A DNA stretch of 64,000 nucleotides, from positions 2,240,001-2,304,000 of the forward strand of contig OX638340.1 in the NCBI GenBank assembly GCA_951812955.1, given 5' to 3'. The notes beneath the pieces were generated by a model. That model ran no database searches and was not told where the DNA came from. It worked only from the letters and a program-made list of their open reading frames with translations. Shown here piece after piece: positions 1 through 64,000 of the stretch. Origin of the DNA: an uncultured Gemmatimonadota bacterium. GTDB taxonomy: Bacteria > JAAXHH01. Both the position numbers and the translations under genes were made by a program. Positions within the stretch are counted from its first letter, which is position 1. Each line of letters begins with the position of its first letter.

Positions 1-74
1 TCCTGCGCCAGACCGTATCCCCGGACGAGATCAACATCCGGCACGTATGGAAGCCCGTCCTGCTGATCGGTCTC

Positions 75-1082
75 ATGGCTCTGGCGGTGGTCTACTGGTC
101 GGCCACGACCTACAGGCACTACCGGGAACGCAGGCGCGCCGGAATCAGCACCACGGAGGGCCGTCCCTTTCTTCGCCGGACCGACCGGATCATCCTCATC
201 GCGCCCGCCCTCGTGCTTTACACGGTGTTCGTGATCATTCCGAGCGCGAAATCGTTCCTCTGGAGCCTGAACGAGTGGGATGGGCTGACTGAAATGCGTT
301 ACACGGGCCTGCTCAACTTCGGCCGCCTGCTCTTCGAAAGCGACGGATTCTGGATCGCGCTGAACAACAACCTGTTCATCATGTTCGTAATCCCGCTGTT
401 CGTCATCCCGATTTCTCTCTTCCTGGCCGTATGCATCAGCCGAGAGATCTGGGGGTCGCGATTCTTTCGCATCGCCTTCTTCTTCCCGAACATTCTCGGT
501 GCCGTGGCCGCCACGCTCCTCTGGATGCACCTCTACAATCCCCAGGGCGGTCCGATAAACACGGCGCTGGTGGGCATCGGGGTGATCCTGTCCGCGGCCG
601 GTCTGGAAACCGCGGGAAGCTGGCTGCAGGCCATGGAAGGATTCGCCTGGCTGTCGCAGTCCAACCTGTACTGGGCGCTGATCCCCATGTCCATCTGGGG
701 CGCGTGCGGGTTCAACATGATCCTCTTCCTGGCCGCCATGGAGAGCATTCCCCAGAGTCTCTACGAAGCGGCGGATATCGACGGCGCATCGTCGTGGCGG
801 CAGTTCTGGACCATCACCCTGCCCCTGATCTGGGAGGTGCTATCCATCTCCATCGTTTTCATGGTCATCGGCGGAATGAAGGTCTTCGAGTCCATATGGC
901 TTTTGACCAACCAGTCGCCGACCACGCAGGTGCACGTCATCGGCACGCTCATGGTGCAGGACATGTTTACCGAGTTCAAGATCGGCGAAGCCACGGCCAT
1001 CGCCGTACTGCTGTTCATCATGGTCTTTTTCGGAACGGCCGCCACGTTGAGACTCATGCGGAGGGAAACGGTGGAATTCTGA
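75..1082 (+). CDS. ABC transporter permease, carbohydrate type (MalF/UgpA-like)
   Basis: 335-aa multi-pass hydrophobic ORF with the EAA-loop signature of binding-protein-dependent permeases (SLYEAADIDGASSWRQFWTITLPL). The frame stays open back to window position 3, so the true start is uncertain. Confidence 0.85.
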   Translation: MALAVVYWSATTYRHYRERRRAGISTTEGRPFLRRTDRIILIAPALVLYTVFVIIPSAKSFLWSLNEWDGLTEMRYTGLLNFGRLLFESDGFWIALNNNLFIMFVIPLFVIPISLFLAVCISREIWGSRFFRIAFFFPNILGAVAATLLWMHLYNPQGGPINTALVGIGVILSAAGLETAGSWLQAMEGFAWLSQSNLYWALIPMSIWGACGFNMILFLAAMESIPQSLYEAADIDGASSWRQFWTITLPLIWEVLSISIVFMVIGGMKVFESIWLLTNQSPTTQVHVIGTLMVQDMFTEFKIGEATAIAVLLFIMVFFGTAATLRLMRRETVEF

Positions 1083-1125
1083 TGAATCGGGCGAGAACGA
1101 AGCAGCGAACGACGGTGAGGAACTG

Positions 1126-2046
1126 ATGACGCGGACGGACGAAATGAAACAAGCTGGAGATAACGGCCGGACGGGCGAAACGAGTCCGAAGGGCGAGATG
1201 CGCCGGACCGCGGCCTGGAATCTGATTGTATACCCGATCCTGCTCGGTTACCTGGTCATCGTGGTCTATCCGATGGCCTGGCTGCTTTACACGTCGCTCA
1301 AGACGGACCGGGAGATCTTCCTTGCGCCCTTCACGCTGCCGGACTGGGCGGACCTGCAATGGATAAACTTTTCGCGGGCATGGACAGTGGGGCAATTCGG
1401 GGATTACTTCCTGAACAGCGCGGTGCTGACGGTCCTGACCGTGATCCTGTCCCTGCTCTTCGCGGCCATGGCGGCCTATGCCCTCTCGCGGTTCCGCTTC
1501 TTCGGCGCGCGACCGTTGTTCTTCTTCTTCCTGGCCGGCCTGATGGTGCCGCTGCAACTGGCCATCGTGCCGCTATTCTTCCAGATGAAGGACCTGATGC
1601 TGCTCAACTCCCGGCTGGGACTGCTGATCGTGTACATCGCCTTTGGCATGCCCTTCGCCATCTTCATCCTGGCGGGGTTCTTCAAATCGCTGCCGTCGGG
1701 CCTTCACGAATCTGCGCTCATGGATGGGGCCGGCGAACTGCGGGCCTTCTGGCACATTATGCTGCCGCTGGCCAAACCCGCCCTGGTCACCGTGGGCATC
1801 TTCGCCTTCCTCGGCACCTGGAACGAGTTCTTCATGGCCTTCATGTTCCTGTCGGGCGAAAATGCCGAAAACCTGCGCACCCTTCCGCTGGGCCTAGCCA
1901 ACATTACCATCGTGAGCCAGTACCGCAGTGACTGGGGCATGGCCTTCGCCGGCCTGGTGCTCATGATGCTGCCCACCATGGTGGTCTATGCCCTGCTACA
2001 GCGGCAGGTGACCCGGGGGATCACGGTGGGGGCGCTAAAGGGGTAA
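1126..2046 (+). CDS. ABC transporter permease, carbohydrate type (MalG/UgpE-like)
   Basis: 306-aa membrane ORF starting 44 bp after the first permease. EAA-loop motif LHESALMDGAGELRAFWHIMLPLAKP. The start could be an internal Met (MRRTAAWNL). Confidence 0.85.
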   Translation: MTRTDEMKQAGDNGRTGETSPKGEMRRTAAWNLIVYPILLGYLVIVVYPMAWLLYTSLKTDREIFLAPFTLPDWADLQWINFSRAWTVGQFGDYFLNSAVLTVLTVILSLLFAAMAAYALSRFRFFGARPLFFFFLAGLMVPLQLAIVPLFFQMKDLMLLNSRLGLLIVYIAFGMPFAIFILAGFFKSLPSGLHESALMDGAGELRAFWHIMLPLAKPALVTVGIFAFLGTWNEFFMAFMFLSGENAENLRTLPLGLANITIVSQYRSDWGMAFAGLVLMMLPTMVVYALLQRQVTRGITVGALKG

Positions 2047-2118
2047 ATTCCAGCGCTTTGTCATCTTAAATCCACAGAATGCACGGAAAGGTACATATTC
2101 ACTCCCGATTCTGTTTAA

Positions 2119-3717
2119 ATGGATCCATCAACGCGTCTGAGGACCAGGGATTGGCAGATCATGCCACACGATTCACAGCCAACAGACACGATCTGGTACT
2201 GCATTCGGCGAAATGGCATCGCGAAAGATGAAGGCTGGATCGGCGATGTCACGCTGGATGACTTGCCGAATCAGGTGGGCGTTGAACCGGGTGATACGTT
2301 CGAAGTTTGTATCGCTTCAGACTTTCAAACTGTACCGCCTGACCAGATATCCAGCTTCTTCTACAACCGGGACCGCGGGATTGTCGGCTTGGAGATGGCT
2401 TACGGTGATGAGACCTTGCGAATCGCGCCTACTCGAATGATCGCAGCGAATCTCGGGTTTGCCCGGGCCATGGAGAGATTCCGTCAACAGTTAAACATAA
2501 GCGCTGACGAATTCGCCACCAACGGCAGGCTGCGTGTTTTTTCCGCCAGGCAGGTCCTGGTACCGGGCGGAAGCATACCTGACCGAATGGAACTACATCG
2601 TGGATCAACACTCGTGACCGAGGCTCCGTCGGATGGCAGGGACCGAGCTGAGGTGCTGGCCTGTGGAATTAGTCGGTGGATGCTTCGAAATATGTCCGAG
2701 GATGGCGCGTTGCCCTACAAATACTGGCCTAGCCGGGGTAAAGAATCTCCGGCCGATAACGCCATTCGCCGGTTTCTTGCATCCCTGGCCCTTGAACGTC
2801 ACGGTAGATATTTCGATGACAAAGAAATTCGTGAGGCGGCCCGGCGCAACCTGGGCTTCAATCTGAAGCGGAATTTCAGGGTCATCGGCGGTGGAATAGG
2901 CGCCATAGTGGAACCAACAGGAGCGAAGCTTGGTGCGGCGGCGCTGGCCGCTTTGTGTATACTGGAGAGCCCGGCATTCAGTGATTTCAAGACCGAGTAC
3001 GACATGCTGACCGCTGGTGTGAACTCACTTGCGGATAAGGAAATGGGATTTCGTACATTCTTCTTTCCACCCGAACGCGACGGAGAAAACTGGAATTTCT
3101 ATTCGGGGGAAGCACTACTGTTCTGGGCCGAGGCCATGCGCCATGGCGCGCCGGGTGCCCCTACGCTGGAACGCTGCGCCGAGACTTTTGATAAGTGCCG
3201 GGAACGGCATTTTCGGGCACGGAACCCCGCTTTCGTTCCGTGGCATATACAGGCCTGCACATCCCTGTTCAAACAAACAAGGCGGCGTGAGTTCGTCGAT
3301 TTTGTGTTTGAGATCAGCGACTGGCTACTACCAATGCAGCAGTGGGACGGAATGTTGCCGGACCTTCGCGGTCGGTTCTACAATCCAAAACGACCGGATT
3401 TTGGACCGCCACACGCGGCTTCCACCGGAGCCTACCTCGAAGGTCTTGCGGACGCCTCGATGTTGGCGCAAATGGTAGGAGACTGTCCCCGTGCCAAAGC
3501 ATACCAACGAGTCGTAAACCGTGGGCTGCGTTCTCTACGTCAACTGCAGTTCCGCGATGCCTGCGACACTTTCTATATTTCAAAGAAACACCGTGTCATG
3601 GGCGCGATCCGTACGGAAGCCTACGACAATTCAGTTCGAGTCGACTCGGCAGCGCACGCCCTGATCGCGGCAGTAAAATGGCTGAAATCAGGACGTACTC
3701 ATTCGGTCGGCGCGTAG
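2119..3717 (+). CDS. hypothetical protein (possible alpha/alpha-toroid enzyme; function unassigned)
   Basis: 532-aa ORF, 72 bp after the permease gene on the same strand, with visibly lower GC than the permease genes. I can name no catalytic motif. Aromatic-rich helix-pair-like segments (FYSGEALLFWAEAMRHG, STGAYLEGLADASMLA) are only weakly suggestive. Confidence 0.35.
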   Translation: MDPSTRLRTRDWQIMPHDSQPTDTIWYCIRRNGIAKDEGWIGDVTLDDLPNQVGVEPGDTFEVCIASDFQTVPPDQISSFFYNRDRGIVGLEMAYGDETLRIAPTRMIAANLGFARAMERFRQQLNISADEFATNGRLRVFSARQVLVPGGSIPDRMELHRGSTLVTEAPSDGRDRAEVLACGISRWMLRNMSEDGALPYKYWPSRGKESPADNAIRRFLASLALERHGRYFDDKEIREAARRNLGFNLKRNFRVIGGGIGAIVEPTGAKLGAAALAALCILESPAFSDFKTEYDMLTAGVNSLADKEMGFRTFFFPPERDGENWNFYSGEALLFWAEAMRHGAPGAPTLERCAETFDKCRERHFRARNPAFVPWHIQACTSLFKQTRRREFVDFVFEISDWLLPMQQWDGMLPDLRGRFYNPKRPDFGPPHAASTGAYLEGLADASMLAQMVGDCPRAKAYQRVVNRGLRSLRQLQFRDACDTFYISKKHRVMGAIRTEAYDNSVRVDSAAHALIAAVKWLKSGRTHSVGA

Positions 3718-4334
3718 ATGTAGTGCCCGCGTCCTTTCTCCGGCAGCACGTCGAAAATCAAGTGCACCCGTGGTTCGTTTGTCGGGTTTCTCGCTTCGTG
3801 CAGCGCCTTGTTGTCGAACACCCACAGCTCGCCTTCCCGCATCACTATGGTTTCACCTTCTGCGGTCATTGGACTCCCCTCCGGGCTCCTCAGCACAAGG
3901 TGGTATCGATCACGTATTCGGTAGTAAGCGCCGGCGTCGGTATGAGGTCGAACCCACCCCTGAGGTTGCAAGGATACCAGTGTAGCGCGTCCAAGTACAC
4001 CCCGATGAAGCGTGGCGATCTCTTTACAGAACGCCAGCGTTCGGGGGAATTTTCTAGCAGTAGCAGTAGTGCGACTGTCATGGACGTCGTTGGCGTTTTT
4101 CGCTCCTGGAGGCAGTGGTTTTTTAGCGGTACGCAGAAAGATATTTTGGGTGTCGCGTTGACAACGAACCTTGCGTTGCCGACTGGTATCGGCGAGCCAA
4201 AGATCTGGTACTGTGTCCAATTCCAGCATTAGCGGTTCAATATCGATGCCCGTCGCGATCCGGGTGAAACGCTTACCTGCCGGTGACACATCATTTGATT
4301 CTTTACCGGGAATCACATCGGTCTTGTGTATCAC
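3699..4334 (-). CDS. aspartyl/asparaginyl beta-hydroxylase-family cupin (2OG/Fe(II) oxygenase)
   Basis: 211-aa ORF with the family-typical core VRPHTDAGAYYRIRDRYHLVL ... GELWVFDNKALHEARNPTNEPRVHLIFDV (H-x-D ... H iron ligands). No hydrophobic TM segment. The GTG start at 4334 is uncertain. The 3-prime end overlaps the convergent gene 2119-3717 by 19 bp. Confidence 0.7.
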   Translation of the reverse strand: MIHKTDVIPGKESNDVSPAGKRFTRIATGIDIEPLMLELDTVPDLWLADTSRQRKVRCQRDTQNIFLRTAKKPLPPGAKNANDVHDSRTTATARKFPRTLAFCKEIATLHRGVLGRATLVSLQPQGWVRPHTDAGAYYRIRDRYHLVLRSPEGSPMTAEGETIVMREGELWVFDNKALHEARNPTNEPRVHLIFDVLPEKGRGHYIYAPTE

Positions 4335-4469
4335 AAACGACCACCCTTACCGCCATATGCCAATGGGATTGATCAGCACCATCTCAGTATTCAACACAAG
4401 TAGTTACGTATGCTGGAGCCAGCTCAACAGGCCAGAAAGTACACGTTCGGTTAATCGAACAGCCATGAA

Positions 4470-5483
4470 TCAGTCGTCATCGTCGTCATCTTTATCATCG
4501 TCGTCATCGTCATCGTCGTCATCGTCGTCATCATCATCGCCGTCGCCATCCCCGTCACCATCCCCGTCGCCATCGCCATCGCCATCGCCGTCACCATCGC
4601 CGTCGCCATCCCCGTCTCCATCACCATCACCGTCGCCATCTCCATCACCATCGCCGTCACCGTCGCCATCCCCATCGCCGTCCCCATCTCCATCGCCGTC
4701 GCCGTTACCTCCAGAGTTCCCACTGGGCGGTGGACTTAACTCTTCATCGCCGTCGCCATCCCCATCGCCGTCTCCATCACCACTGGGCGGTGGACTTAAC
4801 ACTTCGTCACCGTCGCCATCCCCGTCGCCATCCCCGTCTCCATCACCGTCGCCATCCCCGTCTCCATCACCGTCGCCATCGCCATCCCCATCGCCATCGC
4901 CATCACCGTCGCCATCGCCATCCCCATCGCCATCGCCGTCACCATCCCCATCACCATCACCGTCGCCATCACCGTCGCCATCCCCGTCCCCATCTCCGTC
5001 GCCATCCCCGGCCCCGTCCCCATCGCCATCGCCGTCACCATCGCCGTCGCCATCCCCGTCTCCATCACCGTCCCCATCACCGTCGCCATCCCCGTCCCCA
5101 TCACCATCACCGTCACCATCGCCGTCACCGTCACCATCGCCGTCCCCATCGCCACCATTTGAACTTGTGGTATTTGTTACCACACTTGCGTTGTCCTCGT
5201 TATTGCTACCTGCATCCCCGTTCCCATCCCCATTTCCGTTCCTATCTCCATTTCCGTCACCATCTCCATCTCCATCGCCATCTCCGTCCCCGTCGCCGTC
5301 CCCATCGCCGCTGCCACCCGGACTCTGAGCACTCCCCACCTGATTCGCACTCGTGGCGAATCCAGACCCTGATCCCATGGGGTTCAGATCGTTGTCCCCT
5401 CTGCAACCCAGGATCATGAGCAACGAAGCGACAGTCAGTTGCATTCTTCGCAACCATTGCATAATGGTTCGGCACAAGGCCAT
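4470..5483 (-). CDS. poly(Gly-Asp) repeat lipoprotein with poly-Asp C-terminal tail
   Basis: 337-aa ORF. The N-terminus MQWLRRMQLTVASLLMILGC has a basic n-region, a hydrophobic core and a lipobox-like ILGC. Blocks of (GD)n follow, broken by two SPPPSG linkers, and the protein ends in DDDDDDDDDDDDDDDKDDDDDD. Codon degeneracy supports this frame over the opposite-strand (SP)n frame (see findings). Alternative starts lie at Met8 or Met14. Confidence 0.65.
   Translation of the reverse strand: MALCRTIMQWLRRMQLTVASLLMILGCRGDNDLNPMGSGSGFATSANQVGSAQSPGGSGDGDGDGDGDGDGDGDGDGNGDRNGNGDGNGDAGSNNEDNASVVTNTTSSNGGDGDGDGDGDGDGDGDGDGDGDGDGDGDGDGDGDGDGDGDGDGDGDGAGDGDGDGDGDGDGDGDGDGDGDGDGDGDGDGDGDGDGDGDGDGDGDGDGDGDGDGDGDGDGDGDGDGDEVLSPPPSGDGDGDGDGDGDEELSPPPSGNSGGNGDGDGDGDGDGDGDGDGDGDGDGDGDGDGDGDGDGDGDGDGDGDGDGDGDGDGDGDDDDDDDDDDDDDDDKDDDDDD
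4473..5311. repeat. hexanucleotide coding repeat, plus-strand pattern (R)TC(N)CC = minus-strand GGN-GAY
   Basis: A period-6 repeat runs through almost the whole gene. A 20-nt element cactgggcggtggacttaac occurs twice, exactly 60 bp apart (4721-4740 and 4781-4800). Confidence 0.95.
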
Positions 5484-5817
5484 GGCACGCTACCTATTTG
5501 CCGGTTTGGAAATACAGTACAGGAGTGTTATTTGATTGTAATACGGAGCACACACAATCATGAGGAACCCTACCTTTGCCGTGACAGGCTATAGGGAACG
5601 TCACGGCAGACACAGATAGTAGGTAACGTTGTGTACCCTAAATAAAACCGGATTCCAGCTTGGATGTCAATGATTTAGACTTCAAGGTGATCACAAGACC
5701 TTTACATGACACAGTAATCCGTCCACTTTCGCCATTTCGATTCCTATCACAGCAACTAGGAATACGGCACCGCGGCGACAGTCCTGGCCTTGCATACACG
5801 GGTATATCAATCAGGTA

Positions 5818-6177
5818 CTAAGGCTTGTCGATCCAGACCGGATCCGGCGTGATGCTCGTCTCTGGCGGCGGCCCGGTATCGGTCCATTCTTCCTCGTTCT
5901 CGAGGAGGAATCCGGGTTCGACCGACATGTCGTGATCGCAGATGATCTGGCAGGACAACCGTACCTCGCCGACCAGCCCTTTCTCGGAAAGTACCGCGTG
6001 CTCGGCCTCGGTCATCGTGTCCGGCTCGCCCTCACTGATGGTCACCCGGCAGGTTGTGCACTTGGCGTTCCCACCGCACCGGTGGCCGATGTTCACCCCG
6101 GTGCCCTCGATAGCCAGTACCAGACGCTGCCCGGAATCGACTTCGTTCTCCACTCCGTTGACGGTAAGTTTCGGCAT
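5818..6177 (-). CDS. 2Fe-2S ferredoxin
   Basis: 119-aa ORF with the cluster-binding pattern HRCGGNAKCTTCRV ... RLSCQI (C-x5-C-x2-C ... C). Confidence 0.8.
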   Translation of the reverse strand: MPKLTVNGVENEVDSGQRLVLAIEGTGVNIGHRCGGNAKCTTCRVTISEGEPDTMTEAEHAVLSEKGLVGEVRLSCQIICDHDMSVEPGFLLENEEEWTDTGPPPETSITPDPVWIDKP

Positions 6178-6274
6178 GATTCCCTGCTCCTTTCGCGTGT
6201 GTGCTAAACCAGTCTCAAGTGGGTTGTGACTCCATCTCGATCGAATTCAGTACAAGTATCTCCGTTTGCTACGA

Positions 6275-7066
6275 TTAAATAACGTGACCCAGCCGGTCCC
6301 GAGTATGTTCCAGGTCCACCCAGCGATGCGGTCCGTCGGTTACAGCGTAGCACACCTCGTAGACCGGATTCTCCGTGGCCTGCAGGGCCAGTTCGATGAT
6401 CCGCGTGATGTCCGCCTGGCTGCACCAGACCGATCGCAGGAAGGGTTCTGTTGCCTCGTTCTCCTTGTTGACCCATCCGATGCGAAGGCAGACGACGGAA
6501 AAATCGTGGGCATCATGGTAGGTGCGGCAGATCCCCTCGCCCCAGATCTTGCTGGCGGAATAGGGTTCCGTGGGCCGCGGCGGATCGGTGACCTTGACGA
6601 TAGGCATGGGATCGGGCAGCCCCTCCAGACGGCCCTTCAGTAGCGACACGTACGGTTCGTCAAATTGACCGTATCCCCAACTCGCCATGACGGAACTCGC
6701 GTAGATCATTCGCCTGATGCCCTGTTCCCGGCAGACCTCCAGCACGTTGTAGGTACCCCGGATGTTGGCGTCCAGAATGGTCTCGAAGGACGCGCCCGGA
6801 TCGGGGACGGCGCCGAGATGGACCACGGCGTCCATGCCCTCGAGAGCCCTGGACACGGCATCGCGATCGGTCAGATCGGCCAGTGAGAATCGATCTTCCG
6901 GGATGCGCAGGAGATCCTCGTCGTCGATGCGGTCCGACGACACGGTCCGGCGGCCGCTGCCGTAGGCTTCGTACTCATCCTTTCCGCTCAGATACCTGTA
7001 GGTCAGGTTGCCGATCAGTCCGTACGCTCCTGTTACGTGGACCTTCAAGGGTGTTCCTTCGCTCAT
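6275..7066 (-). CDS. NAD(P)-dependent epimerase/dehydratase (extended SDR)
   Basis: N-terminal Rossmann motif VHVTGAYGLIGNL and catalytic YxxxK (PYSASKIWGE). Confidence 0.8.
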   Translation of the reverse strand: MSEGTPLKVHVTGAYGLIGNLTYRYLSGKDEYEAYGSGRRTVSSDRIDDEDLLRIPEDRFSLADLTDRDAVSRALEGMDAVVHLGAVPDPGASFETILDANIRGTYNVLEVCREQGIRRMIYASSVMASWGYGQFDEPYVSLLKGRLEGLPDPMPIVKVTDPPRPTEPYSASKIWGEGICRTYHDAHDFSVVCLRIGWVNKENEATEPFLRSVWCSQADITRIIELALQATENPVYEVCYAVTDGPHRWVDLEHTRDRLGHVI

Positions 7067-7194
7067 CGATTCCTCCAGTTTAACTTCGGCAGATTGGTCG
7101 TACTACTTCTCCAACATACGATTACGCAAAAGTCGAATCATGCCTGCTTAAGATGTCTCGCTCTTCAGTCAGTGAATTTCGGTAATGGCCCTGC

Positions 7195-8826
7195 TCAGGC
7201 CTCGTCCATGAAAGGATAGCGCCAGTCCGTCGGCGGGACCATAGTTTCCTTGATCGTCCGGGCGCTCATCCACCGCAGCAGGTTCATCGGACTGCCCGCC
7301 TTGTCGTTCGTTCCGGACGCCCGGGCGCCACCGAAGGGCTGCTGTCCGACGACGGCCCCGGTGGGCTTGTCGTTGACGTAGAAATTACCGGCCGAGTTGC
7401 GGAGCGCATCCGATATGCGGACGATGGCTTCGCGGTCCTGCGCGAAGACGGAGCCGGTCAGGGCGTAGGGTGACGTGCCGTCGCAAAGCGTAAGCGTATC
7501 TTCCAACTGGTCGTCTTCGTAAACGTAGATCGTGAGCACGGGACCGAAGATTTCTTCTTCCATGGTTTTGAAACGCGGGTTCGTCGTCACGATTGTCGTC
7601 GGTTCGACGAACCAGCCTCGCTCGCGGTCGCAAACGCCGCCCGTGATGATCTCGGCGTCATCCGCCGAACGGGCGTATTCGATGTGACCGGCGATGTTTT
7701 CGAAGGAGGCCTCGTCGATCACGGCCGCCATGAAGTTGGTGAAGTCTTCGGGATCTCCCATCTTGATCTGCGAAGCTTCCGCCGTGAACCGATCCCTGAA
7801 TGCCGGCCACAGGGAACGGGGAATGTACATCCGGGAGGCCGCGGAACACTTCTGCCCCTGGTATTCGAAGGCGCCGCGTACCGCCGCCGCGACGAGGGCT
7901 TCCACGTCCGCTGAGGCGTGGACGAAGATGAAGTCCTTCCCTCCCGTCTCGCCCACGATGCGAGGGTAGTGCCTCATGCGCTCAAGGTTGCCCGCCACCG
8001 TGCGGTACATCCGCTGAAAGGTCTCTGTCGAACCGGTGAAATGGATCCCTGCCAGATCCGGGCTGTTCAGCACCGGATCGCCCACTTCGGCCCCGGATCC
8101 CGGGATGAAGTTAATCACGCCGGGGGGCAAACCGGCTTCTTGCAGCAGCCGCATGACGTGCCACGCCGAATAAACGGCCGAGGATGCCGGCTTCCAGAGG
8201 ACCGAGCAGCCGGTCAGCGCCGGCGCCGTGGGCAGGTTGCCGCCGATGGCCGTGAAATTGAACGGGGTTACGGCAAAGACGAACCCCTCGAGGGCCCGGT
8301 ACTCCAGTCGGTTCCACACCCCGACAGAGGATGCCGGCTGGTCGCTCATGAGCTGCGCGAGGTAGCTGACGTTGAATCGCCAGAAATCGATCAGTTCGCA
8401 GGCCGAATCGATCTCGGCCTGGTAGATCGTCTTGGACTGGCCCAGCATGGTGGCGGCGTTGACCGTCTGGCGCCAGGGACCGGCCAGCAAGTCCGCCGCT
8501 TTCGCTATAACCGACGCCCGGTGCTCCCAGGGCATATCCGCCCACGCGGCGCGGGCTTCCAGGGCCGCATCGATCGCCATACGGACCTCGACCGCTCCCG
8601 CTTTGTGATAGACGCCGAGATCGACTGTGTGATCGTGAGGCGCCCGTAGCGGTGCCGTGTTACCCGTCTTCACTTCGCGCCCGCCGATGATCAGTGGGAC
8701 CTCGACAGGCGAGGATTTCAACTCACCGAGCTTCGCCTTGACGGCGGCTCGTTCGGCCGATCCGGGCGCGTAGTCCAGTACCGGCTCGTTGTAGGGCTGA
8801 GGCGGGTTGAAGCGTGCGTTGGCCAT
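7195..8826 (-). CDS. pruA: L-glutamate gamma-semialdehyde (1-pyrroline-5-carboxylate) dehydrogenase
   Basis: Aldehyde dehydrogenase motifs (FTGSTETF, ETGGKDF, catalytic Cys in EYQGQKCSAASR) and the family-typical N-terminus MANARFNPPQPYNEPVLDYAPGS. I chose the ATG at 8826 rather than the ORF-track start at 8958. Confidence 0.85.
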   Translation of the reverse strand: MANARFNPPQPYNEPVLDYAPGSAERAAVKAKLGELKSSPVEVPLIIGGREVKTGNTAPLRAPHDHTVDLGVYHKAGAVEVRMAIDAALEARAAWADMPWEHRASVIAKAADLLAGPWRQTVNAATMLGQSKTIYQAEIDSACELIDFWRFNVSYLAQLMSDQPASSVGVWNRLEYRALEGFVFAVTPFNFTAIGGNLPTAPALTGCSVLWKPASSAVYSAWHVMRLLQEAGLPPGVINFIPGSGAEVGDPVLNSPDLAGIHFTGSTETFQRMYRTVAGNLERMRHYPRIVGETGGKDFIFVHASADVEALVAAAVRGAFEYQGQKCSAASRMYIPRSLWPAFRDRFTAEASQIKMGDPEDFTNFMAAVIDEASFENIAGHIEYARSADDAEIITGGVCDRERGWFVEPTTIVTTNPRFKTMEEEIFGPVLTIYVYEDDQLEDTLTLCDGTSPYALTGSVFAQDREAIVRISDALRNSAGNFYVNDKPTGAVVGQQPFGGARASGTNDKAGSPMNLLRWMSARTIKETMVPPTDWRYPFMDEA

Positions 8827-9095
8827 GATCCATATGTACCCGCCGCGGGGCCGATGTGTCAACTGTTTTGTAGGCCTTCCATGCGGCTGGAGGATCGGCG
8901 AATCAACGGCCGTTGGACGAGCGGACAGACGGCGGACAGACACTGCCGGACGGGCCATTTTAGCCTTGCCAGATCCTGCGGGGAAATGAGATATTGAGGT
9001 TATAGGCCAAAGCCAGACACGCGAATCATAAGAGCAGGATCAACCAGGTTCGCGGCAGCCCAGGAATTGCAGCCGCCCGGACCGGAGGTACGGTC

Positions 9096-10184
9096 ATGAG
9101 CACCGATCAAGCTGACCAGGAACACGGCATCAAGGCGGTCAACCAGGAATTCACGCAATACGACCAGGTGAAGAAGGAACAGACCTACAACCTGGCCGAA
9201 GGCGCGGCGGAGGAGGAATTCGACGAGGAAACGCAGATCAGGACCTGCGACATGAACCTGTTCCATCACGGCGGACCGGAGGGCAAGGCGCAGTTCGCCC
9301 GGGACATCGGTGAGGCCATGGAGGGCATCGGTTTCGTGATCCTCGAGAACCATGAAATCCCGGCCAGCCTGTACGTCGAGGCCGAGCGCAAGGTAGCCGA
9401 GTTCTTCACGTCCACGCCTATAGCGGATAAGATGAGATACGAGGCCCAGCGGCACGGGTCGGTCAACCAGGGCTACTTCCCCATCAAGCAGACCAGCCGG
9501 ATGCATCCCGATCTCGTCGAGGGCTGGGTATTCTGCCGGCGGGCCTTCAACCTGGGCGAGAACCCGGACTACCGCGAAACGGACTACTGGCCCGCGACCG
9601 GATACGAACCCTTTTTCCGCCAGGTCATCCGGCATCACGAAGGTCTGATCCTGCCCCTCATGCAGAGCATCCTGGCCTATCTCGGCTGTGACTCGACAAT
9701 GTACGACGAGAAACTCACGCGAACGAACTTCGGCTTCCGGCTCAACTACTACCCGCCCATCACCCGGGAGGACGACGAGTCCGGCGCCGGACGCATGCTG
9801 GGCCATGAGGACGTGGACCTGTTCACCATCCTGCCCTCCCACGGGGTGGATGGCCTGCAGGTGCTCAACCGCGAAAACATGAAGTGGATCCGCCTCAATC
9901 CGCCCGAGGGCAGCATCATCATCAACACCGGCGACTACATGCAGCGGATCACCAACGACCGCCTTCCTTCCACCACGCACCGTGTCAGCAAGCCTATCGA
10001 CACCAGTCTCTACGAATCGGCCCGCATCAGCATTCCCATGGCCGTATACGTCTGGGAGGAAGAAATGCTCGAGGTGCTGCCCAACACGGGCGAGCCCAAG
10101 TACGAACCCATCTCCGCCGTCCAGTTCCACACCCGGACCACGAGCAAGTACTACGGCGACGATTATGCGGTGGATGATGATTGA
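9096..10184 (+). CDS. 2-oxoglutarate/Fe(II)-dependent oxygenase (isopenicillin-N-synthase-like family)
   Basis: 362-aa ORF with the facial-triad context GHEDVDLFTILP ... LPSTTHRV and a non-haem dioxygenase N-terminal region. Confidence 0.8.
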   Translation: MSTDQADQEHGIKAVNQEFTQYDQVKKEQTYNLAEGAAEEEFDEETQIRTCDMNLFHHGGPEGKAQFARDIGEAMEGIGFVILENHEIPASLYVEAERKVAEFFTSTPIADKMRYEAQRHGSVNQGYFPIKQTSRMHPDLVEGWVFCRRAFNLGENPDYRETDYWPATGYEPFFRQVIRHHEGLILPLMQSILAYLGCDSTMYDEKLTRTNFGFRLNYYPPITREDDESGAGRMLGHEDVDLFTILPSHGVDGLQVLNRENMKWIRLNPPEGSIIINTGDYMQRITNDRLPSTTHRVSKPIDTSLYESARISIPMAVYVWEEEMLEVLPNTGEPKYEPISAVQFHTRTTSKYYGDDYAVDDD

Positions 10185-10244
10185 CGGGGACTGTTGAATC
10201 GAAATGGCTGATTCGATGTGGACGACGACTGACTAAATCGGGGC
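10161..10244. repeat. diverged tandem copy of the 3-prime end of the 2OG oxygenase gene
   Basis: gattatgcggTGGATGATGATTGAcgggg (contains the stop at 10182-10184) is echoed at 10210-10244 as gattcgatgTGGACGACGACTGActaaatcgggg. Confidence 0.5.
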
Positions 10245-10380
10245 AGAAGCGGACCCTCTTCGAGCATTCGGAAGGTCGACGACCGAAGACGAAGCGATAA
10301 TACGTCTGTCGGCCACCCAGCGGCCCGCGAATGACCACCCGTGGTAGACGACGACAGGCGGGATCCAGGAAAGGCTAAGC

Positions 10381-11136
10381 ATGACTCCCCACGAAAGATA
10401 CCTCTTCGACCTGCAGGGTTTTATCGAGGTCCCGGACGCGTTGGACGCCGGGCAGCTCGCAGAACTGAACGGCATACTGGACGAGAAGATCGACGGGGCC
10501 ATGGCACCCGGCGCCACCACCCACCGATTCGGCTTCACCCTGCTCGACTGGGGACCAACCTACCGGGAACTGATCGACAATCCGCGGATAGATCCTTATC
10601 TGGAACAACTGATCGGTCCGAAGTACCGGCTGGACCACGATTATGCCGATATCATCCGAAAAGGCGACGGTCCAATCGGCACGACCCTCCACGGAGGCGC
10701 CATCCCCTTCGACCCCCTCTACTCCTACACCTGCACCAACGAAGAGATCCGTTGCGGCCTGACTGTGGTCGCCTACTACCTGAAGGACGTAAATCCAGGC
10801 GACGGCGGATTCGGCTGCGTGCCCGGCAGCCATAAGAGCAACTTCCGGTTCCCGGACGAGTGGCGCAACCTCAAGACCGACCAGCCCTTCATCCGCGCCG
10901 TAACCGGCAAGGCCGGCACCGCCGTCATATTCACCGAGGCCCTGACCCACGGCACCATGCCCTGGCACGGTGACGAGCGCCGCACCCTCTTCTACAAGTA
11001 CTCGCCCAATTCGATATCCTGGTACGCGGAATACTATGACGCCGACCGGTACGAAGGTCTGACGGAACGGCAGCAGGAGATCCTTGAGGCACCGAACGCG
11101 CGGTATGGAGAACGGTCTAAGCGTGGGGTTGTGTAG
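10381..11136 (+). CDS. phytanoyl-CoA dioxygenase (PhyH) family protein
   Basis: 251-aa ORF with PhyH-like motifs (TLHGGAIPFD, GFGCVPGSHKSNFRFP, TEALTHGTMPW). Confidence 0.8.
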   Translation: MTPHERYLFDLQGFIEVPDALDAGQLAELNGILDEKIDGAMAPGATTHRFGFTLLDWGPTYRELIDNPRIDPYLEQLIGPKYRLDHDYADIIRKGDGPIGTTLHGGAIPFDPLYSYTCTNEEIRCGLTVVAYYLKDVNPGDGGFGCVPGSHKSNFRFPDEWRNLKTDQPFIRAVTGKAGTAVIFTEALTHGTMPWHGDERRTLFYKYSPNSISWYAEYYDADRYEGLTERQQEILEAPNARYGERSKRGVV

Positions 11137-11214
11137 GTGGGCTTTACGGATAGACCAGTTGATATTACGACCACATTTATTTGCTCATTGATTTACTGTA
11201 TCTCGAGGTTACAA

Positions 11215-11505
11215 ATGGACGTTAAGGAAGCCGTAAGTACGGCCATAAAACATATTGCAGATGTATACTCGGAAGAGGGAATCTCGCATATTGGATTAGA
11301 AGAGGTAGAATACGACGAGATTAACTCACAATGGAACGTGACCGTTGGATTTGCACGTAAGTGGGACTTCCCTACTCCGGTTCTTATCCCCGTATTACCT
11401 TCACCAAGACCAAACCAAAGAACCTACAAAATCGTAGTAATTCGTGATAGAGACAAGAAGGTCACCGCAATGAAGATAAGGGATTTAGCTACGTCGAATG
11501 AATAG
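11215..11505 (+). CDS. small hypothetical protein (candidate antitoxin/partner of the PIN-like gene)
   Basis: 96-aa ORF starting at the ATG at 11215, preceded by gaggtt. Its stop overlaps the next gene's start by 8 nt (ATGAATAG). No recognisable DNA-binding motif. Confidence 0.45.
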   Translation: MDVKEAVSTAIKHIADVYSEEGISHIGLEEVEYDEINSQWNVTVGFARKWDFPTPVLIPVLPSPRPNQRTYKIVVIRDRDKKVTAMKIRDLATSNE

Positions 11506-11968
11506 TGTGCTTATAGATACGAATCTACTTGTCCTTTTGGTTGTAGGATCTACCGATAGAGAGTTTATTAGTCGACATAAACGCACAAAATCGTTCATAC
11601 CCAGAGACTATGACGAACTGACACGTCTGTTGTCGGGATCTCGTGAGTTATGGGTTACTTCTCACTGTCTGGCAGAGACATCGAATCTTCTGAAGCAAAC
11701 CGATAAAACAAAAGCACAGATCTTGTTACATACTCTTGCGGCCTACTGCGATATTGCCCGCGAATCGCATATTCCCAAAGAGACGGTATTTGGATACGAG
11801 AACTACCGCAGACTTGGCGTCACCGACACCGGCTTCATATACTCATCCGAAACAGTCTCTCGATCTATAACAGTAGATTTCAACTTGTACATCGAACTGA
11901 GTAACCTTGGCAGAGAAGTGATAAACTTCCACCACATCCGTGCTTCGTATCTCCAGAATGTCGATTGA
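11498..11968 (+). CDS. PIN-like nuclease domain protein (candidate toxin)
   Basis: 156-aa ORF with an N-terminal VLIDTNLLVLL motif and spaced acidic residues (CLAETSN, GVTDTG, TVDFN), consistent with a PIN-fold active site. Confidence 0.5.
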   Translation: MNSVLIDTNLLVLLVVGSTDREFISRHKRTKSFIPRDYDELTRLLSGSRELWVTSHCLAETSNLLKQTDKTKAQILLHTLAAYCDIARESHIPKETVFGYENYRRLGVTDTGFIYSSETVSRSITVDFNLYIELSNLGREVINFHHIRASYLQNVD

Positions 11969-12089
11969 CACGACGATCACACAGTTTTGCACATTCCAGT
12001 GCTTAGTTTTTGGTCAAGACCAACCTGTAGTTAAAACCAACCAATGGCCCTGAAGAAATCCCAAAATTTGGTAAACACTGCCAGGAGAG

Positions 12090-13034
12090 ATGCCACCTAT
12101 GCTTGACGAATTGGTTGGATGTATCGATGAACTTAAAGATCGTATTTCCAAATACCGAAACTCACTAAATGAGAACGAAACTCGTACTCGAATGCAGTTA
12201 ATAGATCCGCTGCTTCGTGTGCTGGGCTGGGACGTCTCCGATCCACGGTACGTTATCCCAGAATTCAAGGTGTCCGATGGTTGGGCTGACTATGCCTTAT
12301 TGCGGGATGATGGTAAGCCTGCTGCTATGGTGGAAGCTAAAAAACTGGACGAACCGTTAAAGCCCGCACACCGTGCTCAGATGTTGAAATACGCAATTGA
12401 GTTGGGTATCCCATACACTGGTTTGACAGATGGAAATCACTGGGAGTTGTACAATGTTTTCCAACCGGTACCTATGGAGGACAAACAGATCTTGGATGTT
12501 ACTTTATTGGATTCCCACTCCCACGAAAGTGCACTAAAGTTACTGCTGCTCTGGAATCCAAATCTAGACGCCGGCAGCGCGGTGAAAGCAAATGAACCTG
12601 TTCTCGTCGACACTCAGAATGGCGGTTCGATTCCTCCAATAATCGTTCCGCCACCATCGAACTGGAAGGCACTTTCAGATTACGAACCACCAGCAGGAAC
12701 ACCCGCACCTAAGGCTATTAGGCTTTGGGATGACTCAGAAAGAGAAGTGCATCATTGGTATGAAATTCTCACCATAGTAGCCGAAAAGCTCTACAACGAA
12801 AATGTCCTTACATTGGAACATATACCGATTCAATGGGCTAAAAAGACCTATAGTATTCACTCTCAACCAGTACATCCGACCGGCAACAAGTTTGAAAATC
12901 ATAAAGAAATCGGTAACTCGGGATTGTTCGTAAACGTAAATTTAAATACCGGTCAAGTACGAAATAACACCCGGAATCTACTGAAGAAATACAACATTGG
13001 TACAGAGAAGGTTTACCTCAAGGTAGCCGATTAG
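12090..13034 (+). CDS. HsdR_N-type PD-(D/E)xK nuclease-domain protein with an unknown C-terminal domain
   Basis: The N-terminal 130 aa match the type I restriction enzyme R-subunit N-terminal pattern: NENETRTRMQLIDPLLRVLGWD ... WADYALLRDDGKPAAMVEAKKL ... TDGNHWELY. The C-terminal 150 aa are unassigned. Confidence 0.6.
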   Translation: MPPMLDELVGCIDELKDRISKYRNSLNENETRTRMQLIDPLLRVLGWDVSDPRYVIPEFKVSDGWADYALLRDDGKPAAMVEAKKLDEPLKPAHRAQMLKYAIELGIPYTGLTDGNHWELYNVFQPVPMEDKQILDVTLLDSHSHESALKLLLLWNPNLDAGSAVKANEPVLVDTQNGGSIPPIIVPPPSNWKALSDYEPPAGTPAPKAIRLWDDSEREVHHWYEILTIVAEKLYNENVLTLEHIPIQWAKKTYSIHSQPVHPTGNKFENHKEIGNSGLFVNVNLNTGQVRNNTRNLLKKYNIGTEKVYLKVAD

Positions 13035-13447
13035 GTAGTTTCGTTGACCTACCATGTTGAGGAGTGATATTTCTTGATCTCCACAGACAAGGTTAAGGGT
13101 AAACCACAGCATACCTCCTCACTATCAGGCACGGTTCCTCAGTACGTTGAAGCGATATCAGCAACTCGCTAGCTAGCAGCTACCTGCCCCGTCGCATGGA
13201 ATACTGGGTACAAACCGTCTTTCACTTTAGTGGCGATTTGTTCACGGCTCCGTTCGTCAAATACAATTGAGCCCACTAATTCCACCTGTTTACCTCGACA
13301 AACAAGAGTACAGATCAATCACTTCGTATGACAAAACTCATTCAACTTCTATTCGAAATTGGAATCGGTGACCACCACTCAACCTCTGAATCGTGTGAGA
13401 CTGATGAAGATTCGCTGGTACATGGAAAGGATAATGGAGTGTAATTG

Positions 13448-15622
13448 ATGAATTCAACGTCTGAAGAAACCACCACCCGTCCCTGTTGGTTTGTGGGCGC
13501 CAGTTATTCTGGTACGGGCGATCAAACTGAGCGATTTCTCACGGAAGGTATCTGGGAGAACGGCTTCGACAACGATCATCCGGCCGTCGCGATGACCAAA
13601 ACCATTCAGCCCGGAGACCCAATCGCGATCAAGTCCGCCTACGTTCGCAAACACGACCTACCTTTTGACAGTCGCAACCAGTTCGTATCCGTAATGGCGA
13701 TCAAGGCCATCGGGACGGTTTTAGAGAACATCGGTGATGGCCATACCGTTAAGGTTAAATGGAATAAGGAGGTAACTCCGCGAGAATGGTATTTCTTTAC
13801 TAACAGAGGTACAGTTTGGAAAGTATCGCCTGGTAGTGACTGGTATTCCGACGCCCTGATCGGATTCGCGTTCGAGAACAAGCCGCAGGATATCGATCGT
13901 TTCTTAAAAGTGCCGTATTGGAGGGAGAGGTATCGAGGAGACACGCTCAATGATCAACGGTTTGCGTGGACGAGGTTCTACGAGGCCTTTGCGGATAAGC
14001 TGCTCACATATAGGAACAAGCGCTTAGACTTAATAAATGGTATACAAGAAATAGCTGCCAGAGAGTATGCCATGTTGGTTCTGAGGGATCAGTTTCGGGA
14101 CGGTACGATCGGTCCACTCAAAGACATATGCCCATTTACTACCATCGGATTGTTCAATAAGGGAATAACGAATAGCAATCGAAGATCAATTGCATCAGAA
14201 CTCGCTGAATTGCTGGGAGTGTCAGAGTCGGTTCCGGATTCATTCGATGGAATACCTGTTCTCAACAATCAGAATTCCTGGTTTTTTTCGTATGAAAAAA
14301 ACCGACGACCGGAAGATATTGAAATCCTTTGGAATGTTTACTCCCGTGCAATTGCCTTCGCTGATTCAGATGATTCCGATGCGCGATCTGCTTTCGTCTC
14401 TGCTTACGACGACGCATCCGAGGTTTCTCACGTAGGTTGGAAACTTACATTTGGGCTGTATTGGATACGGCCTTGGGATTTCCCCGTCCTCGACACGAAT
14501 ACCCGGCGTTACCTGGACAAGAAACTCAATATTGAGATCGGACTAAATGGACCGAAAAGGGGATACTGTAGTGCGAACGACTACCTGACGGTCCATGACA
14601 CACTTGAAAAGAGGTTTCTGGAGGACACATATCCGGTTCGTTCTTTTCCAGAACTAGCACGCGAAGCCTGGTTGTATAAGCCCGGTGACCCGGATCCCCC
14701 GCCAGATAGCGGTCTGGATCCCCCGCCACCACCTGTCCCTTATTCACTCGATGATATCGTGAAAGACGGCTGTTTCATTGCCAGAGATAAACTCGAGTCG
14801 ATACTCAATCGACTCCGTACCAAGAAAAACCTCATTCTACAAGGCCCTCCAGGAACCGGGAAGACTTGGCTCGCCAGGAAGTTGGCCTACGCTTTGATCT
14901 GTGAGCGAGACGAAAGCAAGGTTCGTTCGGTACAGTTCCATCCCAATCTCTCTTACGAAGATTTCGTACGTGGTTGGCGGCCGGCGGGAGATGGTAAACT
15001 TACGCTCGTAGATGGCCCCTTCATCGCCATAAGGGACGAGGCCGAAAAAGATCCTACTACTCGATACGTCTTGGTCATCGAAGAGATCAACCGGGGCAAT
15101 CCCGCACAGATTTTCGGCGAGATGCTGACATTGTTGGAGACCGACAAGCGAACTCCAGACGAAGCCTTGGAATTGGTTTATTCAAAGACTCCGGATGAGC
15201 GATTCTTTGTTCCTAACAATCTGTTTGTCATCGGGACGATGAACATTGCTGATCGTTCACTGGCACTTGTAGACCTGGCATTACGCCGTAGATTTGCATT
15301 TATCGATCTGGAACCTACCCTTGGCAAGACTTGGCGAGACTGGGTCCATTCTAAAAACGGGATAGATAACGAGACTCTCACCGAAATTGAGCATCGTATA
15401 GATGATCTGAACCGGACGATCTCCAATGATTCCGGTCTTGGCTCGCAATTTCGCTTGGGGCACAGTTATGTGACGCCGCCGTTTGAACAGCCGATTAAAG
15501 ATGGGAGAAAGTGGTACAGGGAAGTCGTTGAAACGGAAATTGGACCACTACTCGACGAATACTGGTTCGAAGACCTCGCGAAATCTAGAAACGCAAAAAA
15601 GAAACTTTTGGATGGTTTTTAG
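13448..15622 (+). CDS. mcrB: McrB-family AAA+ GTPase with a roughly 450-aa non-canonical N-terminal region
   Basis: Walker A ILQGPPGTGKTWLARKLA, FHPNLSYEDFVRGWRP, VLVIEEINRGNPAQIFGEMLTLLE and FVIGTMNIADRSLALVDLALRRRFAFIDL. ATG at 13448, 8 nt after GGAG. A proline-rich linker (PGDPDPPPDSGLDPPPPPVP) precedes the AAA+ module. Confidence 0.85.
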   Translation: MNSTSEETTTRPCWFVGASYSGTGDQTERFLTEGIWENGFDNDHPAVAMTKTIQPGDPIAIKSAYVRKHDLPFDSRNQFVSVMAIKAIGTVLENIGDGHTVKVKWNKEVTPREWYFFTNRGTVWKVSPGSDWYSDALIGFAFENKPQDIDRFLKVPYWRERYRGDTLNDQRFAWTRFYEAFADKLLTYRNKRLDLINGIQEIAAREYAMLVLRDQFRDGTIGPLKDICPFTTIGLFNKGITNSNRRSIASELAELLGVSESVPDSFDGIPVLNNQNSWFFSYEKNRRPEDIEILWNVYSRAIAFADSDDSDARSAFVSAYDDASEVSHVGWKLTFGLYWIRPWDFPVLDTNTRRYLDKKLNIEIGLNGPKRGYCSANDYLTVHDTLEKRFLEDTYPVRSFPELAREAWLYKPGDPDPPPDSGLDPPPPPVPYSLDDIVKDGCFIARDKLESILNRLRTKKNLILQGPPGTGKTWLARKLAYALICERDESKVRSVQFHPNLSYEDFVRGWRPAGDGKLTLVDGPFIAIRDEAEKDPTTRYVLVIEEINRGNPAQIFGEMLTLLETDKRTPDEALELVYSKTPDERFFVPNNLFVIGTMNIADRSLALVDLALRRRFAFIDLEPTLGKTWRDWVHSKNGIDNETLTEIEHRIDDLNRTISNDSGLGSQFRLGHSYVTPPFEQPIKDGRKWYREVVETEIGPLLDEYWFEDLAKSRNAKKKLLDGF

Positions 15623-16743
15623 TGGTGAATGGCCCAGTAGTTAGTACGGCTGACGAGACGATCGAACAGGCCGGGTATATCGGTCGTATCCCTTTACGAA
15701 ATATCTGGCTGCTCATGCTTTACGCCTCTGACCTTTTCAGGCAACTTGATGCGTCTGAATACCGCTCCTTCGAAGATAATCCTGATGACCTGCCCGATCT
15801 GGTTGCCGAGATCCTATCACATGAAGTCGAACGTCGACTAAAGCGAAATCTGAGTTACGGCTACCAATACCGTAACGAAGTGCTCGGACGGGTTCGCGGA
15901 CGTATCGACCTTTTACAAACCGAAGCTCATCAACTACTGCAACGCGGCATGGTCGCCTGTCGATTCGACGAACTGACAATCGACACACCGAGGAACAGGT
16001 ACGTTCGATCCGCCCTCGAGATGATATCCAAATATGTTCGTCGAAAAGACCTGGCTCACCAGTGCAGGTCCCTCGTTGGAAGCCTTAGGCGACAGGGAGT
16101 CGTTGGAGAACGACCTGGGCGTGAGGTGACGTCAGTTGAGCGATACGGTAGACATGACGCTGTTGACCGCAAGATGGTGGATGCGGCTCGTCTTGCCTTC
16201 GAAATGGCCATTCCGACCGAGCAGACCGGTTCCAGGCACCTTCCACTACCGGACCGTGATATAAACTGGATTCGCAGACTCTATGAGAAAGGCGTTGCAG
16301 GATTCTATGATGTGGTACTTTCCAGAAGGGGATGGAATGTGTATCCGGGAACGATTCTCAGATGGCCCACGACAGTCAGAAGTCCGCGAATAGACGGGAT
16401 ACTACCCTCCATGCGGACCGATATTGTGTTGGATCATGTTGACGAAGGCCGACGGATCGTTATAGACACGAAATTCAACTCGGTTTTGTCGAGAGGTTGG
16501 TATCGAAATGAAGGGATACGAAGCGGATACATGTACCAGATCTATGCTTACCTTAGGTCGCAGGAAGAGAGTGGTGATCCGCTTGATTGTAATGCAGAGG
16601 GAATGTTTCTCCATCCGTCGGTTGGTGAGATGTTCAACGAATGGGTAGATATTCAGGGTCATCGGATCCACTTCAATACCGTTGATCTCGCAACCGATAC
16701 ACAGACCATCAGATCGCAGTTGTTGGATGCGGTGAAACCTTAA
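15622..16743 (+). CDS. mcrC: McrC-family nuclease subunit
   Basis: The GTG start overlaps the mcrB stop (TAGTG). C-terminal PD-(D/E)xK motif MRTDIVLDHVDEGRRIVIDTKF followed by YQIYAYL. Confidence 0.75.
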   Translation: MVNGPVVSTADETIEQAGYIGRIPLRNIWLLMLYASDLFRQLDASEYRSFEDNPDDLPDLVAEILSHEVERRLKRNLSYGYQYRNEVLGRVRGRIDLLQTEAHQLLQRGMVACRFDELTIDTPRNRYVRSALEMISKYVRRKDLAHQCRSLVGSLRRQGVVGERPGREVTSVERYGRHDAVDRKMVDAARLAFEMAIPTEQTGSRHLPLPDRDINWIRRLYEKGVAGFYDVVLSRRGWNVYPGTILRWPTTVRSPRIDGILPSMRTDIVLDHVDEGRRIVIDTKFNSVLSRGWYRNEGIRSGYMYQIYAYLRSQEESGDPLDCNAEGMFLHPSVGEMFNEWVDIQGHRIHFNTVDLATDTQTIRSQLLDAVKP

Positions 16744-16834
16744 ACTGACTTTGCTCTCGACATAGTCGTTCCACCAGCCCATTTCCCGCATCCGTTTGGT
16801 GTGTTCGGCAGCTTCGGTAATCTCAAGATTTGAC

Positions 16835-17761
16835 TCACCCCGCCTTCCTGAAGACCTCGAAACGACGGTCCAGCCGGTCCTGGTCCGGATGGTCACGGGT
16901 GCGTGAAGGCAGGTGCAGTCCCGATCCGTCCAGTTGCTTGAGGGCCTGGAGCATGGGACCGTCATCCTTGTCCAGCAGGCGGTCGGATACGTGCAGCCGG
17001 TAGTCGGGATCAATGCCGATCAGGTGGGCGTCAAAGGCCGCATGATGAATCTTGGACAGGGCCAAGCCGTTGGGTACGACGGGTTGTCCCAATGCCTCGT
17101 CGCCATCGGCAATGATGTGGGCGGCATCCAGTAACTGCGTTTCCGGTAGGCCGGTAATGGCACAGCGGCCGCGATAGGCGTGAAGGACAGCCTCGCGGAA
17201 CGTGGCTTGGTGGAGTCGTTCCTTGACCATGCGCAGGGCATACCGCCGCTCTACCGCGTTAATCGGAGCTTCCATCTCGGCCTGGTTGGGGTTCCCAAAG
17301 GCAAGCGTGGACTTGAGCGCGAATCCATCCCAATTGGAGATGAAGGTGGGAATGATCGCCTGATACCGGCTGGGAGACACACCGAGAAAGTAGATCACGG
17401 GAATCTGATTCTCCCAGGCAACCTTTAACCACTGGTTGTCTGCTGCTGCCGGGTCCTGTCCCATGAAGGCGTAGTCCACGGAATCGTTGCCCTCGAAAAT
17501 CTGGCTGTGGACCTGCTTTTGGTCGTCGTACCAGACTCGGCCGCCCGGTCTGGGGTACACGGTCCTGATCGAGAGAAGGTACCGCATCCGGCGCGGCTTG
17601 AATATGCCCCGCTGCGGATTGACAAGGGGGATCCTTTCGCCTTCGAATACGAACCCCGGCGCCAGTTCGTCCCTCGTAAGGTGGCCATGGGTTTCACTCA
17701 GCCGCCGCACGTGATCGAACGCGGCCATCCGCATCCTCGGATCTCGGTCGTCGACGTTCAT
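16835..17761 (-). CDS. HNH endonuclease (HNH_2-type) with an N-terminal putative DNA-reader domain
   Basis: C-terminal half has RGRCAITGLPETQLLDAAHIIADG ... NGLALSKIHHAAFDAHLIGIDPDY. The N-terminal 170 aa are unassigned (GIFKP, VWYDDQ, YAFMG motifs). Confidence 0.8.
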   Translation of the reverse strand: MNVDDRDPRMRMAAFDHVRRLSETHGHLTRDELAPGFVFEGERIPLVNPQRGIFKPRRMRYLLSIRTVYPRPGGRVWYDDQKQVHSQIFEGNDSVDYAFMGQDPAAADNQWLKVAWENQIPVIYFLGVSPSRYQAIIPTFISNWDGFALKSTLAFGNPNQAEMEAPINAVERRYALRMVKERLHQATFREAVLHAYRGRCAITGLPETQLLDAAHIIADGDEALGQPVVPNGLALSKIHHAAFDAHLIGIDPDYRLHVSDRLLDKDDGPMLQALKQLDGSGLHLPSRTRDHPDQDRLDRRFEVFRKAG

Positions 17762-17770
17762 CTCAGTCCT

Positions 17771-18733
17771 TTACCCCCGGTAAATCCTCTCATTGTGCCA
17801 GGATAGTACTTCGGTGGACGGCTGGTCCACCGCATTCCTGGGAACGACAATCTGTTTCCCGTGCAAAGAGTAGTAATCGCGCCCGTTCTCGAATTCCTCC
17901 CGGACCTGTCCGCTGACCTCGAAGTGCAATTCAGGGGTCACCGTTACGTATCCGGAATCGAACAGCCCGTGGATGTCGCGCCTTAGCAGCAGTCCGTTCC
18001 TGGCTTCGTGGATGCCCCCTTCGCTGTAGGGACGGATGTGCGCGGCATCAAGGGCCGGCAGCGTCCGTTCGCGGGTAACTGCGCAACGGCGGTCGTAAAG
18101 GTCGGTTACCAGGGCCCTGAAAGCACCTTGACCGAGACGCGGTTTGACCAGTTGCGGTTTGCCGTAAAGGGTTTGCCCGGCCAGGAGGCCTGAGGGTTCG
18201 GCCACGATGCCGGCAGGATTTGCAGATACACTGGTTGGCTGTCGGAATTCCAAACGGCCGTTGACTGCGTCCCACAATGCCCGTCCGTCTGAGTCACCGG
18301 TACTAAATGTCTTTAGTGACACGATGTTCGGCGACCATGTCGACGGCACATCGACAAACTCGGATGCCTCGAAGAAGAAGGGTTGGGTAAGGATCCGGCA
18401 GCCAATCTTGTAATCGCTCGGCTCACGTGGGTCAACATTACGGTAACGTGAGATACGATTTCGCATTTCCTGCAATGTCTCGGCACCGTTGGCTTCCCCG
18501 AATGCTTCCCATGCAAGGGAACAAGGCATCACATTGGCATAGGCAAAAACGCCGCCGCCAACGATTACGTTGTACGGCGCGTGTAGCTTGAAGAGGAACA
18601 GTTCACCGGGCTGAAGTGCCTTGAAGTTCGTGCCAGAAGGCGCCCAGAAGTTGACCTCCTCCAGGTGCGGCTTCTGCCGGAGAGTCTTGAACCAGTCCCC
18701 GTCGGTCACGGCAACGACCAGCTTGATGTCCAT
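17771..18733 (-). CDS. HNH endonuclease (HNH_2-type) with a different N-terminal domain
   Basis: RRCAVTRERTLPALDAAHIRPYSEGGIHEARNGLLLRRDIHGLFDSGYVTV. The N-terminus MDIKLVVAVTDGDWF ... EVNFWAPSG ... GELFLFKL is unrelated to that of the neighbouring HNH gene. Start chosen at the ATG at 18733. The gene ends 9 bp before the next HNH gene. Confidence 0.8.
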   Translation of the reverse strand: MDIKLVVAVTDGDWFKTLRQKPHLEEVNFWAPSGTNFKALQPGELFLFKLHAPYNVIVGGGVFAYANVMPCSLAWEAFGEANGAETLQEMRNRISRYRNVDPREPSDYKIGCRILTQPFFFEASEFVDVPSTWSPNIVSLKTFSTGDSDGRALWDAVNGRLEFRQPTSVSANPAGIVAEPSGLLAGQTLYGKPQLVKPRLGQGAFRALVTDLYDRRCAVTRERTLPALDAAHIRPYSEGGIHEARNGLLLRRDIHGLFDSGYVTVTPELHFEVSGQVREEFENGRDYYSLHGKQIVVPRNAVDQPSTEVLSWHNERIYRG

Positions 18734-19076
18734 AGCGCGAATTCCGGTAAACTTTGGTGCTATTGGGATACAGGCAGATCCGATCAACGGACAACCGCAA
18801 CCGTGCGTCTCGCTGATCGAGCCTTATCATCTAAAATAAAAGACGGCAACCATGGCAGGTCAAGTGCCGCCTGTGCGACCCGGTTTTTGACGTTTGGAAC
18901 ACAGAACGAGTGCTTCCAGATTGCCTTGACCAAATGTACCTGTTAGTTTACTGAACGTTGGTACACTTGATCTCATAAGTTATCAGGAGATTACGAGCGA
19001 GTAGTGAAAGGAACGATTCATATCTTATGTTGTGTAATTTAAATCATATATCGGAAATAGTACATAGGGGAGTTGT

Positions 19077-19274
19077 GTGGTGAATAGTAACTCAAAAGAT
19101 AATAACGAACGGCGATCGCCGATAAAAACCGCCAAACATGACAACTCGAGTGACGAAAACAATCCCCCAGCCAACCTGGCGGAAGCGATACGCGCCCGTT
19201 TTGCACCGTTGGGTGGGATAGAACTGGATCTTCCGCCACGCGAACCCATGCGCGAACCGCCCGAATTCAAATAA
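19077..19274 (+). pseudogene. relic of a VapB/StbC-type antitoxin (C-terminal half only)
   Basis: The tail NLAEAIRARFAPLGGIELDLPPREPMREPPEF is the conserved C-terminus of ribbon-helix-helix VapB/StbC antitoxins. The N-terminal RHH part is replaced by AT-rich low-complexity sequence, and no vapC follows. Confidence 0.45.
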
Positions 19275-19359
19275 TGAGAACGCATTAGCGCTGACTGGAA
19301 ACTGTCCCATATGAACCCGGCAATTCCGCACTGGTAATCCAACCAACAAAGGACACCCC

Positions 19360-20754
19360 ATGCCCCCGATCGACATCGGCTCACGCCGCGAGCTCTTTGT
19401 AGACTCATTTCTGATCGACACCCTCACGGACGCCCACCAACATCTTCACGAACCCGTTCTAAAGGAGACGGTATTCCGCGTAGAGGAACCTCTGGAGAAC
19501 GCCTGTACGGGTTGCTACAACCTGGTACAGACAGACGGCAAAGTCCTGGTGTATTACCGCGGCTATCACCCCACGGGCAAACACGAGGATCTGCCCGAGG
19601 GTTGGGCGGAAACGCAGACGACAAACCTGCTGGTCAGCGATGACGGCATCCACTTCGAACGGCCGAACCTGGGCCTGGTGGAAGCGGAAGGTTCGAAGGA
19701 CAACAACATCCTCGTCCGGGGCCGCGAGGCACATAACTTCTGCGTCTTCCTGGACGGCAATCCGGAAGTGGCGCCCGATCAGCGTTTCAAGGCCGTCGGT
19801 GGAGAAGGCAGGGACAGTCTCTTCGGTTTCACTTCATCCGACGGATTGACCTGGAAACCGGTGCAGGACGGTCCCCTCGCGATCACGGGCGCCTTCGACT
19901 CGGTGAACGTGCCCCTTTGGGACGACTACGCGGGTTGCTACCGCCTCTTCAGCCGGTACTTCGAACAGACGGGGGAAGACGGCGTCGGGGTCCGGGCAAT
20001 TCAGAGCTGCACCTCGGAGGATTTCATCCACTGGACCACGCCCGAACATCACGTGTACGGCGAAGGCGTCCCGTTCGAGCACTTCTACACCAACGCCACC
20101 ACGCCATGCCCTGGCGCGGAACACATCCTGCTGTCCTTTCCCATGCGGTTCGTGCCGGAACGGACGAAGGACATCAAGGGCATGGATTACCCCGGGGGCG
20201 GCGTGTCCGACGCTATATTCATGTCGAGTCGGGACGGCGTCCACTGGGACCGGAGTTTCATGGACGCCTGGCTGCGCCCGGGCCTGGAAAAGCGCAACTG
20301 GACGCACCGCAACCAGACGCCGGCCGCGGGAATCGTTCCGACAGCCCCGGACGAATGGTCGATGTACGTCGCCGAGCATTACGGATGGGACACCAACGGC
20401 GTGAGGCGGGTGACCGTCCGTCCCCACGGTTTCGCCTCCGTCCGGGCAGGCTACTACGGTGGCGAACTGTTTACGAAACCCCTGACCTTCACCGGATCGA
20501 CGCTGTATATCAACTACTCGGCGTCCGCCGTGGGCGCCGTGTCCGTGGAGATTCAGGATACGGAAGGTCGAGCCTTGGAGGGATTTGCGGCAAACGACAT
20601 GGATCCCCTGTTCGGCGACGACCTGGACGCCCCGATTACGTGGAAGGGCTCCGACGGTCTGAATGGCCTGAACCGGCTGAACGGTGTGCCGGTCCGCCTG
20701 CGGTTCATCCTGAAGGACGCCGATCTCTTCTCGATCCGTTTCGGAGATTCCTGA
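19360..20754 (+). CDS. uncharacterised protein, probably a beta-propeller glycoside-hydrolase-like fold
   Basis: 464-aa ORF. The N-terminus IDIGSRRELFVDSFLID and repeated W/D-rich strands resemble uncharacterised GH32/43-superfamily-like proteins. The function call is weak. Confidence 0.4.
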   Translation: MPPIDIGSRRELFVDSFLIDTLTDAHQHLHEPVLKETVFRVEEPLENACTGCYNLVQTDGKVLVYYRGYHPTGKHEDLPEGWAETQTTNLLVSDDGIHFERPNLGLVEAEGSKDNNILVRGREAHNFCVFLDGNPEVAPDQRFKAVGGEGRDSLFGFTSSDGLTWKPVQDGPLAITGAFDSVNVPLWDDYAGCYRLFSRYFEQTGEDGVGVRAIQSCTSEDFIHWTTPEHHVYGEGVPFEHFYTNATTPCPGAEHILLSFPMRFVPERTKDIKGMDYPGGGVSDAIFMSSRDGVHWDRSFMDAWLRPGLEKRNWTHRNQTPAAGIVPTAPDEWSMYVAEHYGWDTNGVRRVTVRPHGFASVRAGYYGGELFTKPLTFTGSTLYINYSASAVGAVSVEIQDTEGRALEGFAANDMDPLFGDDLDAPITWKGSDGLNGLNRLNGVPVRLRFILKDADLFSIRFGDS

Positions 20755-20781
20755 GAAGAATCCTGAGAAGATTCGTGAGAA
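20746..20781. repeat. 12-bp x3 tandem repeat spanning the stop codon
   Basis: gattccTGAgaa / gaatccTGAgaa / gattcgTGAgaa. The first TGA (20752-20754) is the gene's stop, and all three are in frame. Confidence 0.9.
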
Positions 20782-20872
20782 ATACAGACCCCGGGGTTAT
20801 CCCATCGGTATTCCGTGTCAAAGGATAGCTTTGATGAGGATTGAGGACCGGGGGCAGCGACTTCCGGCTCAC

Positions 20873-21643
20873 CTATTCAGCCTTCGGTCTGATTTTCCTG
20901 TAAATCACCGGAGTCAGGGAAATGGTAATCAGCAGGGCGAGGGCGATGCCCAGGTTGGTCAGGGCAGAGGATCTTAGCGCGGCGCGCGCCACGTCGTCGA
21001 GTTCAGTGCCGGCCATGTAGACCTGCATCAGCGACGCCGCGGTGTATGCGTAGATGAAAGTGGAAGGCGTGATGCCGATCATCGTCCCCAATACGTAGTG
21101 AATCTTCCGGATTCCGGACAGCCCGGCGGCAAAGTTGAGGAGATTGAATGGGATCAATGGGATCAGCCGTAGCTGGAGCATGCGCAGGAAACCCTGATTC
21201 CTCAGCTGGCGGTCGATCCGGTCGATCGGACCCTTGATGTAGCGGGAGATGAAATCGCGGCCCAGGTACCGGGCCAGGTCGAAGGCCAGGCTGGCGCCGA
21301 TGTTCGCGCCGACCAGCACGTAAAGCGTGCCCCACATGGCGCCGAAGGTGAACCCGGCGACAAAGGTCATGACCACCATCGGCACGCCCACCGTCGTGAG
21401 CAACGCGTACAGGCCGATGAACACCAGGGGCGCCCACCAGTAGCCCGCGATGGAATCGAAGAATCCCTCCATCGCAATGGGCTGGAGATACGCTCCCAGG
21501 GGGGTGAAGCTATAAACAAGAATGCCGGAAGAGGCGATCGCGAGCAGGATGGCCAGCTTGACGAGCGAACGCTTCCGGCTTGTTCCCTTGCCGGGGCCTA
21601 CCTGCCGCATGGCGTGTATGATTTCTTCATCGATCCATCCCAT
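20873..21643 (-). CDS. TVP38/TMEM64 (DedA-related) family membrane protein
   Basis: 256-aa multi-pass ORF with the family core VPMVVMTFVAGFTFGAMWGTLYVLVGANIGASLAFDLARYLGRDFI. Confidence 0.8.
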   Translation of the reverse strand: MGWIDEEIIHAMRQVGPGKGTSRKRSLVKLAILLAIASSGILVYSFTPLGAYLQPIAMEGFFDSIAGYWWAPLVFIGLYALLTTVGVPMVVMTFVAGFTFGAMWGTLYVLVGANIGASLAFDLARYLGRDFISRYIKGPIDRIDRQLRNQGFLRMLQLRLIPLIPFNLLNFAAGLSGIRKIHYVLGTMIGITPSTFIYAYTAASLMQVYMAGTELDDVARAALRSSALTNLGIALALLITISLTPVIYRKIRPKAE

Positions 21644-21658
21644 TCGGAGCGTTGTCAG

Positions 21659-21723
21659 TCAGCCCGGCGTGTCGGCAGTCAGCTCGGAACATTTGCACTC
21701 GGCCCGGTGTGTCGACAGCCAGC
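21659..21723. repeat. intergenic degenerate direct repeat (25 bp, period 40)
   Basis: tcagcccggcgtgtcggcagtcagc (21659-21683) versus tcggcccggtgtgtcgacagccagc (21699-21723). Confidence 0.7.
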
Positions 21724-21745
21724 GCTTAAACTATGATCGACCGCT

Positions 21746-22531
21746 TTACTCCGCGCGCTGCTCGTTGATGCCCCAGTCATAATGCAGGTAGTCGACGTCC
21801 ACGTCTTTCCGCTTCAGCAACGCACGCGCCGCATCATCCGGCACGTAGGGCGTGATGTACTCCAGGACTTCCTGCTGGTTCTTCCCGAAGTCGTCCTCGT
21901 ACCAGTCCATGATCGGCGACAGCCAGACGGTGTTATCCTCCGGGTCGGCTCGGAACTTACTGGGATCGGCGAAAAAGACAAGGGTATTCGCCCTCAGCTG
22001 CCGGTCCATGTCCTCCGCTGTGAACGCTTCGGTCATGAGTGGCGGGCATCCTATGGAAGCGCACACGAGGGCGAAGTGGACCAGGGGCTCGTCCATCTTG
22101 CGCAGGATATTGTGCTCGATGTCATCCAGCGAGTATTCCCTGCCCTGGATTTCGATCTTGTAATCCTTCCAGATGCTGTACCCCAACAGGCTGACGTGAT
22201 TCTTGATGCTGCTCGTGGGATAGAAGTGCAGCATCCCGCGGATCGTCAACGCGTTGTAGGTATTGATCCAGAAGGCGAAGACCTCGTTGCGGTCCTTCAG
22301 CCCACCCGGGTCCACGCCCTTGATCATCTCCAGGTAGCCGTCCAACGTACCCACGTCGCGGGCCTTCCAGGTCCGGTAGTCGATCATGCCCCGTTCATCG
22401 ACGTATTTCTTCAACAATCCGTCGTACACGGAATGGTCCACTGTGCCGCCTCCCTGCGCTCCGGCGGTTCCGGTAAACATGATCGCCGTCAGCGCAACGG
22501 TCATCAAGGTAATCCATTGTCTTGTTCGCAT
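21746..22531 (-). CDS. DUF547 domain protein, secreted
   Basis: Signal peptide MRTRQWITLMTVALTAIMFTGTAGAQ and the DUF547 core AFWINTYNALTIRGML. Confidence 0.75.
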   Translation of the reverse strand: MRTRQWITLMTVALTAIMFTGTAGAQGGGTVDHSVYDGLLKKYVDERGMIDYRTWKARDVGTLDGYLEMIKGVDPGGLKDRNEVFAFWINTYNALTIRGMLHFYPTSSIKNHVSLLGYSIWKDYKIEIQGREYSLDDIEHNILRKMDEPLVHFALVCASIGCPPLMTEAFTAEDMDRQLRANTLVFFADPSKFRADPEDNTVWLSPIMDWYEDDFGKNQQEVLEYITPYVPDDAARALLKRKDVDVDYLHYDWGINEQRAE

Positions 22532-22641
22532 CGTTCGCGCCCCCTATTTCCCTTGCCCGAGGTGGGATTTCCTGCTATCTTTCGTTCACTTCCGCAGACG
22601 TTCCACGGACCGGTTACATCCTTCCCAGGCGGTAAGAAACT

Positions 22642-23208
22642 ATGGAAACGAAATCTCGCGTCAACATCGTCTACGTCCTCGCCGCGCTCCTGATCCTGGC
22701 CGGATTGATCTCGGCCATCGTGGGCGAAATGAGATCGCCCGAAGTGGCCGTCATATTCGATGCGGATGGCTCAATCTCTTCTAACCCCTACTCGGTCGAT
22801 CTGGAATTCGCCTTGACGGACGCCGACGAGAACGAATTCACCATCGCGCAGTTCGAGGGCCAGGTCCGGGTCGTCAACTTCTGGGCCACCTGGTGCCCCC
22901 CATGCCGCGACGAGATCCCCGACTTCCAGGCGTTCCATGAGAAGTACGAAGAAAAGGGCGTCAAGGTCATCGGCATCGCCCTCGACGAGCAAGGTGCGGA
23001 AATCGTACAGCCATTCGTCGAGGAAATGAACATGACCTACCTTTCCCTCATCGACACCACGCAGAAGGCCGCCAGGGAATTCGGTGGGATCTACGGTATT
23101 CCGACCACCTTCATCATCGACCGCGACGGAATGGTCCAGAAGAAACACGTAGGCTACATGTCCTACGAAAACCTGGAATCCGCCGTGCTGCCGCTGCTGG
23201 CAAACTAG
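22642..23208 (+). CDS. TlpA-family thiol:disulfide oxidoreductase (membrane-anchored thioredoxin fold)
   Basis: N-terminal TM segment and the redox motif VVNFWATWCPPCRDEIPDF. Confidence 0.85.
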   Translation: METKSRVNIVYVLAALLILAGLISAIVGEMRSPEVAVIFDADGSISSNPYSVDLEFALTDADENEFTIAQFEGQVRVVNFWATWCPPCRDEIPDFQAFHEKYEEKGVKVIGIALDEQGAEIVQPFVEEMNMTYLSLIDTTQKAAREFGGIYGIPTTFIIDRDGMVQKKHVGYMSYENLESAVLPLLAN

Positions 23209-23242
23209 GTTACATCTGCTGCTGGCGAACTAGGTGTTACAT
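23193..23242. repeat. 25-bp x2 tandem duplication spanning the TlpA stop codon
   Basis: gctgctggcaaacTAGgttacat (23193-23215, stop at 23206-23208) is repeated as gctgctggcgaacTAGgtgttacat (23218-23242). Confidence 0.85.
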
Positions 23243-23340
23243 TCGGCCGATGCGCGTCGGTATATACGGCCACGGCTCCTCCGGCCGCTGCTCCTCCGGC
23301 TGTTTCCCGTACTCGATCCGATGCTTTGCCGTACGCGCCG

Positions 23341-23378
23341 AAATCACCTCCCCGAGCAGAATTCACCTCTCCGTGCCG
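23341..23378. repeat. 19-bp x2 tandem duplication spanning the FMN reductase stop codon
   Basis: aaatcacctccccgagcag (23341-23359) versus aattcacctctccgtgccg (23360-23378). The minus-strand stop (tca at 23363-23365) lies in the second copy, and the first copy carries tca at the equivalent position. Confidence 0.75.
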
Positions 23379-23953
23379 TGCAGTCTCCCGAGCGTCAGCG
23401 CCAGGTTACGCCCCAATCCCTCCACCGCCGCCTGGCGCTTCTCGTCTTTCAAACTACCATCATCCGTAAACGCTCCGTGCGCGCCCGGAACCGCCACCTG
23501 GTCCGGCAGGATCATGACGTGGATGTTGCTTAAGATCGATCGCACGTGCACGAGTCCGCGCAGACCGCCCAGCGCACCTGGCGAAGCGCTCATCAACGCG
23601 GCCGTCTTGTTCCGGAAGACCGCCAGCCTCTCCTCGCCCGGCGCGGGCCTGGATGCCCAGTCGATCGTGTTCTTGAGGAGCGGCGTGATCGAACTGTTGT
23701 ATTCCGGCGCGGCGATCAGCAGTCCCTGGCTGGCCATCATCAGCGCCTTGAAGCGGACCGCGTTCTCTGGAATTCCATCTCGTTCTTCCAGGTCGCCGTC
23801 GTACAGTGGCATGGGGTAGTCGCGCATATCGACCAGGTCGACCGCGGCTCCGGCCTCCTCTGCGCCACGCGCCGCGATACCGACCAGTTTCCTGTTGAAA
23901 GAACCGGTCCGCGCACTGCCGGCAAATGCAAGAATTCTGGGTACATAGCTCAT
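23363..23953 (-). CDS. NADPH-dependent FMN reductase
   Basis: N-terminus MSYVPRILAFAGSARTGSFNRKL and a flavodoxin-like core (LLIAAPEYNSSITPLLKNTIDW). A GTG at 23974 is an alternative start. Confidence 0.8.
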   Translation of the reverse strand: MSYVPRILAFAGSARTGSFNRKLVGIAARGAEEAGAAVDLVDMRDYPMPLYDGDLEERDGIPENAVRFKALMMASQGLLIAAPEYNSSITPLLKNTIDWASRPAPGEERLAVFRNKTAALMSASPGALGGLRGLVHVRSILSNIHVMILPDQVAVPGAHGAFTDDGSLKDEKRQAAVEGLGRNLALTLGRLHGTER

Positions 23954-24325
23954 ATGGTTTTCGCTTTCTCCCACTGTTGATTCAGTTATTTAAATAGTAG
24001 TCCTGAACTATTTCAGCATCATTACTAAGCCACGCCGGAATCGCCCAGCGGCGCGACTTCCAGCCTACTGTCCCGCACGACCTTCAGCCCATTCTCCCAC
24101 GGCACGAACCGGGTCCGCGTTGGCTCCGCCCCGCCGCACGAGCTTCAACCCTCGATGGCACCGCTCCACAGCGAGTCCCGCGGAACGACCCTAAGGTACT
24201 ATAAAAAGTCGTGATACAAACCCCGAAAGTCAAGGGAGGATTAGACACTGAATGCGCCGGTCCGATCGGCTGCTTCACCCCTTCCGGCAAGGACTTTCCA
24301 GGCGGTTGAACGACGGAGAAACACC

Positions 24326-24354
24326 TTGACTGCAGGGGCTTGTATTGCTATGGT
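24326..24354 (+). promoter_or_regulatory. candidate sigma70-type promoter upstream of mutS
   Basis: TTGACT (24326-24331), 17-nt spacer, TATGGT (24349-24354), about 130 nt upstream of the mutS ATG. Confidence 0.35.
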
Positions 24355-24484
24355 TCCAACATCGTAAACGCAACGTCCTCACAGGGCTTTCCGACGCGCT
24401 GCCGCGATGGGTTCAGCGCGGTATTCCGAGACGGAATCCCGGTTACTCCGAACCGGCCGGAAACCGGCCAATCCAATCCCGCCC

Positions 24485-27226
24485 ATGCCCCGATCCAAAG
24501 GAACGCTGACGCCCGCCATGGCGCAATACGCCAGGATGAAGGATCAGCACAAGGATGCGATTCTCTTCTTCCGCATGGGGGATTTCTACGAGACCTTCGA
24601 AGACGACGCCAAACTGGTGTCGCGCGTCCTGGGCATCACGCTGACTGCCCGCAACTCGGGCACCGGCGGCGGTGAGAAGACGCCGCTGGCCGGCGTGCCC
24701 TATCACGCCGTGGAAAAGTACATCGCCGAACTCGTAGGTTCGGGATACAAAGTGGCGGTCTGCGAGCAGGTTGAAGATCCGAAAAAGGCCCGCGGCGTGG
24801 TCAAGCGGGACGTGGTTGAGGTCGTCACGCCGGGGACGACGATGCTGGCGCAGACCCTCGATCCCGGCGAGAACAACTACATGGTCGCTCTCGCATTCGA
24901 CGAGGCAGAATACGGCCTGGCCTTTCTCGATCTGTCCACCGGCGAGTTCCGTGCGGCGGAACTGAACGAAGAAAACCTGCTCAGCGAGCTCAATCGCCTC
25001 GATCCCGCCGAAGCGATCGTGTCCTACGACTGGGCGGAGCAGGCAGCGGCCCTGCTCGAACCCCGGTTCCCCGAAATGGCGATCAGCCGCCTGGAGGAGT
25101 GGGCGTTTTCATACGATCACGCCCGCCAGGTCCTGCTCGATCATTTCGAGGTGTTGACGCTCAAGGGATTCGGCTGCGACGAAATGGCCGGCGGCGTCTC
25201 CGCGGCGGGCGGCATGCTGGTCTATCTCCGGGAGACCCAGAAGAACCGGCTGGCCCACCTGAAGTCCATGGCCCGCTACGACGTCGCGGACTCCATGCTG
25301 ATGGACACGGAGACCCAGCGCAACCTGGAGTTGATTACCTCGTTGCGGGACGGCGGCCGCGAAGGTACGCTCCTTTCCGTGATGGACCGGACGTACACGC
25401 CCATGGGCGCTCGGTACATGCGCCAGGCAATCACCCGGCCGCTGGTTTCGGCCGAAGCCGTCCTGGCCCGCCAGGGGGCGGTGGGCGAACTCCATGCGGA
25501 GCACGGCACGCGGGACGCATTCGCGGACCTGCTCAAGACCATGGGGGACCTGGAGCGCCTTGCGGCCAGGGTCGGATCCGAACGGGCGAATGCCCGCGAC
25601 CTGATCGCGTTGAAGACCGCCCTGCACGTGATCCCGGTCATCAAGGAAACGCTCAAAAGCCTGAAAGCCGGATTGTCCGCAGGCCTCCGGGACGGGCTGC
25701 GGGAACTGAAATCCCTGGCGGAGAATCTGGATCGAGCCCTGGTGGACGATCCGCCCCTCTCGCTTACGGAAGGCGGGCTCATCCGGGCAGCATACAACGA
25801 GGAGCTCGATGATCTGCGCACGGTCAGTTCGGGCGGAAAACGCTGGATCGCAGAACTGCAGCAGAAGGAACGGGAGCGCACGGGGATCCAGTCCCTCAAG
25901 GTCGACTACAACCGCGTCTTCGGCTACTACATCGAGGTCACCAAACCGAACCTGCACCGGCTGGAAGGCGAATACATCCGCAAGCAGACCATGCGCAACG
26001 CGGAGCGGTTCTTCACCCCGGAGCTCAAGGAATACGAGGAGAAGATCCTGGGCGCCGAGGAAAAGATCGGGGAGCTGGAATATGCCCTTTTCCTCGAACT
26101 CCGGGAGGAGGTGGCCGCGAGCCTGGGCGAGATCCAGGGCAATGGCCGATCGATCGCGCAACTGGACTTCCTGACCGCGCTGGCCGAACTGGCCGCCCGG
26201 AACGACTACGTGGCCCCGGAGATCGACGATGGATCCGTCCTGGAGATCGACGACGGACGCCACCCTGTGGTGGAGCAACTGTTGCAAGGCGAAGCCTTCG
26301 TCCCCAACGATACGCAGCTCGACACCCGGACAAAACAGATCGCCCTCATCACCGGGCCGAACATGGCCGGCAAGAGCACCTATCTCCGCCAGGTGGGCCT
26401 GATCGTACTCATGGCCCAGGTCGGTTCCTTCGTCCCGGCGCGGTCCGCGCGGATCGGCATCGTGGACCGCATCTTCACGCGCGTCGGCGCCTCCGACAAC
26501 CTGGCCCGGGGCGAAAGCACCTTTCTCGTAGAGATGAACGAGACCGCCAACATTCTGAACAACGCGACGCCGCGAAGTCTCGTCCTCCTCGACGAGATCG
26601 GGCGGGGCACGAGCACCTACGACGGGCTGAGCATCGCCTGGTCGGTCACGGAGTTCCTCCACAACACGCCGGAACGGGCGGCCAAGACCCTCTTCGCCAC
26701 GCATTACCACGAACTGATCGAACTGGCTTCGAGTCTCGACCGGATCGCCAACTACAACGTGGCTATCCGGGAGCAGGACGACCGGATCGTATTTCTGAGG
26801 AAGGTGATGCCCGGCGGGAGCGACCGCAGTTACGGGATCCAGGTGGCGCGCATGGCTGGGTTGCCGCGCAGCGTGGTCGAGCGAGCCCGGGTCATCCTGG
26901 CCAACCTGGAGGGCGAGGACCTTGCTCCGGGCGGCCAGGATGGCCAGGGCGGCGTCGAGGACGCGGATGGAACGGGCGGCGCGGCGGGCTCGGATGGCGC
27001 GGGTGGACCAGGTAGTCCGGCTGGCGCGGCGGGCGAGGCGGGCACACCGCGCCACGGAATGCCCAGGGCGGAAAGCGCCGAATACCAGCTCAGCCTGTTC
27101 CTGCCTGCGGACCATCCGGTCGTCGAGGACATCAAGGAACTCGATCTGGACGTAATGACGCCGGTCGAAGCCATGAACGCCCTGTACCGGCTACAGCAGA
27201 AAGCCGCGGATCCCGATGGCGAATAG
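24485..27226 (+). CDS. mutS: DNA mismatch repair protein MutS
   Basis: TPAMAQYARMKDQHKDAILFFRMGDFYETFEDDA at the N-terminus, Walker A ITGPNMAGKSTYLRQ and LVLLDEIGRGTSTYDG. A Gly/Ala/Asp-rich insertion precedes the C-terminal helix. Start chosen at the ATG at 24485. Confidence 0.95.
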   Translation: MPRSKGTLTPAMAQYARMKDQHKDAILFFRMGDFYETFEDDAKLVSRVLGITLTARNSGTGGGEKTPLAGVPYHAVEKYIAELVGSGYKVAVCEQVEDPKKARGVVKRDVVEVVTPGTTMLAQTLDPGENNYMVALAFDEAEYGLAFLDLSTGEFRAAELNEENLLSELNRLDPAEAIVSYDWAEQAAALLEPRFPEMAISRLEEWAFSYDHARQVLLDHFEVLTLKGFGCDEMAGGVSAAGGMLVYLRETQKNRLAHLKSMARYDVADSMLMDTETQRNLELITSLRDGGREGTLLSVMDRTYTPMGARYMRQAITRPLVSAEAVLARQGAVGELHAEHGTRDAFADLLKTMGDLERLAARVGSERANARDLIALKTALHVIPVIKETLKSLKAGLSAGLRDGLRELKSLAENLDRALVDDPPLSLTEGGLIRAAYNEELDDLRTVSSGGKRWIAELQQKERERTGIQSLKVDYNRVFGYYIEVTKPNLHRLEGEYIRKQTMRNAERFFTPELKEYEEKILGAEEKIGELEYALFLELREEVAASLGEIQGNGRSIAQLDFLTALAELAARNDYVAPEIDDGSVLEIDDGRHPVVEQLLQGEAFVPNDTQLDTRTKQIALITGPNMAGKSTYLRQVGLIVLMAQVGSFVPARSARIGIVDRIFTRVGASDNLARGESTFLVEMNETANILNNATPRSLVLLDEIGRGTSTYDGLSIAWSVTEFLHNTPERAAKTLFATHYHELIELASSLDRIANYNVAIREQDDRIVFLRKVMPGGSDRSYGIQVARMAGLPRSVVERARVILANLEGEDLAPGGQDGQGGVEDADGTGGAAGSDGAGGPGSPAGAAGEAGTPRHGMPRAESAEYQLSLFLPADHPVVEDIKELDLDVMTPVEAMNALYRLQQKAADPDGE

Positions 27227-27255
27227 CACGCTTCGGAGAGAGTAGCCGCGTGGGT

Positions 27256-27420
27256 GTAGAGAGGAGCCGTGCGCATCGTCTTCTCCGCCCTGCTCGTCAA
27301 CGACGACTCCATATGTAGGTGGCATGATCGGCATTCCTGCCGCCATGCTCTTCAACCCCGACTCCTAAGGTAGGTGGCCGTGTCCATCATATCCTCCGCT
27401 ATGCTCGTCAACCCCGATGG
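27256..27420. repeat. 55-bp x3 degenerate tandem array made from the RBS and first codons of the NUDIX gene
   Basis: The three copies end at 27310 (ctcgtcaacgacgactcc), 27365 (ctcttcaaccccgactcc) and 27420 (ctcgtcaaccccgatgga). gtaggtggc recurs at 27315 and 27370. Confidence 0.8.
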
Positions 27421-27799
27421 AGACATCCTCGTCAACCTCCGCGACGACGACCCCCGGATCATCTTCCCGAATCTGTGGAGCCTCATCGGGGGCCACGTGG
27501 AAGCGGGAGAATCGCCCGAAGAAGGCCTGGTCAGAGAGGTGCTGGAGGAGATCGGCTACCGGTTGACCGAGTACCACGCCCTGGCGACCTTCTTCGACGG
27601 GGAAGACGTGCGTCACCTCTATCTCTCCCCGATCGACGTCCCGATCGAAGATCTCGTACTGGGCGAAGGCCAGGCCATCCGGTTCATCGATCCCAGGCGG
27701 GCGCTCGCCGAACTCGACCTGTGCGTCACCGGCCGGCGGTGCATCGAGGTCTACCTGCGCCACCTCGAATTCCAGGCGTACGTCCGCACGCGAAGCTGA
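27374..27799 (+). CDS. NUDIX hydrolase
   Basis: Nudix box GGHVEAGESPEEGLVREVLEEIGY. GTG start at 27374. Confidence 0.8.
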   Translation: MAVSIISSAMLVNPDGDILVNLRDDDPRIIFPNLWSLIGGHVEAGESPEEGLVREVLEEIGYRLTEYHALATFFDGEDVRHLYLSPIDVPIEDLVLGEGQAIRFIDPRRALAELDLCVTGRRCIEVYLRHLEFQAYVRTRS

Positions 27800-27806
27800 G
27801 GGCGGC

Positions 27807-27834
27807 CCGCCAACCCGGATCCGCCAACACGGAT
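27807..27834. repeat. 14-bp x2 intergenic tandem repeat
   Basis: ccgccaacccggat / ccgccaacacggat, starting 8 nt after the NUDIX stop. Confidence 0.8.
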
Positions 27835-27861
27835 CCCAGCAACCTCCCGAAAGACTTTCCC

Positions 27862-30800
27862 CTACGCTTTCTTCAACCCCCATGACCTGACCATGTAGTA
27901 GATGACCGGAATGACCACGAGGGTCAGTACCGTAGAAGTCACCATGCCGCCCACCATGGGCGCGGCGATGCGCTGCATGACCTCCGATCCCGTGCCGGTT
28001 CCCCACATGATGGGCGTCAACCCGGCCATGGTGGCGGCGACCGTCATCATCTTGGGGCGCACGCGCTCCACGGCCCCGTGCATGACGACCTCGTAGAGAT
28101 CCTGACGTGTGTTCAGCGCGTCACGGTCTACCCGTTCCTGGTAGGCCTGTTTCAGATAGAGCAGCATGACGACCCCCGTTTCCGCCGCCACGCCGGCCAG
28201 CGCGATGAACCCGACGCCCACCGCGATGCTGAAATCGTAGTCCATCAGATACATCAGCCACACGCCGCCCACGAGCGCGAAGGGCAGCGATAGCATGACG
28301 ATCATACTGTCCGTGACGTTGCGAAAGTTCATGTATAGCAGCAGGAGAATGATGGCCAGGGTGACGGGCACGACGACCTGCAGACGGCGCTGCGCCCGCT
28401 CCATGTACTCGTACTGCCCGCTCCAGACCATGCTGTATCCCACGGGCAGGGAAACCCGTTCCGCGATGTGCTGTCGGGCGGTTTCCACGTAGGCGCCGAT
28501 GTCCGTGTCCTTCAGATCCACGTATACCCAGGCCGTGGGCCGGGCGTTCTCCGACTTGATGCCGGCGGGTCCTTTCCGAAATCGGATTTCTGCCACCTGG
28601 CTGATGGGGATCTGCGCCCCCGAGGGCGTAGGAATCAGGATGCGCCTGAGGTCCGATACGTCGTCGCGCAGCTCCCGGGCATAGCGGATGTTCACCGGGT
28701 AGCGCTCGAGTCCCTCGACCGTGTGAGTCACGTCCACGCCGCCCACCGCTGACATGATGACATCCTGCACGTCGCCCACGGTCATCCCGTAGCGTGCCGC
28801 CTCGACGCGGTCGATCTCGAAGTCGAGGTAGTTCCCGCCAAGTGTCTTCTCCGGGAAGACGCTGAGCGTGCCCGGCAGTTCACTGAGTTCTACCGCGACC
28901 TGCTCTGCCAGATCCGACAGCTCGGCCAGATCGTTCCCCATCAGCTTGACGCCCACCGGGGTCCGGATGCCCGTGGACAGCATGTCGATCCGGGTGCGGA
29001 TGGGCATGGTCCAGGCGTTGGTCAGACCCGGAAACTGGATCGCGTTGTTGAGGGCTTCTACGAGTCCTTCGCGGGTCATGCCCGGCCGCCATTCTTCCTC
29101 GGGCTTTAACATGATGGTGGTCTCGATCATGGACAGCGGCGCAGGGTCGGTCGCCGTGTCAGCCCGTCCCACCTTGCCGAATACCCGTTCCACTTCCGGG
29201 AAGGAACTTATGATCTTATCGGTCTGCTGCAGGAGCTGTCGGGCCTTGGTAATCGATATGCCTGGATCCGTGGTGGGCATGTAGAGCAGGTCGCCCTCGT
29301 AGAGCGGCGGCATGAACTCGGACCCGATCCGCTGCAGCGGATACCACGTGGCCGAGAGGACGACCACCGCGACGGCGATGGTCAGCCACCTCAGGCGGAT
29401 CGCCGACCGGATCACGGGCCGGTACAGGAACACGAGCAGCCGGCTGAGCGGATTCCTGCGTTCCGGCAGCAGACGTCCCCGGACCAGGTAGCCGATCAGT
29501 ACGGGTACGAACGTAATCGCCAGCAGGGCGGCCGCTGCCATGGTGTACGTCTTGGTATAGGCCAGGGGCTTGAAGAGCCGGCCCTCCTGGGCCTGCAGGG
29601 CGAAGATTGGCGCGAAAGACAGCGTGATGATGAGCAGGGAGTAGAAGAGGGACGGTCCCACTTCCTTCGTGGCGTCGAGGACGATCTGCCAGTGGTCCTT
29701 CTTCCCGCGGTCCCGCTCCATGTGCTTGTGCGTGTTTTCGATCATGACGATGGCGGCGTCCACCAGCGTGCCGATGGCAATGGCGATCCCGCCGAGGGAC
29801 ATGATATTGGCGTTGATCCCCTGCCAGGACATGACCAGGAAGGCGGCGAGCACGCTGATCGGAAGGGTGAGGATGACCACCAGGGCCGATCGGAAGTGGA
29901 TCAGGAAGATGATGCAGACCAGGGCGACGATGAGGCTTTCTTCCAGAAGCTTGTTGCTCAGGTTGTCGATGGCCCGTTCGATCAGGTTCGACCGGTCGTA
30001 GGCCGTGATGATCTCCACGCCCTCCGGAAGGCCCGATTTGAGCGACTCCAGCTTCTCCTCCACGTCCCGGATGACCTCCATGGCGTTCTCGCCGTACCGC
30101 ATGACGATGATGCCGCCGACGATCTCCCCCTCGCCGTTCCATTCCGCCAGCCCGCGCCGCAGTTCCGGTCCGGTCGTTACCCGCGCTACCTGGTGCAGCA
30201 AGACGGGCGTGCCGAAATCGTCTACACCAAGGGTGACGTTCTCCAGGTCCTCGACGGACTTGATGTACCCCAGTCCTCGGACCATGTATTCTGTTTCCGC
30301 CATTTCCACGACCCGGCCGCCCACGTCGTTGTTGCTCCGCTGGATCGCCGTCTTGATCCGGTTGAGCGGAATGCCGAAGATCAGCAGCTTGTTGGGGTCG
30401 ACCTCCACCTGGTACTGCTTCACGAACCCGCCGATGCTGGCGACCTCGGAAACGCCATGAACAGAAGTCAGTTCGTATCGCAGGAACCAGTCCTGGATGC
30501 TACGGAGTTCCGCCAGGTTGTGCCGGTCGCTCCTCAGCACGTATTCGTAGACCCATCCCACGCCCGTGGCGTCCGGTCCCAGGCTCGGATTCACGCCTGG
30601 CGGCAATCGGTCGGTCACGTAGCTCAGGTACTCCAGCACGCGGCTACGGGCCCAGTAGATGTCCGTGCCGTCCTCGAAGATGATATACACGAAACTGAGC
30701 CCGAAGAAACTGTAACCCCGAACCGTCTGCGCATGGGGCACCGCGAGCATGGCCGTCGTCAGCGGGTAGGTCACCTGGTCCTCCACCACCTGCGGCGCCT

Positions 30801-30966
30801 GGCCGGGATATTCGGTCAGGACGATCACCTGCACGTCCGAGAGATCCGGGATGGCGTCCAGGGGGATCTCCACCAGGGCCACGGTTCCCCCCGCGATCAA
30901 CAGCAAGGTGACCAGGATCACGAGGAACCGGTTCTTGACAGAGTATTCGATTATGCGTTGTAACAT
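27862..30966 (-). CDS. heavy-metal efflux RND transporter (CusA/CzcA family)
   Basis: 1034-aa ORF with 12-TM RND architecture and an N-terminus (MLQRIIEYSVKNRFLVILVTLLLIAGG) typical of the HME-RND family. Confidence 0.95.
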   Translation of the reverse strand: MLQRIIEYSVKNRFLVILVTLLLIAGGTVALVEIPLDAIPDLSDVQVIVLTEYPGQAPQVVEDQVTYPLTTAMLAVPHAQTVRGYSFFGLSFVYIIFEDGTDIYWARSRVLEYLSYVTDRLPPGVNPSLGPDATGVGWVYEYVLRSDRHNLAELRSIQDWFLRYELTSVHGVSEVASIGGFVKQYQVEVDPNKLLIFGIPLNRIKTAIQRSNNDVGGRVVEMAETEYMVRGLGYIKSVEDLENVTLGVDDFGTPVLLHQVARVTTGPELRRGLAEWNGEGEIVGGIIVMRYGENAMEVIRDVEEKLESLKSGLPEGVEIITAYDRSNLIERAIDNLSNKLLEESLIVALVCIIFLIHFRSALVVILTLPISVLAAFLVMSWQGINANIMSLGGIAIAIGTLVDAAIVMIENTHKHMERDRGKKDHWQIVLDATKEVGPSLFYSLLIITLSFAPIFALQAQEGRLFKPLAYTKTYTMAAAALLAITFVPVLIGYLVRGRLLPERRNPLSRLLVFLYRPVIRSAIRLRWLTIAVAVVVLSATWYPLQRIGSEFMPPLYEGDLLYMPTTDPGISITKARQLLQQTDKIISSFPEVERVFGKVGRADTATDPAPLSMIETTIMLKPEEEWRPGMTREGLVEALNNAIQFPGLTNAWTMPIRTRIDMLSTGIRTPVGVKLMGNDLAELSDLAEQVAVELSELPGTLSVFPEKTLGGNYLDFEIDRVEAARYGMTVGDVQDVIMSAVGGVDVTHTVEGLERYPVNIRYARELRDDVSDLRRILIPTPSGAQIPISQVAEIRFRKGPAGIKSENARPTAWVYVDLKDTDIGAYVETARQHIAERVSLPVGYSMVWSGQYEYMERAQRRLQVVVPVTLAIILLLLYMNFRNVTDSMIVMLSLPFALVGGVWLMYLMDYDFSIAVGVGFIALAGVAAETGVVMLLYLKQAYQERVDRDALNTRQDLYEVVMHGAVERVRPKMMTVAATMAGLTPIMWGTGTGSEVMQRIAAPMVGGMVTSTVLTLVVIPVIYYMVRSWGLKKA

Positions 30967-31006
30967 GATGAGCCCCTTTAAGTTCCGGACGGTCCAGGCG
31001 GACCGG

Positions 31007-32362
31007 TCAATGCATCATCCGGTGGTCGAGCATTTTCTGGATCGCCTCCTGGAGCCGGCTTTCCGAATCGATCAGGAACTGGGCGGAGGTCACGACCCGT
31101 TCGCCCGCGCTGACGCCGCGCATCGCCTCCACGTAACCTTCCCGACCCTCCATGCCGAGGGTAACTTCGCGGGGCTCGAACTTCCCGCCATCGAGGGCGA
31201 CGAAGACCACGTTGCGCTCGCCGCTGTGGATGACCGCGCTGCCCGGGATAACCAGCAGGGGCCGCTCGCTGCGCGCGGAAAGGCGGATATTGGCGTACAT
31301 CTGGGGTTTCAGTTCGAGATCCCGGTTGGGGAACACCAGACGGATCTTGATGTCACGCGACGCGCGGTCCAGGTAGGGATAGATGTAATCGATCGTGCCG
31401 CGATAGACCTTCCCCGGGTTGTAGGGCAGTTCCATCTCGGCCGTCAGTCCCGGATTCAACCACGGGGCGTCCCCGTCGTATACGTGGGCGAAGGCCCAGA
31501 TGCTCGAAAGATCGGCCATACGGTACATGTCCATGCCTGGCGTGACCCGCATGCCCAGTTCGGCCATCCGCTCCACGACGATGCCCGTTGAAGGCGCATA
31601 GATGGTCAGGGTCCGGGCGATCGTGCCCCTTTCCTCCAGCTCCTGGATCTGCGCCTCGGTCACGTCCCAGTAGAGCAGGCGGCGCCGCGAGGCATCCAGC
31701 AGCGACTCCGCGCCTTTCGTGATGGTCTCAAACGTGCTGTTTTCGAGATTTTCAACGTTCTGGAACGCCAGGAGGTATTCTTCCTGCGCCGCGACGAGTT
31801 CCGGCGAGTAGATGGCCAGCATCGGATCGCCCGCGGCGACCCGCTGACCCGTCTCGTTCACGTAGAGCTTTTCGATCCACCCGGGATACTTGACGTTGAT
31901 CCGGGAATACATTTCCTCGTTGTAGTCCAGGTGGCCGACGGTCCGTATGGATCGGGTCAGCGGACGTTCCTGGACGGCCGCGGTTTGGACGCCGATGTTC
32001 TGTATCGTGGCCGGATCGATCACGATGGTAGCGCCGGGGGAGGGCGCCGCGTCCTCGGCCTGTTCGTCCATAGCCTGTTCGGCCACGGCCTGCTCTTCCG
32101 CTTCGGCCGTGTTTTTCATCGGCGTAAGATTCATCCCGCAGATCGGACACTGGCCCGGTTCTTCCGTAATTACGTTCGGATGCATACCGCACGTCCACAA
32201 CTGAACCTGCGCCGTATCACCGCTATCGGAAGTGGTCGTCGACTCCGGATCGCCACAGCCCGTTAACAGCACCAGCGGCGCGGCGGCCAGCAGCATGACG
32301 GCCAGCAACCTGGAGGCCAGTGACCGGAATGCACGCCCGCGTAGTCTCTTGACGATGTTCAT
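31007..32362 (-). CDS. RND efflux periplasmic adaptor (CusB-like) with an N-terminal metal-binding domain
   Basis: Lipoprotein-like N-terminus (LLTGCG), a Cys-rich metal-binding module WTCGMHPNVITEEPGQCPICGMNL, and a membrane-fusion-protein body. Confidence 0.85.
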   Translation of the reverse strand: MNIVKRLRGRAFRSLASRLLAVMLLAAAPLVLLTGCGDPESTTTSDSGDTAQVQLWTCGMHPNVITEEPGQCPICGMNLTPMKNTAEAEEQAVAEQAMDEQAEDAAPSPGATIVIDPATIQNIGVQTAAVQERPLTRSIRTVGHLDYNEEMYSRINVKYPGWIEKLYVNETGQRVAAGDPMLAIYSPELVAAQEEYLLAFQNVENLENSTFETITKGAESLLDASRRRLLYWDVTEAQIQELEERGTIARTLTIYAPSTGIVVERMAELGMRVTPGMDMYRMADLSSIWAFAHVYDGDAPWLNPGLTAEMELPYNPGKVYRGTIDYIYPYLDRASRDIKIRLVFPNRDLELKPQMYANIRLSARSERPLLVIPGSAVIHSGERNVVFVALDGGKFEPREVTLGMEGREGYVEAMRGVSAGERVVTSAQFLIDSESRLQEAIQKMLDHRMMH

Positions 32363-32378
32363 GATTTACCTCCTGTGT

Positions 32379-33647
32379 CTACGGGAGCGATCCCCCGGCG
32401 GCCCGTTCCAGCCGGCTGAGATACTTTCGGTAGTTGGCCGTTTCGGCCACGTACCCGAGCCGGGTACGCAGCACCATGCGTTCCGCGTCGAGCAGGTCGA
32501 GGAAGTCCATCTGCCCCGACTGGAAAGCGGCCAGTGTCGCCAGCACGCTGTTTTCCGCCTGGGTGATGAGGCCTTGCTCATAGACGTCGAGAGCCCGTCC
32601 GGAATGACGCAGGCGCCCGTATGCCTCCGCGACCTCCGCCGCGACGGTGTCCCGGATGCTCCGCCTGGCATATTGGCTTTCTTCCACGCGTGCCATGGCC
32701 TCCTGCACCCCGGCCCGCGTGCGTTTCCTGAACAGGGGCAGATTCACGCTCAACATGACGCCGAAGGCGTCTTTCCCGGCGTCGGATGCCGGGTTCCCTT
32801 CGAGCTTCGGAACGGTGATATAAGAAGCCTGCACCATGAAATCCGGCCGGTTGCCGAGGCGCGCGAGCCGGAGACCCAGTTCGTTTTGCCGGATCCGTGC
32901 GTCGACCGCCTCCAGTTCCTGCCGGACGGCCAGTGCTTTCTCAACCACCAGGGATTCGGGCTGTGTGTATCTCGTGGTATCAATGGCCGCAACCCGGTCG
33001 ACAGGCGTATCGGACGGACGGCTCAGCGCGCCGTTGAGGCGGGCAACGTGGGCGCTCCGCTCACCTTCCAGCGTAATGCGCTGTTTCAGTATCTCCGAAG
33101 CTTCCACGTGCGACTTGAGTACGTCTGCCTGGGAACCGCTCCCGGTGGCGTACTTCTCCTCCGCGGCGCCGGTGAAGGTCTCCAGCAGGACGAGATAGTC
33201 TTCAAGGATGCGCAGGGACCGGTCTACCCGGAAGAGATCATAGTAGACCGACTTCACTTCGTAGGTGATATCGCGCGCAATCGATTGGATCCCGGCCGTT
33301 TCGACCGCTGTTTCTTCCCCGGATATGTCGCCGCGCAGGCTCAGCTTGCCCGGATATGGAATCTGCTGTCCGAAGGCCAGCACGTTCCTCTGCGGTCCGA
33401 CACGCGTTTCCGGAGAGGATAGCCAACGCGTGTACATTAATACCGGATCCGAGTAGGAAGCGACCTGCGGCCGTCGTTGCGTGACCGCGGTCCGACGGTG
33501 ACGCGCTGCCTGCAGGACGGGGTTGCGGTCCAGGGCCTCGGCGACCAGCGCCTCGAGTCGCGGCGTCTGCGCCCGGGCCGGCAGAACGGCGAAAACGAGG
33601 GCGAAAGACATGATCAGAAAACCCGCGTATCGTGAAAAAACGGACAT
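32379..33647 (-). CDS. TolC-family outer membrane efflux protein
   Basis: Signal peptide, two-repeat coiled-coil/beta-barrel organisation, and a position 16 bp upstream of the adaptor gene. Confidence 0.85.
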   Translation of the reverse strand: MSVFSRYAGFLIMSFALVFAVLPARAQTPRLEALVAEALDRNPVLQAARHRRTAVTQRRPQVASYSDPVLMYTRWLSSPETRVGPQRNVLAFGQQIPYPGKLSLRGDISGEETAVETAGIQSIARDITYEVKSVYYDLFRVDRSLRILEDYLVLLETFTGAAEEKYATGSGSQADVLKSHVEASEILKQRITLEGERSAHVARLNGALSRPSDTPVDRVAAIDTTRYTQPESLVVEKALAVRQELEAVDARIRQNELGLRLARLGNRPDFMVQASYITVPKLEGNPASDAGKDAFGVMLSVNLPLFRKRTRAGVQEAMARVEESQYARRSIRDTVAAEVAEAYGRLRHSGRALDVYEQGLITQAENSVLATLAAFQSGQMDFLDLLDAERMVLRTRLGYVAETANYRKYLSRLERAAGGSLP

Positions 33648-33893
33648 GGCCTGTTCCTCGGGTTGATATGAATTGATCGTTACAGTTGAATACGGCCTGG
33701 AGAGCGGATGTGGCGGTCCCTTGCGGGATGGCGCTTCGCATCATCGGCGCGCAGTATCGTTAGGCGTTACGCATCGTCCCGGGACGCGCAGGCTGCCGGA
33801 CGGACAAAACCTGGAAGTCCGGATACACGATGCCTTCTACGCGTCGCGTGTTACGCTCACGGCCCGTTGGTGCCCAGTGTTTTCAGGTGGGTA

Positions 33894-34331
33894 TTAGATG
33901 AGGTACGTGCAGAAGAGTGCGCGCAATGGGGGTGGGGACCGGTCGGTATTCGATTCCGGAGAAATCCGTGAGACATGGACCGCCGGTTCAACCAGGTGTA
34001 ACCCCCGCAGCGGCGTCGATAGGACCAGCTGATCGGGTTGAACGGAAGCGGCTGGAAGCAGCGCACCCACCCCGGATTGCCGGTATGGCGCCGGATCGAC
34101 GCTGCAGCAGGACATGGCCAGCGTGCCCGTCGCGCATGTTTCCGTCGCGTGGCCCGTGGCGCATGTTTCCGGAGTCTTGGCCGTCGAGCAACAAGCGTGC
34201 TCGCTCCCGGACGAAGATGCGTCCGGCGACGAAGACTTTGCCATCATGCACACGCCGTCCGCTGCCGTGCCCGCCAGGGACGGAGACGACAAGGAGAGGA
34301 AAAGGATGAGAACGGTGAATCGCCTGATCAT
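33894..34331 (-). CDS. small secreted Cys/His-rich protein (candidate metal-binding accessory protein)
   Basis: 145-aa ORF with signal peptide MIRRFTVLILFLSLSSPSLAG, then GVCMM, EHACCS, a duplicated ETCATG(H/T) and MSCCS. It is the first gene of the efflux gene string on the minus strand. Confidence 0.4.
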   Translation of the reverse strand: MIRRFTVLILFLSLSSPSLAGTAADGVCMMAKSSSPDASSSGSEHACCSTAKTPETCATGHATETCATGTLAMSCCSVDPAPYRQSGVGALLPAASVQPDQLVLSTPLRGLHLVEPAVHVSRISPESNTDRSPPPLRALFCTYLI

Positions 34332-34478
34332 GACCGGATCTCCGGGGAATCAACCTGGCTCGATATATAACAATCTACCCGCATACCGGGAGAAACACAA
34401 TCGAATTCGGGACACCCGCGACGCCTGCCGCGTCGGACCGCACTCCGCCCTGGCCTACCAGTCCGTATCGGATCCGCG

Positions 34479-34703
34479 CTATTTTCCCCGCCTTCGCTGG
34501 CGCCTGACGAGCTTTACTACTTCCTTCACCGAGAGGTTCGTCTTGACCGTTGGTATATCCAGCGGAGACGCTGGAGGCAGTTCGGGGACGACGGCATATC
34601 TCCTGCCATCCTTTCTGCGTATGATTACTTTTCCGGTCGATTCCGCTTCGTCGAGCAAACTCGACAGATGCTGCCTCGCTTCAGTATAGGTATAGACGTC
34701 CAT
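34479..34703 (-). CDS. Phd/YefM-family antitoxin
   Basis: MDVYTYTEARQHLSSLLDEAESTGKVIIRRKDGRRYAVV. The ATG at 34703 lies 7 nt after the vapC stop. Confidence 0.7.
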   Translation of the reverse strand: MDVYTYTEARQHLSSLLDEAESTGKVIIRRKDGRRYAVVPELPPASPLDIPTVKTNLSVKEVVKLVRRQRRRGK

Positions 34704-34710
34704 GACGCAG

Positions 34711-35118
34711 TCACTCCCCTTGAAATTCCAGACGCACAACGTCAATGCCAAGCGACTCCGCGGCGCGGGCCAATGACCGGTCCAGGGTCAGCAGAGGCGC
34801 ATTGTACCTGATGGCGGTCTCCAGAAAAAAAGCGTCGGCCGCCACTCCCTTCATTCGAGACGCGATCGAAAGGATCTGGGCCATGTCCACGTCCACGTAA
34901 CGTAGCGGGATGTTGCCCAGGATCTCCATGCCTCTGCGCGCCTCCTCGGCGTCGATCCCTTTCTGCCGGATCATGACGGAGAAGGCATGGCAAATCTCCC
35001 ATCGAACGAAATCCGGCGCGATGAGGACGTGACCCGAAGCCGCTTCGGCCAGGGCACCGCGTTCCGGACCCTGCATTACGGATGCAATAATCGCCGATGT
35101 ATCGATGACCATATTCAC
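34711..35118 (-). CDS. vapC: PIN-domain toxin VapC
   Basis: MNMVIDTSAIIASV ... and conserved acidic residues. A strong SD (AAGGGAGG) precedes the GTG start at 35118. Confidence 0.8.
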   Translation of the reverse strand: MNMVIDTSAIIASVMQGPERGALAEAASGHVLIAPDFVRWEICHAFSVMIRQKGIDAEEARRGMEILGNIPLRYVDVDMAQILSIASRMKGVAADAFFLETAIRYNAPLLTLDRSLARAAESLGIDVVRLEFQGE

Positions 35119-35138
35119 GCTGAAACCTCCCTTTTAAT

Positions 35139-35166
35139 ATTGTACAATTGTACATCATTATGTCAA
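35139..35166 (-). promoter_or_regulatory. sigma70-type promoter with an embedded 14-bp perfect palindrome (candidate TA operator)
   Basis: On the minus strand: TTGACA (35166-35161), 16-nt spacer, TACAAT (35144-35139). The palindrome TGTACAATTGTACA occupies 35141-35154. Confidence 0.6.
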
Positions 35167-35490
35167 CAAAAATAACGAAACCCCGTATTTACAGGCCTTT
35201 AGGGGTTGCCGCCGACTTGGCGGCATTGACCAGCGGAGATCACCACAGATGCAATTCATGGTACGTGCGGCCGGCCGATTCAAAGGATTATGACGCAAGA
35301 CGTTCGCGCAATTACCCTTTTTCAGCGGCCATTGTTCACACACCGGTCACACTTATTTCGTTATATTTGAATGGAATGGGCGTTTTTTTAGATACCTTCC
35401 TATTGCCTACGTATCCGGTTGACTTCATGCGGGCTTGGATCCGTCGATCGTAACAGCAGTACGTTAATCACTTCTACGGGGATAGCGATC

Positions 35491-36003
35491 ATGAACGGCA
35501 CATTGAGTGAAGGAAGCAGGCGGGAGTTGACGGACAGGTTCGTTTGTGCGGTGCAGCACCTGGGCCGATTGATGCACAACGGACGGCTTGGCGAACTGAA
35601 GAAACTCGACCTGAACGCCCACCAGGCGGATACCCTGATGTTGCTGTATCATCACGGGCCCACCCGGATGGGGACCCTGGCGAACTACCTGGGGAGTAAA
35701 CTGCCGCACATGTCCCTCATTGTAGGTCACCTGGTCAACAAGGGTTACATTCAACGAAGTTCGGATCCAAAGGACCGGAGAGTGGTTATCTGCGAATTCA
35801 CTGCAAAAGGCAGGAAGGCTGCGCAACAGATCATACAACATACGAGGATACTCGTGAACGAGGTGGCCGAAAAGTGGGATTTCGAACAGTTCGAATCCGT
35901 GGTCGAGTCGCTGGAATCGTTTTGGGACCCAGAATCGGGAGTTCCCGGATCAGCCGTTTCTGGGCAGCGCCAGTCCAGAGACAGGTTGTTGGAAGAGATG
36001 TAA
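35491..36003 (+). CDS. MarR-family transcriptional regulator
   Basis: Winged-helix core LDLNAHQADTLMLLYHHGPTRMGTLANYL ... DPKDRRVVICEFTAKG. ATG at 35491. Confidence 0.8.
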   Translation: MNGTLSEGSRRELTDRFVCAVQHLGRLMHNGRLGELKKLDLNAHQADTLMLLYHHGPTRMGTLANYLGSKLPHMSLIVGHLVNKGYIQRSSDPKDRRVVICEFTAKGRKAAQQIIQHTRILVNEVAEKWDFEQFESVVESLESFWDPESGVPGSAVSGQRQSRDRLLEEM

Positions 36004-36170
36004 TCCCAGATATGGCAGGCCAGTTCAATGCAGGGTGAAGCAGCCGGCGATCCGACTGTTGCCATTGCGCCCGAAGCCGGATCTGCGTGACCGGCGTCAG
36101 TTGGAACTACTTCGGCAATAAATAGTCCGCCAGAACATCGAGGTCGATTGGGGCGTCCCGCCCTAATTCT

Positions 36171-36222
36171 CCGACCCGCCCCTACATCCGACCCGCCCTT
36201 ACCACCGACCCGCCCACACCCC
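36171..36222. repeat. 17-bp x3 tandem repeat (ccgacccgcc core)
   Basis: ccgacccgcccctacat / ccgacccgcccttacca / ccgacccgcccacaccc, in the spacer between the MarR paralogs. Confidence 0.8.
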
Positions 36223-36283
36223 CGGCCCAACCGGGAGAGTACAGATTCCTACCATATCCTTGGCCATCCGGCACTGCTCGGCT

Positions 36284-36404
36284 GGCCGTCCATTTCCGCC
36301 GCCGAGACGGCTGTCCGCTTTCGCCCCAGTCGGCCGTCCATTTCCGCCGCCGAGACGGCTGTCCGCTTTCGCTCCAGTCGGCCGTCCGCTTTCGCCCCAG
36401 TCGG
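36284..36404. repeat. 48-bp x2.5 tandem repeat
   Basis: ggccgtccatttccgccgccgagacggctgtccgctttcgccccagtc (36284-36331), a copy with one mismatch (36332-36379), and a truncated third unit (36380-36404). Each full unit contains the inverted repeat GCCGTC ... GACGGC. Confidence 0.95.
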
Positions 36405-36698
36405 ATCGCGGAACGGCACGCCTGCGGCAATAAAGTTTAATTTGACAAATGTTATTTTACTGGATAGTTTCCATACAGTTTTGTTCGAACTTTGTTTGGA
36501 ACTTCGGTTTATCTCCAGGGCATTCCCCGCCCCGGAGCATTCAACGTGAATTTACACACGTAAAACCGGTTCGATTCAAGGGACTACAACAAGCGGTTTC
36601 CAGACAGGGCCGAGCGTCCCGTGGCATTACCAGAAACACGGAATCGCGGGGTCCCGCGGAAAGCGTGCCGATCCAACCACTCTCATGGTTCTGGGTGA

Positions 36699-37181
36699 AT
36701 GAACGTGGAGAACGAATTCAGGCAGGACATCTCGAACCGCTACTTGAAGTCCGTGGAAGAAATCAACCGGATCATGTACAGCGGCCGTCTGCATGAGTGG
36801 CAGGGGATGGATCTATCGATTTCCCAGTTCAATACCCTTGTCATGCTGAAGCAGATGGGACCGATGCGCATGGGTATGATTTCCTACTATCTGAAGAACA
36901 CGCTTGCCGCCACCACATCGATCGTAGACCGTCTGGAGAACAAGGACCTGGTGATTCGGACCAAGGATCCCGAAGACAGAAGAGTGGTCATCTGCGAATT
37001 GACGGAACACGGGCAGAAAGCAACGGAGCGATTCTGGCGAGTCGCGCGGGAGGCGGCCTTGAGGGTAGCCAGCAAGTGGGACCTGAAGCAGTTCGAATCA
37101 GTGGTCGAGGCGCTGGAACTGGTCTTGCAGACCCATAAGGAGATCGTTCAGTCCGGCACATCTACAAAGCCTGCCGAATAA
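36699..37181 (+). CDS. MarR-family transcriptional regulator (paralog of 35491-36003)
   Basis: MDLSISQFNTLVMLKQMGPMRMGMISYYL ... DPEDRRVVICELTEHG ... KWDLKQFESVVEALE parallels the first paralog (KWDFEQFESVVESLE). Confidence 0.8.
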   Translation: MNVENEFRQDISNRYLKSVEEINRIMYSGRLHEWQGMDLSISQFNTLVMLKQMGPMRMGMISYYLKNTLAATTSIVDRLENKDLVIRTKDPEDRRVVICELTEHGQKATERFWRVAREAALRVASKWDLKQFESVVEALELVLQTHKEIVQSGTSTKPAE

Positions 37182-37218
37182 CCCACGCAACAATCTACTA
37201 AGCCTGCCAAATAACCAC
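37160..37218. repeat. 33-bp-period tandem duplication spanning the MarR-2 stop codon
   Basis: atctacaaagcctgccgaaTAAcccac (37160-37186, stop at 37179-37181) versus atctactaagcctgccaaaTAAccac (37193-37218). Confidence 0.85.
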
Positions 37219-37223
37219 TGACA

Positions 37224-38195
37224 TCAAGATGAAGAAGAACAGGTAAGCATGAAGTGCCGCGCAGCGCCGATGATGCCGGCGTCGTCGCCGAGTTTGGCAG
37301 GCACGATCCGCAGTATGCCGGCCGACCACTTGTAGGCCCGCCGCGCCACCTCGGCGCCGATGGGATTGAAGATTAGATCGCCCGCCTTAATCACGCCGCC
37401 TCCAATAACGATCAATTCGGGATTCAGCAGGTTGGTGAGGCTGGAAACGGCCGTACCGAGCAGCGTGGCGGACCGGTGCATCACTTCCCGCGCCGTATCG
37501 TCGCCCTGGCCGGCGGCCTCGGCGACCATGGCCGCATCGATTCGGTCCAGGTTGCCCCCGCTCATTTCCCTTAATACGCTCTTCCGGCGACCGTGCACCA
37601 GTTCCCGCGCCTGTTCGGCGATGGCCGTCGCCGAAGCATAGGCTTCCAGGCATCCCGGCGCGCCGCAGCCACACATCCTGCCGTTCTCCACGACGGTCAT
37701 ATGGCCGATCTCGCCGCCCGCGCCGTTGGAGCCGCGCCAGACTTCGTTGTTCATGATGATCGCGCCGCCCACGCCCGTCCCCAGGGTAATACATATGACG
37801 TTCGCCTTGCCGGCGGCGGCGCCTACCCAGTGCTCCCCGATGGCCGCGGCGTTGGCGTCGTTCTCGATCGTCACCGGCAGTCCCAGGCGTTCACGGAGGA
37901 TCGACTGGAGCGGAAGATCCACCCATTCCGGCACGTTCGGCGCGTATACCACGATCCCTGAATCCTCCGGAATCAACCCGGGCGTACCCACGCCCACGCC
38001 GGCCACGCGGCCCCTTCCGCAGGAGTCCATGGTCATCTCGACGCAGGTCACCAGCCGGTCGATCACCTCGCCGGCGGTGCGGCTGCCCGATATGGATTGC
38101 CAGGCCCTGTGGGATATGCGGCCGCCGTCGTCCACTACGGCGCTGTTGACATTGGTCCCCCCCAGGTCCACGCCTATGACCAGGTCTCGCTTCAT
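37224..38195 (-). CDS. ROK-family glucokinase
   Basis: MKRDLVIGVDLGGTNVNSAVV, the ROK Zn motif GRMCGCGAPGCLEAYAS, and an ATG overlapping the gpmI stop (ATGA). The 808-aa ORF-track entry is real only in its last 323 codons. Confidence 0.85.
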   Translation of the reverse strand: MKRDLVIGVDLGGTNVNSAVVDDGGRISHRAWQSISGSRTAGEVIDRLVTCVEMTMDSCGRGRVAGVGVGTPGLIPEDSGIVVYAPNVPEWVDLPLQSILRERLGLPVTIENDANAAAIGEHWVGAAAGKANVICITLGTGVGGAIIMNNEVWRGSNGAGGEIGHMTVVENGRMCGCGAPGCLEAYASATAIAEQARELVHGRRKSVLREMSGGNLDRIDAAMVAEAAGQGDDTAREVMHRSATLLGTAVSSLTNLLNPELIVIGGGVIKAGDLIFNPIGAEVARRAYKWSAGILRIVPAKLGDDAGIIGAARHFMLTCSSSS

Positions 38196-39754
38196 GCCCG
38201 TTCCCTGCTTCCGGCCAGGTCCACGCCCGACATCGGCTCCGGAGCGGGTATGCCTATCATGGACAGCACGGTCGGCGCCACGTCCGCCAGCCGGCCACCG
38301 TCGCGAAGACGCGCGTTTCTCCCGGAATCGTCGACAAGGATGAGCGGCACGGGATTCGTAGTGTGTGCGGTATGGGGCGTGGAGGTGACGGGATCCACCA
38401 TCATCTCCGCGTTGCCGTGGTCCGCCGTGACGATCGCCCCGCCGCCGGCCGACCCGACCGCGTCCATTACCTCTCCCAGGCACCGGTCGACCGTCTCCAC
38501 GGCCGCAACCGCCGCGGGGAGCGAACCCGTATGGCCCACCATGTCCGGATTGGCGAAATTCACCAGCACGAAATCGTATTCCCCGCCGCGAAGGGCGCCG
38601 GCCACGCGGGATGCGACCTCGGGCGCGCTCATTTCGGGCTTCTCGTCGTAGGTGGCCACGTCCCGCGGAGAGGGGACCATTAACCGGTCCTCGCCGTCGA
38701 AAGGCCGCTCGTCGCCTCCGTTGAAGAAATAGGTGACGTGGGGGTATTTCTCCGTTTCCGCCACGCGCAGTTGCCTCCGTCCGGCACGGCTGATCGTTTC
38801 CCCCAGAATACAGGCCATGGGCTCGGGTGGACGGAAGGCGCAAGGCACATCGAAACGTGCATCGTAGGGCGTCATGGTGGCGACGCGTACGTCCGGCACG
38901 GTTCCGCGGCAGAAACCGTCGAAGTCCTCCTCGATGAAGGTCCGGACGATCTGGCGTCCTCGGTCCGCCCGGTAATTGAAGACGATCACCGCGTCGCCAT
39001 CCGCCATCGTCCCGGCGGGGCCGTCCCGCGTCGCCCCGATCACGGTGGGCGATACGAATTCGTCGGTTTCGCCCCGGTCGTAAGCCGCCTGGATCGCCTC
39101 CGCCGCGGAACCGGCCCGGTTCCCCTTTCCCGCGGTGAAGAGATCGTAGGCCCTGCGCACCCGATCCCACCGGTTGTCCCGGTCCATGGCGTAGAAACGT
39201 CCGGTCACGGTGGCGATGCGGCCCGTACCGAGCCGTTCGATAGTCTCCTGCAGCGTCCGCAGATAGGCCGGCGCGCTTCGGGGCGCCGTATCGCGGCCGT
39301 CCACGACTGCGTGCACCAGGACGCGGTCTCCTGTGAATCCCTGGCGGGAGGCCAGTTCCAGTAGCGTCAGGTAGTGTTTTTCGGCGCTGTGGACCAGTCC
39401 GTTCGATGTGAGTCCCAGCAGGTGCAGCCTGCCGCCCGTTCCACGGAGCCGTTCCAGGATTGCGGCAAACGCCGCGTTCTCGAAGAACCTGCCGTCGTCG
39501 ATGGCCTCGTTGATCCGGGTGACTTCCTGCCGCACCACCCGCCCGGCGCCCAGGTTGAGGTGGCCGACTTCCGAGTTGCCCATGATACCGGGAGGAAGAC
39601 CCACGTCTACACCCGATGCACTCAGCATGGTGTGAGGATACCGTTGCCACAGCCTGTCGAAGTTCGGCGTCTCCGCCAGCAAAACGGCGTTGGCGTCGCC
39701 GCGGGGGGCGATGCCCCAGCCGTCCAGGATGACAAGCGCGACGGGAGGATTCAT
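38192..39754 (-). CDS. gpmI: 2,3-bisphosphoglycerate-independent phosphoglycerate mutase
   Basis: VALVILDGWG, MGNSEVGHLNLGAGR, and C-terminal TADHGNAE. Start chosen at the ATG at 39754. Confidence 0.95.
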   Translation of the reverse strand: MNPPVALVILDGWGIAPRGDANAVLLAETPNFDRLWQRYPHTMLSASGVDVGLPPGIMGNSEVGHLNLGAGRVVRQEVTRINEAIDDGRFFENAAFAAILERLRGTGGRLHLLGLTSNGLVHSAEKHYLTLLELASRQGFTGDRVLVHAVVDGRDTAPRSAPAYLRTLQETIERLGTGRIATVTGRFYAMDRDNRWDRVRRAYDLFTAGKGNRAGSAAEAIQAAYDRGETDEFVSPTVIGATRDGPAGTMADGDAVIVFNYRADRGRQIVRTFIEEDFDGFCRGTVPDVRVATMTPYDARFDVPCAFRPPEPMACILGETISRAGRRQLRVAETEKYPHVTYFFNGGDERPFDGEDRLMVPSPRDVATYDEKPEMSAPEVASRVAGALRGGEYDFVLVNFANPDMVGHTGSLPAAVAAVETVDRCLGEVMDAVGSAGGGAIVTADHGNAEMMVDPVTSTPHTAHTTNPVPLILVDDSGRNARLRDGGRLADVAPTVLSMIGIPAPEPMSGVDLAGSRERA

Positions 39755-39824
39755 ATGGAAGTACGTACTCCGGACGTATCGATTCGGGTACCCATTACCC
39801 TTCTGGCGAAGGGCCAATTATGAA

Positions 39825-39852
39825 GAAAACGCGGAAGTCACTCCGCGTTTTC
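39825..39852 (-). terminator. intrinsic terminator downstream of the HtrA gene
   Basis: Perfect 11-bp stem GAAAACGCGGA / TCCGCGTTTTC with a 6-nt loop. On the minus strand the stem ends in GTTTTC and is followed by TTCATAATT. Confidence 0.6.
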
Positions 39853-39888
39853 TGATGTGTCGATCGATATTCCGTAGATCAATTTGTG

Positions 39889-41370
39889 TTATTCTTCGGG
39901 GATCCGCAGGCCGATAAGAAACTGCGCATTGCCCCGCTGTATCCTGAATCGGATGGCCTGGCCGGGTTCGAATTCTCGGACGATGCCTAGGAATTCCTGT
40001 ACGCTGGACACCGACTCGCCGTTCACCTCGCGGATCAGGTCGCCCCGTTGCAGTCTCTTGTCCTCGGCCACGCTGCCCGCGCGAACCTGGGTGATCACCA
40101 CGCCCGAACCCGCCTCGTAGAAACGAGACCACTCCCGCGTCACATCCATGACGTCGATGCCGAGGTTGGTCGCGGGGCTCCTTCTGGGTTCGCTCGTCGA
40201 CGCGACGCGGGTCGGATCTCCATCGGGTAACTCGCCAAGTTCCAGCGCGATCGTCACCGGCGATCCTTCCCGTACGACCTCGATCTCAATTTCCGTCCCC
40301 GGAGCGATATCCGCGATCCGTTTCCGCAGGTCGTCCACGTCTTCCACGTCTTCCCCGTCGACCGCGACGATGACATCCTCCACCTGGAGATCGGAGTCGA
40401 TCGCCGGTCCGTCATCCACGATGTTGCTTATGAGCGCTCCCGCCTTGCTGTCCAGGCCCATGGATTCGGCCACGATCTCATCCAAATCTGCGATTTCCAC
40501 CCCCAGGTACCCGCGGCTCACGCGTCCGTCCTCGACCAGCCGGGTCATGATGTCCCGGGCCATGTTGGCCGGAACCGCGAAGCCGACGCCCTGGTACCCG
40601 CCGGTCCGGGTGGAAATGGCGGTGTTGATGCCCATGAGGTTCCCTTCCAGGTCGACCAGCGCGCCTCCGCTGTTCCCCGGATTGATGGCGGCGTCCGTCT
40701 GGATGAAGTTCTCGTAAGAGTTCGGTTCCAGTACGCGTCCCCGGCCCTTGGCGCTGACGATGCCCGCCGTGACGGTATGGTTCAGTCCGAAGGGATTGCC
40801 CACGGCCAGCACCCACTCGCCGACCCTCAACTTGTCCGAATCGCCAAAGGCCAACACGGGAAGATTATCGAAATCGATCTTGATGACGGCAAGATCTGTA
40901 CGGGGATCCAGTCCGACGATCTCCGCCTCCGTCTCCCGTTCGTCCGACAATTGAACGGTCAGTTTCTCCGCGTTTTCCACCACGTGGTTGTTCGTCACGA
41001 TGTAGCCGTCTTTCGACACGATCACCCCGGACCCCAGACCCTGGAACGGCCGCGGCCGTTGATTTCCCGGCGGTCCGCCGCCGAAAAACTCTTCGAAGGG
41101 ATTCCTGAACCGCTGCTGCGTCTGCGCGACCGCGCGTTTGCTCGTGATGAGTACAACGGAAGGCTTGACCCGCTCCGCGATGGTGGCGAAGGTCTCGCTG
41201 AATTCCTGCATCGACCGCTGGTCAGCGGCGACGACCGGTGTTATCGACCTGTTCTCGTCCTGTTCGACAATGGAGGCGTCCCAGTTGGAAATGAACAGGC
41301 CGCCGAGTACCATGCCCGTGATGAGCAGCGCCGCGCCGGCGAAGCCTCCTATATTCCTTTTCTCCGTCAT
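39889..41370 (-). CDS. HtrA/DegP-family periplasmic serine protease with two PDZ domains
   Basis: N-terminal TM/signal anchor, catalytic-Ser context INPGNSGGALVDLEGNLMGINTA, and two PDZ-like C-terminal modules. Confidence 0.9.
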   Translation of the reverse strand: MTEKRNIGGFAGAALLITGMVLGGLFISNWDASIVEQDENRSITPVVAADQRSMQEFSETFATIAERVKPSVVLITSKRAVAQTQQRFRNPFEEFFGGGPPGNQRPRPFQGLGSGVIVSKDGYIVTNNHVVENAEKLTVQLSDERETEAEIVGLDPRTDLAVIKIDFDNLPVLAFGDSDKLRVGEWVLAVGNPFGLNHTVTAGIVSAKGRGRVLEPNSYENFIQTDAAINPGNSGGALVDLEGNLMGINTAISTRTGGYQGVGFAVPANMARDIMTRLVEDGRVSRGYLGVEIADLDEIVAESMGLDSKAGALISNIVDDGPAIDSDLQVEDVIVAVDGEDVEDVDDLRKRIADIAPGTEIEIEVVREGSPVTIALELGELPDGDPTRVASTSEPRRSPATNLGIDVMDVTREWSRFYEAGSGVVITQVRAGSVAEDKRLQRGDLIREVNGESVSSVQEFLGIVREFEPGQAIRFRIQRGNAQFLIGLRIPEE

Positions 41371-41420
41371 GCTCGATCTCCCTTTCTATGCTGTTTTTGC
41401 CCTGCCATTTACAACTATGC

Positions 41421-41449
41421 ATAATACCGGGCACGCGTCCCGGCGTCAA
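41421..41449 (-). promoter_or_regulatory. sigma70-type promoter for the HtrA gene
   Basis: On the minus strand: TTGACG (41449-41444), 17-nt spacer, TATTAT (41426-41421), about 50 nt upstream of the start at 41370. The spacer ccgggacgcgtgcccgg is itself near-palindromic. Confidence 0.5.
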
Positions 41450-41541
41450 ACGATTACGGTCTATCTGCGACTGCCTCTTCCCCTTCCCATCCGGTTTCGC
41501 CAAGCGTCAGTCCGCCGGCCACACCCCGCGCTTCGAGCAAT

Positions 41542-41635
41542 TCCTGCCTCAGTTCAGATTCGCGTCCCGGGTCGAAACGGTCACGCCGTCCTGCCTCAGT
41601 TCAGATTCGCGTCCCGGGTCGAAACGGTCACGCCG
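41542..41635. repeat. perfect 47-bp x2 tandem duplication spanning the lon stop codon
   Basis: tcctgcctcagttcagattcgcgtcccgggtcgaaacggtcacgccg occurs at 41542-41588 and again, identically, at 41589-41635. The lon stop (tca at 41596-41598) lies in the second copy. Confidence 0.97.
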
Positions 41636-44049
41636 CCTTGCATGGACTCCACCCAGGTCCCGTCGCTTTCCGGGGTGTCGGCGGGTTCATCCATGAGCGC
41701 CAGTTCCAGGACCTGGTCGATATGGTCGACCAGGCAGAACCCGAGCTTCTCCTTAACGGCCGCGGGGACGTCGTCCAGGTCTTTCTCGTTCCGGCGGGGC
41801 AGGATGATGGTGGTGATACCGGCCCGCATCGCGCCGAGGACCTTCTCCTTGACGCCGCCGACCGGCATGACCTTCCCGCGCAGAGTGACCTCGCCGGTCA
41901 TGGCCAGATCGTTTCGTACCGGCCGGCCCGTGAGCAGGGAGGTCAGCACCGTCACGAGCGCCACGCCGGCGGACGGACCGTCCTTGGGGATAGCACCCAC
42001 GGGCAGATGGATATGTATGTCGTGCCGACCGAAGAACGCCGGGTCGATCTGCCATTCCTCGGCGTGCGACCTGACGTAGGTCATTGCGGCCCGGGCGGAT
42101 TCCTTCATCACGTCGCCCAGTTGGCCCGTAAGCGTCAGCCCCTTTCTGCCGGGCATCTTGCTGGCTTCGACAAACATGATCTCGCCGCCGGCCGGGGTCC
42201 AGGCCAGCCCGATCGCCACGCCGGGGTCTCCGGTGCGTTCCGCGGTCTCGGAGAAGTACTCGGGCGGACCCAGGTGCCGGTGCAGGTCACCTTCGGAAAT
42301 CTGGAAGGGTGGAGCCTGCCCTTCGGCGACCGAACGGGCCGATTTGCGGGCGACTGTGCGGATCTTCCGCTCCAGGTTGCGCAGGCCCGCCTCCCGGGTA
42401 TAATCGGAGATGATCCGGGCGATCGCCCGGTCGTCAAGACGCAGGTCATCCGTGGACAACCCGTGCGACTCCAGTTCCCTGGGAACGAGGTAGCGCCGCG
42501 CGATTTCGACCTTCTCCTCTTCCGTGTATCCCGACAGCTCGATGATCTCCATGCGGTCGCGCAGCGGCTCCGGTATGCCGGCCAGCATATTGGCAGTGGT
42601 CACGAACATGACGTTGGACAGGTCGAAGGGCAGATCGATGTAGTGATCGGTAAAGGTGTCGTTCTGTTCCGGGTCGAGCACTTCGAGCAGCGCGGAGGAG
42701 GGGTCTCCCCGGAAATCCCGGCCGAGCTTGTCGATCTCGTCCAGCATGAAGACCGGGTTGTTGGTGCCCGCCTTGCGGATGCTCTGGATGATGCGTCCCG
42801 GCAACGCGCCGATGTAGGTCCTGCGGTGTCCCCTGATCTCAGCCTCGTCATGCACACCGCCCAGCGATATGCGCACGAACCGTCGGCCCAGGGCGCGGGC
42901 GATCGACTTGCCGAGCGAGGTCTTGCCCACCCCCGGCGGACCCGCGAAACACAGGATGGAACCCTTCAGGTCCGGCTTCAGGCTCCGCACGGCCAGGTGT
43001 TCGAGGACGCGGTCCTTGATCTTCTCGAGGCCGTAGTGGTCTTCGTCCAGGATTTCCCGGGCCCGCTCGATGTCCAACTGATCATCCGATGAAACGGACC
43101 AGGGCAGCTCCGACAGCCACTCGAGATAGGTCCGCAGTGTCGAATACTCCGGAGAGACGGTCGGAATGCGCTCCAACCTTTTGAGTTCGCGCTCCGCTTC
43201 CGCCCGGGCCTCGCCAGGCAGGCCGGCTTCCTCGATCTTCTCGCGCAGGTCGGACAGGTCCTCGCCCTGTCCTTCGCCGTCTTCTCCGAGCTCCCGTTGT
43301 ATGGCCTTCATCTGCTCGCGGAGATAGTACTCGCGCTGTGCCTTGCCCATCTTGTCCTCGACCTGCGACTGGATGCGGCTGCCCGTCTCCGCCACTTCGA
43401 TCTCCCGGGTTATCAGGAATGTCAGCGCCTTCAGCCTTCCCTTGACATCGCTCAATTCCAGCATGGCCTGCTGGTCTTCGAGGGAAATCTTCAGATTGAA
43501 GGCGATGAAATCGGCCATTTTGGATGGCTGGTCCTCCAGGTTGAGCAGGGGGATGCGCAGCTCTTCGGACATGGTCGGGACCAGTTCGATCAGCCGCTGG
43601 AACTGCTCCGCCAGGTTGTGGGCCAGTGCCTTGCCTTCCATGGACTCATGTTTCTGCTCAGCCTGGAGTTCCACCCGGACGCGCATGATCGGCTCGGTTT
43701 CGAGCACGTCCAGTACACGTGCGCGGGCCACCCCGTGGACCACCGCGTGGAGGCTGTCTTCCGGCAGCTTCATCATCTTGTATATCCGAACCAGCGTACC
43801 GAATTTGTAGAGATCTTCGGGCGACGGCTGGTCCGTGTCCGGGTCCCGCTGCGCCAGGACCATGACCATCTTGTCCTGTTGTAGCGCCTCGTCCAGCGCC
43901 TTGACAGAACCCGTCCGGTCGGCTACCAGCGCGGCCGCCATATGGGGATACACGATCAGGTTGCGCACCGGCAGCACGGCGATGGACTCGATTACCGAGT
44001 TCTCCTGCAGGTTCAACGGTACTTCCTGGAGCGCCTTGATTTCAGCCAT
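41596..44049 (-). CDS. lon: ATP-dependent Lon protease
   Basis: Walker A GPPGVGKTSLGKSIA, catalytic-Ser context PKDGPSAGVALVT, and an N-terminal LON substrate-binding domain. Confidence 0.95.
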   Translation of the reverse strand: MAEIKALQEVPLNLQENSVIESIAVLPVRNLIVYPHMAAALVADRTGSVKALDEALQQDKMVMVLAQRDPDTDQPSPEDLYKFGTLVRIYKMMKLPEDSLHAVVHGVARARVLDVLETEPIMRVRVELQAEQKHESMEGKALAHNLAEQFQRLIELVPTMSEELRIPLLNLEDQPSKMADFIAFNLKISLEDQQAMLELSDVKGRLKALTFLITREIEVAETGSRIQSQVEDKMGKAQREYYLREQMKAIQRELGEDGEGQGEDLSDLREKIEEAGLPGEARAEAERELKRLERIPTVSPEYSTLRTYLEWLSELPWSVSSDDQLDIERAREILDEDHYGLEKIKDRVLEHLAVRSLKPDLKGSILCFAGPPGVGKTSLGKSIARALGRRFVRISLGGVHDEAEIRGHRRTYIGALPGRIIQSIRKAGTNNPVFMLDEIDKLGRDFRGDPSSALLEVLDPEQNDTFTDHYIDLPFDLSNVMFVTTANMLAGIPEPLRDRMEIIELSGYTEEEKVEIARRYLVPRELESHGLSTDDLRLDDRAIARIISDYTREAGLRNLERKIRTVARKSARSVAEGQAPPFQISEGDLHRHLGPPEYFSETAERTGDPGVAIGLAWTPAGGEIMFVEASKMPGRKGLTLTGQLGDVMKESARAAMTYVRSHAEEWQIDPAFFGRHDIHIHLPVGAIPKDGPSAGVALVTVLTSLLTGRPVRNDLAMTGEVTLRGKVMPVGGVKEKVLGAMRAGITTIILPRRNEKDLDDVPAAVKEKLGFCLVDHIDQVLELALMDEPADTPESDGTWVESMQGGVTVSTRDANLN

Positions 44050-44551
44050 GTCTTACCTCGCTTTCCCTGCCCTTGTGCCGCGTCCTCGGGCGTCCTCAAG
44101 AGGTGGCCGTCGCGAGACTCGGTTAGCCCTCGACCGTCAGTGAACGTCGCCGGGCCTGTTTCCATTCGCATGGCCATGGGAAGCGCCTCGCGGCTGCTTG
44201 ATTCATTATACGCACCAACCGGCCAATACGCTTCATTTGGCCTGGATTTCTACCGTACTACAGCAACATAGGGTGCAAACTCCATGCCACGATGATTCCG
44301 TGTCGACGACTTGATGATTCCGTGCCTCCTTCACGATGCTTCTGGGCCGACGGCATGGTAAATTCGCGCCACGCCAGGATTCTATTCGCGTATATGTGCC
44401 AATTTGGCATATCAGGTCGCACAAACTGCCATTTTAGCATGTGGCTTACTACAGAATCTCACACTATTTGGTCGGCAACTTCATCCCTCCGCTCGAATCC
44501 GTGTATGCCACGGCCTTCGCATAGCTATTCCGAACCGCGCCGGAGGTTTTT

Positions 44552-44647
44552 CTGCCCAGACCGTACTGCGCCTGTGTGATCTGCTGTCCGGACCGCGCTG
44601 CGCCAGTGTAATTTGCTACCCGGACTGCGATACGCCTTGTGTGTTCT
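44552..44647. repeat. 32-bp x3 degenerate tandem repeat in a 780-bp intergenic region
   Basis: ctgcccagaccgtactgcgcctgtgtgatctg / ctgtccggaccgcgctgcgccagtgtaatttg / ctacccggactgcgatacgccttgtgtgttct. Confidence 0.85.
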
Positions 44648-44830
44648 ACTTCCATCGAAACAGGTTGACAATTCGACGGTTCGGGTTACCATGTCGAGAA
44701 ATGATCGGCCTGCGTGTCCGTACTTAAACAGAGCGGTCTGTTCAGCCTGTTCCGGGGCAATCACGCGCCTGTTTTCGACGGAAACAGCCGCGACATTTCT
44801 CTGTCTACTGTCTCCATACGAGGAATACCC

Positions 44831-45298
44831 ATGAAACGTCCTTTCATTCGGATCTTGACGACCACGCTGTCATGCTTTCTTATCGCGGGATTGGCCATGG
44901 CGGGTTGCGGCGGCGAAGGCGGCGGAAGCCAGGACCATGCCGAAGAACCGGCCGAAAGCGAGGCGCCCGACCCGAACACCGAGGCGCGCCAGGAGTACAT
45001 GAGAGAGATCGCGCAGCTCTGCGAAGGGATCGCCCTGGCGATCGAGGAAGGATCCGTGGGGACGATCGGCGCCGACGTGTCGAATCTCAAGGGGGTCATG
45101 GAGGAAGTGTCTACGATGCCTCCGCGATACGATTCTTCGAGATTCGGGTTCTACGCCTCCGACTTCCAGATACGCGCCGACACGCTCATCGCAGCTGCGG
45201 AGACCGGTTCGGCCATCGAGGCCGACTCCGCGATGCAAGCCCTCGCGATCACCTGCGGCGTTTGCCATTACAACTGCAAGTTCCCGGCCGATCCGTAA
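44831..45298 (+). CDS. cytochrome c' / class II cytochrome c-like lipoprotein
   Basis: Lipoprotein signal MKRPFIRILTTTLSCFLIAGLAMAGCGG, a helical body, and a single CxxCH haem motif near the C-terminus (ITCGVCHYN). ATG at 44831, after AGGAA. Confidence 0.65.
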   Translation: MKRPFIRILTTTLSCFLIAGLAMAGCGGEGGGSQDHAEEPAESEAPDPNTEARQEYMREIAQLCEGIALAIEEGSVGTIGADVSNLKGVMEEVSTMPPRYDSSRFGFYASDFQIRADTLIAAAETGSAIEADSAMQALAITCGVCHYNCKFPADP

Positions 45299-45360
45299 TT
45301 CGCGGTTAGTTCCCGGCCGACCCGTAAATATCCGGCAAGTTCCCGGCCGATCCGTAATTC
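45278..45360. repeat. about 30-bp x3 tandem copies of the cytochrome gene's 3-prime end
   Basis: aagttcccggccgatccgTAAttc (45278-45301, authentic stop at 45296-45298), tagttcccggccgacccgTAAata (45307-45330), aagttcccggccgatccgTAAttc (45337-45360). Confidence 0.9.
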
Positions 45361-45376
45361 CCGCCAAGGAGGAACC

Positions 45377-46360
45377 ATGATACGTCAATTCACCGCGGCG
45401 CTCGTCTGCGCCGCGCTCATAGCCGCGGCGTGCAGTGATTCCGAAGGGCCCGCGCCGTCCGAAGAGGAGCCCGCAACCGTGAACCCGATGAATGAATACG
45501 GCATGACGGCCAGCAACGTATTCCTGTACTACGCCGACGTAGAAGCGGCGACGGAGTTCTACACCCGGACCCTGGGCTTCGCCGTTGCGGCAGATTACGG
45601 GTTCGCCAAGATCCTCCGCGTCGCCCCGAGTTCCTTCATCACCCTCGTCGACGAAGAGATGGGCATGCACAGCGCCAGCGATCCCAAGACCGTGGCCATC
45701 GCCCTCATCACGGACCAGCTGGACGAGTGGTGGGACTACATGAAGGACCAGGAAGTAGAGATGCGGTCCACCTCCTACAACCCGGTCGAGGGACGTCCCC
45801 ATCACGGATTCGTCGCCATCGATCCGGAGGGTTACCTCCTGGAGTTCGAGCGGTTCAACGAACACGCCGAGAACGAGATGCTGGTCCCGGTGCTGAACGA
45901 GACCGAGACGATCTATCCCGCCGAAGGCACGTCCAATGTGCCTCCGGGACTGGGTTTCAAGGCGACGGTGGTGTGGTTCTACTACAAGGACATGCCCGCG
46001 ATCCAGGCCTTCTACGAAGAGGTCATGGGCTTCGACCTGATCGTGGACCAGGGGTGGACCAAGATCTACCGCATCTCGCCATCGGGCTACATGGGCCTCG
46101 TGGACGAGCAACGCGGCATGCACAACTTCACGGAGAAGAAGGCCGTCACCATGTCCTTCTGGACGGACCGTATCGACGACTGGTACGCCTACGTCAGCGG
46201 CCACGGCGACTTTGAAATGCGCTCCGAGAAGGTCGAGGAAACGGACCGGTACCGCGCCTTCGTCGCCTACGATCCGGAAGGCTACTTCCTTGAATGGAAC
46301 GTCTTCAAGGACGCGCCGGACAACGAGACGCTCCACAGAATGCTGCGGGGCGAAGAGTAG
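45377..46360 (+). CDS. VOC (glyoxalase/bleomycin-resistance/dioxygenase) superfamily lipoprotein, two tandem domains
   Basis: Lipobox ALIAAACS. Two similar halves each end in a motif like FVAIDPEGYLLEFERF / FVAYDPEGYFLEWNVF. Confidence 0.7.
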   Translation: MIRQFTAALVCAALIAAACSDSEGPAPSEEEPATVNPMNEYGMTASNVFLYYADVEAATEFYTRTLGFAVAADYGFAKILRVAPSSFITLVDEEMGMHSASDPKTVAIALITDQLDEWWDYMKDQEVEMRSTSYNPVEGRPHHGFVAIDPEGYLLEFERFNEHAENEMLVPVLNETETIYPAEGTSNVPPGLGFKATVVWFYYKDMPAIQAFYEEVMGFDLIVDQGWTKIYRISPSGYMGLVDEQRGMHNFTEKKAVTMSFWTDRIDDWYAYVSGHGDFEMRSEKVEETDRYRAFVAYDPEGYFLEWNVFKDAPDNETLHRMLRGEE

Positions 46361-46371
46361 AAGGAAGAAAC

Positions 46372-47607
46372 ATGCCGACCATCAGGCCCTACGACCCGGA
46401 ACGCGATCGAGACGCGATCATCCGGGTCTGGCGCGAAGTACATTGGATCACCAGCGACGTGCAGGCCAAGTGGGCGCCGCTGTTCATGGAGAAAACCCGG
46501 ACCGACGTGGCGGAGGTGAACGGCGAAGCGGAGTGCCAGGCTTCATCGACCGACGGGACGTTCCGCTACCAGGACGAAGACCTGGCCATGTCCGCCATCG
46601 TGGGCGTGACGACCAGCCGCGTCGCCCGCAAGCAACGTCTCGCCCAGCGGGTTACGGCGCACCGCATTGCCGAAGACGCCGCCCGGGGGGCGGAGATCTG
46701 CATGCTGACCATGTTCGAGCAGGGATTCTACGACCTGATGGGATTCGGCACGGGTCCCTACGGACACAGGGTGCGGTTCGATCCCGCCGACCTCACGATC
46801 GACCGGCCCTTCCGGGTGCCCAGGCGCCTGACCGCCGACGACTGGGAAATGATCCATTCCGCCATGGTAAACCGCAGGTTGACCCACGGTGGCTGCAGGC
46901 TGTATCCGGCGGAGTTGCTGCAGGTCGAACTGAATCACTCGGAGAAATCCTTCGTGCTGGGCTACTGCGATGGTCCAGGCGGCGAGCTGACCCACTTCTT
47001 CTGGGCGAGCGACAATGAAGAGCACGGTCCCTGCTATGTCTACATGATGGCCTACCAGGATCATTCCCAGCTCATGGAACTGCTCGCGCTCATGAAATCT
47101 CTCGGAGACCAGATTCGGCTCTTCCAGATCGTCGAACCCCCCGACGTGCAAATCCAGGACCTGATCAGGCAGCCCTTTCGGGCCAGGATCGTATCCGAAA
47201 AAGGTCCCTTCAACACACTGATTCGGGGTGATGGGTACTGGCAGGCCCGGATCTGCGACCTGGAAGCCTGCATGGCCAAGACCCGCCTGCACGGCCCGTC
47301 GACGCGGTTCAATCTTTCCCTGAGCGATCCCATCGAGAAGTACCTGGACGCCGGCGCGTCCTGGCGAGGTCTTAGTGGGGAGTACGTGGTCACGCTGGGT
47401 CCCGAGTCCCAGGCTGAACCCGGCGCCGACCCCGCACTACCTACGCTGGCCGCCTCCGTCGGCGCCTTCACCCGTCTCTGGCTCGGCGTTCGTCCCGCCA
47501 CCGGCCTGGCCGTCACCGACGACCTGTCCGGTCCCCCCGAACTGCTGTCCGCGCTGGATCGCACCCTGCGCCTGCCCGTGCCGGGGATGTGCGGGTGGGA
47601 GTTTTAG
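46372..47607 (+). CDS. Eis-like GNAT acetyltransferase with a C-terminal SCP2-like domain
   Basis: MPTIRPYDPERDRDAIIRVW ..., a GNAT core, and a C-terminal YWQARICDLEACMAKTRL ... LPVPGMCGWEF pattern typical of Eis-family proteins. ATG at 46372, after AAGGAAG. Confidence 0.7.
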   Translation: MPTIRPYDPERDRDAIIRVWREVHWITSDVQAKWAPLFMEKTRTDVAEVNGEAECQASSTDGTFRYQDEDLAMSAIVGVTTSRVARKQRLAQRVTAHRIAEDAARGAEICMLTMFEQGFYDLMGFGTGPYGHRVRFDPADLTIDRPFRVPRRLTADDWEMIHSAMVNRRLTHGGCRLYPAELLQVELNHSEKSFVLGYCDGPGGELTHFFWASDNEEHGPCYVYMMAYQDHSQLMELLALMKSLGDQIRLFQIVEPPDVQIQDLIRQPFRARIVSEKGPFNTLIRGDGYWQARICDLEACMAKTRLHGPSTRFNLSLSDPIEKYLDAGASWRGLSGEYVVTLGPESQAEPGADPALPTLAASVGAFTRLWLGVRPATGLAVTDDLSGPPELLSALDRTLRLPVPGMCGWEF

Positions 47608-47723
47608 ATTTCCGCGACTTTTCCTACTAATGCTATAACTGCATTTCCCGGCGGTTCTTCACGATTCGATGAACCCCTGCCGCGAACGTACTGCTCGGTC
47701 GAGCTAACTTTAAGAGGTTCGTG

Positions 47724-47965
47724 ATGGTTCTCAAGATCAATTCAAAAAGCAAATCACCTTACCGACAAGTGTTCTGGATGCCCTCGGTGTGGATCCCGGT
47801 GACCAGATTGAAATCATCGAGGGACCTGATGGATTCATCCTCAGGCCCCGGAAAATTGACTATTCAAGTCTGGGGACATTGAAGGAGAAAACTCGACGCG
47901 GTCACGACACCTTCGATATCCAGGTCTTCCGCGAGCAGCCCTATAGCCCATCGCTAAAGGAATGA
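47724..47965 (+). pseudogene. AbrB/SpoVT-type antitoxin-like gene with a frame change at an A5 run
   Basis: A good RBS (AAGAGG at 47712-47717) and the ATG at 47724 open frame 0 (MVLKINSK...). The AbrB-like sequence KKQITLPTSVLDALGVDPGDQIEIIEGPDGFILRPRK is in the -1 frame from 47741 and has no start codon of its own. The frames meet at tcAAAAAg (47744-47748). Confidence 0.45.
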
Positions 47966-48289
47966 TACCTCGGTGCTTGCCGAAATCAAGGAAGTGCAGG
48001 ATCGTGCGGGTTTCTGCGTAGGCAGATTTTGGAGATCCATCGGTAAATGCGTTGAAAGTTGGAGTGGTGGAGATGGGGTTCCTCAAGCCACACTTGAAGA
48101 ATACAAACATTAGTTGGTGTGTCCGTGATTGTGTCCTCATTACATTGCGGAACCAGACTGAATAGTATATCATACTCGATATACATTTGGATCTTACGAT
48201 CCAGTGGAAGGAAGAGTTCCCAGGACCAACCCAATCTTGGATTTGTGGATCTTATACAAGCGTTGCGACGATCAGTGGAGCGAACAACG

Positions 48290-48505
48290 ATGAAAAACGA
48301 GTTCACTGCGATTATCGAAAGGGACGAAGAAATATACATTGCTTTTTGTCCCGAAATACCGGAAGCGAATGGCCAAGGCGCGACCAAGGATGAAGCCTGC
48401 GAGAGCTTGGCAGAGGCCATTGCCCTTGTATTGGAAGATCGCCGGGAAGAGGGGCTTCGCGGAGCAGCCCCTGGAGCTATTCGAGAAAGAGTCACCATTT
48501 CGTGA
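48290..48505 (+). CDS. hicB: HicB-family antitoxin
   Basis: MKNEFTAIIERDEEIYIAFCPEIPEANGQGATKDEACESLAEAIALVLE (UPF0150/HicB N-terminal fold pattern). Confidence 0.75.
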   Translation: MKNEFTAIIERDEEIYIAFCPEIPEANGQGATKDEACESLAEAIALVLEDRREEGLRGAAPGAIRERVTIS

Positions 48506-48690
48506 AACGGAGGAGTTTAATCCGACATCTCCAAAGACACAACTGTCAACTCAAACGCGAAGGACGTTCGCATTCATTGTGGTGTAATTCGATAACGGGG
48601 GCTGTCGAAACAATTCCTCGTCATACCGAGATTTCTAACCGTCTGGCGCGTAAGATATGCCGAAATCTCTCAGTTCCTGATATACTGTAA
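48502..48690 (+). CDS. hicA: HicA-family mRNA interferase toxin
   Basis: RRSLIRHLQRHNCQLKREGRSHSLWCN ... IPRHTEISNRLARKICRNLSVP. The GTG start overlaps the hicB stop (GTGA). Confidence 0.8.
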   Translation: MKRRSLIRHLQRHNCQLKREGRSHSLWCNSITGAVETIPRHTEISNRLARKICRNLSVPDIL

Positions 48691-48809
48691 CCATGACTAA
48701 TCGTCTTGTGATTTGATCAACAAAGTTGTTTGCAGAATTACCTGTTCTCCAGAAGTACCCCTCCCATCTGAAACAGCACTCCTCAAAGGCAATCTGAGTC
48801 AGCGTTACG

Positions 48810-48824
48810 ACGTCAAGATGACGT
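48810..48824 (+). terminator. weak hairpin plus T-rich tract after hicBA
   Basis: ACGTCA aga TGACGT followed by TTTATCTT on the plus strand. The stem is short and the loop only 3 nt, so support is low. Confidence 0.25.
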
Positions 48825-48839
48825 TTATCTTCGAAGTAC

Positions 48840-50084
48840 TCAGCGCATGAAGCACGGAAGCGCCTGGCTGACCGCCGGTGGATGAACGATGCGCTTGACC
48901 AGACTGCCTGATCCGTCGTCCTGCCACTGGATCTGTATGCCCTTCAGGTCGCGCTGGGCGCCGGCCTGGGCGTCGCCGATCGGATAGACACCGAACGGTC
49001 CCAGGACAGTCAGTTTGGAGGTCGCAAACAGAAAGTTGCGTATTGACGCCCGGTCGATTTCCCCGGTGGGCGTAGCGGCCCGGTTGATGCCCTCCGCGAG
49101 CAGCTCCACGGCGCCGAAACCTGCGGCGGCCTGGTAGTCCGGCATCCTGTGGTAGGCCGCTTCGTAGCGTCGTACGAACATCTCGTTCGTGGCGATGTAC
49201 CCCTCCGTGCGGATCGTTGGATCCCAGGCCGCGTTGCTGATGACGCAGCGACCAACCGCGCCTACCTCGTTGATGAAGGTTTCCCCGCTCGCCAGGAGGA
49301 GGGACGTCAGGAGCGGTCTGTATTCCACGGCGTCCACGGCCCGCGCGAACGCGATCGCGTCGTCCGAGTATCCTCCGCCGATGAACAGATCGGCGCCCGC
49401 ATCCCGCGCCATGGCCGCCAGTGCCTCGTGGTCCACGCTGCCCAACGCGTAGGCCTGCTCCATAACGATGTCGAGCCCACTGTTCCGCGCCGCGTCGCGT
49501 ATGCCCTGGGCCACCGCAGTGGGAAAGGCCGTATCCTCCCACACCAAAGCCACCGTGCGGGCGCCGGACTGCGCGGCCAGTTCCACCGATCCCTCGAGAT
49601 AAGTCGGGGCCGGATTCGTCACCTGCACGCTCCACTGCCGTCCCCGGTTCGCCCAGATCACGGGAGCCGCCGCCGCCGAGGAGACGAGCGGGATGCCGGC
49701 TGCTTCCGTCACGCCGATCACGGGTTCGGTGATCCCGCTGCTGTAGGGGCCCAGAAAGGCGGTGATCGAATCCGATGCGATCATCTCCTGATAGAGGCGA
49801 ACGCTCGCATCCGCGTCGCTCCCATCGTCGCGTATCACCAGCTGCACCTTCCGCCCGCCGATGCCGCCCTTCTCGTTCAGCATTTCGACGGCGAGCCTAT
49901 AGCCGCGGCTGACTTCCTCCCCGGGCGTGCTGAGGCGGCCGGTCTCCGCCACGGCCGCCCCAAGCGTGATGGGTTTCGGCGCCGGCGCCGGCGTTGACTC
50001 CGGCCCCATCGGATCTTCGTTGCCGCACGCGGCCAACGACATTGCCAGCGCCATTGCCAGCGCGCCAAGCCATCTTTGTCTCAT
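48840..50084 (-). CDS. ABC transporter substrate-binding lipoprotein (type 1 PBP, Leu/Ile/Val-binding-like)
   Basis: Lipoprotein signal LAMALAMSLAACG and PBP1-like alternating beta/alpha sequence. No permease or ATPase gene is adjacent. Confidence 0.8.
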   Translation of the reverse strand: MRQRWLGALAMALAMSLAACGNEDPMGPESTPAPAPKPITLGAAVAETGRLSTPGEEVSRGYRLAVEMLNEKGGIGGRKVQLVIRDDGSDADASVRLYQEMIASDSITAFLGPYSSGITEPVIGVTEAAGIPLVSSAAAAPVIWANRGRQWSVQVTNPAPTYLEGSVELAAQSGARTVALVWEDTAFPTAVAQGIRDAARNSGLDIVMEQAYALGSVDHEALAAMARDAGADLFIGGGYSDDAIAFARAVDAVEYRPLLTSLLLASGETFINEVGAVGRCVISNAAWDPTIRTEGYIATNEMFVRRYEAAYHRMPDYQAAAGFGAVELLAEGINRAATPTGEIDRASIRNFLFATSKLTVLGPFGVYPIGDAQAGAQRDLKGIQIQWQDDGSGSLVKRIVHPPAVSQALPCFMR

Positions 50085-50114
50085 GATAACACCTCATTGA
50101 TCAGAATTGTCCCA

Positions 50115-50435
50115 TCACAACTTCGGATCCGGATCCCCGGTATTCACGCCGCCTTCCTGTATCAGCAGGTAATTCATCGTCGATGCGGCCTGGCGAAACT
50201 TCATCGCCTCCTGGTAGGCCGGATCGTTGTACCATGCCTCGGCCTGCGCCTTGCTGGAAAATTCCAGAATTACCATCCTCCCGTCGTAATCATTGCCCTC
50301 GACGCAGGCGATCTCCTCGCCCCGCGTCAGGAACTTCCCCCCGTACTTCTTGACGATGGGAGGCGTCCGGTCGGTGTATTTACGGTAGATGTCAGGGTCG
50401 TGGATGGACATCATGGAGATGACATAAGCAGGCAT
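50115..50435 (-). CDS. DUF1330 domain protein
   Basis: MPAYVISMMSIHDPDIYRKYTDRTPPIVKKYGGKFLTRG ... AWYNDPAYQEAMKFR is the typical DUF1330 pattern. Confidence 0.8.
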   Translation of the reverse strand: MPAYVISMMSIHDPDIYRKYTDRTPPIVKKYGGKFLTRGEEIACVEGNDYDGRMVILEFSSKAQAEAWYNDPAYQEAMKFRQAASTMNYLLIQEGGVNTGDPDPKL

Positions 50436-50578
50436 TGAAGGTGCTCTCCTGTCTGGTTGGCGTGACCTGGTATGGACTCACTTCAGGGTAGTTCAGCAAG
50501 AGCCGACTTGGCTTCCCAAAACACACGCTGAGCCACAAAGGATGCTTTGGAGGCGGAAGCACCTGTGGCGTCATGGCG

Positions 50579-52246
50579 TCAATCGACCTCGTCCGGATGG
50601 TCCCCTTCCACAATCCGCTCCGCCCGGTGGGTCTTTCCATCCTGGAGAAAGAGGAAATGGTCCACGTTTCCCATCTCGTCCCGGACGAAGGTGATCCGGG
50701 CGTCCTCTACTTCCAGGTAGAAGTCCCCTGAAGATTCGAGGATCAGTTCGCTTCGGGGCTGGCCGGGGGGCTGGCCGTAGAGCTTTCCGTCGCTGTAGGT
50801 GATGTCCACGGTAAACTCGGGGGAGAACGTGTAGGTTCCGGTGCATGCCTCGTAGGCGTCCTCGCTCAGGCGTACGGTCTTCATTGGGGGCGGCGCCAGG
50901 GGATTCCGGGCGCTCAGCAGGTGGAAGCCGATGTCCTCGACGTTGGCCGAGCTGTTGGACAGGACCACGACGCCCTTTCGCCACGCCTTGAGGAAGGCGG
51001 CGAATGCGTAGAACCCGTTGGTCCGGCCGGTGAGCCAGTGGATTTCTCGGCCTTGTTCGTCCTGGCGCACCTTCCAGCCCAGCGCGGTCCGGACGCCCTC
51101 TTCGTCAGTCGGTTCCCTGGCCACGATGAGGCTGTCGAAGGACGCGTGGTAGCGGGTCGAATCGTCTTCGGTGAAGTCTTCCGGCAACGCGTAGATGATA
51201 CCCATGTTGGCCGACACCAGGGTCATCATGTCGTGGAGATTGGACCGCAGCCCCGTGCCGCCCACGAGGGTCGTATCGGACCAGGCGTGCACGGGGCGGC
51301 GGGCTTCGTCGTGTCCGGTCGCCAGATACGTCCGCATGGACTGCGAAGGCGCGTTGGCCGTGTTGGCCAGCTTGATAGGATCGCCGAGCATCTCCCGGAC
51401 CAGGTCGTCGTATGATTCGCCGGTAGCCCGTTCCAATACGTGTCCCAGGAGTCCCATTCCGAGATCTGAATAGGCATAGGGGGCGTCCGTCGAGTAGCGG
51501 TCTTCCGTCTCGAAGGGATCGTCTCCTACCGGATCCTGTCCTTCCGGATCATCTCTCTCCAAAACGTTGTAACCAAACTGGGCCCCAAGCCCGTCGCGCT
51601 GCGCGTCCGTGTACCCGGCGAGGTATTCGTACAGCAACTCCACCGAATATCCCTTCAACGGATCGTCCGGATCGTCCGAAACCAGGTTGTCCGGCACGCG
51701 GGGCAGTCCCGAGGTGTGGGTGGCGAGGTGCTCAATCAGGATGGGGCGTCCGGCGGGTGTCGCCGGCACGGTCACCGTATCCGGGAGATAGACGGACACC
51801 CGGTCGGTCAGGTTCAGGTCGCCCCGCTGGACCAGGAGGGACAGCATGGCCGTCGTATACAGGCTGCTCAACTGGCCGATCTCGAAGACCGTCATGGCGC
51901 TCGCGCGCCGTATCGTGCCGCGGTTAAACGTGCCGTGGGCGTAGACGTACCGGTTGATGCCTCGGATGATCCCGGCGACGATGCCCACCGTCTGGCCGTA
52001 TTCATCGACGCGTTCGCGAAGCACGCGCTGTACGGGGTCCTCTTCCTCGACCTCTTCCGCACCGGAGCTTCCCGCGCTGCTGGGCGTATTGCTCCTCGCG
52101 CCCTGCGCATAGGCCGAGTCCTGCGCATAGGTCGTGCCCTGCGCATATGCCGAGCCCAGCGCGCGCGCCGGTGTGGACACGGCGAGCGTATAACAGATGC
52201 CGAAACAACACAACCACATGAGAAAACGGCCCGTGAATGACCGCAT
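50579..52246 (-). CDS. beta-lactamase/transpeptidase-fold protein with degenerate catalytic motifs
   Basis: Family context TVFEIGQLSSLYTTAMLSLLVQRGDLNL ... LIEHLATHTSGLP ... YAYSDLGMGLLGHVLE ... HWLTGRTNGF. The SxxK position reads QLSS, YxN reads YSD, and K/HTG reads LTG. Signal peptide present, plus an N-terminal (S/T)(A/T)YAQ(G/D) triple repeat. Confidence 0.75.
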   Translation of the reverse strand: MRSFTGRFLMWLCCFGICYTLAVSTPARALGSAYAQGTTYAQDSAYAQGARSNTPSSAGSSGAEEVEEEDPVQRVLRERVDEYGQTVGIVAGIIRGINRYVYAHGTFNRGTIRRASAMTVFEIGQLSSLYTTAMLSLLVQRGDLNLTDRVSVYLPDTVTVPATPAGRPILIEHLATHTSGLPRVPDNLVSDDPDDPLKGYSVELLYEYLAGYTDAQRDGLGAQFGYNVLERDDPEGQDPVGDDPFETEDRYSTDAPYAYSDLGMGLLGHVLERATGESYDDLVREMLGDPIKLANTANAPSQSMRTYLATGHDEARRPVHAWSDTTLVGGTGLRSNLHDMMTLVSANMGIIYALPEDFTEDDSTRYHASFDSLIVAREPTDEEGVRTALGWKVRQDEQGREIHWLTGRTNGFYAFAAFLKAWRKGVVVLSNSSANVEDIGFHLLSARNPLAPPPMKTVRLSEDAYEACTGTYTFSPEFTVDITYSDGKLYGQPPGQPRSELILESSGDFYLEVEDARITFVRDEMGNVDHFLFLQDGKTHRAERIVEGDHPDEVD

Positions 52247-52270
52247 GAGTCTGATCCTCTCCGAGTGTGC

Positions 52271-53059
52271 TTAGTGCCGCGGTACCAGCACTTCGTTGGC
52301 GCTGTCCAGCCGGACGGGTTTCGCGTAGTGATACACGTTGACGCCCTCGGCGACCGGCGTGGGCACCCGGACGATGAACTCCACCCAGTCAGGTGTATTA
52401 AACGCGGCGAAGGCCAGTTCGATCCCTTCCATCATGTCTTCCGGGTCGCGGGTCAGGTCCGGCAGCAGTACCGGGCCCGTGTCCGGCTGGTAGATCCAGT
52501 CCCGCTCGTTGGCATTGATCGTCTTGACCGGGTATTCGAGCACCGCGGCGTACCGGTCGTTCCCGATGGTCGTCCGGGCGTTCAGGGGGACGTTGCCGAG
52601 GACGGCCTCGACGATGGTCCGCGGCGTCTCCAGAAGGCGGCCGTCCACGCGGGACAGGTCGATCCGGACGTCGTCGAAGGTCTCCGCGATGGCGACGATC
52701 TGCCGCTCGGGCTGCTCTCCCAGGGAGGGCGGGTAGAGCGTGGCGCCCCGGTTCGCCACCTCGTAGGTCTTGATGGCCATGAAGGTGTCCGACGAGAAGA
52801 TCGGCTTGAAGTCCGCGCTGGGGATGTGCCAGATATCCCGCTCCACCCCGACCTGTTCGGTCTTGCAACTCACCCCCAGGACGTATTCTTCCCGGAACCC
52901 GCCGTCCTTCCCGGTCACGGTCAGGGTGGCCTCTATGGGAATGCGGGCGTTATTCAGGGAATAGGGCACCTTCTGGGTCACGGTCTTCGGCGGTTTCTTC
53001 TCGGAATCCACGCGAAAGGTAAAATAGGAACGCGCGAAATCGATGGTCTGCATGGGCAT
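52271..53059 (-). CDS. hypothetical protein
   Basis: 262-aa ORF starting at the ATG at 53059, preceded by AGGAG with a 5-nt spacer. No signal peptide and no motif I recognise. Confidence 0.5.
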   Translation of the reverse strand: MPMQTIDFARSYFTFRVDSEKKPPKTVTQKVPYSLNNARIPIEATLTVTGKDGGFREEYVLGVSCKTEQVGVERDIWHIPSADFKPIFSSDTFMAIKTYEVANRGATLYPPSLGEQPERQIVAIAETFDDVRIDLSRVDGRLLETPRTIVEAVLGNVPLNARTTIGNDRYAAVLEYPVKTINANERDWIYQPDTGPVLLPDLTRDPEDMMEGIELAFAAFNTPDWVEFIVRVPTPVAEGVNVYHYAKPVRLDSANEVLVPRH

Positions 53060-53090
53060 GGGCACTCCTGAAAGGTTCTGCAGCAACCGG

Positions 53091-53180
53091 CTATGGACTA
53101 CTTGATCCAGATGCAGCCTACAAATGGTTTTTCAACATCTGATTATGGACTACTTGACGCGACTGATTATGGACTACTTG
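53091..53180. repeat. three copies of (g)attatggactacttg upstream of the hypothetical gene
   Basis: ctatggactacttga (53091-53105), gattatggactacttga (53141-53157), gattatggactacttg (53165-53180). Confidence 0.85.
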
Positions 53181-53220
53181 TGATTATGTACCTTCTGTTC
53201 CAGACGCAGATTAAAATGGG

Positions 53221-53266
53221 TCCTGGACACGGTTATTCATACCTTCTGGACACGGTTATTCATACC
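53221..53266. repeat. 23-bp x2 tandem duplication spanning the permease stop codon
   Basis: tcctggacacggttattcatacc (53221-53243) / ttctggacacggttattcatacc (53244-53266). The minus-strand stop (tta at 53256-53258) lies in the second copy. Confidence 0.9.
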
Positions 53267-55718
53267 TCAATGCATGCACAGGGTCGGACAGCGTGGTCTT
53301 CAACGTATGATACATCACAGTCAGCAGAGCGATCATCGTGACGAAAGCCCCTACGAGACCGAAGATGCCAAGATTGACCACGGCGTGATACGCAAACTCC
53401 TGAATCCACGTCATCATCATCGTGTACGCAATTGGCCAGGCTATGGCGTTTGCGATGAGTGACAAAATGACCACCTCGCGGCATTGCAGGGTTAACAGAC
53501 TCAGAAAAGTCGCTCCCAGTGCCTTTCGTATCCCCACTTCCCTGATGCGTTTTCTTGTCGTGTATGAAACAAGGCCGGTCAGGCCCAGGCAAGCGATAAG
53601 AACCGCTATCAGCGAAAAACTGCCGAGTATCGTAATCAGTCTGTTCTCTTCGTTATAGAACTGTGCGGTGTCTTCATCCAGGAAGTAGTAGGCAAATGCG
53701 AAGTCCGGATTGATGTCCCTCCATGTCTCCTCGATGAATGCCAGGGTTTCCTCGTAGTTCTCCGAACCGAGTTTAATGGACACATTCCAGAATTCATCTG
53801 ATGCGAGCATGGCGAGCGGTTCGATTTCCGACCTTAAGCTATTGTAATGAAAGTCATTTACTACCCCGATTACCGTTCTGAAGGATTCAGCGGCCTCCCC
53901 GGACGCTGACATGCCGCGGGGCGCAATCCACCTTATCCTTTCTCCCACGGCTCCTTCAGCAGAATCCCAGCCGGCTTTCGCGGCCGCGCGCTCGTTGAGA
54001 ATGATTGAACGCCTGTCTTCCGCCGCCAGGGTACTCGAGAAAAAACGTCCTGCTTTCATGGTCATGCCAAGCGTACGGAGGTAGTCGGCGTCGACCCAAA
54101 AGGTCCTTACCTGGATTTGCCCTCCGTCGTCTGCGGTTATCGGCCGTATGGTCGTTTGTAGCGGCGGTCTTCCCGGGGGCATGTCGGACCCGGAAACACT
54201 GAGTACGCTATGGTGTTCAAGCAGTCTTTCTTTCAGGGCCGAGAATGTATTTACGACAGGAGTGAATGTGAGCGGAATGACGACTATCCGTTGGTTGTCA
54301 TAGCCCAGGTCCTTGTCCCGGATGTAATCTATTTGCTGATACACGATGCAGGTAGCGATTATCAGAACAGTCGATATGGTGAATTGAAACACGACCAGCG
54401 TTTGACGCAGCGACGCCTTTTTTATCCCTCTGCTAATCCCGCTTTTAAGTACGTCAATCGGTTTGTAAGATGAAAGCAGGAGGGCGGGGTAAATGCCGGA
54501 GACAAGTCCAACCATCAGCGAAGTGCCGAGTAACGCCGGTATCAACTCGGAGATATCATAACTGATCTGGTCTGCTGACGCTGTCATCATACTGCTGAAC
54601 ACGGGAAGCAGGAACTCGATCATTCCCCAAGCGATAGGCAAGGCGATGATGGCGATAAACACAGACTCTCCGATATGCTGTGCCATCAGTTGGGCTCGTT
54701 GCGCTCCCAGCGTTTTACGCAGTCCTATTTCACCTGCACGGCCGCTCGAGTACGCGGTAGCGAGATTGATGAAGTTCACACAGGCAATCATCAGTATCAG
54801 TACCGCTACGGCGCCGTAGAGGAAAACAGTTGAAATACTGCCGTTTGGTTCCAACTCACCCATGCGACTAGAGTAAAGATGAATGGATGTCAGGGGTTGC
54901 AGAGTGAGGTCAAAAGTAATTTGCTCACTTTCAAACCGGGGATTCACGTGCCTGGAAACAAACTCGGGAAACTTGGTGGTCAATTCACCGGGGATGGAAG
55001 CCGGTGTGAGCAACAAGTAAACATGGCTGCGGTTCCAAAGATCCCAGGTGTACCGCTCATCCGGCCTAAAACTGACCGATGATTCACGTTGATGTGCGAG
55101 AAAATCATAATTCATGTGCGAGTTTGGTGGCAGGTCTCGCATTACCCCCACGATACGATAGTCCCAGGTATCTTCGGCGCGAATCGTTTTACCTATGGGA
55201 TCGGCATCCTTGAAGTACTTCAGCGCCATGGATTCGGACAAAACGACCGTAAAGGCGTCTTTCAGCGCGGTTTCGGGGTTTCCTTGAACGAATTCGACCG
55301 AAAAAACATCGAAAAACGTGGAGTCCGTGTGATAGAACCCCTTTTCATAGAATCGATTTTCGCCGTGGGCTATCATGTAGGAAGAACCCGGTTTCAGAAC
55401 GGTCACCGACGCTTGAATTTCCGGGAACTCCTCTTTCAGGACGCTGACCAGGGGGGTCAAGGCAGCAGCGGTTTCCGTGGTGCTGTTCGGACTGTGTATG
55501 TCCATCGCCACGCGGTATATTCTGTCTGAATTCACATTGAACCGATCGAAACTCAGTTCGAACCGCATGTAGAGCATAATCATCACGAAACATGTTACGC
55601 CAATTGTAAGACCCACTACATTGATGGATACATAAGCCTTATTGTTCCACAGGTGGCGAACAGTAGTCCTTAAAATGTTACTGATCAGCGACGCAGGAAG
55701 AAACCCGGTAGCGGCCAT
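53256..55718 (-). CDS. MacB/FtsX-type ABC transporter permease (two FtsX domains)
   Basis: N-terminus ILRTTVRHLWNNKAYVSINVVGLTIG, a large periplasmic domain, and two 4-TM FtsX modules (RKTLGAQRAQL and RKALGATFLSL loops). Start chosen at the ATG at 55718. No adjacent ATPase gene. Confidence 0.85.
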   Translation of the reverse strand: MAATGFLPASLISNILRTTVRHLWNNKAYVSINVVGLTIGVTCFVMIMLYMRFELSFDRFNVNSDRIYRVAMDIHSPNSTTETAAALTPLVSVLKEEFPEIQASVTVLKPGSSYMIAHGENRFYEKGFYHTDSTFFDVFSVEFVQGNPETALKDAFTVVLSESMALKYFKDADPIGKTIRAEDTWDYRIVGVMRDLPPNSHMNYDFLAHQRESSVSFRPDERYTWDLWNRSHVYLLLTPASIPGELTTKFPEFVSRHVNPRFESEQITFDLTLQPLTSIHLYSSRMGELEPNGSISTVFLYGAVAVLILMIACVNFINLATAYSSGRAGEIGLRKTLGAQRAQLMAQHIGESVFIAIIALPIAWGMIEFLLPVFSSMMTASADQISYDISELIPALLGTSLMVGLVSGIYPALLLSSYKPIDVLKSGISRGIKKASLRQTLVVFQFTISTVLIIATCIVYQQIDYIRDKDLGYDNQRIVVIPLTFTPVVNTFSALKERLLEHHSVLSVSGSDMPPGRPPLQTTIRPITADDGGQIQVRTFWVDADYLRTLGMTMKAGRFFSSTLAAEDRRSIILNERAAAKAGWDSAEGAVGERIRWIAPRGMSASGEAAESFRTVIGVVNDFHYNSLRSEIEPLAMLASDEFWNVSIKLGSENYEETLAFIEETWRDINPDFAFAYYFLDEDTAQFYNEENRLITILGSFSLIAVLIACLGLTGLVSYTTRKRIREVGIRKALGATFLSLLTLQCREVVILSLIANAIAWPIAYTMMMTWIQEFAYHAVVNLGIFGLVGAFVTMIALLTVMYHTLKTTLSDPVHALRYE

Positions 55719-55852
55719 GGCGGATCTCCAGCAGCTTAAAACGGGATTTCGTACAGGAAGCAGAAGCCACCCCAACCTTATGCGGACAATATAGTGTTCC
55801 CCTCGACTTTTCGGTACGACATTACAGGCGTAACGCGGCAACCAGGAGCACC

Positions 55853-57697
55853 ATGTCAAGCGAACTGACCAGGACCTACCGCCCGTTCTCGGACTCCCGC
55901 CCCTACACCCGCTGGTGGTGGTTCTACGATGACATCAGGGCGGTGGACATCCGGACGCAGTTGCGATGGGTGCGGGACCAGGGATTCGGTGGCGTGGAGA
56001 TCGCCTTCATGTATCCGCAGCCAGGGTCCGGTGAAGGGCCCCACTGGCTGAGCGAGGCGTGGACCGACTTGGTCGCCTTCGCCAAGGAAGAGGCGGACCG
56101 GCTCGGGATCGGATGCGACTTCACCTTCAGCACGTCCTGGCCCTTCGGTGGGTCGATCGTTCCCGAGGAGGACGCGGGACAGGTATTCGGCGGGCCGGCG
56201 ACCCAGCGCCTGGAAAAGTCGTGGGAACTGTCCTATTTCGGCCGCGGCCGGATCCTGAACCACCTGGACACGGGCGCGTTCAGCCGTTACGCCGAGCAGG
56301 TAGGTGGCGCACTGAAACCCGCCCTGCGCGGTACGACCTCGGGAATGTTCTCCGATTCGTGGGAGGTTTTCCCGGAGGGCCTCTGGAGCGCCCACCTGGA
56401 CCCCGTCTTCAGGGATCGTTTCGGGTACGACCTGGAACCGTTCAAGGCATGTATCGACCAGCATCCCGACGTGCGGTACGATTACCGGAAGATCCTGTCG
56501 GATGCGGCGATCGAGGGCTTCTTCAGGCCCTATGCCGAGGTTTGCCACCGCCTCGGCGCCGTGAGCCGCGTGCAGTGTCACGGGGCGCCGACGGACCTGC
56601 TGGCCGCTTTCGCGCTCGTGGACGTCCCGGAATCGGAGGCCCTGCTGTTCGAGACGTTCTTCTCGGCCATACCGGGTTCGGCCGCGGCCCTGGGCTCTCG
56701 GCCCGTGGTGACCTGCGAGACGTTCACCTGTATCTACGGCTACGCGCCATGGCCCGCGCCGTCACCCCATCACGGCGAGGAGAAGGTGGAGGACATGAAG
56801 CTCATGGCGGACGCGGTGTTCGCCAACGGCGTCAACCACATCGTCTGGCACGGCATGCCCTACAACGCGCCGGGCGGGAACAACACCTTCTACGCGACCA
56901 CGCACGTCGGTCCGGGCAGCGGATTCGCCGGCCGGCTTCCGGCCTTCAACGCCTACATGGCCGAGGCCTCCGATTTCGTCAAGCAGGGCAGAACGTATAC
57001 GGACGTGGCCGTGTACCTCCCACTGGAAGACCACTGGATGTGCCATACGCTGCCCGAGGAACGGCGCGGACCGGCCGCGAACTATTACTGGGAACTGCAA
57101 ACCGTCGAACGGCCCGGTGCCTTGCTTGGGTACCATCCCCTCTGGATATCGACGCCTTTTCTGGAGGAAGCGGAGGTGGAGGACGGCCGCGTTCGATATG
57201 GAGAGGCAGTCTTTTCCGTATTGTATGTGGACGTGGAATGGCTGGACGGCGAAGCCCTGTCGGCCCTGCAGCGGCTGGCAAGGGAAGGTGCGCATATCGT
57301 CATTCCGCGCAGGCCTGCCGCGCCCGGCCACCGTCCGCCTGCGGATTACGAGGATCGCCTGAAACAACTGATGAGCCAACCAGCGGTTACCACTGATCCG
57401 GGTGAGGCGCTGCGGCATCCTCCCCTCGTGAGCGGCCTGGACACGCCGGAATTCTGGTGCAGGGAGGTCGACGGCGACTACCACCTATACTTCGCCCATC
57501 CCGATACGAAGCGCATCCGGTACCCCATGGCCTACGAGGGCTGGCGTTCCACGGGCCTGGTCGAGCGGGAAGTAGTCCTGCATGTCAACAGCCGGGAGCG
57601 GACGGTGCGCCTGGCCTTCGAGCCCGAAGATGCCATGCTGGTCAGGGTATCGGCCACGGGCGCGGTGGACGTGGAACCGGGGCGTGTTGATGAGTGA
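55853..57697 (+). CDS. putative glycoside hydrolase (GH106-like N-terminal TIM-barrel pattern)
   Basis: The N-terminus RPYTRWWWFYDDIRAVDIRTQLRWVRDQGFGGVEIAFMYP resembles the start of uncharacterised/GH106-type hydrolases. Family assignment is tentative. Confidence 0.5.
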   Translation: MSSELTRTYRPFSDSRPYTRWWWFYDDIRAVDIRTQLRWVRDQGFGGVEIAFMYPQPGSGEGPHWLSEAWTDLVAFAKEEADRLGIGCDFTFSTSWPFGGSIVPEEDAGQVFGGPATQRLEKSWELSYFGRGRILNHLDTGAFSRYAEQVGGALKPALRGTTSGMFSDSWEVFPEGLWSAHLDPVFRDRFGYDLEPFKACIDQHPDVRYDYRKILSDAAIEGFFRPYAEVCHRLGAVSRVQCHGAPTDLLAAFALVDVPESEALLFETFFSAIPGSAAALGSRPVVTCETFTCIYGYAPWPAPSPHHGEEKVEDMKLMADAVFANGVNHIVWHGMPYNAPGGNNTFYATTHVGPGSGFAGRLPAFNAYMAEASDFVKQGRTYTDVAVYLPLEDHWMCHTLPEERRGPAANYYWELQTVERPGALLGYHPLWISTPFLEEAEVEDGRVRYGEAVFSVLYVDVEWLDGEALSALQRLAREGAHIVIPRRPAAPGHRPPADYEDRLKQLMSQPAVTTDPGEALRHPPLVSGLDTPEFWCREVDGDYHLYFAHPDTKRIRYPMAYEGWRSTGLVEREVVLHVNSRERTVRLAFEPEDAMLVRVSATGAVDVEPGRVDE

Positions 57698-57842
57698 AGC
57701 AGCGCATGGATTCATTGCCACATAGGCGCATTGAGGCGTCGCATCAGCACATTGCCGCAAAGATGCATTGGAGCGCCGCGTAAACTCATTGTCGAACAGG
57801 CGCAATGAAGCGGCGCATAGATTTACTGCCGCAAAAGCGTAT
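57695..57842. repeat. 37-bp x4 degenerate tandem array starting exactly at the stop codon
   Basis: Units start at 57695 (TGAagcagcgcatggattcattgccaca), 57732 (tgaggcgtcgcatcagcacattgccgca), 57769 (tggagcgccgcgtaaactcattgtcgaa) and 57806 (tgaagcggcgcatagatttactgccgca). Confidence 0.85.
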
Positions 57843-57871
57843 CGAAAACCAACCACGGAGACTTAACACCC

Positions 57872-58987
57872 ATGCACGACCCACGATATGGTGACCTGGC
57901 GAAGGTGCTTACCGGACACTCGACGAAGATCCAGCCGGGAGACCGGGTACTCATCGAGGCCTTCGACGTGCCCGATGAAATGGTTATCTCGCTCATCCGG
58001 ACGATCCGGGAAGCGGGCGGCGTTCCGCTGGTCTCCATCAAGCACCAGCGCGTCATGCGGGAACTGGTCCATGCCGGGGACGAGGCCGCGATGGAAGCCG
58101 CCGGCGCCTTTGAATCCCATCGCATGGAGCGGGTGCAGGCCTACATGGCCCTGCGCGGCAGCCGGAACGTGATGGAGATGTCGGACGTGCCTGGCGAAGC
58201 CATGCGGCTCTACGAGCAACGCTGGCTCAAGCCCGTGCACTTCGATATCCGCGTGCCAAAGACCCGGTGGGTGGTGCTGCGCTGGCCGACCCCGTCCATG
58301 GCGCAGCAGGCCGGCACGAGCACCGAGGCCTTCGAGGACTTCTTCTTTGACGTGTGCACCCTGGATTATGGGAAGATGGAAAGGGCCCTCGCGCCGCTGA
58401 AGGAGCACATGGACCGCACCGACCGTGTCCGGCTCACAGGTCCGGGTACCGACTTGAGCTTCAGTATAAGGGACATCCCCACCGTCGGATGCTCGGGCGA
58501 CCGTAACATTCCCGACGGCGAGTGCTTTACCGCGCCGGTGCGCGATTCGGTCAATGGCGTCATTACGTTCAACACGCCGACGCTGTATCACGGCGTGACG
58601 TTTACGGACGTGCAGTTGAGATTCGAAGACGGCAAGATAGCGGAGGCGAGCGGCAACCGGACGGAGAAGCTCAACGAGATCTTCGACACCGATGAGGGGG
58701 CGCGCTACATCGGCGAATTCGCCATCGGCTTCAATCCCCACATCACCGCGCCCATGCTGGACATTCTCTTCGACGAGAAGATCGCGGGTTCCTTCCACTT
58801 CACGCCCGGACAGGCCTACGAGGAAGCGGACAACGGCAATCGATCCGCCGTGCACTGGGACATGGTCATGATCCAGACGCCGGAATACGGCGGCGGGACC
58901 ATCGAGTTCGATGGGGAAGTAATCAGGAAAGACGGGATATTCGTCGTTCCGGAACTCGAGGGCCTGAATCCGGAACGATTGAGGTGA
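57872..58987 (+). CDS. M29-family aminopeptidase (AmpS/PepS-like)
   Basis: 371-aa ORF with the family-typical N-terminus ([26 protein letters not shown]) and C-terminal FAIGFNP ... HWDMV pattern. Confidence 0.8.
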
Positions 58988-59029
58988 AACAGGCGCGCTA
59001 CGACGACGCGGAGAAGATCGAAGAAAGTC

Positions 59030-61555
59030 CTACTGTTCCAACAGCATGAAGCTGGTCGTCCTGGTTGCGCGCTGCCCGGAATGCCGGTCCTCAAGCGTCA
59101 CCGCGAGCACATACACACCGGCCGTCAGGTCCGTGGTATCGATCGCCGTGTACTCGGCTTCCTCGGACGTATCGCCCTCGCCCTCATACGACAGAACGAC
59201 GGTCTGCAGGTCGCCGGACCGATCAACCGGACGGCCGCCCGTATCCGGCATGCCCTCGGGTTTGATCTCGTAGTAGGTCTGGTAGGAGGTCCGTCCCGCT
59301 TCGTCTCTGTCCAGGTTATAGATCTCGTAATACACGTACACCAACTGGCCCCGCCCATATGCGCGCAACGGATGCGGCACGATGTTCAGCCCTTTCCTGA
59401 CGAACGATCCGGTCTGGTCGGTCGGCGTTATACCGGTAGACATCTTGAGGCCGCTGATCATCAGATCGCGTCCCTGGTAATCGGGGATGGAAACCGGTTT
59501 CCTGTAGACGCCGATGCGCTGGGAGGTTTCATCCTGCATCTCCACGGCCGCCGTGAACTGTCCCGAAGGCACCAGGACATCGACGGCCAGCGTGTAGGCC
59601 GATACCCGGGCCTGTTCGGAGCTTATCATCCGCTTCGGCCGTTCGATGGGACCGAAGCGGAACTTCTGATTAAGCACCGGCTTGTTTACCGTATCGCGCA
59701 GCGTGGCCTGGTTTCTCAGGAAAGTTTCGTTTCCAAGGCCGTCGGTGACGTCTCCGAACTGCCAGACTGGAAGGCTGTAGACCAGTTCCATTACCGTTTT
59801 CTTGCCGTTCCCCCGGAAAGTGGTGATGTCGAAGGCATAGTCCAGGCCGTCGCCTCCGAAATCGTGCTCGTAGTCTTCCGGGCTACGCTCGATCAGCTGT
59901 TCGGCGATCCGCTGGGGATGATGCATTTCCTCCTTCTGAATTTCGTTGAATGCAGCGTTGTTATCGGGTTCCGTGGAGATCATCAGCGTGCGCAGGGGGT
60001 AGTCGAACCGGCCCCCTCCCATCTGGTCGACGAAGAACAATTCCATGTCGTGCGCCGCGTATACCCAGCTCTCCGACCTGTAAGACGGCCCCATCGCCCG
60101 TCTTTGAACGATCCTGGTTTCGTAGTTGACCTCGGATTGATCATTTAATGAAGACTCTTCTGTGGCTACGTTGTCCGCGGTGAGGTTGTTCACGGTCAGA
60201 AGTGATGCAGCGCCGAAGCCCGCGCGATTCTTCGTGTCCTGTTCCAGCTGGACGGACACCTGTCCCCGGTCCACTTTCAAGCGGTAACCGAACTGCCAGT
60301 TCTTTTCGCGAATGGCGTCCACGGCCGGATTGCCGGTGGGCATGTAGATATCTCTTGGGTCCTCGTATGAGCGGAAGAGAAACCGTCGGCGGTCGTCGGG
60401 CTCGCCATAGCGGACGTATATCTCCCCACGACGGTCGTAGGGGAACCGAGCCGAGGAAAAGTGTATACGTGCATACATCACCCGCTTGTAATGTTCGACC
60501 AGGCGTTCGTTCTCGACCGTGGCTGGATTCGGGTCCCGGGCATTCCAGAAGTCCTGCCACAACCTGTCGCGGGCCGGTCCTTTCGCGGCCTCCCAGGCCG
60601 CCAGCTCGTCGGGAGAAGCCACGTGGGCCAGGTCCCAGTAAATCTCCTGTTCCTCGGACTCAAGCCCCTTGATGTAGGTCTCCAGCGACCGCTGCAGCAG
60701 GTCGTACTGTTTCTTCGAACTCATGGACAGCGCTTCGAACTGCGTCAGCATGGTCCGGATCAGGTCGGGCGTGATACCCTCCATCTCCTCCGCCATCTTC
60801 CGGAGCTGTTCTGCGCCCCGCTCGTAATATTCGAACCGGTGACAGATGCCGGCGAATTTCCGAAGCGTCTCGGGATGGTCCGGATTGACCTGGTACTGTC
60901 TCAGGTAATTAGTCAGCGCCTTGATGTAGTCGTCGTAACGGTCCCTGACGCGCTTCCCGTGGTCCGCCAGCTTCAGTTCCTCGTAACAACGGCCGAGTTG
61001 ATAGAATGCGTCCGGATGCTCGGGATCCAATTCTACAGTCCGCTCAAAGTACGCCCGGCCATCCTGATGACTGCCGATCAGCCAGGCGGTATCGACCTGG
61101 TCCATGTACGTCAGGCCCATGATGTACTGGATCTGGGCGTTTTCGGGATCCAGTCTCATGGCGGTGCGCAACGCCTTCCGGGCATCGAGGCGCCGGTGCG
61201 GCATGCGATTGTATACGAGCCCCAGGCCCATATGGCCAGGTGCCCATTTCCTGTCTCTCCTGACCGCGTGCTTGAAGGCCTTGAGCGCTTCTGCGTCCCT
61301 GTTCAGTGCGAACAGGGCCATGCCGAGCCAGTAGTGGCCGGAAGCACTGTTCTTATTATCCAGTACCGCCTGCTGCAACGGAGGCAGCGCTTCACGGTAC
61401 ATGCCCAGTTCGTAGTAGCGTTTGCCTTCTTCAAGCGATGACTGGCTTGCCAGCCCTGCATCCGGCGGCAAGGCGGACTGGGCCTGCGAGCGACCGAATG
61501 GGACCCACACGGTCAGAATCAGTGCGGCGGTTGAAATGAAACGGAGTGTAGTCAT
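59030..61555 (-). CDS. secreted TPR-repeat plus GWxTD-domain protein
   Basis: Signal peptide MTTLRFISTAALILTVWVPFGRSQAQS, N-terminal TPR repeats, and a GWxTD-type core FWNARDPNPATVENERLVEHYKRVMYARIHFS ... RRGEIYVRYGEPDD. Start chosen at the ATG at 61555. Confidence 0.7.
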   Translation of the reverse strand: MTTLRFISTAALILTVWVPFGRSQAQSALPPDAGLASQSSLEEGKRYYELGMYREALPPLQQAVLDNKNSASGHYWLGMALFALNRDAEALKAFKHAVRRDRKWAPGHMGLGLVYNRMPHRRLDARKALRTAMRLDPENAQIQYIMGLTYMDQVDTAWLIGSHQDGRAYFERTVELDPEHPDAFYQLGRCYEELKLADHGKRVRDRYDDYIKALTNYLRQYQVNPDHPETLRKFAGICHRFEYYERGAEQLRKMAEEMEGITPDLIRTMLTQFEALSMSSKKQYDLLQRSLETYIKGLESEEQEIYWDLAHVASPDELAAWEAAKGPARDRLWQDFWNARDPNPATVENERLVEHYKRVMYARIHFSSARFPYDRRGEIYVRYGEPDDRRRFLFRSYEDPRDIYMPTGNPAVDAIREKNWQFGYRLKVDRGQVSVQLEQDTKNRAGFGAASLLTVNNLTADNVATEESSLNDQSEVNYETRIVQRRAMGPSYRSESWVYAAHDMELFFVDQMGGGRFDYPLRTLMISTEPDNNAAFNEIQKEEMHHPQRIAEQLIERSPEDYEHDFGGDGLDYAFDITTFRGNGKKTVMELVYSLPVWQFGDVTDGLGNETFLRNQATLRDTVNKPVLNQKFRFGPIERPKRMISSEQARVSAYTLAVDVLVPSGQFTAAVEMQDETSQRIGVYRKPVSIPDYQGRDLMISGLKMSTGITPTDQTGSFVRKGLNIVPHPLRAYGRGQLVYVYYEIYNLDRDEAGRTSYQTYYEIKPEGMPDTGGRPVDRSGDLQTVVLSYEGEGDTSEEAEYTAIDTTDLTAGVYVLAVTLEDRHSGQRATRTTSFMLLEQ

Positions 61556-61704
61556 GATCTCTATGTGATAAACCGGGTACGGTATGGCCTGCAAGGTACG
61601 GTGTAGCCCGCATGGTACGATATGGCCTGCGAACAAACTGAACCGTCGATCAAAGCGGCTGTTTCCCCACACGTTCGGCGACGCGGGGAAGACCGAAGAA
61701 AGTC

Positions 61705-64000
61705 CTACCGTTCCATGACCAGGAAGTTGGCTGATTTGGAAACGGTACTTCCCGCGTGCAGGTCGGTAAGCCTGACAGTAAGTATATACTCACCCGCCGG
61801 CAGACCCGAAGTATCCAATGAAGTATACTCACGGTCCTCGGCTGAAGACCCTTCTCCCGCGAAGGCCATCATTACCGTCTGCATGTCTCTTTGCCTGCGG
61901 GCCGACCAGCCACGCCTTTCAGTAACCTCCAGGGGGCTGATCTCGTAGTGGAATTCGTACGCTGTTCTCTTCTCCCTGTCCAGGCTGAGGTTGTATATCT
62001 CGCAGTAAACGTAAACGGGGTTTCCCCGAAGGTAGAGCCGTCCCGGATTGGGCGTGATGTTCAATCCCTTGCGCACAAAGGGGCCCTGTACGCCTGTCGG
62101 AGCGATGATGGTGGCCAACTTGAGATCGCTGATGAGTAATTCTTCGCCGCTGTAATCAGACAGGGTGACTGGCTTGCGATACACTCCGATCCGGCTCGTC
62201 GTCTCGTCCTGCACCTGGACCGCCAGCGTGAAGCGTCCCGCCGGCGCCACGACGCTAGCGGGCAACGAATACACCGGGACATTCACTTGGCTTTCGGCCA
62301 TCGGCCCCTTCGGCCGGTCGAAGGGGCCGAAACCGAACTCGTGGGTGAACTGCGGGCTCATGGTCGAATCACGCAGGGTGACCAGGTGCGCGAGCCGGGT
62401 CCTGATCCCTCTGCCGTCCGACACCTCACCGAACTGCCATATGGGTATGCTGTAGGACAGATCCAGTTCCGTTGCACCGTTGTCCGCCCTGAAACTTACG
62501 GCGTCGAAGGCGTACTCGAGCGGCTCTCCGCCGTAGTCGTGCAGGTATTCCTCCGGGGCTTTGGCGATCAGTTCTTTGGCGAGCCGCCGGGGACTGAACC
62601 TTTCCTGCCGGGCCATCGCCTGCGGGTTGGTAAGCAGGTTGCCCTGGGGGTAATCGAATCGGCCCCCGCCGAACTGGTCGACGAAGAACAGTTCCAGGCC
62701 ATGCCGGACGTATACCCAGCTCTCGGTAGTGTATCCCGCACCCATTTCCTTTCTCTCCCTCTGCAGGTCAAAGACCGCGGATGATGCAACGATTCCGTCG
62801 GCCAGCGTTCCGCCAAGGGAGTCCAGTTCTGCTACAGTTACCCCCTCGGGCGGGACGATCGTCAAATTGCCCCGGTCGACACGCAATTGATAGCCAAACC
62901 GGTTATTCTGCTCTCGGATCGCGTCCACTGCCGCGTCATCGGAAATCGTAGCACTTTGATAGGCAATCCGATCTGCGTTATAGACGTTGCCGCGGCGGTC
63001 TTCCGGTTCACCGTAACGGACGTACATCTCGCCGCGGCGGTCATAGGGGTGCTGTCCCTGTGAAAAATGGTACCGGGCATACATTACGCGACGGTAATGC
63101 GCTACGAGGCGTTCGTTGGTCACGGTGGCGGGATTCGAATCCCTGGCATTCCAGAAGGCATGCCAGCGCGCATCGCGTTCGAGTCCGCCGGCTTCCTTCC
63201 AGGACGCCAGCTCGTCAGGAGTAGCCACGTGCGCCAGATCCCGGTAAACGCGCTGTTCGTCAGGGCCAAGAAGGGAAATGTACGTTTCAAAAATCCCATG
63301 CAGCACATCCGGCCGTGATTTCGAGTCTTCGGAAAGCGTGCTGAATTGCGTAAGCAGGGTCTGGACGATAGCTGAACCCGAATCTTCAAGTTCTGCTCCG
63401 GCATGTTCCAGTAACTCAACGGCCAGACCATACCTTTCGGAAAGAAGGGCCAGATAGACGAAACGGCCGAGTGCGTCGTAATGGCCGGGATTTACCTTGA
63501 ACTGCGAGATATATGCCGCCATCGCCTTGTCGAATTCGGGCGACTCGGGCCGTTCAAAACAACGGCCGATCTGAAAATACGCATCGGGATGGGAAGGATC
63601 CAATACCGCCGCTTTGAGGAAATAGTTCCGGCCGTCCCGGCCGCCACCCAGAATCCGGTCGGTCTTTCGCGGATTCATATGGGCGATTCCGATATGGTAC
63701 TGGATTTCCGGGTCGTCAGGCGCCAGCCTGGCCGCCATACGCAAGGCGTGACGCGCGTCCAGTCTTCGGTATTTCAACTGAATGTAGGACTTGCCCAGCC
63801 CCACGTAGCCTAACGCCAACTTCTCGTCCAGTTCGACTGAACGCTTGAACGAACTTACCGCCTTCCGGTATTGCTCCAACCCGTATTGAGCCATGCCGAG
63901 CCAGTAGTGGGCGGGCGCCGAACCCCCATCAGCCTCGACGGCCTGATTAAAGTACGGCAATGCTTCCGCGAACTTTTCCTGGTCGAATAGCGTCCGGCCC
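61705..64000 (-). CDS. secreted TPR-repeat plus GWxTD-domain protein, tandem paralog (5-prime partial at window edge)
   Basis: Collinear with the neighbouring gene (FWNARDSNPATVTNERLVAHYRRVMYARYHFS ... RRGEMYVRYGEPED). The reading frame remains open to position 64000, so the N-terminus lies outside the window. Confidence 0.7.
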   Translation of the reverse strand, partial: GRTLFDQEKFAEALPYFNQAVEADGGSAPAHYWLGMAQYGLEQYRKAVSSFKRSVELDEKLALGYVGLGKSYIQLKYRRLDARHALRMAARLAPDDPEIQYHIGIAHMNPRKTDRILGGGRDGRNYFLKAAVLDPSHPDAYFQIGRCFERPESPEFDKAMAAYISQFKVNPGHYDALGRFVYLALLSERYGLAVELLEHAGAELEDSGSAIVQTLLTQFSTLSEDSKSRPDVLHGIFETYISLLGPDEQRVYRDLAHVATPDELASWKEAGGLERDARWHAFWNARDSNPATVTNERLVAHYRRVMYARYHFSQGQHPYDRRGEMYVRYGEPEDRRGNVYNADRIAYQSATISDDAAVDAIREQNNRFGYQLRVDRGNLTIVPPEGVTVAELDSLGGTLADGIVASSAVFDLQRERKEMGAGYTTESWVYVRHGLELFFVDQFGGGRFDYPQGNLLTNPQAMARQERFSPRRLAKELIAKAPEEYLHDYGGEPLEYAFDAVSFRADNGATELDLSYSIPIWQFGEVSDGRGIRTRLAHLVTLRDSTMSPQFTHEFGFGPFDRPKGPMAESQVNVPVYSLPASVVAPAGRFTLAVQVQDETTSRIGVYRKPVTLSDYSGEELLISDLKLATIIAPTGVQGPFVRKGLNITPNPGRLYLRGNPVYVYCEIYNLSLDREKRTAYEFHYEISPLEVTERRGWSARRQRDMQTVMMAFAGEGSSAEDREYTSLDTSGLPAGEYILTVRLTDLHAGSTVSKSANFLVMER

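What the first reader, a model, noticed from the sequence alone, without database searches (positions are those of the whole stretch)
3699..5483. Poly(Gly-Asp) lipoprotein encoded directly upstream of an Asp/Asn beta-hydroxylase-family gene: a candidate substrate-enzyme pair
Seen in sequence: the minus-strand ORF 4470-5483 has a lipoprotein-type leader (MQWLRRMQLTVASLLMILGC). It is followed by roughly 100 Gly-Asp dipeptides in blocks, two SPPPSG linkers, and a tail of 21 Asp with one Lys. The next gene starts 135 bp downstream on the same strand (4334-3699), and I saw no strong hairpin/T-tract between them. That gene is a soluble cupin with the H-x-D ... H core of the aspartyl/asparaginyl beta-hydroxylase family. 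Both genes, plus the convergent 532-aa gene, sit in a patch of lower GC than the flanks.

Established knowledge: enzymes of this family hydroxylate the beta-carbon of Asp/Asn in proteins (EGF domains) or act on lipid A (LpxO). Beta-hydroxy-aspartate is a strong bidentate Fe(III)/Ca ligand used in siderophores.

Inference: the hydroxylase may modify the Asp residues of the repeat protein. This would yield a surface-tethered poly-(beta-hydroxy)aspartate polymer for metal capture, mineral interaction or charge shielding. I know of no described ribosomal system of this kind.
Basis: partly seen in the sequence, partly recalled or inferred. Interest (0 to 1): 0.85.

Follow-up and report, generated by a model that had tools for sequence, protein, structure and literature searches.

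The report
Gly-Asp repeat protein modification cassette
A secreted protein made almost entirely of Gly-Asp repeats sits in a mobile three-gene cassette with an oxygen-dependent hydroxylase and an unannotated barrel-shaped enzyme; the same trio recurs in many marine symbiont bacteria and probably makes a modified, strongly metal-binding acidic surface polymer.

Summary
The minus-strand ORF 4470-5483 encodes a lipoprotein leader, 104 Gly-Asp dipeptides and a D15-K-D6 tail. Codon analysis shows the GD reading frame is the one under selection. Gene 3699-4334 is a PF05118 Fe(II)/2OG oxygenase.

The proposed hydroxylase–repeat link passes the comparative test. In 43 related loci from five bacterial lineages, a (GD)n gene adjoins the hydroxylase in 41. 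The carriers have at least eight unrelated architectures, and in Thermoanaerobaculia carrier and hydroxylase share one reading frame.

The convergent 532-aa gene (2119-3717) is present in 43 of 43 loci. It is an unannotated (α/α)6-barrel protein and is fused to the hydroxylase in several lineages. A distant, secreted branch of its family neighbours GD-repeat genes even where no hydroxylase is present.

All three genes share an atypical GC3 (0.53-0.59, against 0.76-0.85 in the flanks), so they form one foreign island.

Asp β-hydroxylation has not been shown here. It has a direct precedent in SmaO (2025), which hydroxylates Asp in "GDGDG" and needs the following Gly.

Verdict: a real, undescribed cassette with plausible but untested chemistry.

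The parts
4470..5483 (-). Carrier gene: a 337-aa pre-lipoprotein with 104 Gly-Asp dipeptides in blocks, two SPPPSG linkers and a poly-Asp tail. It is the predicted substrate of the cassette.
   Evidence: ORF and translation. Synonymous-only variation in the GD frame. Pattern found only here, with 0 in shuffles. Orthologues with 44-151 GD in close relatives L001 and L004.
5403..5483 (-). Signal peptide with lipobox (residues 1-27; Cys27 is the predicted lipidated residue).
   Evidence: PS51257-like match TVASLLMILGC at residues 17-27. Analogous lipoboxes followed by an acidic D/E-D-x-D/E-P motif occur in the Acidobacteriota carriers.
4536..5309 (-). (GD)n repeat region. The DNA is degenerate and the protein repeat is near perfect.
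   Evidence: 80 matches to (GGNGAY)5, all within this span. TRF periods 12 and 60 with 72-74% matches. All 8 synonymous hexamers are used.
4473..4538 (-). C-terminal poly-Asp tail, D15-K-D6.
   Evidence: Translation. Asp runs of 5 or more occur in 29 of 40 hydroxylase-linked carriers, 6 of 82 blind GD ORFs and 0 of 7 carriers linked only to p532.
4335..4469 (-). 135-nt spacer between carrier and hydroxylase, with a weak hairpin at 4461-4444. Co-transcription is likely but not shown.
   Evidence: Terminator scan is not above shuffles. Fold z-score 0.5. In other loci the gap is 5-15 nt, or the genes overlap by 26 nt.
3699..4334 (-). 211-aa cytoplasmic Fe(II)/2-oxoglutarate oxygenase of the PF05118 (Asp_Arg_Hydrox) family, pI 9.4.
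   Evidence: Pfam 80.4 bits. Invariant H131-x-D133, H179 and R189. Model pLDDT 81, with Foldseek matches to proline hydroxylases, the 7v4f β-hydroxylase and AspH. No hydrophobic segment.
2119..3717 (+). 'p532': a 532-aa unannotated protein with an N-terminal α/β domain and an (α/α)6 barrel. It is convergent to the hydroxylase, with a 19-nt 3' overlap, and is the constant third member of the cassette.

Best explanation
The three genes form one horizontally mobile cassette for making and modifying a secreted Gly-Asp repeat protein.

The carrier is translated in the cytoplasm as a Cys-free polyanion that is probably disordered. There, the two basic cytoplasmic enzymes encoded beside it act on the (GD)n/poly-D tract. 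The PF05118 oxygenase uses Fe(II), 2-oxoglutarate and O2 to hydroxylate the β-carbon of Asp residues. Most of these lie in the Asp-Gly context that the characterised enzyme SmaO requires. The (α/α)6-barrel protein p532 binds or further processes the same tract. The modified chain is then exported by Sec, lipidated at Cys27 and displayed as a surface-tethered polycarboxylate brush with high capacity for Ca2+/Fe3+ or host-matrix binding.

Shown here: the three genes are functionally linked, they were acquired together, the GD frame is the selected one, and both enzymes are cytoplasmic.

Inferred: the residue and position modified, the chemistry of p532, the order of steps, and the physiological role.

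p532 is the older and more general partner of GD repeats. Its family occurs as an exported protein next to GD proteins in anaerobes that lack the hydroxylase. The oxygenase is a tailoring step added in an aerobic clade made up largely of sponge and coral symbionts.
For: **Gene neighbourhood**
- p532 is next to the hydroxylase in 43 of 43 loci, and a (GD)n ORF in 41 of 43.
- One exception is a loss relative to a near-identical sister locus (L008 against L039). L040 is an IS insertion into the hydroxylase gene.
- GD adjacency survives an inversion in L005 and L007.

**Carrier diversity**
- Carriers outside the repeat are unrelated. They include small lipoproteins, RTX proteins, an S8 peptidase, a B-lectin and proteins with TbpB-like C-termini.
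- Common descent of a single gene therefore cannot explain the association.

**Fusions**
- Carrier and hydroxylase share one ORF, joined by a conserved PPWQFVAFAPAA linker, in the Thermoanaerobaculia/Multivorans loci (six inspected; ten in-frame).
- Hydroxylase and p532 are fused in both orders in at least 7 full-length 50%-identity cluster representatives.
- One such fusion (P0362, locus L175) is again convergent to a GD-repeat secreted protein.

**p532 chosen first**
None has PF05118.

**Co-inheritance**
- Hydroxylase and p532 pairwise identities correlate at r = 0.90, with Mantel 0 of 2000 permutations reaching that value.
- The three genes share low GC3.

**Charge**
- Hydroxylase family median pI is 9.4 and p532 family median pI is 9.5, with net charge +12. 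The median pI of 24 long ORFs in the window is about 5.3.

**Poly-Asp**
- Poly-Asp runs track the hydroxylase: 29 of 40 against 6 of 82, Fisher p = 2e-13, not corrected for phylogeny.

**Chemistry**
- The enzyme has an intact 2-His-1-carboxylate site plus the conserved Arg.
- SmaO hydroxylates Asp in GDGDG and needs the downstream Gly (PMC12186529).
- Relatives of this hydroxylase are fused to GT61 glycosyltransferase and sulfotransferase domains, which need a hydroxyl acceptor.
Against: - No biochemical or expression data exist for any member.
- Homology does not fix the substrate. The best PDB sequence match is free L-proline cis-4-hydroxylase (E = 3.7e-5). AspH matches only at E of about 0.04-0.15, and identities are 16-21%.
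- Homology to SmaO could not be tested, because its sequence is not in the held text.
- Most GD repeats in nature lack the cassette. Only 5 of 120 blind metagenomic GD loci carry p532 or the hydroxylase, although many of those contigs are short or not bacterial.
- p532 has the fold of carbohydrate-active enzymes, not of any known peptide-modifying enzyme.
- In the fused Thermoanaerobaculia proteins, a lipoprotein leader would drag a 2OG oxygenase domain out of the cytoplasm. That is topologically awkward unless internal initiation or cleavage occurs.
- The [p532][hyd] fusion in L176 has no GD run within 14 kb.
Confidence: 0.55

Rival explanations
1. The hydroxylase and p532 form a small-molecule or glycan pathway, for example a free amino-acid hydroxylase plus a sugar epimerase or hydrolase. 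The GD-repeat gene merely rides along in the same mobile island.
For: The best solved-structure relatives of the hydroxylase act on free proline or on nucleoside-antibiotic intermediates. p532's barrel resembles GH76 mannanases, AGE and cellobiose 2-epimerases and GH88. The trio is a foreign island by GC3.
Against: Hitch-hiking does not explain non-homologous carriers that all contain (GD)n. It also fails to explain the in-frame carrier-hydroxylase ORFs, GD adjacency kept after an inversion, GD genes next to distant p532 relatives in other phyla without the hydroxylase, or the basic pI of both enzymes.
Confidence: 0.12
2. The repeat protein is a partner of the enzymes but not a hydroxylation substrate. 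p532 could be a chaperone, docking receptor or maintenance enzyme for Asp-Gly tracts. These tracts are chemically prone to succinimide and isoaspartate formation. The oxygenase would then modify p532, another protein or a co-secreted molecule.
For: The p532 family is linked to GD proteins without any oxygenase, and in that branch it carries an N-terminal membrane anchor or signal, placing it where secreted GD proteins are. 98 of 126 Asp are in Asp-Gly context. The lability of Asp-Gly is established chemistry and is my own knowledge.
Against: The hydroxylase is fused directly to the carrier in one lineage. Poly-Asp runs track the hydroxylase rather than p532. An Fe/2OG enzyme with exactly this Asp-Gly specificity is known (PMC12186529).
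Confidence: 0.2
3. The hydroxylase is a lipid hydroxylase of the LpxO or OlsC type that modifies lipid A or ornithine lipid. The link to the lipoprotein is through envelope remodelling.
For: The best NCBIfam hits are LpxO (E = 6e-7) and OlsC (E = 5e-3).
Against: The scores are far below the equivalog cut-offs: 28.8 against 500 and 16 against 450. The protein has no hydrophobic segment (max Kyte-Doolittle 0.72). The module also occurs with T1SS-type RTX carriers and as fusions to p532. No lipid A genes are nearby.
Confidence: 0.03
4. The repeat ORF is not a real gene. It would be a hexanucleotide microsatellite or an assembly artefact that happens to be open in several frames.
For: All six frames are open across the repeat. 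Many short-read contigs break inside such repeats. Repeat number differs between close relatives: 44, 104 and 151 GD.
Against: Variation is strictly synonymous in the GD frame only. The ORF has a proper lipoprotein leader, linkers and a stop codon. Orthologues exist in complete long-read chromosomes such as L004 and L007. The protein-level motif is conserved across phyla with different codons.
Confidence: 0.02

Closest known systems
SmaO/SmaX cascade in a group-18 graspetide RiPP cluster (Kim et al., JACS 2025; PMC12186529)
   Same: An Fe(II)/2OG oxygenase encoded beside its ribosomal substrate β-hydroxylates Asp within a Gly-Asp-Gly-Asp-Gly sequence. Asp is obligatory and the downstream Gly is required. 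A second enzyme encoded alongside acts on the same residues, and the two enzymes are sometimes fused.
   Different: The SmaO substrate is a short leader-dependent peptide with two target Asp. The carrier here is a 310-aa lipoprotein with 126 Asp. The second enzyme in that system is an HD-domain Fe enzyme that makes aminomalonate. Here it is an unannotated (α/α)6 barrel, and no HD-domain gene is present. Sequence homology of SmaO to this hydroxylase could not be tested.
Human aspartyl/asparaginyl β-hydroxylase AspH (type member of PF05118)
   Same: Same Pfam family and double-stranded β-helix fold. AspH hydroxylates Asp/Asn β-carbons in secreted proteins before they reach the surface. From my own knowledge, full-length AspH also carries a highly acidic Ca-binding region upstream of its catalytic domain, loosely like the Thermoanaerobaculia fusion.
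   Different: About 20% identity, with E of only 0.04-0.15. There is no TPR domain. The iron site here is H-x-D...H; from my own knowledge, AspH uses two His only. AspH substrates are disulfide-bonded EGF domains, whereas this carrier has no Cys.
Lantibiotic and lasso-peptide Asp hydroxylases CinX/DurX and CanE, and triceptide YhhC
   Same: 2OG-dependent β-hydroxylation of Asp in a ribosomal product encoded in the same cluster (as cited in PMC12186529).
   Different: Each acts on a single Asp in a small cyclic peptide. Their precursors lack GD/DG motifs. There is no repeat protein and no p532-like partner.
Serine-aspartate repeat (Sdr/Clf) adhesins with SdgA/SdgB glycosyltransferases in staphylococci (my own knowledge)
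   Same: Long dipeptide acidic repeats in surface-anchored proteins are modified along their length by dedicated enzymes encoded nearby. NCBIfam gives low-complexity matches to SdrC, SdrD and Clf.
   Different: Those repeats are Ser-Asp, not Gly-Asp. The modification is O-GlcNAc on Ser by GT-family enzymes. The NCBIfam scores are about 45-49 bits against cut-offs of 999-2500, so there is no membership.
Six-hairpin (α/α)6-barrel enzymes (GH76, AGE-family epimerases, GH88/GH105, class II terpene cyclases)
   Different: Identity is 8-13%, and there is no Pfam, NCBIfam or PDB sequence match even with a profile. p532 has an extra N-terminal α/β domain. Its genomic partners are a protein-type oxygenase and acidic repeat proteins, not carbohydrate genes.

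Membership tests
PF05118 Asp_Arg_Hydrox / Fe(II)-2OG oxygenase (DSBH fold) | Profile score above the curated gathering threshold | tested here: met
   80.4 bits against a cut-off of 22.6, E = 1.7e-22. All 120 listed homologues carry PF05118.
PF05118 Asp_Arg_Hydrox / Fe(II)-2OG oxygenase (DSBH fold) | Iron-binding H-x-D/E...H triad and a basic residue for the 2OG C5 carboxylate | tested here: met
   H131, D133, H179 and R189 are invariant in 32 sequences. The roles are assigned by position in the alignment to 4p7w, not by experiment.
PF05118 Asp_Arg_Hydrox / Fe(II)-2OG oxygenase (DSBH fold) | Double-stranded β-helix fold | tested here: met
   Model pLDDT 81. Foldseek probability 1.00 to 4p7w, 7v4f, 5apa and 1e5r.
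PF05118 Asp_Arg_Hydrox / Fe(II)-2OG oxygenase (DSBH fold) | 2OG- and O2-dependent hydroxylation activity | not testable with these tools
   Needs an enzyme assay.
AspH-type EGF-domain Asp/Asn β-hydroxylase | TPR substrate-binding domain preceding the oxygenase domain | tested here: not met
   The protein is 211 aa and the only Pfam domains are PF05118 and cupin. AspH aligns only over its catalytic core, residues of about 333-414.
AspH-type EGF-domain Asp/Asn β-hydroxylase | EGF-like, disulfide-containing substrate with the hydroxylation consensus | tested here: not met
   The co-encoded carrier has no Cys and no EGF domain.
LpxO / OlsC lipid hydroxylases | Equivalog HMM score above cut-off | tested here: not met
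   LpxO 28.8 bits against 500; OlsC 16 bits against 450.
LpxO / OlsC lipid hydroxylases | Membrane-spanning segments | tested here: not met
   The maximum 19-residue Kyte-Doolittle mean is 0.72.
SmaO-type peptide Asp β-hydroxylase acting on Asp-Gly motifs | Fe(II)/2OG oxygenase encoded next to a ribosomal product whose Asp residues are followed by Gly | tested here: met
   98 of 126 Asp in the adjacent carrier are followed by Gly. The adjacency is conserved in 41 of 43 loci.
SmaO-type peptide Asp β-hydroxylase acting on Asp-Gly motifs | Sequence homology to SmaO | not testable with these tools
   The SmaO sequence and family are in the paper's supplement, which is not held.
SmaO-type peptide Asp β-hydroxylase acting on Asp-Gly motifs | HD-domain partner (SmaX) that converts β-hydroxy-Asp to aminomalonate | tested here: not met
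   No HD-domain gene is found among the neighbours in the window or in L001. The partner is p532.
Bacterial lipoprotein (Lgt/LspA substrate) | Signal peptide with positive n-region, hydrophobic core and a lipobox ending in Cys | tested here: met
   RR at residues 12-13. TVASLLMILGC matches the PS51257 pattern at residues 17-27. Homologous carriers have FFVASC, VAAGC and GFFGC.
Bacterial lipoprotein (Lgt/LspA substrate) | Actual lipidation and surface exposure | not testable with these tools
   Needs biochemistry or proteomics.
Six-hairpin (α/α)6 glycosidase/epimerase superfamily (for p532) | (α/α)6 barrel fold | tested here: met
Six-hairpin (α/α)6 glycosidase/epimerase superfamily (for p532) | Membership of a defined CAZy or Pfam family, with its catalytic residues | tested here: not met
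   There is no Pfam or NCBIfam hit for p532 or for distant relatives, even at E = 1. A profile search against PDB sequences finds nothing relevant. Catalytic residues were not mapped.
AMMECR1-like domain (for the p532 N-terminal domain) | Profile or fold match to PF01871 / AMMECR1 structures | tested here: inconclusive
   One of six N-domains hits PF01871 at E = 0.022, with 14.7 bits against a cut-off of 25. Foldseek gives 1zq7 at E = 1e-3 over 170 columns; that 1zq7 is an AMMECR1-family structure is my recollection, not a tool result. A 13-sequence profile finds no AMMECR1 chain in the PDB.

The most novel reading that the evidence does not exclude
The cassette would make a protein-sized, genetically encoded poly(Gly-β-hydroxy-Asp) chain with on the order of 100 modified residues. 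p532 would be the founding member of a new enzyme class dedicated to Gly-Asp repeats, possibly decorating or rearranging the hydroxylated tract. The product would be a cell-surface chelating or mineral-directing polymer that has spread horizontally among sponge and coral symbionts and shapes Ca/Fe chemistry or host recognition in the holobiont.
Probability: 0.3. Interest if true: 0.9.

Novelty: new variant of a known kind. Interest (0 to 1): 0.75.

Why it matters
- **Scale of the modification.** If the chemistry holds, this extends peptide Asp β-hydroxylation to whole secreted proteins modified at about a hundred positions. Until now it is known for single residues in EGF domains and small RiPPs. 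The product would be a ribosomal polymer resembling the β-hydroxy-aspartate chelating units of siderophores and the acidic matrix proteins of biominerals.
- **A first functional context for two large families.** The cassette gives a testable setting for a widespread, wholly unannotated protein family. p532 has more than 850 relatives in one branch and more than 1,300 in another. It does the same for a PF05118 clade of at least 168 50%-identity clusters.
- **Ecological interest.** The cassette is carried mostly by sponge and coral symbiont MAGs from four phyla, and it looks horizontally acquired. That makes it a candidate symbiosis or mineral-interaction trait.
- **Tractability.** One cultured carrier (Algihabitans albus, L043) makes genetic work possible.

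Tried and rejected
- **Low-complexity database hits on the carrier.** Pfam TrAA12 and NCBIfam MSCRAMM SdrC, SdrD and Clf hits match only GD/SD-rich linker parts of the profiles and fall far below the NCBIfam cut-offs. I rejected them as artefacts.
- **Microsatellite or shadow-ORF explanation.** Rejected on the synonymous-codon analysis.
- **LpxO/OlsC assignment.** Rejected on scores and the lack of membrane segments.
- **Assigning p532 by sequence.** Pfam, NCBIfam, and single-sequence and profile searches of PDB sequences all gave nothing.
- **AMMECR1-like N-domain.** Only weak hints, so left inconclusive.
- **AFDB Foldseek library.** Not available.
- **Blind poly-D exceptions.** I looked for a hidden divergent oxygenase next to the few blind metagenomic GD ORFs with poly-D. 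Those loci turned out to be phage-like or eukaryote-like.
- **Literature.** Searches for GD or Asp-rich repeat proteins with hydroxylases, PF05118, sponge symbionts and GDGDGD strings found nothing on this system apart from the SmaO paper.
- **SmaO sequence.** It could not be obtained, so the direct homology test was not done.
- **Promoter scan.** No sigma-70-like site was found upstream of the carrier. This is uninformative for this phylum.
- **Flanking genes.** The upstream ferredoxin, epimerase, aldehyde dehydrogenase and two other oxygenases are syntenic only in the closest relatives, so they are not part of the cassette.

Full report
**1. What is in the window**

The minus-strand ORF 4470-5483 encodes 337 residues. 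It starts with a lipoprotein-type leader. The PS51257-like pattern TVASLLMILGC ends at Cys27, and two Arg lie in the n-region.

The mature part is 310 residues, with 126 Asp, 119 Gly, no Cys and one aromatic residue. It holds 104 Gly-Asp dipeptides in blocks, two SPPPSG linkers and a D15-K-D6 C-terminus.

The next gene, 3699-4334 on the same strand, lies 135 nt downstream. It is a 211-aa PF05118 Fe(II)/2-oxoglutarate oxygenase (80.4 bits against a cut-off of 22.6). The spacer has only a weak hairpin, no stronger than shuffled sequence gives.

**2. The repeat is a real coding sequence**

A hexanucleotide repeat is open in every frame, so an open frame alone proves nothing. The wobble pattern settles it.

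- In 100 GD units, positions 1, 2, 4 and 5 are invariant.
- Positions 3 and 6 use all four Gly codons and both Asp codons.
- All eight synonymous hexamers occur.
- The longest perfectly periodic stretch is 17 nt.
- Tandem Repeats Finder sees only 72-74% nucleotide identity between units.

Selection therefore acts on the protein in the GD frame. The (SP)n, (HR)n and (AT/VM)n ORFs on both strands are shadows of it. The (GD)5 DNA pattern occurs nowhere else in the 64-kb window and never in shuffles.

**3. The comparative test of the substrate–enzyme idea**

The hydroxylase has hundreds of close relatives at 65-92% identity. A scan of one genome per species returned 43 loci. They come from:

- Gemmatimonadota;
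- Acidobacteriota (Vicinamibacteria, Thermoanaerobaculia, Bryobacterales);
- Gammaproteobacteria;
- Alphaproteobacteria.

Going by the record titles, nearly all are sponge or coral MAGs; that reading of the titles is mine. One is the cultured Algihabitans albus.

In 41 of the 43 loci an ORF with a (GD)≥4 run lies next to the hydroxylase. The exceptions and rearrangements are informative:

- L008 has lost the GD gene relative to its near-identical sister L039.
- L009 has no GD ORF within about 6 kb upstream of the hydroxylase; an upstream ORF there looked transposase-like to me, but I did not test it.
- In L040 an IS element splits the hydroxylase, and the GD gene still lies just upstream of the first fragment.
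- In L005 and L007 the GD gene has been inverted and still abuts the hydroxylase.

The carriers are not one gene family. They include:

- small lipoproteins with a poly-D C-terminus;
- 700-aa proteins with a large N-terminal domain;
- RTX proteins (HemolysinCabind, E = 6e-39);
- a subtilase, in Algihabitans;
- a B-lectin protein;
- proteins whose C-terminal domain looks TbpB-like by eye;
- an N-terminally anchored 641-aa protein.

Gaps to the hydroxylase are often 5-15 nt. In L150 the two genes overlap by 26 nt.

In ten Thermoanaerobaculia/Multivorans loci a single ORF runs through the lipoprotein leader, (GD)n, poly-D, a conserved PPWQFVAFAPAA linker and the hydroxylase, with no stop codon. 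This holds in both short-read and complete long-read assemblies.

**4. The third gene**

The convergent 532-aa gene 2119-3717 (p532) overlaps the 3' end of the hydroxylase by 19 nt. A homologue sits in the same position in 43 of 43 loci, at 41-92% identity.

It has no Pfam or NCBIfam match, and every source that names a member calls it hypothetical. A model (pTM 0.76) shows two parts:

- an N-terminal α/β domain, residues of about 25-165;

A profile finds no relative among PDB sequences. The N-domain gives only weak AMMECR1-like hints.

Hydroxylase and p532 pairwise identities across loci correlate at r = 0.90 (Mantel 0 of 2000). The two have been inherited and transferred together.

**5. Fusions close the triangle**

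An exhaustive profile search of 1.84 billion cluster representatives found 168 hydroxylase relatives at E ≤ 1e-30. I mapped their domains with local HMMs. Three arrangements appear:

- [hyd][hyd][p532] in P0362, P0364, P0370 and P0374;
- [p532][hyd] in P0376, P0380 and P0409, plus fragments;
- [hyd] followed by a distant barrel, in P0509.

The genomic context of P0362 (L175) shows the fusion gene convergent to, and overlapping, a 618-aa secreted protein with long (GD)n blocks. The context of P0380 (L176) is an operon with a C39-ABC exporter, an HlyD-type adaptor, a GT4 glycosyltransferase and a JmjC oxygenase. It has no GD run within 14 kb.

Other relatives of the hydroxylase are fused to GT61 glycosyltransferase or sulfotransferase domains. 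Both enzyme types need a hydroxyl acceptor.

**6. p532 is the more general partner of GD repeats**

A blind scan of JGI metagenomes for (GGNGAY)12 returned 120 loci.

- Two carry the full module (L097, L150).
- Three carry only a distant p532 relative at 32-42% identity (L094, L145, L146).

That distant branch is large, with 1,326 hits. It includes Planctomycetota, Desulfobacterota (Desulfocapsa), Bacillota and Myxococcota, and all members are unannotated. All nine members I inspected carry an N-terminal membrane anchor or signal that the window's clade lacks.

A GD-repeat secreted protein was immediately adjacent in 4 of 8 informative contexts:

- L164: a two-partner-secretion exoprotein next to ShlB;
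- L168: a Bacillota surface protein;
- L171: a protein with what looks like a PEP-CTERM tail;
- L172: a lipoprotein with Cys-rich repeats.

No PF05118 gene was present in any of them.

The likely history is therefore as follows. The ancestral pair was a carrier and a convergent, exported p532. In one clade, which I infer to be aerobic, p532 lost its export signal and a cytoplasmic oxygenase was inserted between the two genes.

**7. Supporting indirect evidence**

- Both enzymes are basic. Family median pI is 9.4 for the hydroxylase and 9.5 for p532, and p532 has net charge +12. The median pI of 24 long ORFs in the window is about 5.3. This is what enzymes that grip a polyanion would look like.
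- Asp runs of five or more occur in 29 of 40 hydroxylase-linked carriers, 6 of 82 blind GD ORFs and 0 of 7 carriers linked only to p532. Fisher p = 2e-13, uncorrected for phylogeny. The three blind exceptions I inspected are phage-like or eukaryote-like.
- The three cassette genes have GC3 of 0.53-0.59, against 0.76-0.85 for every flanking gene. They entered this genome together.

**8. What the hydroxylase probably does**

The catalytic core is intact. H131-x-D133, H179 and R189 are invariant. Homology alone does not fix the substrate:

- The best PDB sequence match is L-proline cis-4-hydroxylase (E = 3.7e-5).
- AspH matches at E of 0.04-0.15.
- Structural neighbours are all at 16-21% identity.
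- The LpxO, OlsC and TIGR04531 models score far below their cut-offs.

So the enzyme belongs to a distinct PF05118 clade.

The case for Asp β-hydroxylation of the carrier rests on the genomic linkage above and on a biochemical precedent. SmaO is an Fe(II)/2OG oxygenase from a RiPP cluster. It converts both Asp of a GDGDG core to L-erythro-β-hydroxy-Asp. It does not accept Asn, Glu or Ala in place of Asp, and it needs the downstream Gly (PMC12186529). In the window's carrier, 98 of 126 Asp are followed by Gly.

Whether SmaO is homologous to this enzyme could not be tested, because its sequence is in a supplement that is not held. SmaO's partner is an HD-domain enzyme that makes aminomalonate. 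No such gene is present here.

**9. Topology**

Neither enzyme has a signal peptide or a hydrophobic segment. The ABC permease gene ends at 2046 and p532 starts at 2119, which leaves no room for a leader upstream of p532.

Modification would therefore happen in the cytoplasm, before export. The export routes suggested by the carrier types are Sec for the lipoproteins and T1SS for the RTX carriers, and the Algihabitans leader contains an RRRR motif that may indicate Tat.

The in-frame Thermoanaerobaculia proteins are awkward for this picture. They need either internal initiation (Met codons exist at the right place in L019 and L034) or cleavage at the linker.

**10. Verdict**

- The feature is real.
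- The hydroxylase–repeat link is strongly supported as a functional association.
- The system has three components, not two.
- Its chemistry is plausible and has a precedent, but it is untested.
- I found no description of this cassette, of p532, or of bacterial (GD)n proteins paired with a hydroxylase in the searchable literature.
- I rate it a new variant of a known kind: ribosomal Asp β-hydroxylation, at the scale of a repeat protein and with a new partner family.

Noticed in passing
window 11000-19000: A low-GC stretch (0.43-0.51) holds a defence island: an HSDR_N-like protein, a McrB-type AAA_5 ATPase (13445-15622), McrC (15622-16743) and two HNH_2 endonucleases (16835-17761 and 17771-18787, minus strand). 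It is unrelated to the cassette.
   Followed up: partly
window 5818-11136: Directly upstream of the carrier lie a 2Fe-2S ferredoxin, an SDR epimerase, an aldehyde dehydrogenase, a DIOX_N/2OG-FeII_Oxy oxygenase and a PhyH oxygenase, which may form a small-molecule oxidation cluster. They are syntenic only in the closest relatives (L001, L004), so they are not part of the cassette.
   Followed up: partly
L014, L015, L017, L019, L023, L024, L028, L029, L034, L042: In Thermoanaerobaculia/Multivorans, the lipoprotein leader, (GD)n, poly-D, a conserved PPWQFVAFAPAA linker and the hydroxylase form one uninterrupted reading frame. How a 2OG oxygenase domain sits behind a secretion signal is unexplained.
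   Followed up: partly
P0438, P0391, P0414, P0366, P0390, P0397, P0402, P0384 (representatives of the hydroxylase clade): The same hydroxylase clade is fused elsewhere to a GT61 glycosyltransferase, a sulfotransferase, a phosphoribosyltransferase-like region plus a PQQ-type β-propeller, and an S11 D-Ala-D-Ala carboxypeptidase. Tandem duplicated hydroxylase domains are common.
   Followed up: partly
L176:3302-13206: A [p532][hydroxylase] fusion sits in an operon with a C39-peptidase ABC exporter, an HlyD-type adaptor, a GT4 glycosyltransferase, an α/β hydrolase and a JmjC/Cupin_8 oxygenase. It looks like a RiPP-like or T1SS cluster whose substrate gene was not identified.
   Followed up: no
L040:3175-6423: The hydroxylase gene is split by an IS21-type element (a 517-aa transposase plus a 249-aa IstB-like ATPase). 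The RTX-type GD carrier remains just upstream of the first fragment.
   Followed up: no
window 4470-5483 compared with L001:6687-7871 and L004:5374-5865: Repeat number differs sharply between relatives whose hydroxylases are 89-92% identical: 104, 151 and 44 GD. This reflects either rapid expansion and contraction or assembly collapse. Many short-read contigs end inside the repeat.
   Followed up: partly
L168:13472-15814: The Bacillota locus with a p532-like gene and a GD surface protein also encodes a 780-aa protein with a long (GEDE)n repeat a few kb away.
   Followed up: no
L020, L021 compared with window, L001, L002, L004: Gemmatimonadota carry two distinct versions of the cassette. The L020/L021 hydroxylases are about 78% identical to Thermoanaerobaculia versions, which suggests more than one acquisition within the phylum.
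   Followed up: no
L043:3795-5519: In the cultured Algihabitans albus the carrier is an S8 subtilase. Its leader contains an RRRR motif (possibly Tat) and is followed by about 47 GD, a D21 run and a poly-D/E stretch before the protease domain. This is a tractable organism for genetics.
   Followed up: partly

Follow-up and report, generated by a model that had tools for sequence, protein, structure and literature searches.

Gene ends and tandem arrays in the window

The window is a 64,000-nt stretch of one contig of an uncultured Gemmatimonadota bacterium. In this lineage, the last codons and the stop codon of about one gene in ten are copied head-to-tail just past the gene. The arrays that the earlier note had located by eye were recovered by Tandem Repeats Finder (TRF) together with direct reading, and a self-shift scan added those at 23193-23242 (25x2) and 37160-37216 (33x1.7) to the TRF arrays. 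The ends of the open reading frames placed the stop codon inside each of these arrays, and the gene names assigned previously were all upheld by Pfam.

10171..10232, plus strand: end of the 2OG-Fe(II) oxygenase gene, TGGATGATGATTGA, stop 10182-10184; possible old copy, TGGACGACGACTGA, at 10219-10232, 48 nt downstream
20745..20781, plus strand: 12 bp x3 over the TGA (20752-20754) of a beta-propeller-like gene (19360-20754); TRF, anchored score 16
21659..21723: degenerate intergenic array, 20 bp x3, 56% self-identity, P<0.002; under the TRF threshold
23193..23242, plus strand: 25 bp x2 over the TAG (23206-23208) of a TlpA/redoxin gene (22642-23208); 76% self-identity, P<0.002
23341..23378, minus strand: 19 bp x2 over the stop (23363-23365) of an FMN reductase gene (23363-23974); 79% self-identity, P<0.002
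27227..27417, plus strand: MutS-NUDIX spacer, putative decayed MutS-end copies TAGCACGC, TAGCCGCG and GTAGAGAGG, then a 55-bp unit
36170-36215: array 1 between two MarR genes, 17x2.7
36284-36404: array 2 between two MarR genes, 48x2.2, sub-period 23-25
37160..37216, plus strand: 33 bp x1.7 over the TAA (37179-37181) of the MarR-2 gene (36699-37181); anchored score 18
41421-41449, minus strand: promoter-like TTGACG-17-TATTAT of the downstream PDZ-protease gene, conserved among relatives
about 41446-41475, minus strand: putative decayed older lon-end copy before the PDZ-protease promoter, aligned by eye
41542..41635, minus strand: lon end duplication, 47 bp x2, 100% identical; last 37 nt of lon, TGA (41596-41598) and 7 nt beyond
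44288-44352: array upstream of lon, 22x3
44552-44625: array upstream of lon, 32x2.3; 32x2.8 at the orthologous place in relative L170
45276..45361, plus strand: end of a cytochrome c'-like gene, about 30 bp x3 over the TAA (45296-45298), with a nested 59-bp period
53092..53180: three uneven copies of GATTATGGACTACTTGA downstream of the MacB stop, 15-17-mers, not a regular tandem array
53223..53267, minus strand: end of a MacB/FtsX permease gene, 23 bp x2 (22+23) over the TAA (53256-53258); TRF and direct reading
57695..57842, plus strand: end of a GH106-like gene, 37 bp x4 from the TGA (57695-57697); 66% self-identity, P<0.002

Six stop codons of the window, those of the beta-propeller, TlpA, MarR-2, lon, cytochrome c' and MacB genes, lie within clear tandem copies. 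The MarR-2 copies align over 24 nt at 92% in blastn, the cytochrome c' array occupies the whole spacer up to the ribosome-binding site (RBS) of the next gene, and the lon unit has an imperfect GCAAGG/GCAGGA repeat on both sides. The FMN reductase duplication was confirmed by the close relative L161, in which it is clearer (19x2.2, 91%; 16/19 identical); L162 is single-copy there. The GH array is a real 37x4 array that starts at the stop codon and, contrary to the earlier note, does not repeat the last codons. The weakest case is the 2OG pair, in which 11/14 bases are alike and differ by T/C only; its anchored score is sub-threshold and it is not significant alone.

The single array reported at a 5′ end was also found, upstream of and within NUDIX (start 27374), where 55 bp comprising the RBS region and the first codons are present in 2.4-3 copies (TRF 27283-27417, 55x2.4). 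Among the further intergenic arrays described before, those at 21659-21723, 27807-27836, 36170-36215, 36284-36404 and 44552-44625 are real, and the one at 53091-53180 is irregular. The statement that repeats are missing from gene ends in AT-rich islands does not hold, as the MacB gene with its array sits in a 2.8-kb insertion of lower GC content; this insertion is missing from L001 and L002.

Orthologous gene ends in related genomes

The comparison of orthologous loci that had been proposed was carried out with metagenome genomes whose MutS or Lon is 86-97% identical. Arrays come and go by lineage and vary in copy number, including between the window and L161. In the relatives, stop-spanning copies occur both at these gene ends and at others, and their units often differ in length; the pattern belongs to the clade as a whole and not just to this genome. 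No stop-spanning copies were seen in an AT-rich outgroup that is 75% identical.

The propeller array has 2.2 copies in L161, two co-varied 12-mers in L162 and a copy at a 32-nt period in L163, and the gene end is single-copy in L167 and L169. The TlpA 25x2 array is common to the window and L161; in L162, a 9-nt in-frame duplication has lost the first stop, lengthening the protein by 3 aa. The MarR-2 array is missing from the orthologous genes in L002, L165 and L168. At the cytochrome c' gene end, L170 carries identical three copies, L001 is single-copy, and L164 and L165 have 17x3.2 and 18x3.3 arrays. The same gene end can thus bear several periods depending on the lineage (cytochrome c', 30, 17 and 18; a glyoxalase gene, 62 and 17; MutS, 17, 19 and 20), and MutS ends bear arrays in 4/7 lineages.

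The lon end is single-copy in L001, L002 and L170. Since the 47x2 duplication is missing even from L170, whose DNA is 96% identical, it must be very recent and the process ongoing. L164 harbors an independent, perfect 43-nt second lon-end copy 103 nt downstream, and the Lon tail of relatives contains in-frame duplications, with EPVD in 1-5 copies. Across these genomes, the arrays exist, vary by lineage, still arise and bear the signature of a selective sieve.

Several junctions differ in spacing among lineages. The MutS and NUDIX genes share 4 nt in the outgroup L169 and are separated by 2 nt in L168. The 42-nt spacer of L167 is built of 3.2 copies of the final 17 nt of MutS with TAG; the last of its three MutS-end copies has lost the stop (TAG to CAG) and stands directly before the NUDIX start, and the same GGGAAGCAGCC precedes the NUDIX start in L162. 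The arrays at this junction are 17x4.8 in L162 and 19x3 plus 19x7 in L161. The iPGM and ROK genes have a 4-nt overlap in the window, L165, L166, L167 and L163, and a 53x2.5 array parts them in L164. Between GH and the next start there are 19 nt in L166, 66 in L001 and 174 in the window. The lon stop codon of L001 falls within the -35 hexamer of the TTGACG-17-TATTAT promoter, and the other lineages have GGCGTAAACGATTGACGCC-like remnants upstream of this promoter that appear, in an alignment by eye, to be decayed lon-end copies. These comparisons suggest that duplication separates gene ends that formerly overlapped the promoter, RBS or start of the next gene.

Frequency and properties of stop-spanning arrays

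Such copies were found at 6/50 gene ends of the window (12%) versus 16/1717 (0.9%) in the controls (Fisher P=2e-5, one pipeline), the controls being 157 loci of other phyla with genes from a home-made gene caller. Within the window, 6/46 stop codons fell inside arrays, where circular shifts predicted 1.14 (P=0.0016), as did 1/44 start codons, where 1.08 were predicted. With a single TRF and gene-calling pipeline, stop-spanning arrays numbered 19/159 in the clade versus 14/1863 in controls. Clade-wide, 24/233 gene ends spread over 15/67 ortholog groups were affected; these clade counts are small, come from two genomic neighbourhoods and are inflated by orthologous arrays shared by descent.

Relative to controls, stop-spanning arrays were enriched 16x, or 35x for periods of at least 16, intergenic arrays 1.8-5x and intragenic arrays 1.9-2.6x. 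Start-spanning arrays were enriched about 2-5x, with about 11x at periods of at least 16, a value based on just one or two arrays in each group. A higher duplication rate with a universal sieve would predict similar folds in all tolerated classes, and the 16-35x for stop-spanning arrays versus 2-5x for the other classes departs from this. In a geometric simulation that placed arrays uniformly on collapsed loci, stop-spanning, start-spanning and intergenic arrays were expected to number 5.2, 5.1 and 46, versus 19, 2 and 36 observed. The control genomes (157 loci) match pure geometry, stop-spanning arrays being about as frequent as start-spanning ones, so that the sieve alone does not yield the stop/start asymmetry of the clade. 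More frequent duplication combined with a universal sieve thus leaves part of the numbers unaccounted for. The clade has 114-162 perfect two-copy duplications per Mb, the controls 27.

Array periods are multiples of three in 55/66 cases inside genes versus 24/58 outside. We found no motif shared among the units, and no unit recurs elsewhere in the window. The units have no match in Rfam and do not fold better than shuffled sequences; terminator-like sites are not in excess, and neither hairpin nor terminator lies beside the arrays.

Origin of the arrays and known systems

The best-supported explanation, which we consider more likely than not, is that short tandem duplication is frequent in this high-GC clade and is sieved by selection, leaving locus-specific, minisatellite-like arrays. 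The null explanation of the earlier note, in which copies straddling gene boundaries survive frequent duplication and then decay, is retained in this form, except that it does not fully fit the numbers and that mediation by microhomology is not borne out, the junction microhomology being 0-5 nt and inconsistent. Four observations speak for it: arrays and their copy numbers vary among lineages; each locus has its own unit, with no common motif, Rfam match or notable fold; periods inside genes favor multiples of three; and in relatives, tolerant protein tails contain in-frame duplications. The clade would make duplications of about 10-60, occasionally 100 bp, unusually often. Those wholly within a gene would persist only if in frame and in a tolerant segment, those straddling the stop would be tolerated as the proximal copy keeps the reading frame intact, and a duplicated RBS and start codon would usually be removed. 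Copies that survive may later gain or lose repeats, duplicate anew across other boundaries and decay. The ancestral spacers were probably tiny (MutS/NUDIX, -4 to 2 nt; iPGM/ROK, 4-nt overlap; GH, 19 nt), and spacers still tiny or overlapping in compact relatives would grow to 100-200 bp of layered gene-end-derived repeats. Tandem duplication by misalignment is a general mechanism. The mutation rate is presumably elevated, and its molecular cause could be replication slippage or the fill-in and joining of staggered breaks; loss of mismatch repair as a simple cause is rejected because MutS is intact. The arrays themselves are probably without function, tolerated by-products that lengthen spacers.

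The enrichment of the stop class beyond the intergenic class would be accounted for by a ratchet, in which, starting from a compact ancestor with many overlapping junctions, duplication parts a gene end from an overlapping promoter, RBS or start and complementary decay locks the change. The proximal copy would keep the coding end only and the distal copy the expression signal only, making collapse harmful, and stop-spanning arrays at junctions should then outlast ordinary intergenic duplications. The MutS-NUDIX, iPGM-ROK and lon junctions fit this course. However, in four of the ten window cases (propeller, TlpA, FMN reductase and MarR-2) the genes converge and neither a start nor a promoter follows, the lon-PDZ spacers of the outgroups L169 and L003 measure 128-300 nt, and the young lon and MacB duplications display no sign yet of divided labour; moreover, the compact state is taken as ancestral from few lineages and no tree, and the homology of decayed copies was judged by eye. 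We regard such a ratchet as possible but rather doubtful, and as a complement to frequent duplication under selection, not a substitute. A mutational hotspot at gene 3′ ends, with breaks or stalled forks concentrated just past stops, would also fit the excess at stops, which is nearly absent at starts (19 versus 2 arrays), and the stop enrichment, which is 4-8x that of intergenic arrays. RNA polymerase without a coupled ribosome, through backtracking or R-loops and replisome collision, might be the cause; fill-in with end joining or template switching would make the duplications in a clade with some safeguard missing or altered. Joining of filled-in ends fits the two youngest large events, whose junctions lack exact microhomology (run minus period, 0 and -1), the independent lon-end copies of the window and L164 begin at most 3 nt apart, and the recurrence of arrays at MutS ends points the same way. 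Yet the place of the stop within the unit varies widely in the clade (0 to 1 of unit length), so that there is no fixed breakpoint relative to it, and, with shared ancestry taken into account, gene ends are hardly more uneven than a binomial distribution predicts. The arrays also have no adjoining hairpin or terminator, and the repeat flanking the lon unit is compatible with slippage; we hold a hotspot to be unlikely.

That the arrays are functional elements, namely back-up stops, 3′UTR structures or repeated regulator sites, is very improbable. In their favor, the same gene ends bear arrays in several lineages, and at one mycobacterial intergenic tandem-repeat locus the repeat length is reported to alter downstream expression (PMC2734929). 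Back-up stops are ruled out, however, as most units at gene boundaries are not multiples of three and extra stops fall out of frame in units of 25, 47, 23 and 29; the want of a shared motif makes factor-binding sites unlikely, and neither folds nor the terminator scan revealed a terminator or 3′UTR structure. Furthermore, second copies diverge freely among close relatives, and individual arrays are missing in close relatives with no compensating change. Artefacts of assembly or polishing of metagenome-assembled genomes are hardly credible. Although the L161 contig ends inside its 19-bp x7 array, which indicates that such repeats disturb assembly, the arrays at the TlpA, FMN reductase, propeller and cytochrome c' genes are found again, with substitutions, in assemblies made independently from other samples and by other assemblers, and an artefact would heed neither stop codons nor the multiple-of-three rule in genes.

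The arrays have partial parallels in known systems. Target-site or att-site repeats at gene 3′ ends likewise reproduce the 3′ end and leave the reading frame intact, but they flank an inserted element, whereas the copies here abut with nothing between them and have neither a recombinase gene nor a shared core site. Bacterial genomes generally show an excess of short direct repeats within 50 nt in intergenic DNA and a slight deficit in genes (PMC4060949); that survey reports neither stop-codon anchoring nor a clade in which gene ends are enriched 16-35x. MIRUs are 40-100-bp tandem units in operon spacers, placed so that reading frames adjoin or overlap the stop and start on either side (PMC12548453; PMC2734929). 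They all belong to a single dispersed and seemingly mobile family, have homologous units at about 41 loci and insert at start codons, whereas each locus here has its own unit, found nowhere else in the window, and stops are affected rather than starts. The locus-specific intergenic VNTRs of the Mycobacterium tuberculosis complex are head-to-tail repeats of tens of bp in spacers of co-directional genes with strain-variable copy number, and at VNTR3239/ETR-F the rnc-fpg spacer spans 279-358 bp versus 1-6 bp in related species (PMC2734929). The MutS-NUDIX, GH and iPGM-ROK junctions behave like these VNTRs. Unlike them, the units here visibly derive from the end of the upstream gene, stop included, and are found at about 10% of the gene ends of a whole clade rather than at a few dozen loci.

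Tandem arrays at gene ends in the window

The arrays that the earlier note had placed over gene ends were recovered at the claimed coordinates by Tandem Repeats Finder (TRF) and direct reading, and the ORF table put a stop codon within each. The gene names given there also agreed with Pfam for 2OG oxygenase, AhpC/redoxin (TlpA), FMN reductase, MarR, cytochrome c′, MacB/FtsX, GH106 and NUDIX; the ORF of 939 aa adjoining NUDIX is an intact MutS. TRF and self-shift scans found head-to-tail copies of a single unit per locus. Six gene ends, those of propeller (12 nt × 3), TlpA (25 × 2), MarR-2 (33 × 1.7), lon (47 × 2), cytochrome c′ (~30 × 3) and MacB (23 × 2), passed an anchored test, i.e. a tandem self-match with a score of ≥12 and a period of 9–90 that covers the stop codon, and were graded robust. 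The clearest case among the window arrays is lon.

Features of the window discussed here:
41542–41635, lon duplication: 47+47 nt without mismatch, each copy made up of the terminal 37 nt of lon, its TGA and the 7 bases that follow
53057–55852, MacB/FtsX permease insertion: 2.8 kb of lower GC in a divergent promoter region, missing from the related loci L001 and L002 (region ~240 bp there)

Among public sequences, the nearest relatives of the window come from metagenome genomes that carry the label Candidatus Latescibacterota or Gemmatimonadetes. Their loci (L numbers) are syntenic with the window at 80–96% DNA identity and were reached via Lon (L001, L002, L164–L166 and L170) or via MutS (L161–L163, L167 and L168). 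The FMN-reductase pair (19 × 2) is diverged in the window (79% self-identity) and single-copy in L162, and is supported by L161 (16/19 identical). The GH array is a genuine 37 × 4 repeat, but it starts with the stop codon and, contrary to the earlier description, leaves the last codons unrepeated; the 2OG oxygenase pair, matching at 11 of 14 bases, is non-significant by itself and was graded weak. The mirror case over the NUDIX start codon (55 bp × 2.4–3) is real. The statement that AT-rich islands are without such repeats fails for MacB, the array-bearing gene of which lies inside the lower-GC insertion.

Several other parts of the window deserve mention. A predicted secreted protein of 337 aa (4470–5483, minus strand) consists almost wholly of Gly-Asp dipeptide repeats with a poly-Asp tail; its gene carries DNA repeats with 12- and 60-nt periods (4469–5310), and the sole Pfam match is a weak, TrAA12-like one. 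A low-GC (0.45–0.49) island at 11137–16743 encodes a McrBC-type restriction system (AAA_5 McrB-like and McrC) and an HSDR_N-like protein. Elsewhere the slot between 2OG oxygenase and propeller holds McrBC and HNH (L161), an Eco57I-like protein (L162) or a methylase and BsuBI/PstI (L163), and it is empty in the outgroup L169. A PIN-domain toxin gene (34711–35118, minus strand) adjoins two MarR-family genes (35419–37181), the spacer between which (36004–36698) is unusually repeat-rich; PIN and PhdYeFM pairs occur here in relatives.

Turnover of the arrays among related lineages

The relatives have many stop-spanning arrays of their own, as seen with separate gene calls, and the comparison of orthologous loci proposed in the earlier note revealed copy numbers that differ between related lineages. 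The propeller array counts 3 copies in the window versus 2.2 in L161. The lon unit, present twice in the window, occurs once in L170, which is 96% identical, and the duplication is also missing from L001 and L002. The three-copy cytochrome c′ array is common to the window and L170 but not L001, the TlpA and FMN-reductase pairs are common to the window and L161 only, the NUDIX repeat is present in 3 copies in the window, 2 in L162 and 1 in L163, and MutS-end copies range from 1 to >7 across lineages. The units themselves vary by lineage: 30, 17 or 18 nt at the cytochrome c′ gene end, 62 or 17 nt (the latter × 7) at the glyoxalase gene end, 17 × 4.8, 19 × 3 then 19 × 7, or 20 × 3.2 at the MutS end, and at the TlpA end either 25 nt or a 9-nt in-frame copy adding 3 aa (L162). 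The duplication events are thus of different ages, and the process is ongoing across the clade.

The arrays are not artefacts because the same arrays recur with substitutions in independent assemblies. The L161 contig (12770–12905) terminates inside a 19-bp × 7 array downstream of MutS; such arrays therefore fragment short-read assemblies. They can also alter C-termini, as in the L162 TlpA and the Lon tails, and may mislead gene callers and ortholog alignments in the clade.

The outgroup L169 (75% MutS identity) has no arrays at its locus, where GC is 0.40 versus ~0.60 in the clade and genes are more tightly spaced. The clade may have acquired its higher GC and its repeat habit at the same time.

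Three apparent regularities did not hold. A stop codon in the distal half of the unit is true of the six window cases and fails clade-wide (relative position 0 to 1). Among seemingly ‘hot’ gene ends, only MutS (4/7 lineages) stands out when shared ancestry is allowed for. The 62-bp duplication in L002 does not un-overlap two genes, as the downstream gene has its start at 46372 (window coordinates) and there was no overlap; the event is a stop-spanning duplication of the ordinary kind. In L170, gene calling split lon (3378–5830) into two ORFs (637 and 170 aa), which reflects a pseudogene or else a frameshift or assembly error. The same locus carries a 37-nt GC-rich palindrome, CGGGGCGC...GCGCCCCG, just past the PDZ-protease stop (7496–7536; window equivalent ~39880), an insertion that is missing from the window and differs in kind from the tandem copies.

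Enrichment at stop codons and its possible sources

The enrichment check against shifted coordinates bore out the association with gene ends within the window: arrays lie over 6 of 46 stop codons where circular shifts predict 1.14 (P=0.0016), and over 1 of 44 start codons, with 1.08 expected. As controls we used 157 Lon-gene neighbourhoods of other phyla (2.28 Mb) processed with the same home-made gene caller, the revised version of which was checked against separate gene calls for the relatives. A metagenome Lon scan gave only distant relatives of ≤57% identity, which were used as extra controls, and an exact look-up of the window Lon protein matched no record.

Tandem arrays at gene ends in the window or clade and in controls
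Anchored test, score ≥12: window 6/50 gene ends; controls 16/1717; Fisher P=2e-5
Anchored test, score ≥16: window 5/50 gene ends; controls 6/1717; P=6e-6
TRF stop-spanning arrays: clade (nine loci, 226 kb) 19 per 159 genes; controls 14 per 1863 genes

Array classes, clade versus controls, with one pipeline
Stop-spanning: 16-fold for all periods; 35-fold for period ≥16
Intergenic, per kb non-coding: 1.8-fold for all periods; 5-fold for period ≥16
Intragenic, per kb coding: 1.9-fold for all periods; 2.6-fold for period ≥16
Start-spanning: 1.8-fold for all periods; ~11-fold for period ≥16, resting on one or two arrays per group

Clade-wide, 24 of 233 gene ends were affected in the anchored test, spread over 15 of 67 ortholog groups. 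Under uniform placement of the observed units on array-collapsed clade loci, 5.2 arrays would span stops, 5.1 would span starts and 46 would be intergenic; the observed numbers are 19, 2 and 36. Controls match plain geometry, with stop-spanning arrays about as frequent as start-spanning ones. A stop-specific excess of 2–8 fold remains according to the null chosen, on small numbers from two neighbourhoods of the clade, with arrays shared by descent counted repeatedly, some ‘non-coding’ DNA being unannotated genes or constrained promoters, and copies kept constant by coding selection remaining recognisable longer.

The earlier note had explained the arrays by frequent short tandem duplication, with survival, and later decay, of only those copies that leave an ORF end intact. 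Short tandem duplications would arise at a high rate and then be filtered by selection. Several signs that this reading predicts were found: periods are a multiple of three in 55 of 66 arrays inside genes and 24 of 58 outside; relatives have in-frame tandem duplications in tolerant parts of proteins, for instance in the Lon C-terminal tail (window equivalent ~41640–41700), with EPVD-like units in 1–5 copies, by which Lon varies from 817 to 848 aa among ~90%-identical relatives (P0122–P0152); and the density of perfect two-copy duplications in the clade is 4–6 times that of controls. Two of these Lon proteins show further changes, a GEDGE duplication in P0128 and an N-terminal insert in P0129. 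Duplication followed by selective filtering is probably the best explanation of the arrays, but it does not account for the unequal rise of the array classes and leaves the stop-specific excess as a genuine loose end. A consistent junction microhomology signature was sought and rejected, the values (−1 to 5 nt) being similar to controls. Functional alternatives are unlikely. In-frame back-up stops do not fit units of 25, 47, 23 and 29–30 nt, which shift the frame, and only the 12- and 33-nt units keep it; Rfam gave nothing in the window at the gathering score; the units of lon and cytochrome c′ show no better folding than shuffled sequence (z −0.07 to +1.2), which disposes of a structured RNA there; and the 15 terminator-like sites, versus 13.9 expected, include none beside an array, so that neither intrinsic terminators nor slippage at terminator hairpins explain the arrays.

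One candidate source of the stop excess is a mutational hotspot past stop codons. It would be favoured by the two independent lon-end copies of the window and L164, which begin ≤3 nt apart, and by the two youngest large events, neither of which has exact microhomology; against it stand the wide spread of stop positions within units and an imperfect GCAAGG/GCAGGA repeat that flanks the lon unit. We also entertain, as a rather doubtful possibility, that junction duplication was the main source of the clade's intergenic DNA from a compact ancestor, with a division of jobs acting as a ratchet to which a bias past stops may add. Gene ends overlapping the promoter, RBS or start codon of the next gene would be duplicated, and the copies would then divide the two jobs and be retained because collapse would be harmful. 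Three junctions suggest that gene ends of compact relatives overlapped the signals of the next gene and that duplication separated them. At the MutS–NUDIX junction, L169 has a 4-nt overlap and L168 a 2-nt gap, and the 42-nt spacer of L167 is the MutS end three times, the last copy being without a stop and immediately preceding the NUDIX start. For iPGM and ROK, most lineages show a 4-nt overlap, and L164 a 53 × 2.5 array between the two genes. The third junction involves the following site.

41421–41449, minus strand: a promoter-like site, TTGACG-17-TATTAT, which lies upstream of the PDZ-protease gene and shows conservation across all clade loci

The −35 hexamer of this site includes the lon stop codon in L001, and in the other lineages, including the window (41421–41475), a decayed lon-end copy lies directly upstream of it. 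The division of jobs is inapplicable to 4 of the 10 window cases, which lie between convergent genes. If it were true, ~10% of gene ends would record the junction-duplication process at varied stages, and the clade would be a natural system for watching the birth of bacterial spacers and regulatory independence. Should the stop excess hold genome-wide, it would reflect either such selection separating overlapping ends or a damage or repair bias at gene 3′ ends.

Relation to known repeat systems

To our knowledge, bacterial intergenic DNA is usually taken as a fixed backdrop, the origin of which is seldom observed. Spacers of 100–200 bp in this clade can be traced base by base to the recopied last codons and stop of the neighbouring gene, with all stages on view: at one extreme a perfect duplication that a 96%-identical relative lacks, at the other decayed remnants. 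The literature coverage, which extended to tandem duplications at stops or gene ends, bacterial end joining, close direct repeats, Latescibacteria and MIRUs and left out most subscription journals, contained no account of a clade in which ~10% of stop codons lie within tandem copies derived from gene ends. Close direct repeats have been surveyed and are over-represented in intergenic regions in general, with nothing reported on stop codons (PMC4060949).

The arrays fail as MIRU, REP or MITE elements because they are without dispersed homologous copies. In blastn of 15 units against the window and one another, only self and adjacent copies were found, with no shared motif and no homologous units at many loci of the genome as in MIRUs. 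Palindromes of the REP, BIME or MITE type do not fit units that fold no better than shuffles. The copies at lon, MacB, TlpA, propeller and cytochrome c′ directly adjoin, unlike target-site duplications or att repeats of mobile elements, and only the L164 lon copy carries filler (60 nt); copies abutting without spacers likewise do not make a CRISPR array.

The arrays conform to the definition of VNTRs, and the closest described systems appear to be the locus-specific VNTRs and the MIRUs of the M. tuberculosis complex. MIRUs are located at start codons with coupled small ORFs (PMC12548453); the arrays here are not start-codon insertions of that kind, spanning 6 stops versus 1 start in the window and 19 versus 2 in the clade. 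For VNTR3239, the rnc-fpg spacer is 1–6 bp in other mycobacteria and consists of 279–358 bp of tandem repeats in the M. tuberculosis complex (PMC2734929).

Follow-up and report, generated by a model that had tools for sequence, protein, structure and literature searches.

A probable chromosomal defence hotspot with predicted type IV-like nuclease genes in an uncultured bacterial lineage

The DNA analyzed here, a stretch of 64,000 nucleotides referred to below as the window, contains an island of ca. 8.2 kb (positions 11137-19359) located in a slot between two conserved metabolic-type genes, both on the forward strand. The left one (10381..11136) encodes a PhyH-family dioxygenase (Pfam PhyH, 5.2e-9), and the right one (19360..20754, ATG at 19360) encodes a 464-aa protein that has no Pfam match. 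Both lie outside the island and are kept in 21 related species represented by metagenome-assembled genomes (MAGs), with protein identities of 80-96% overall, 85-96% for the PhyH protein and 80-86% for the 464-aa protein; both flanks were recovered in 12 of these species. The host lineage consists of uncultured MAGs, whose phylum labels are inconsistent.

Directly past the PhyH stop codon (11136), GC content falls from 0.60 to 0.45. When the window was compared with the 21 relatives by blastn, the left break in homology was found at 11105-11146, so that an insertion placed exactly after the PhyH stop in the preliminary description is accurate to within ca. 10 nt in most relatives, with departures of up to ca. 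35 nt across all of them. On the right, homology resumes at 19339-19349 in those relatives that lack the vapB relic described below and have their right flank within the fetched DNA. The claimed absence of mobile-element marks and methyltransferases was borne out by our scans: no tRNA was found across the whole window, no flanking direct repeat exceeded the 14-19-mers expected by chance, and no methyltransferase, integrase or transposase domain was detected in the eight main ORFs of the island. Every gene listed in the preliminary description was recovered. The genes make up five modules (small96/PIN156, HsdRN314, McrBC, the HNH pair and a decayed vapB) and are considered below from left to right.

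The first two genes form a forward-strand pair. The product of 11215..11505, small96, is the 96-aa partner, and putative antitoxin, of a PIN-fold gene, whose start its 3′ end overlaps by 8 nt. It matched nothing in Pfam, PADLOC, NCBIfam or PHROG. Homologues of 89-98 aa (44-47% identity, M1 conserved) are located directly upstream of homologues of the second gene in the unrelated loci L032 and L033-35. The second gene (11498..11968) encodes PIN156, a VapC-like protein and putative RNase toxin belonging to a family of ca. 179 proteins without a Pfam domain. Its invariant residues are D7, E60, D110, D127 and N143, four of them acidic. The AF2 model (pLDDT 94.7) gave M. tuberculosis VapBC (5x3t), VapC20, PAE0151 and Shigella VapC as the best Foldseek matches in the PDB. 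The pair resembles VapBC type II systems in its PIN fold, in the four acidic positions that never vary, in the gene order, with small96 overlapping the PIN start here and adjoining it elsewhere, and in being a two-gene cassette scattered through unrelated genomes. Unlike VapBC, neither protein matches the Pfam PIN or a known antitoxin family, and in small96 no DNA-binding domain of the RHH, AbrB, HTH or Phd type is recognisable. Fold and pairing thus point to a VapBC-like toxin-antitoxin cassette, in which small96 would presumably restrain the PIN-fold nuclease. Since the cassette occurs elsewhere within a pyrimidine operon and next to HigBA/HicAB, it behaves like a free-standing toxin-antitoxin-like unit that is not specific to defence islands; non-defence contexts like the pyrimidine operon speak against a defence role.

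Next to the cassette (11960..12063, forward strand), a type I hsdM gene has left a relic of its leader/upstream region, 81% identical to positions 3061-3164 of metagenome contig L036. The L036 counterpart runs on into a 550-nt 5′ fragment of hsdM, which shares 85.6% identity with the intact L017 gene, and window positions 11988-12064 are 80% identical to L015 sequence spanning the hsdM start (12196). The next forward-strand gene (12090..13034) encodes HsdRN314, a solitary HsdR_N-type PD-(D/E)xK protein of 314 aa, in which a Pro-rich linker joins an N-terminal nuclease domain to an uncharacterised C-terminal domain (ca. 120 aa). The Pfam HSDR_N score of 25.3 bits exceeds the cut-off (25.1). The PD-(D/E)xK motif is intact and invariant in the family (D67, E82-A-K84, Q97 and T113-G115-W118-E119), which comprises at least 1,298 homologues of ca. 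316 aa; the best 120 of them are 50-97% identical (50-58% in unrelated organisms) over 89-99% of the length. The profile matches only the N-terminus of HsdR 3h1t. HsdRN314 thus shares this N-terminal domain with type I HsdR proteins but differs from them in having neither a helicase motor nor adjacent hsdM/hsdS genes, in carrying a distinct conserved C-terminal domain, and in belonging to a separate family of solitary proteins. It also occurs in L036/L037 but in none of the 21 other hotspot loci. Its neighbors elsewhere are mostly toxin-antitoxin or restriction-modification (RM)-like genes, with one of five foreign contexts containing no defence-like neighbors. Its putative function is read from its class and its neighbors; its strong conservation and solitary nature weigh against a defence role.

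The central part of the island is occupied by mcrB (13445..15622, likely start ATG at 13448) and mcrC (15622..16743), both on the forward strand, with the mcrC start overlapping the mcrB stop by 1 nt. The McrB-like AAA+ GTPase (AAA_5, 4e-27) matches PDB EcoK McrB at 5e-74 through its motor (residues 426-722) and contains Walker A (G467PPGTGKT), Walker B (I545EEINR) and NxxD (M599NIAD) motifs. McrC exceeds the cut-off of the NCBIfam McrC equivalog (395.5 versus 338 bits), matches Pfam McrBC at 2.2e-22 and contains the motif D267...I281-D-T-K. The motor, the equivalog match and the overlapping gene order are shared with McrBC of E. coli K-12, whereas the alignment begins only at EcoK residue 161, leaving the DUF3578/ADAM 5mC reader unmatched. 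In the place of the reader is an N-terminal region of ca. 430 aa; the N-terminal 431 residues gave no Pfam or PDB sequence match. In the precomputed Pfam annotation of the L036 homologue, this region is assigned to DUF8425 (PF28527), and McrB_lid is also listed. The two proteins would form a GTP-driven type IV restriction complex.

On the reverse strand follow two adjacent HNH_2 nuclease genes with different N-terminal domains, as had been claimed: HNH_A (16835..17761; HNH_2, 5.2e-11) and, 9 nt upstream of it, HNH_B (17771..18733; HNH_2, 3.9e-12), which would be co-transcribed. The proteins align with each other in their HNH domains alone. As a two-gene cassette the pair is mobile and occurs in other phyla, too. 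In most metagenome loci, HNH_B stands alone.

The AF2 model of HNH_A (pLDDT 95.7) matched TagI best (6ghs, 6.9e-7 over 290 columns; Foldseek), followed by VcaM4I and ScoMcrA, and its N-domain matched the SRA domains of SUVH5/6 with a probability of 0.97-0.98. HNH_A is thus predicted to be an SRA-HNH endonuclease with the architecture of TagI, which, like ScoA3IV, is a modification-dependent SRA-HNH endonuclease (PMC6212794, PMC6765204). In common with these enzymes it has the two-domain layout, intact motif residues (AAH213, N231, H239/H240) and no adjacent methyltransferase; it differs in that sequence identity is only ca. 16% and its gene directly follows that of another, different HNH enzyme. 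Such a tandem arrangement did not turn up when PMC6765204, the main screen paper, was searched by terms.

HNH_B is a 320-aa protein whose real start is M18 of a 338-aa ORF. It has at least 7,395 homologues, typically of 306 aa and 64-67% identical across phyla. The closest PDB sequence match of its HNH part is VcaM4I (6yex; 4.5e-7 with a single sequence, 6.6e-9 with a profile), an EVE-HNH endonuclease (PMC7897488). The HNH domain, size and two-domain layout are alike, but in the uncharacterised N-terminal domain of HNH_B (ca. 170 aa) Pfam and PDB sequence searches detected no EVE/PUA, SRA or other match. The unusual conservation of the family and the native composition of the pair (see below) are atypical of fast-evolving defence genes and count against defence; a role in repair or housekeeping would be compatible with them, too.

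At the right edge, a claimed VapB relic was confirmed as a decayed gene by tblastn with intact L006 VapB. The pseudogene, of a FitA-like RHH antitoxin and without vapC, lies on the forward strand within ORF 19077..19274; the alignment covers 19089-19250 and reveals a 12-aa deletion in the RHH region and a degenerate N-terminus, and the window copy has no RHH Pfam match. A deletion at the same position and of nearly the same extent (ca. 12 aa) is present in L005, L016 and L020, while vapBC is intact in L006-L009.

Composition was analyzed in 1-kb windows, by GC3 and by tetranucleotides, and the GC mosaic proposed earlier was confirmed. GC lies at 0.60-0.64 as far as 11 kb and drops to 0.45 at 11-13.5 kb; it then rises to 0.48-0.51 across mcrBC and to 0.56-0.59 across the HNH genes, falls to 0.51 at 18.5-19.5 kb and returns to 0.61 beyond. 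GC3 is 0.78-0.84 in flanking genes, compared with 0.43-0.46 in small96 (0.43), PIN156 and HsdRN314, 0.51-0.52 in mcrB/mcrC, 0.74 in HNH_A and 0.67 in HNH_B. Tetranucleotide distances from the rest of the window give z = 5-6 at 11-13.5 kb, 3-4 over mcrB and ca. 0 over the HNH genes. By GC3 and tetranucleotides there are three separate composition classes inside the island.

In the 12 related species with both flanks, the flank-to-flank gap ranges from 2.6 kb to 9.9 kb and the cargo differs, so that the gene order is not a conserved core arrangement. The cargo of relatives includes RM systems of types I, II and IIG (among them a type I system with an AAA_13 gene, an Eco57I-like methyltransferase with a BsuBI/PstI endonuclease, and a type IIG enzyme), genes for PLD-HEAT and DUF1828 proteins, an intact FitA-RHH/PIN VapBC, IS256 transposases and AddAB; the recombination genes addAB fill the slot in eight relatives. 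The HNH pair is present in 6 of the 12 (L002, L006, L009, L013, L014 and L020, with HNH_B truncated in L020). The mcrBC genes occur only in L002 and L020 (2 of 12) and in metagenome contigs L036/L037, and the small/PIN pair only in L021 and L036/L037, with relics in L017 and L020; the left-hand genes are thinly scattered outside the window. L036/L037 represent a second organism with the same overall island, at 75-83% nucleotide identity.

These observations make it probable that the locus is a chromosomal defence hotspot, i.e., an intergenic slot where recombination brings in, exchanges and wears down independent defence or addiction modules. A single mobile element of 8.2 kb, acquired horizontally as one piece beside the PhyH gene (for instance a genomic island, an integrative element or the remnant of a prophage), would account for the sharp compositional switch and for the similar island in L036/L037. 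We regard it as very improbable, since no integrase, transposase, tRNA or flanking repeat was found, three composition classes with a compositionally native HNH pair lie inside, and the sets of genes in relatives are nested: L013 has just the HNH pair, L002 has both mcrBC and HNH, and in L021 small/PIN stands without the other genes. Similarly, we give very little credence to small96, PIN156 and HsdRN314 (11215-13034) being one new three-gene defence system, as the preliminary description had entertained. The genes do adjoin, have the lowest GC3, recur together in L036/L037, and the longest contigs of PIN and of HsdRN relatives, both 2,628 nt, may be the same contig. However, an hsdM fragment and 1.2 kb split PIN from HsdRN314 in L036/L037, the hsdM leader still lies between the two in the window, HsdRN314 is missing from L021 although small/PIN is there, and unrelated genomes have either the PIN cassette (L032-35) or HsdRN314 (L038, L039, L130, L131); the trend in the nine foreign loci examined is towards no enrichment of HsdRN314 beside small96/PIN156.

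It is also unlikely, though less so, that the modules are mainly selfish or housekeeping, with the PIN pair stabilising the locus, the nucleases acting in repair or recombination or being selfish, and clustering reflecting a permissive recombination hotspot. Such a view would fit the non-defence contexts of the PIN cassette, the fact that HNH_B and HsdRN314 are very highly conserved from phylum to phylum, the solitary HNH_B of most metagenome loci and addAB in the same slot. Against it, the other occupants of the slot are overwhelmingly RM systems, HsdRN314 has mostly toxin-antitoxin or RM-like neighbors elsewhere, and for McrBC and SRA-HNH enzymes restriction has been established experimentally in other bacteria (PMC6212794, PMC6765204, PMC11090510).

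Composition and synteny support stepwise gain and erosion within the hotspot. The HNH pair is not a late arrival: it is compositionally native and, with the vapB relic, forms the cargo shared most widely. McrBC takes an intermediate place, and the left 2 kb is newest. From the GC3 and tetranucleotide gradients and the nested presence in relatives, the HNH pair and vapB would have arrived first, to be followed by mcrBC and finally by the PIN cassette and HsdRN314. Stepwise accretion as initially proposed is supported; erosion has acted too, as seen in the same-position vapB deletion of several species, the hsdM leader relic and the truncated HNH_B of L020.

The suggested type IV-like flavor is upheld by the McrC score, the McrB motor with its NxxD motif and the predicted SRA-HNH fold of HNH_A. 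A type IV-rich defence hotspot is therefore supported by inference, all activities being deduced from homology or predicted fold; the PADLOC profiles did not match McrC, small96 or PIN156, which we count against the defence reading. HNH_A would flip out 5mC/5hmC-type bases via its SRA domain, as TagI does, and HNH_B may carry a different reader in its N-domain. Together the nucleases would cut incoming modified-base DNA, while host DNA would be devoid of those marks, in keeping with an island that has no methyltransferase. For McrB and HNH_B, whose N-terminal domains gave no Pfam or PDB sequence match, modified DNA is a putative target. The slot resembles known defence islands and hotspots in its conserved flanks, highly variable cargo (RM, type IV, toxin-antitoxin, transposase) and atypical composition, and differs from them in having no integrase, tRNA or repeat and in housing addAB in eight relatives. 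It would be a good but fairly ordinary defence hotspot that holds three poorly studied gene families.

The interval between the PhyH gene (10381..11136, plus strand) and a conserved gene for a 464-aa protein (19360..20754, plus strand) differs in composition from the DNA around it. GC content is 0.60-0.64 up to 11 kb, 0.45 at 11-13.5 kb, 0.48-0.51 at 13.5-16 kb, 0.56-0.59 at 16.5-18.5 kb and 0.51 at 18.5-19.5 kb, and returns to 0.61 beyond. ORF and profile scans recovered all of the genes listed for this island in the preliminary description. The GC mosaic described there is also confirmed, and is seen more sharply in GC3 of individual genes: 0.78-0.84 in the flanking genes, 0.43-0.46 in small96, PIN156 and HsdRN314, 0.51-0.52 in mcrB and mcrC, 0.74 in HNH_A and 0.67 in HNH_B. 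In tetranucleotide composition, 11-13.5 kb lies far from the rest of the window (z=5-6) and mcrB less far (z=3-4), and the HNH genes have a distance close to 0.

At the left border, DNA homology with related genomes breaks at 11105-11146, around the PhyH stop codon at 11136. At the right border it returns at 19339-19349 in loci that carry no vapB relic, and the next ATG is at 19360. As had been reported, neither a methyltransferase nor an integrase domain (nor a transposase) was detected in the eight main island ORFs scanned, no tRNA gene was found across the whole window, and searches for flanking direct repeats returned only chance-level 14-19-mers. The hallmarks of an integrative mobile element (an integrase, a tRNA or other att site, flanking direct repeats) are therefore missing. 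Counts of promoters and terminators were at or below the shuffled expectation.

A scan with the PhyH protein, in which one genome per species was taken, yielded matching loci in 21 related uncultured-bacterium MAGs (L001-L021) with PhyH identities of 85-96%; the phylum labels of these MAGs disagree (Latescibacterota, Gemmatimonadetes, Poribacteria or plain “bacterium”). As can be seen from tblastn searches with the window genes, two upstream genes, PhyH and the downstream 464-aa gene are kept across the loci, and the interior varies. Both flanks were recovered in 12 species, where they are 2.6-9.9 kb apart and enclose cargo that includes type I, II and IIG restriction-modification (RM) systems, VapBC, PLD and IS256 genes. 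The 2.6-kb slot of L013 contains only the HNH pair and the vapB relic, and those of L006 and L009 contain the HNH pair with an intact vapBC. The L002 slot houses a DUF1828 gene, mcrBC, the HNH pair and the vapB relic; L020 has a type II RM system, mcrBC, HNH_A, a truncated HNH_B and the vapB relic; L021 has an AddA-like gene, the small/PIN cassette and the vapB relic. Other loci carry unrelated cargo of 4.6 to >10 kb. Clustering and Pfam scans identified type I hsdM/hsdS with an AAA_13 gene (L004, L008, L015, L017 and L018), an Eco57I-like methyltransferase with a BsuBI/PstI restriction endonuclease (L012, L019 and L020), a type IIG enzyme and a PLD-HEAT protein (L001), FitA-RHH/PIN VapBC (L006-L009), IS256-family transposases (L005 and L018) and, in eight species, AddB/AddA-type genes of genomic GC content. 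The possibility that the gene order is simply conserved core genome, which would have spoken against the island, is contradicted by slot content that differs among relatives. Since the flanks are kept, the interior differs and homology breaks at both edges, we conclude that the site is a recombination hotspot whose cargo is rich in defence genes and differs from species to species.

The Add-type pair consists of a PDDEXK_1 protein of ~885 aa and a UvrD-helicase/PD-(D/E)xK protein of ~1,150 aa. Genes of this type occupy the slot in L003 (10982-17127), L007, L012, L016, L019 and L021 and are fragmented in L011 (11811-16969) and L014 (11144-16671), where their division into several ORFs points to decay; the 64-kb window lacks them throughout. 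The IS256 (Mutator-family) transposases lie inside the hotspot at 13672-17388 in L018 and 13956-15191 in L005. The hsdS gene of L018 is divided into ORFs of 303 and 193 aa, with two transposase copies beside or within it. An 862-aa AAA_13/SMC_N protein is encoded downstream of hsdS in L017 (15223-17811) and L018 (17977-20571), and no hsdR was found at these two type I loci among the ORFs scanned within 10 kb. The L003 hotspot also holds a MacB-like gene (803 aa, GC 0.48); in the window itself, an 867-aa MacB/FtsX-type permease of GC 0.51 (53256-55859, minus strand) lies in a 3-kb low-GC patch. A second lower-GC patch (0.52-0.57) at 35419-37181 includes two MarR-family regulator genes. Positions 4469-5310 are taken up by a long imperfect tandem repeat (period 6/12/60 nt, consensus CATCGCCGTCAC, ~54 copies) with a strong GC skew of -0.47 and aberrant tetranucleotides (z ~5), which probably encodes a minus-strand Asp/Gly-rich repeat.

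Two relics are found within the island. When compared with the intact VapB of L006, the vapB relic (19077..19274, plus strand) has, in the part at 19089-19250, a 12-aa deletion within the ribbon-helix-helix; L005, L016 and L020 have a deletion of nearly the same extent at this position, and vapC is missing from all of them. The C-terminal ~30 aa of the dead vapB (NLAEAIRARFAPLGG[V/I]EL[E/D]LPPR..; window 19180-19274 and the relics in L002, L005, L013, L016, L020 and L021) are far better conserved than the remaining pseudogene, with vapC gone, and may be kept by a constraint from the promoter or leader of the downstream gene or as a surviving small peptide. The other relic, ~100 nt of an hsdM leader, separates PIN156 from HsdRN314. 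At the same place, a sister metagenome contig with a similar island (L036) carries a 550-nt hsdM 5′ fragment that is 85.6% identical to the intact hsdM of L017. In L017 (10853-13721), this intact hsdM comes directly after a small96 homologue (85% identical), in the place of the PIN gene. The homology of L017 to the window stops at 11490, at the PIN start, which marks the cassette junction as a recombination breakpoint.

The leftmost genes, small96 (11215..11505) and PIN156 (11498..11968), both on the plus strand, matched no Pfam, NCBIfam, PADLOC or PHROGs profile; the Pfam PIN model did not match PIN156, and a Pfam search at E<=5 gave nothing usable for small96. PIN156 has ~179 homologues of ~154 aa, and residues D7, E60, D110, D127 and N143 are invariant in 50 sequences. 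The best PDB fold matches of its AlphaFold2 model (pLDDT 94.7), retrieved with Foldseek, were M. tuberculosis VapBC (5x3t), VapC20, archaeal PAE0151 and Shigella VapC. The predicted protein thus has the fold of a PIN toxin with conserved acidic active-site residues. In every unrelated case (L032 and L033-35, loci elsewhere that carry the cassette), a small96 homologue of 89-98 aa and 44-47% identity is encoded directly upstream of the PIN156 homologue; when L021 is included, the identity range is 44-84%. No recognised antitoxin DNA-binding domain (RHH, AbrB, HTH or Phd) was found in this partner with Pfam, NCBIfam, PADLOC or PHROGs, and we therefore describe the genes as a VapBC-like pair in which the antitoxin candidate is unclassified. 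The pair behaves as a type II toxin-antitoxin cassette, for which we infer toxicity and neutralisation. In L033-35, it adjoins HigBA and HicAB pairs. In L032 (5712-6465), it is located between the genes for the small and large carbamoyl-phosphate synthase subunits, in a pyrimidine operon, an unusual place for a toxin-antitoxin pair.

The next gene, HsdRN314 (12090..13034, plus strand), encodes 314 aa, of which the N-terminal 130 reach the Pfam threshold for HSDR_N and, in a profile search, align with the N-terminus of an HsdR structure. The family has at least 1,298 matches of a constant ~316 aa; the best 120 of these at least 1,298 are 50-97% identical over 89-99% of the query, and those from unrelated organisms 50-58%. 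The invariant motifs include, among others, D67 and E82-x-K84. Beyond a Pro-rich linker lies a conserved ~120-aa C-terminal domain; Pfam at E<=5 gave nothing usable for the C-terminal half, and the domain itself had no match. Because neither an SF2 helicase/translocase motor nor hsdM/hsdS accompanies the HSDR_N match, the only one obtained, the protein is not an HsdR. One could suppose that it is what is left of a truncated HsdR, but the constant length, the conserved C-terminal domain and the size of the family led us to reject this. We also rejected a single three-gene system of small96, PIN156 and HsdRN314, since the cassette and HsdRN314 occur apart in the unrelated genomes examined. HsdRN314 is solitary in four foreign contexts; the neighbours there are PIN/HicB toxin-antitoxin genes, M78/DUF4411 pairs or a 1,469-aa N6-MTase-AAA protein, or offer no clue, and no relatives were found in viral contigs. 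HsdRN314 may be a stand-alone nuclease with a sensor domain.

McrB (13445..15622, plus strand) contains the AAA+ GTPase domain, which matches EcoK McrB (5e-74) across residues 426-722, with Walker A GPPGTGKT at 467, Walker B IEEINR at 545 and the NxxD motif MNIAD at 599. Immediately downstream, mcrC (15622..16743, plus strand) overlaps the mcrB stop by 1 nt and encodes a partner of the McrC type (DUF2357 plus PD-(D/E)xK), which matches the NCBIfam McrC equivalog over its full length (395.5 bits, cut-off 338). The 5mC reader of the EcoK type (DUF3578/ADAM) was not detected on McrB, whose residues 1-431 match nothing in Pfam (E<=5) or among PDB sequences; the whole protein scores 257.8 with the NCBIfam McrB model, under the cut-off of 637, and a close homologue has the precomputed label DUF8425. 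Judged from its sequence, the protein is an McrB-family motor with a different specificity region. The specificity domains of McrB are known to vary (PMC11090510).

The two HNH genes are on the minus strand (HNH_A, 16835..17761; HNH_B, 17771..18733). The AlphaFold2 model of HNH_A (pLDDT 95.7, from a 43-sequence alignment) matched in Foldseek the SRA-HNH enzyme TagI over both domains (290 columns, E 6.9e-7), followed by VcaM4I and ScoMcrA. The N-terminal domain, for which Pfam at E<=5 gave nothing usable, has a predicted SRA fold, with matches to the SRA domains of plant SUVH5, SUVH6 and KRYPTONITE (probability 0.75-0.98; most SUVH5/6 entries 0.91-0.98). The C-terminal HNH domain (HNH_2, 5.2e-11) has the catalytic His/Asn/His (AAH at 213, N231 and HH at 239) and profile matches to the HNH domains of VcaM4I and TagI. 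HNH_B, which starts at M18 of its ORF and has 320 aa, belongs to a family of at least 7,395 homologues, typically of 306 aa and 64-67% identical across phyla. VcaM4I is the closest match to its HNH domain; the N-terminal 170 aa match nothing in Pfam (E<=5) or among PDB sequences (E<=10), and so gave no hit to a PUA-superfamily (EVE) sensor of the kind typical of the VcaM4I group, and hhalign aligned HNH_B with the SRA-HNH family over the HNH domains alone. At the sequence level, then, this region is not detectably related to the SRA domain of HNH_A. A link of HNH_B to ScoA3V (Sco5330), a group that PMC6765204 describes as confined to Actinomycetales, was set aside. The HNH_B family alignment (22 sequences, including Aromatoleum, Pyruvatibacter and Pirellulaceae) has a mean column identity of 79%, unusually high for a restriction-type gene. 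In L020 (19604-20017), the closest species (PhyH 96% identical), HNH_B is cut to its C-terminal 138 aa by deletion of the segment equivalent to window 18192-18831, and HNH_A is intact.

The order HNH_B-then-HNH_A also occurs in a Pyruvatibacter genome and another MAG, with a spacer of mostly 9-28 nt. A metagenome scan with the HNH_B alignment revealed the tandem in 14 of 80 HNH_B loci; the 47 loci with at least 1 kb downstream included eight full pairs and one fragment, and in the pairs HNH_A shares 57-73% identity with that of the window. From this recurrence it follows that the tandem is a recurrent mobile cassette. HNH_B is commoner alone than paired, and only four full-length relatives were found in viral contigs. 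A term search of the main PUA/SRA-HNH screen paper (PMC6765204) returned no mention of the tandem. In other phyla, genes for unannotated proteins of 248-272 aa lie next to the tandem (L040, 4192-4998 and 6861-7679; L042, 4070-4816); these proteins have no Pfam match and may be further cassette members.

Taken together, the island is a defence hotspot composed of known system types. A more far-reaching reading, which we regard as rather unlikely, would make the tandem a distinct horizontally mobile two-gene type IV cassette whose paralogous HNH proteins cooperate, for instance in a hetero-oligomer where an SRA 5mC/5hmC reader is joined by a reader domain of a new, unrecognised kind; in addition, the 316-aa family with HsdR_N and C-terminal domains and the small96/PIN156 family would represent new anti-phage or abortive-infection modules that current defence catalogues lack.

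For the hotspot of known system types, composition and distribution agree on the order of the stepwise accretion proposed earlier: the HNH pair and vapB come out as old residents, mcrBC as intermediate, and the PIN cassette and HsdRN314 as recent arrivals, a type I RM system having been lost in the interim. The simplest mechanism would be homologous recombination via the conserved flanks and between cassettes, with occasional help from IS256 elements such as those present in relatives; no mobile-element machinery is visible in the island. Functionally, as many as four nucleases would stand beside an addiction or abortive-infection module, and McrBC and HNH_A, at least, are members of families that cut modified DNA, consistent with the absence of a methyltransferase. 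The island is real and the preliminary reading of it largely right, with a function that we infer.

The general picture of bacterial immunity is unchanged by this island. What it offers is a natural time series of the assembly and erosion of a defence island at one fixed slot in an uncultured lineage, with the build-up seen without visible mobile-element machinery. It also draws attention to three abundant, unstudied families: a Pfam-invisible PIN toxin-antitoxin-like cassette, a very conserved solitary HsdR_N-type nuclease and a tandem, met with repeatedly, of two distinct HNH restriction-type enzymes. Once identified, the base modifications sensed by the island's readers could give tools for epigenetic DNA analysis, and the same knowledge could show which phage DNA modifications matter in the habitat.
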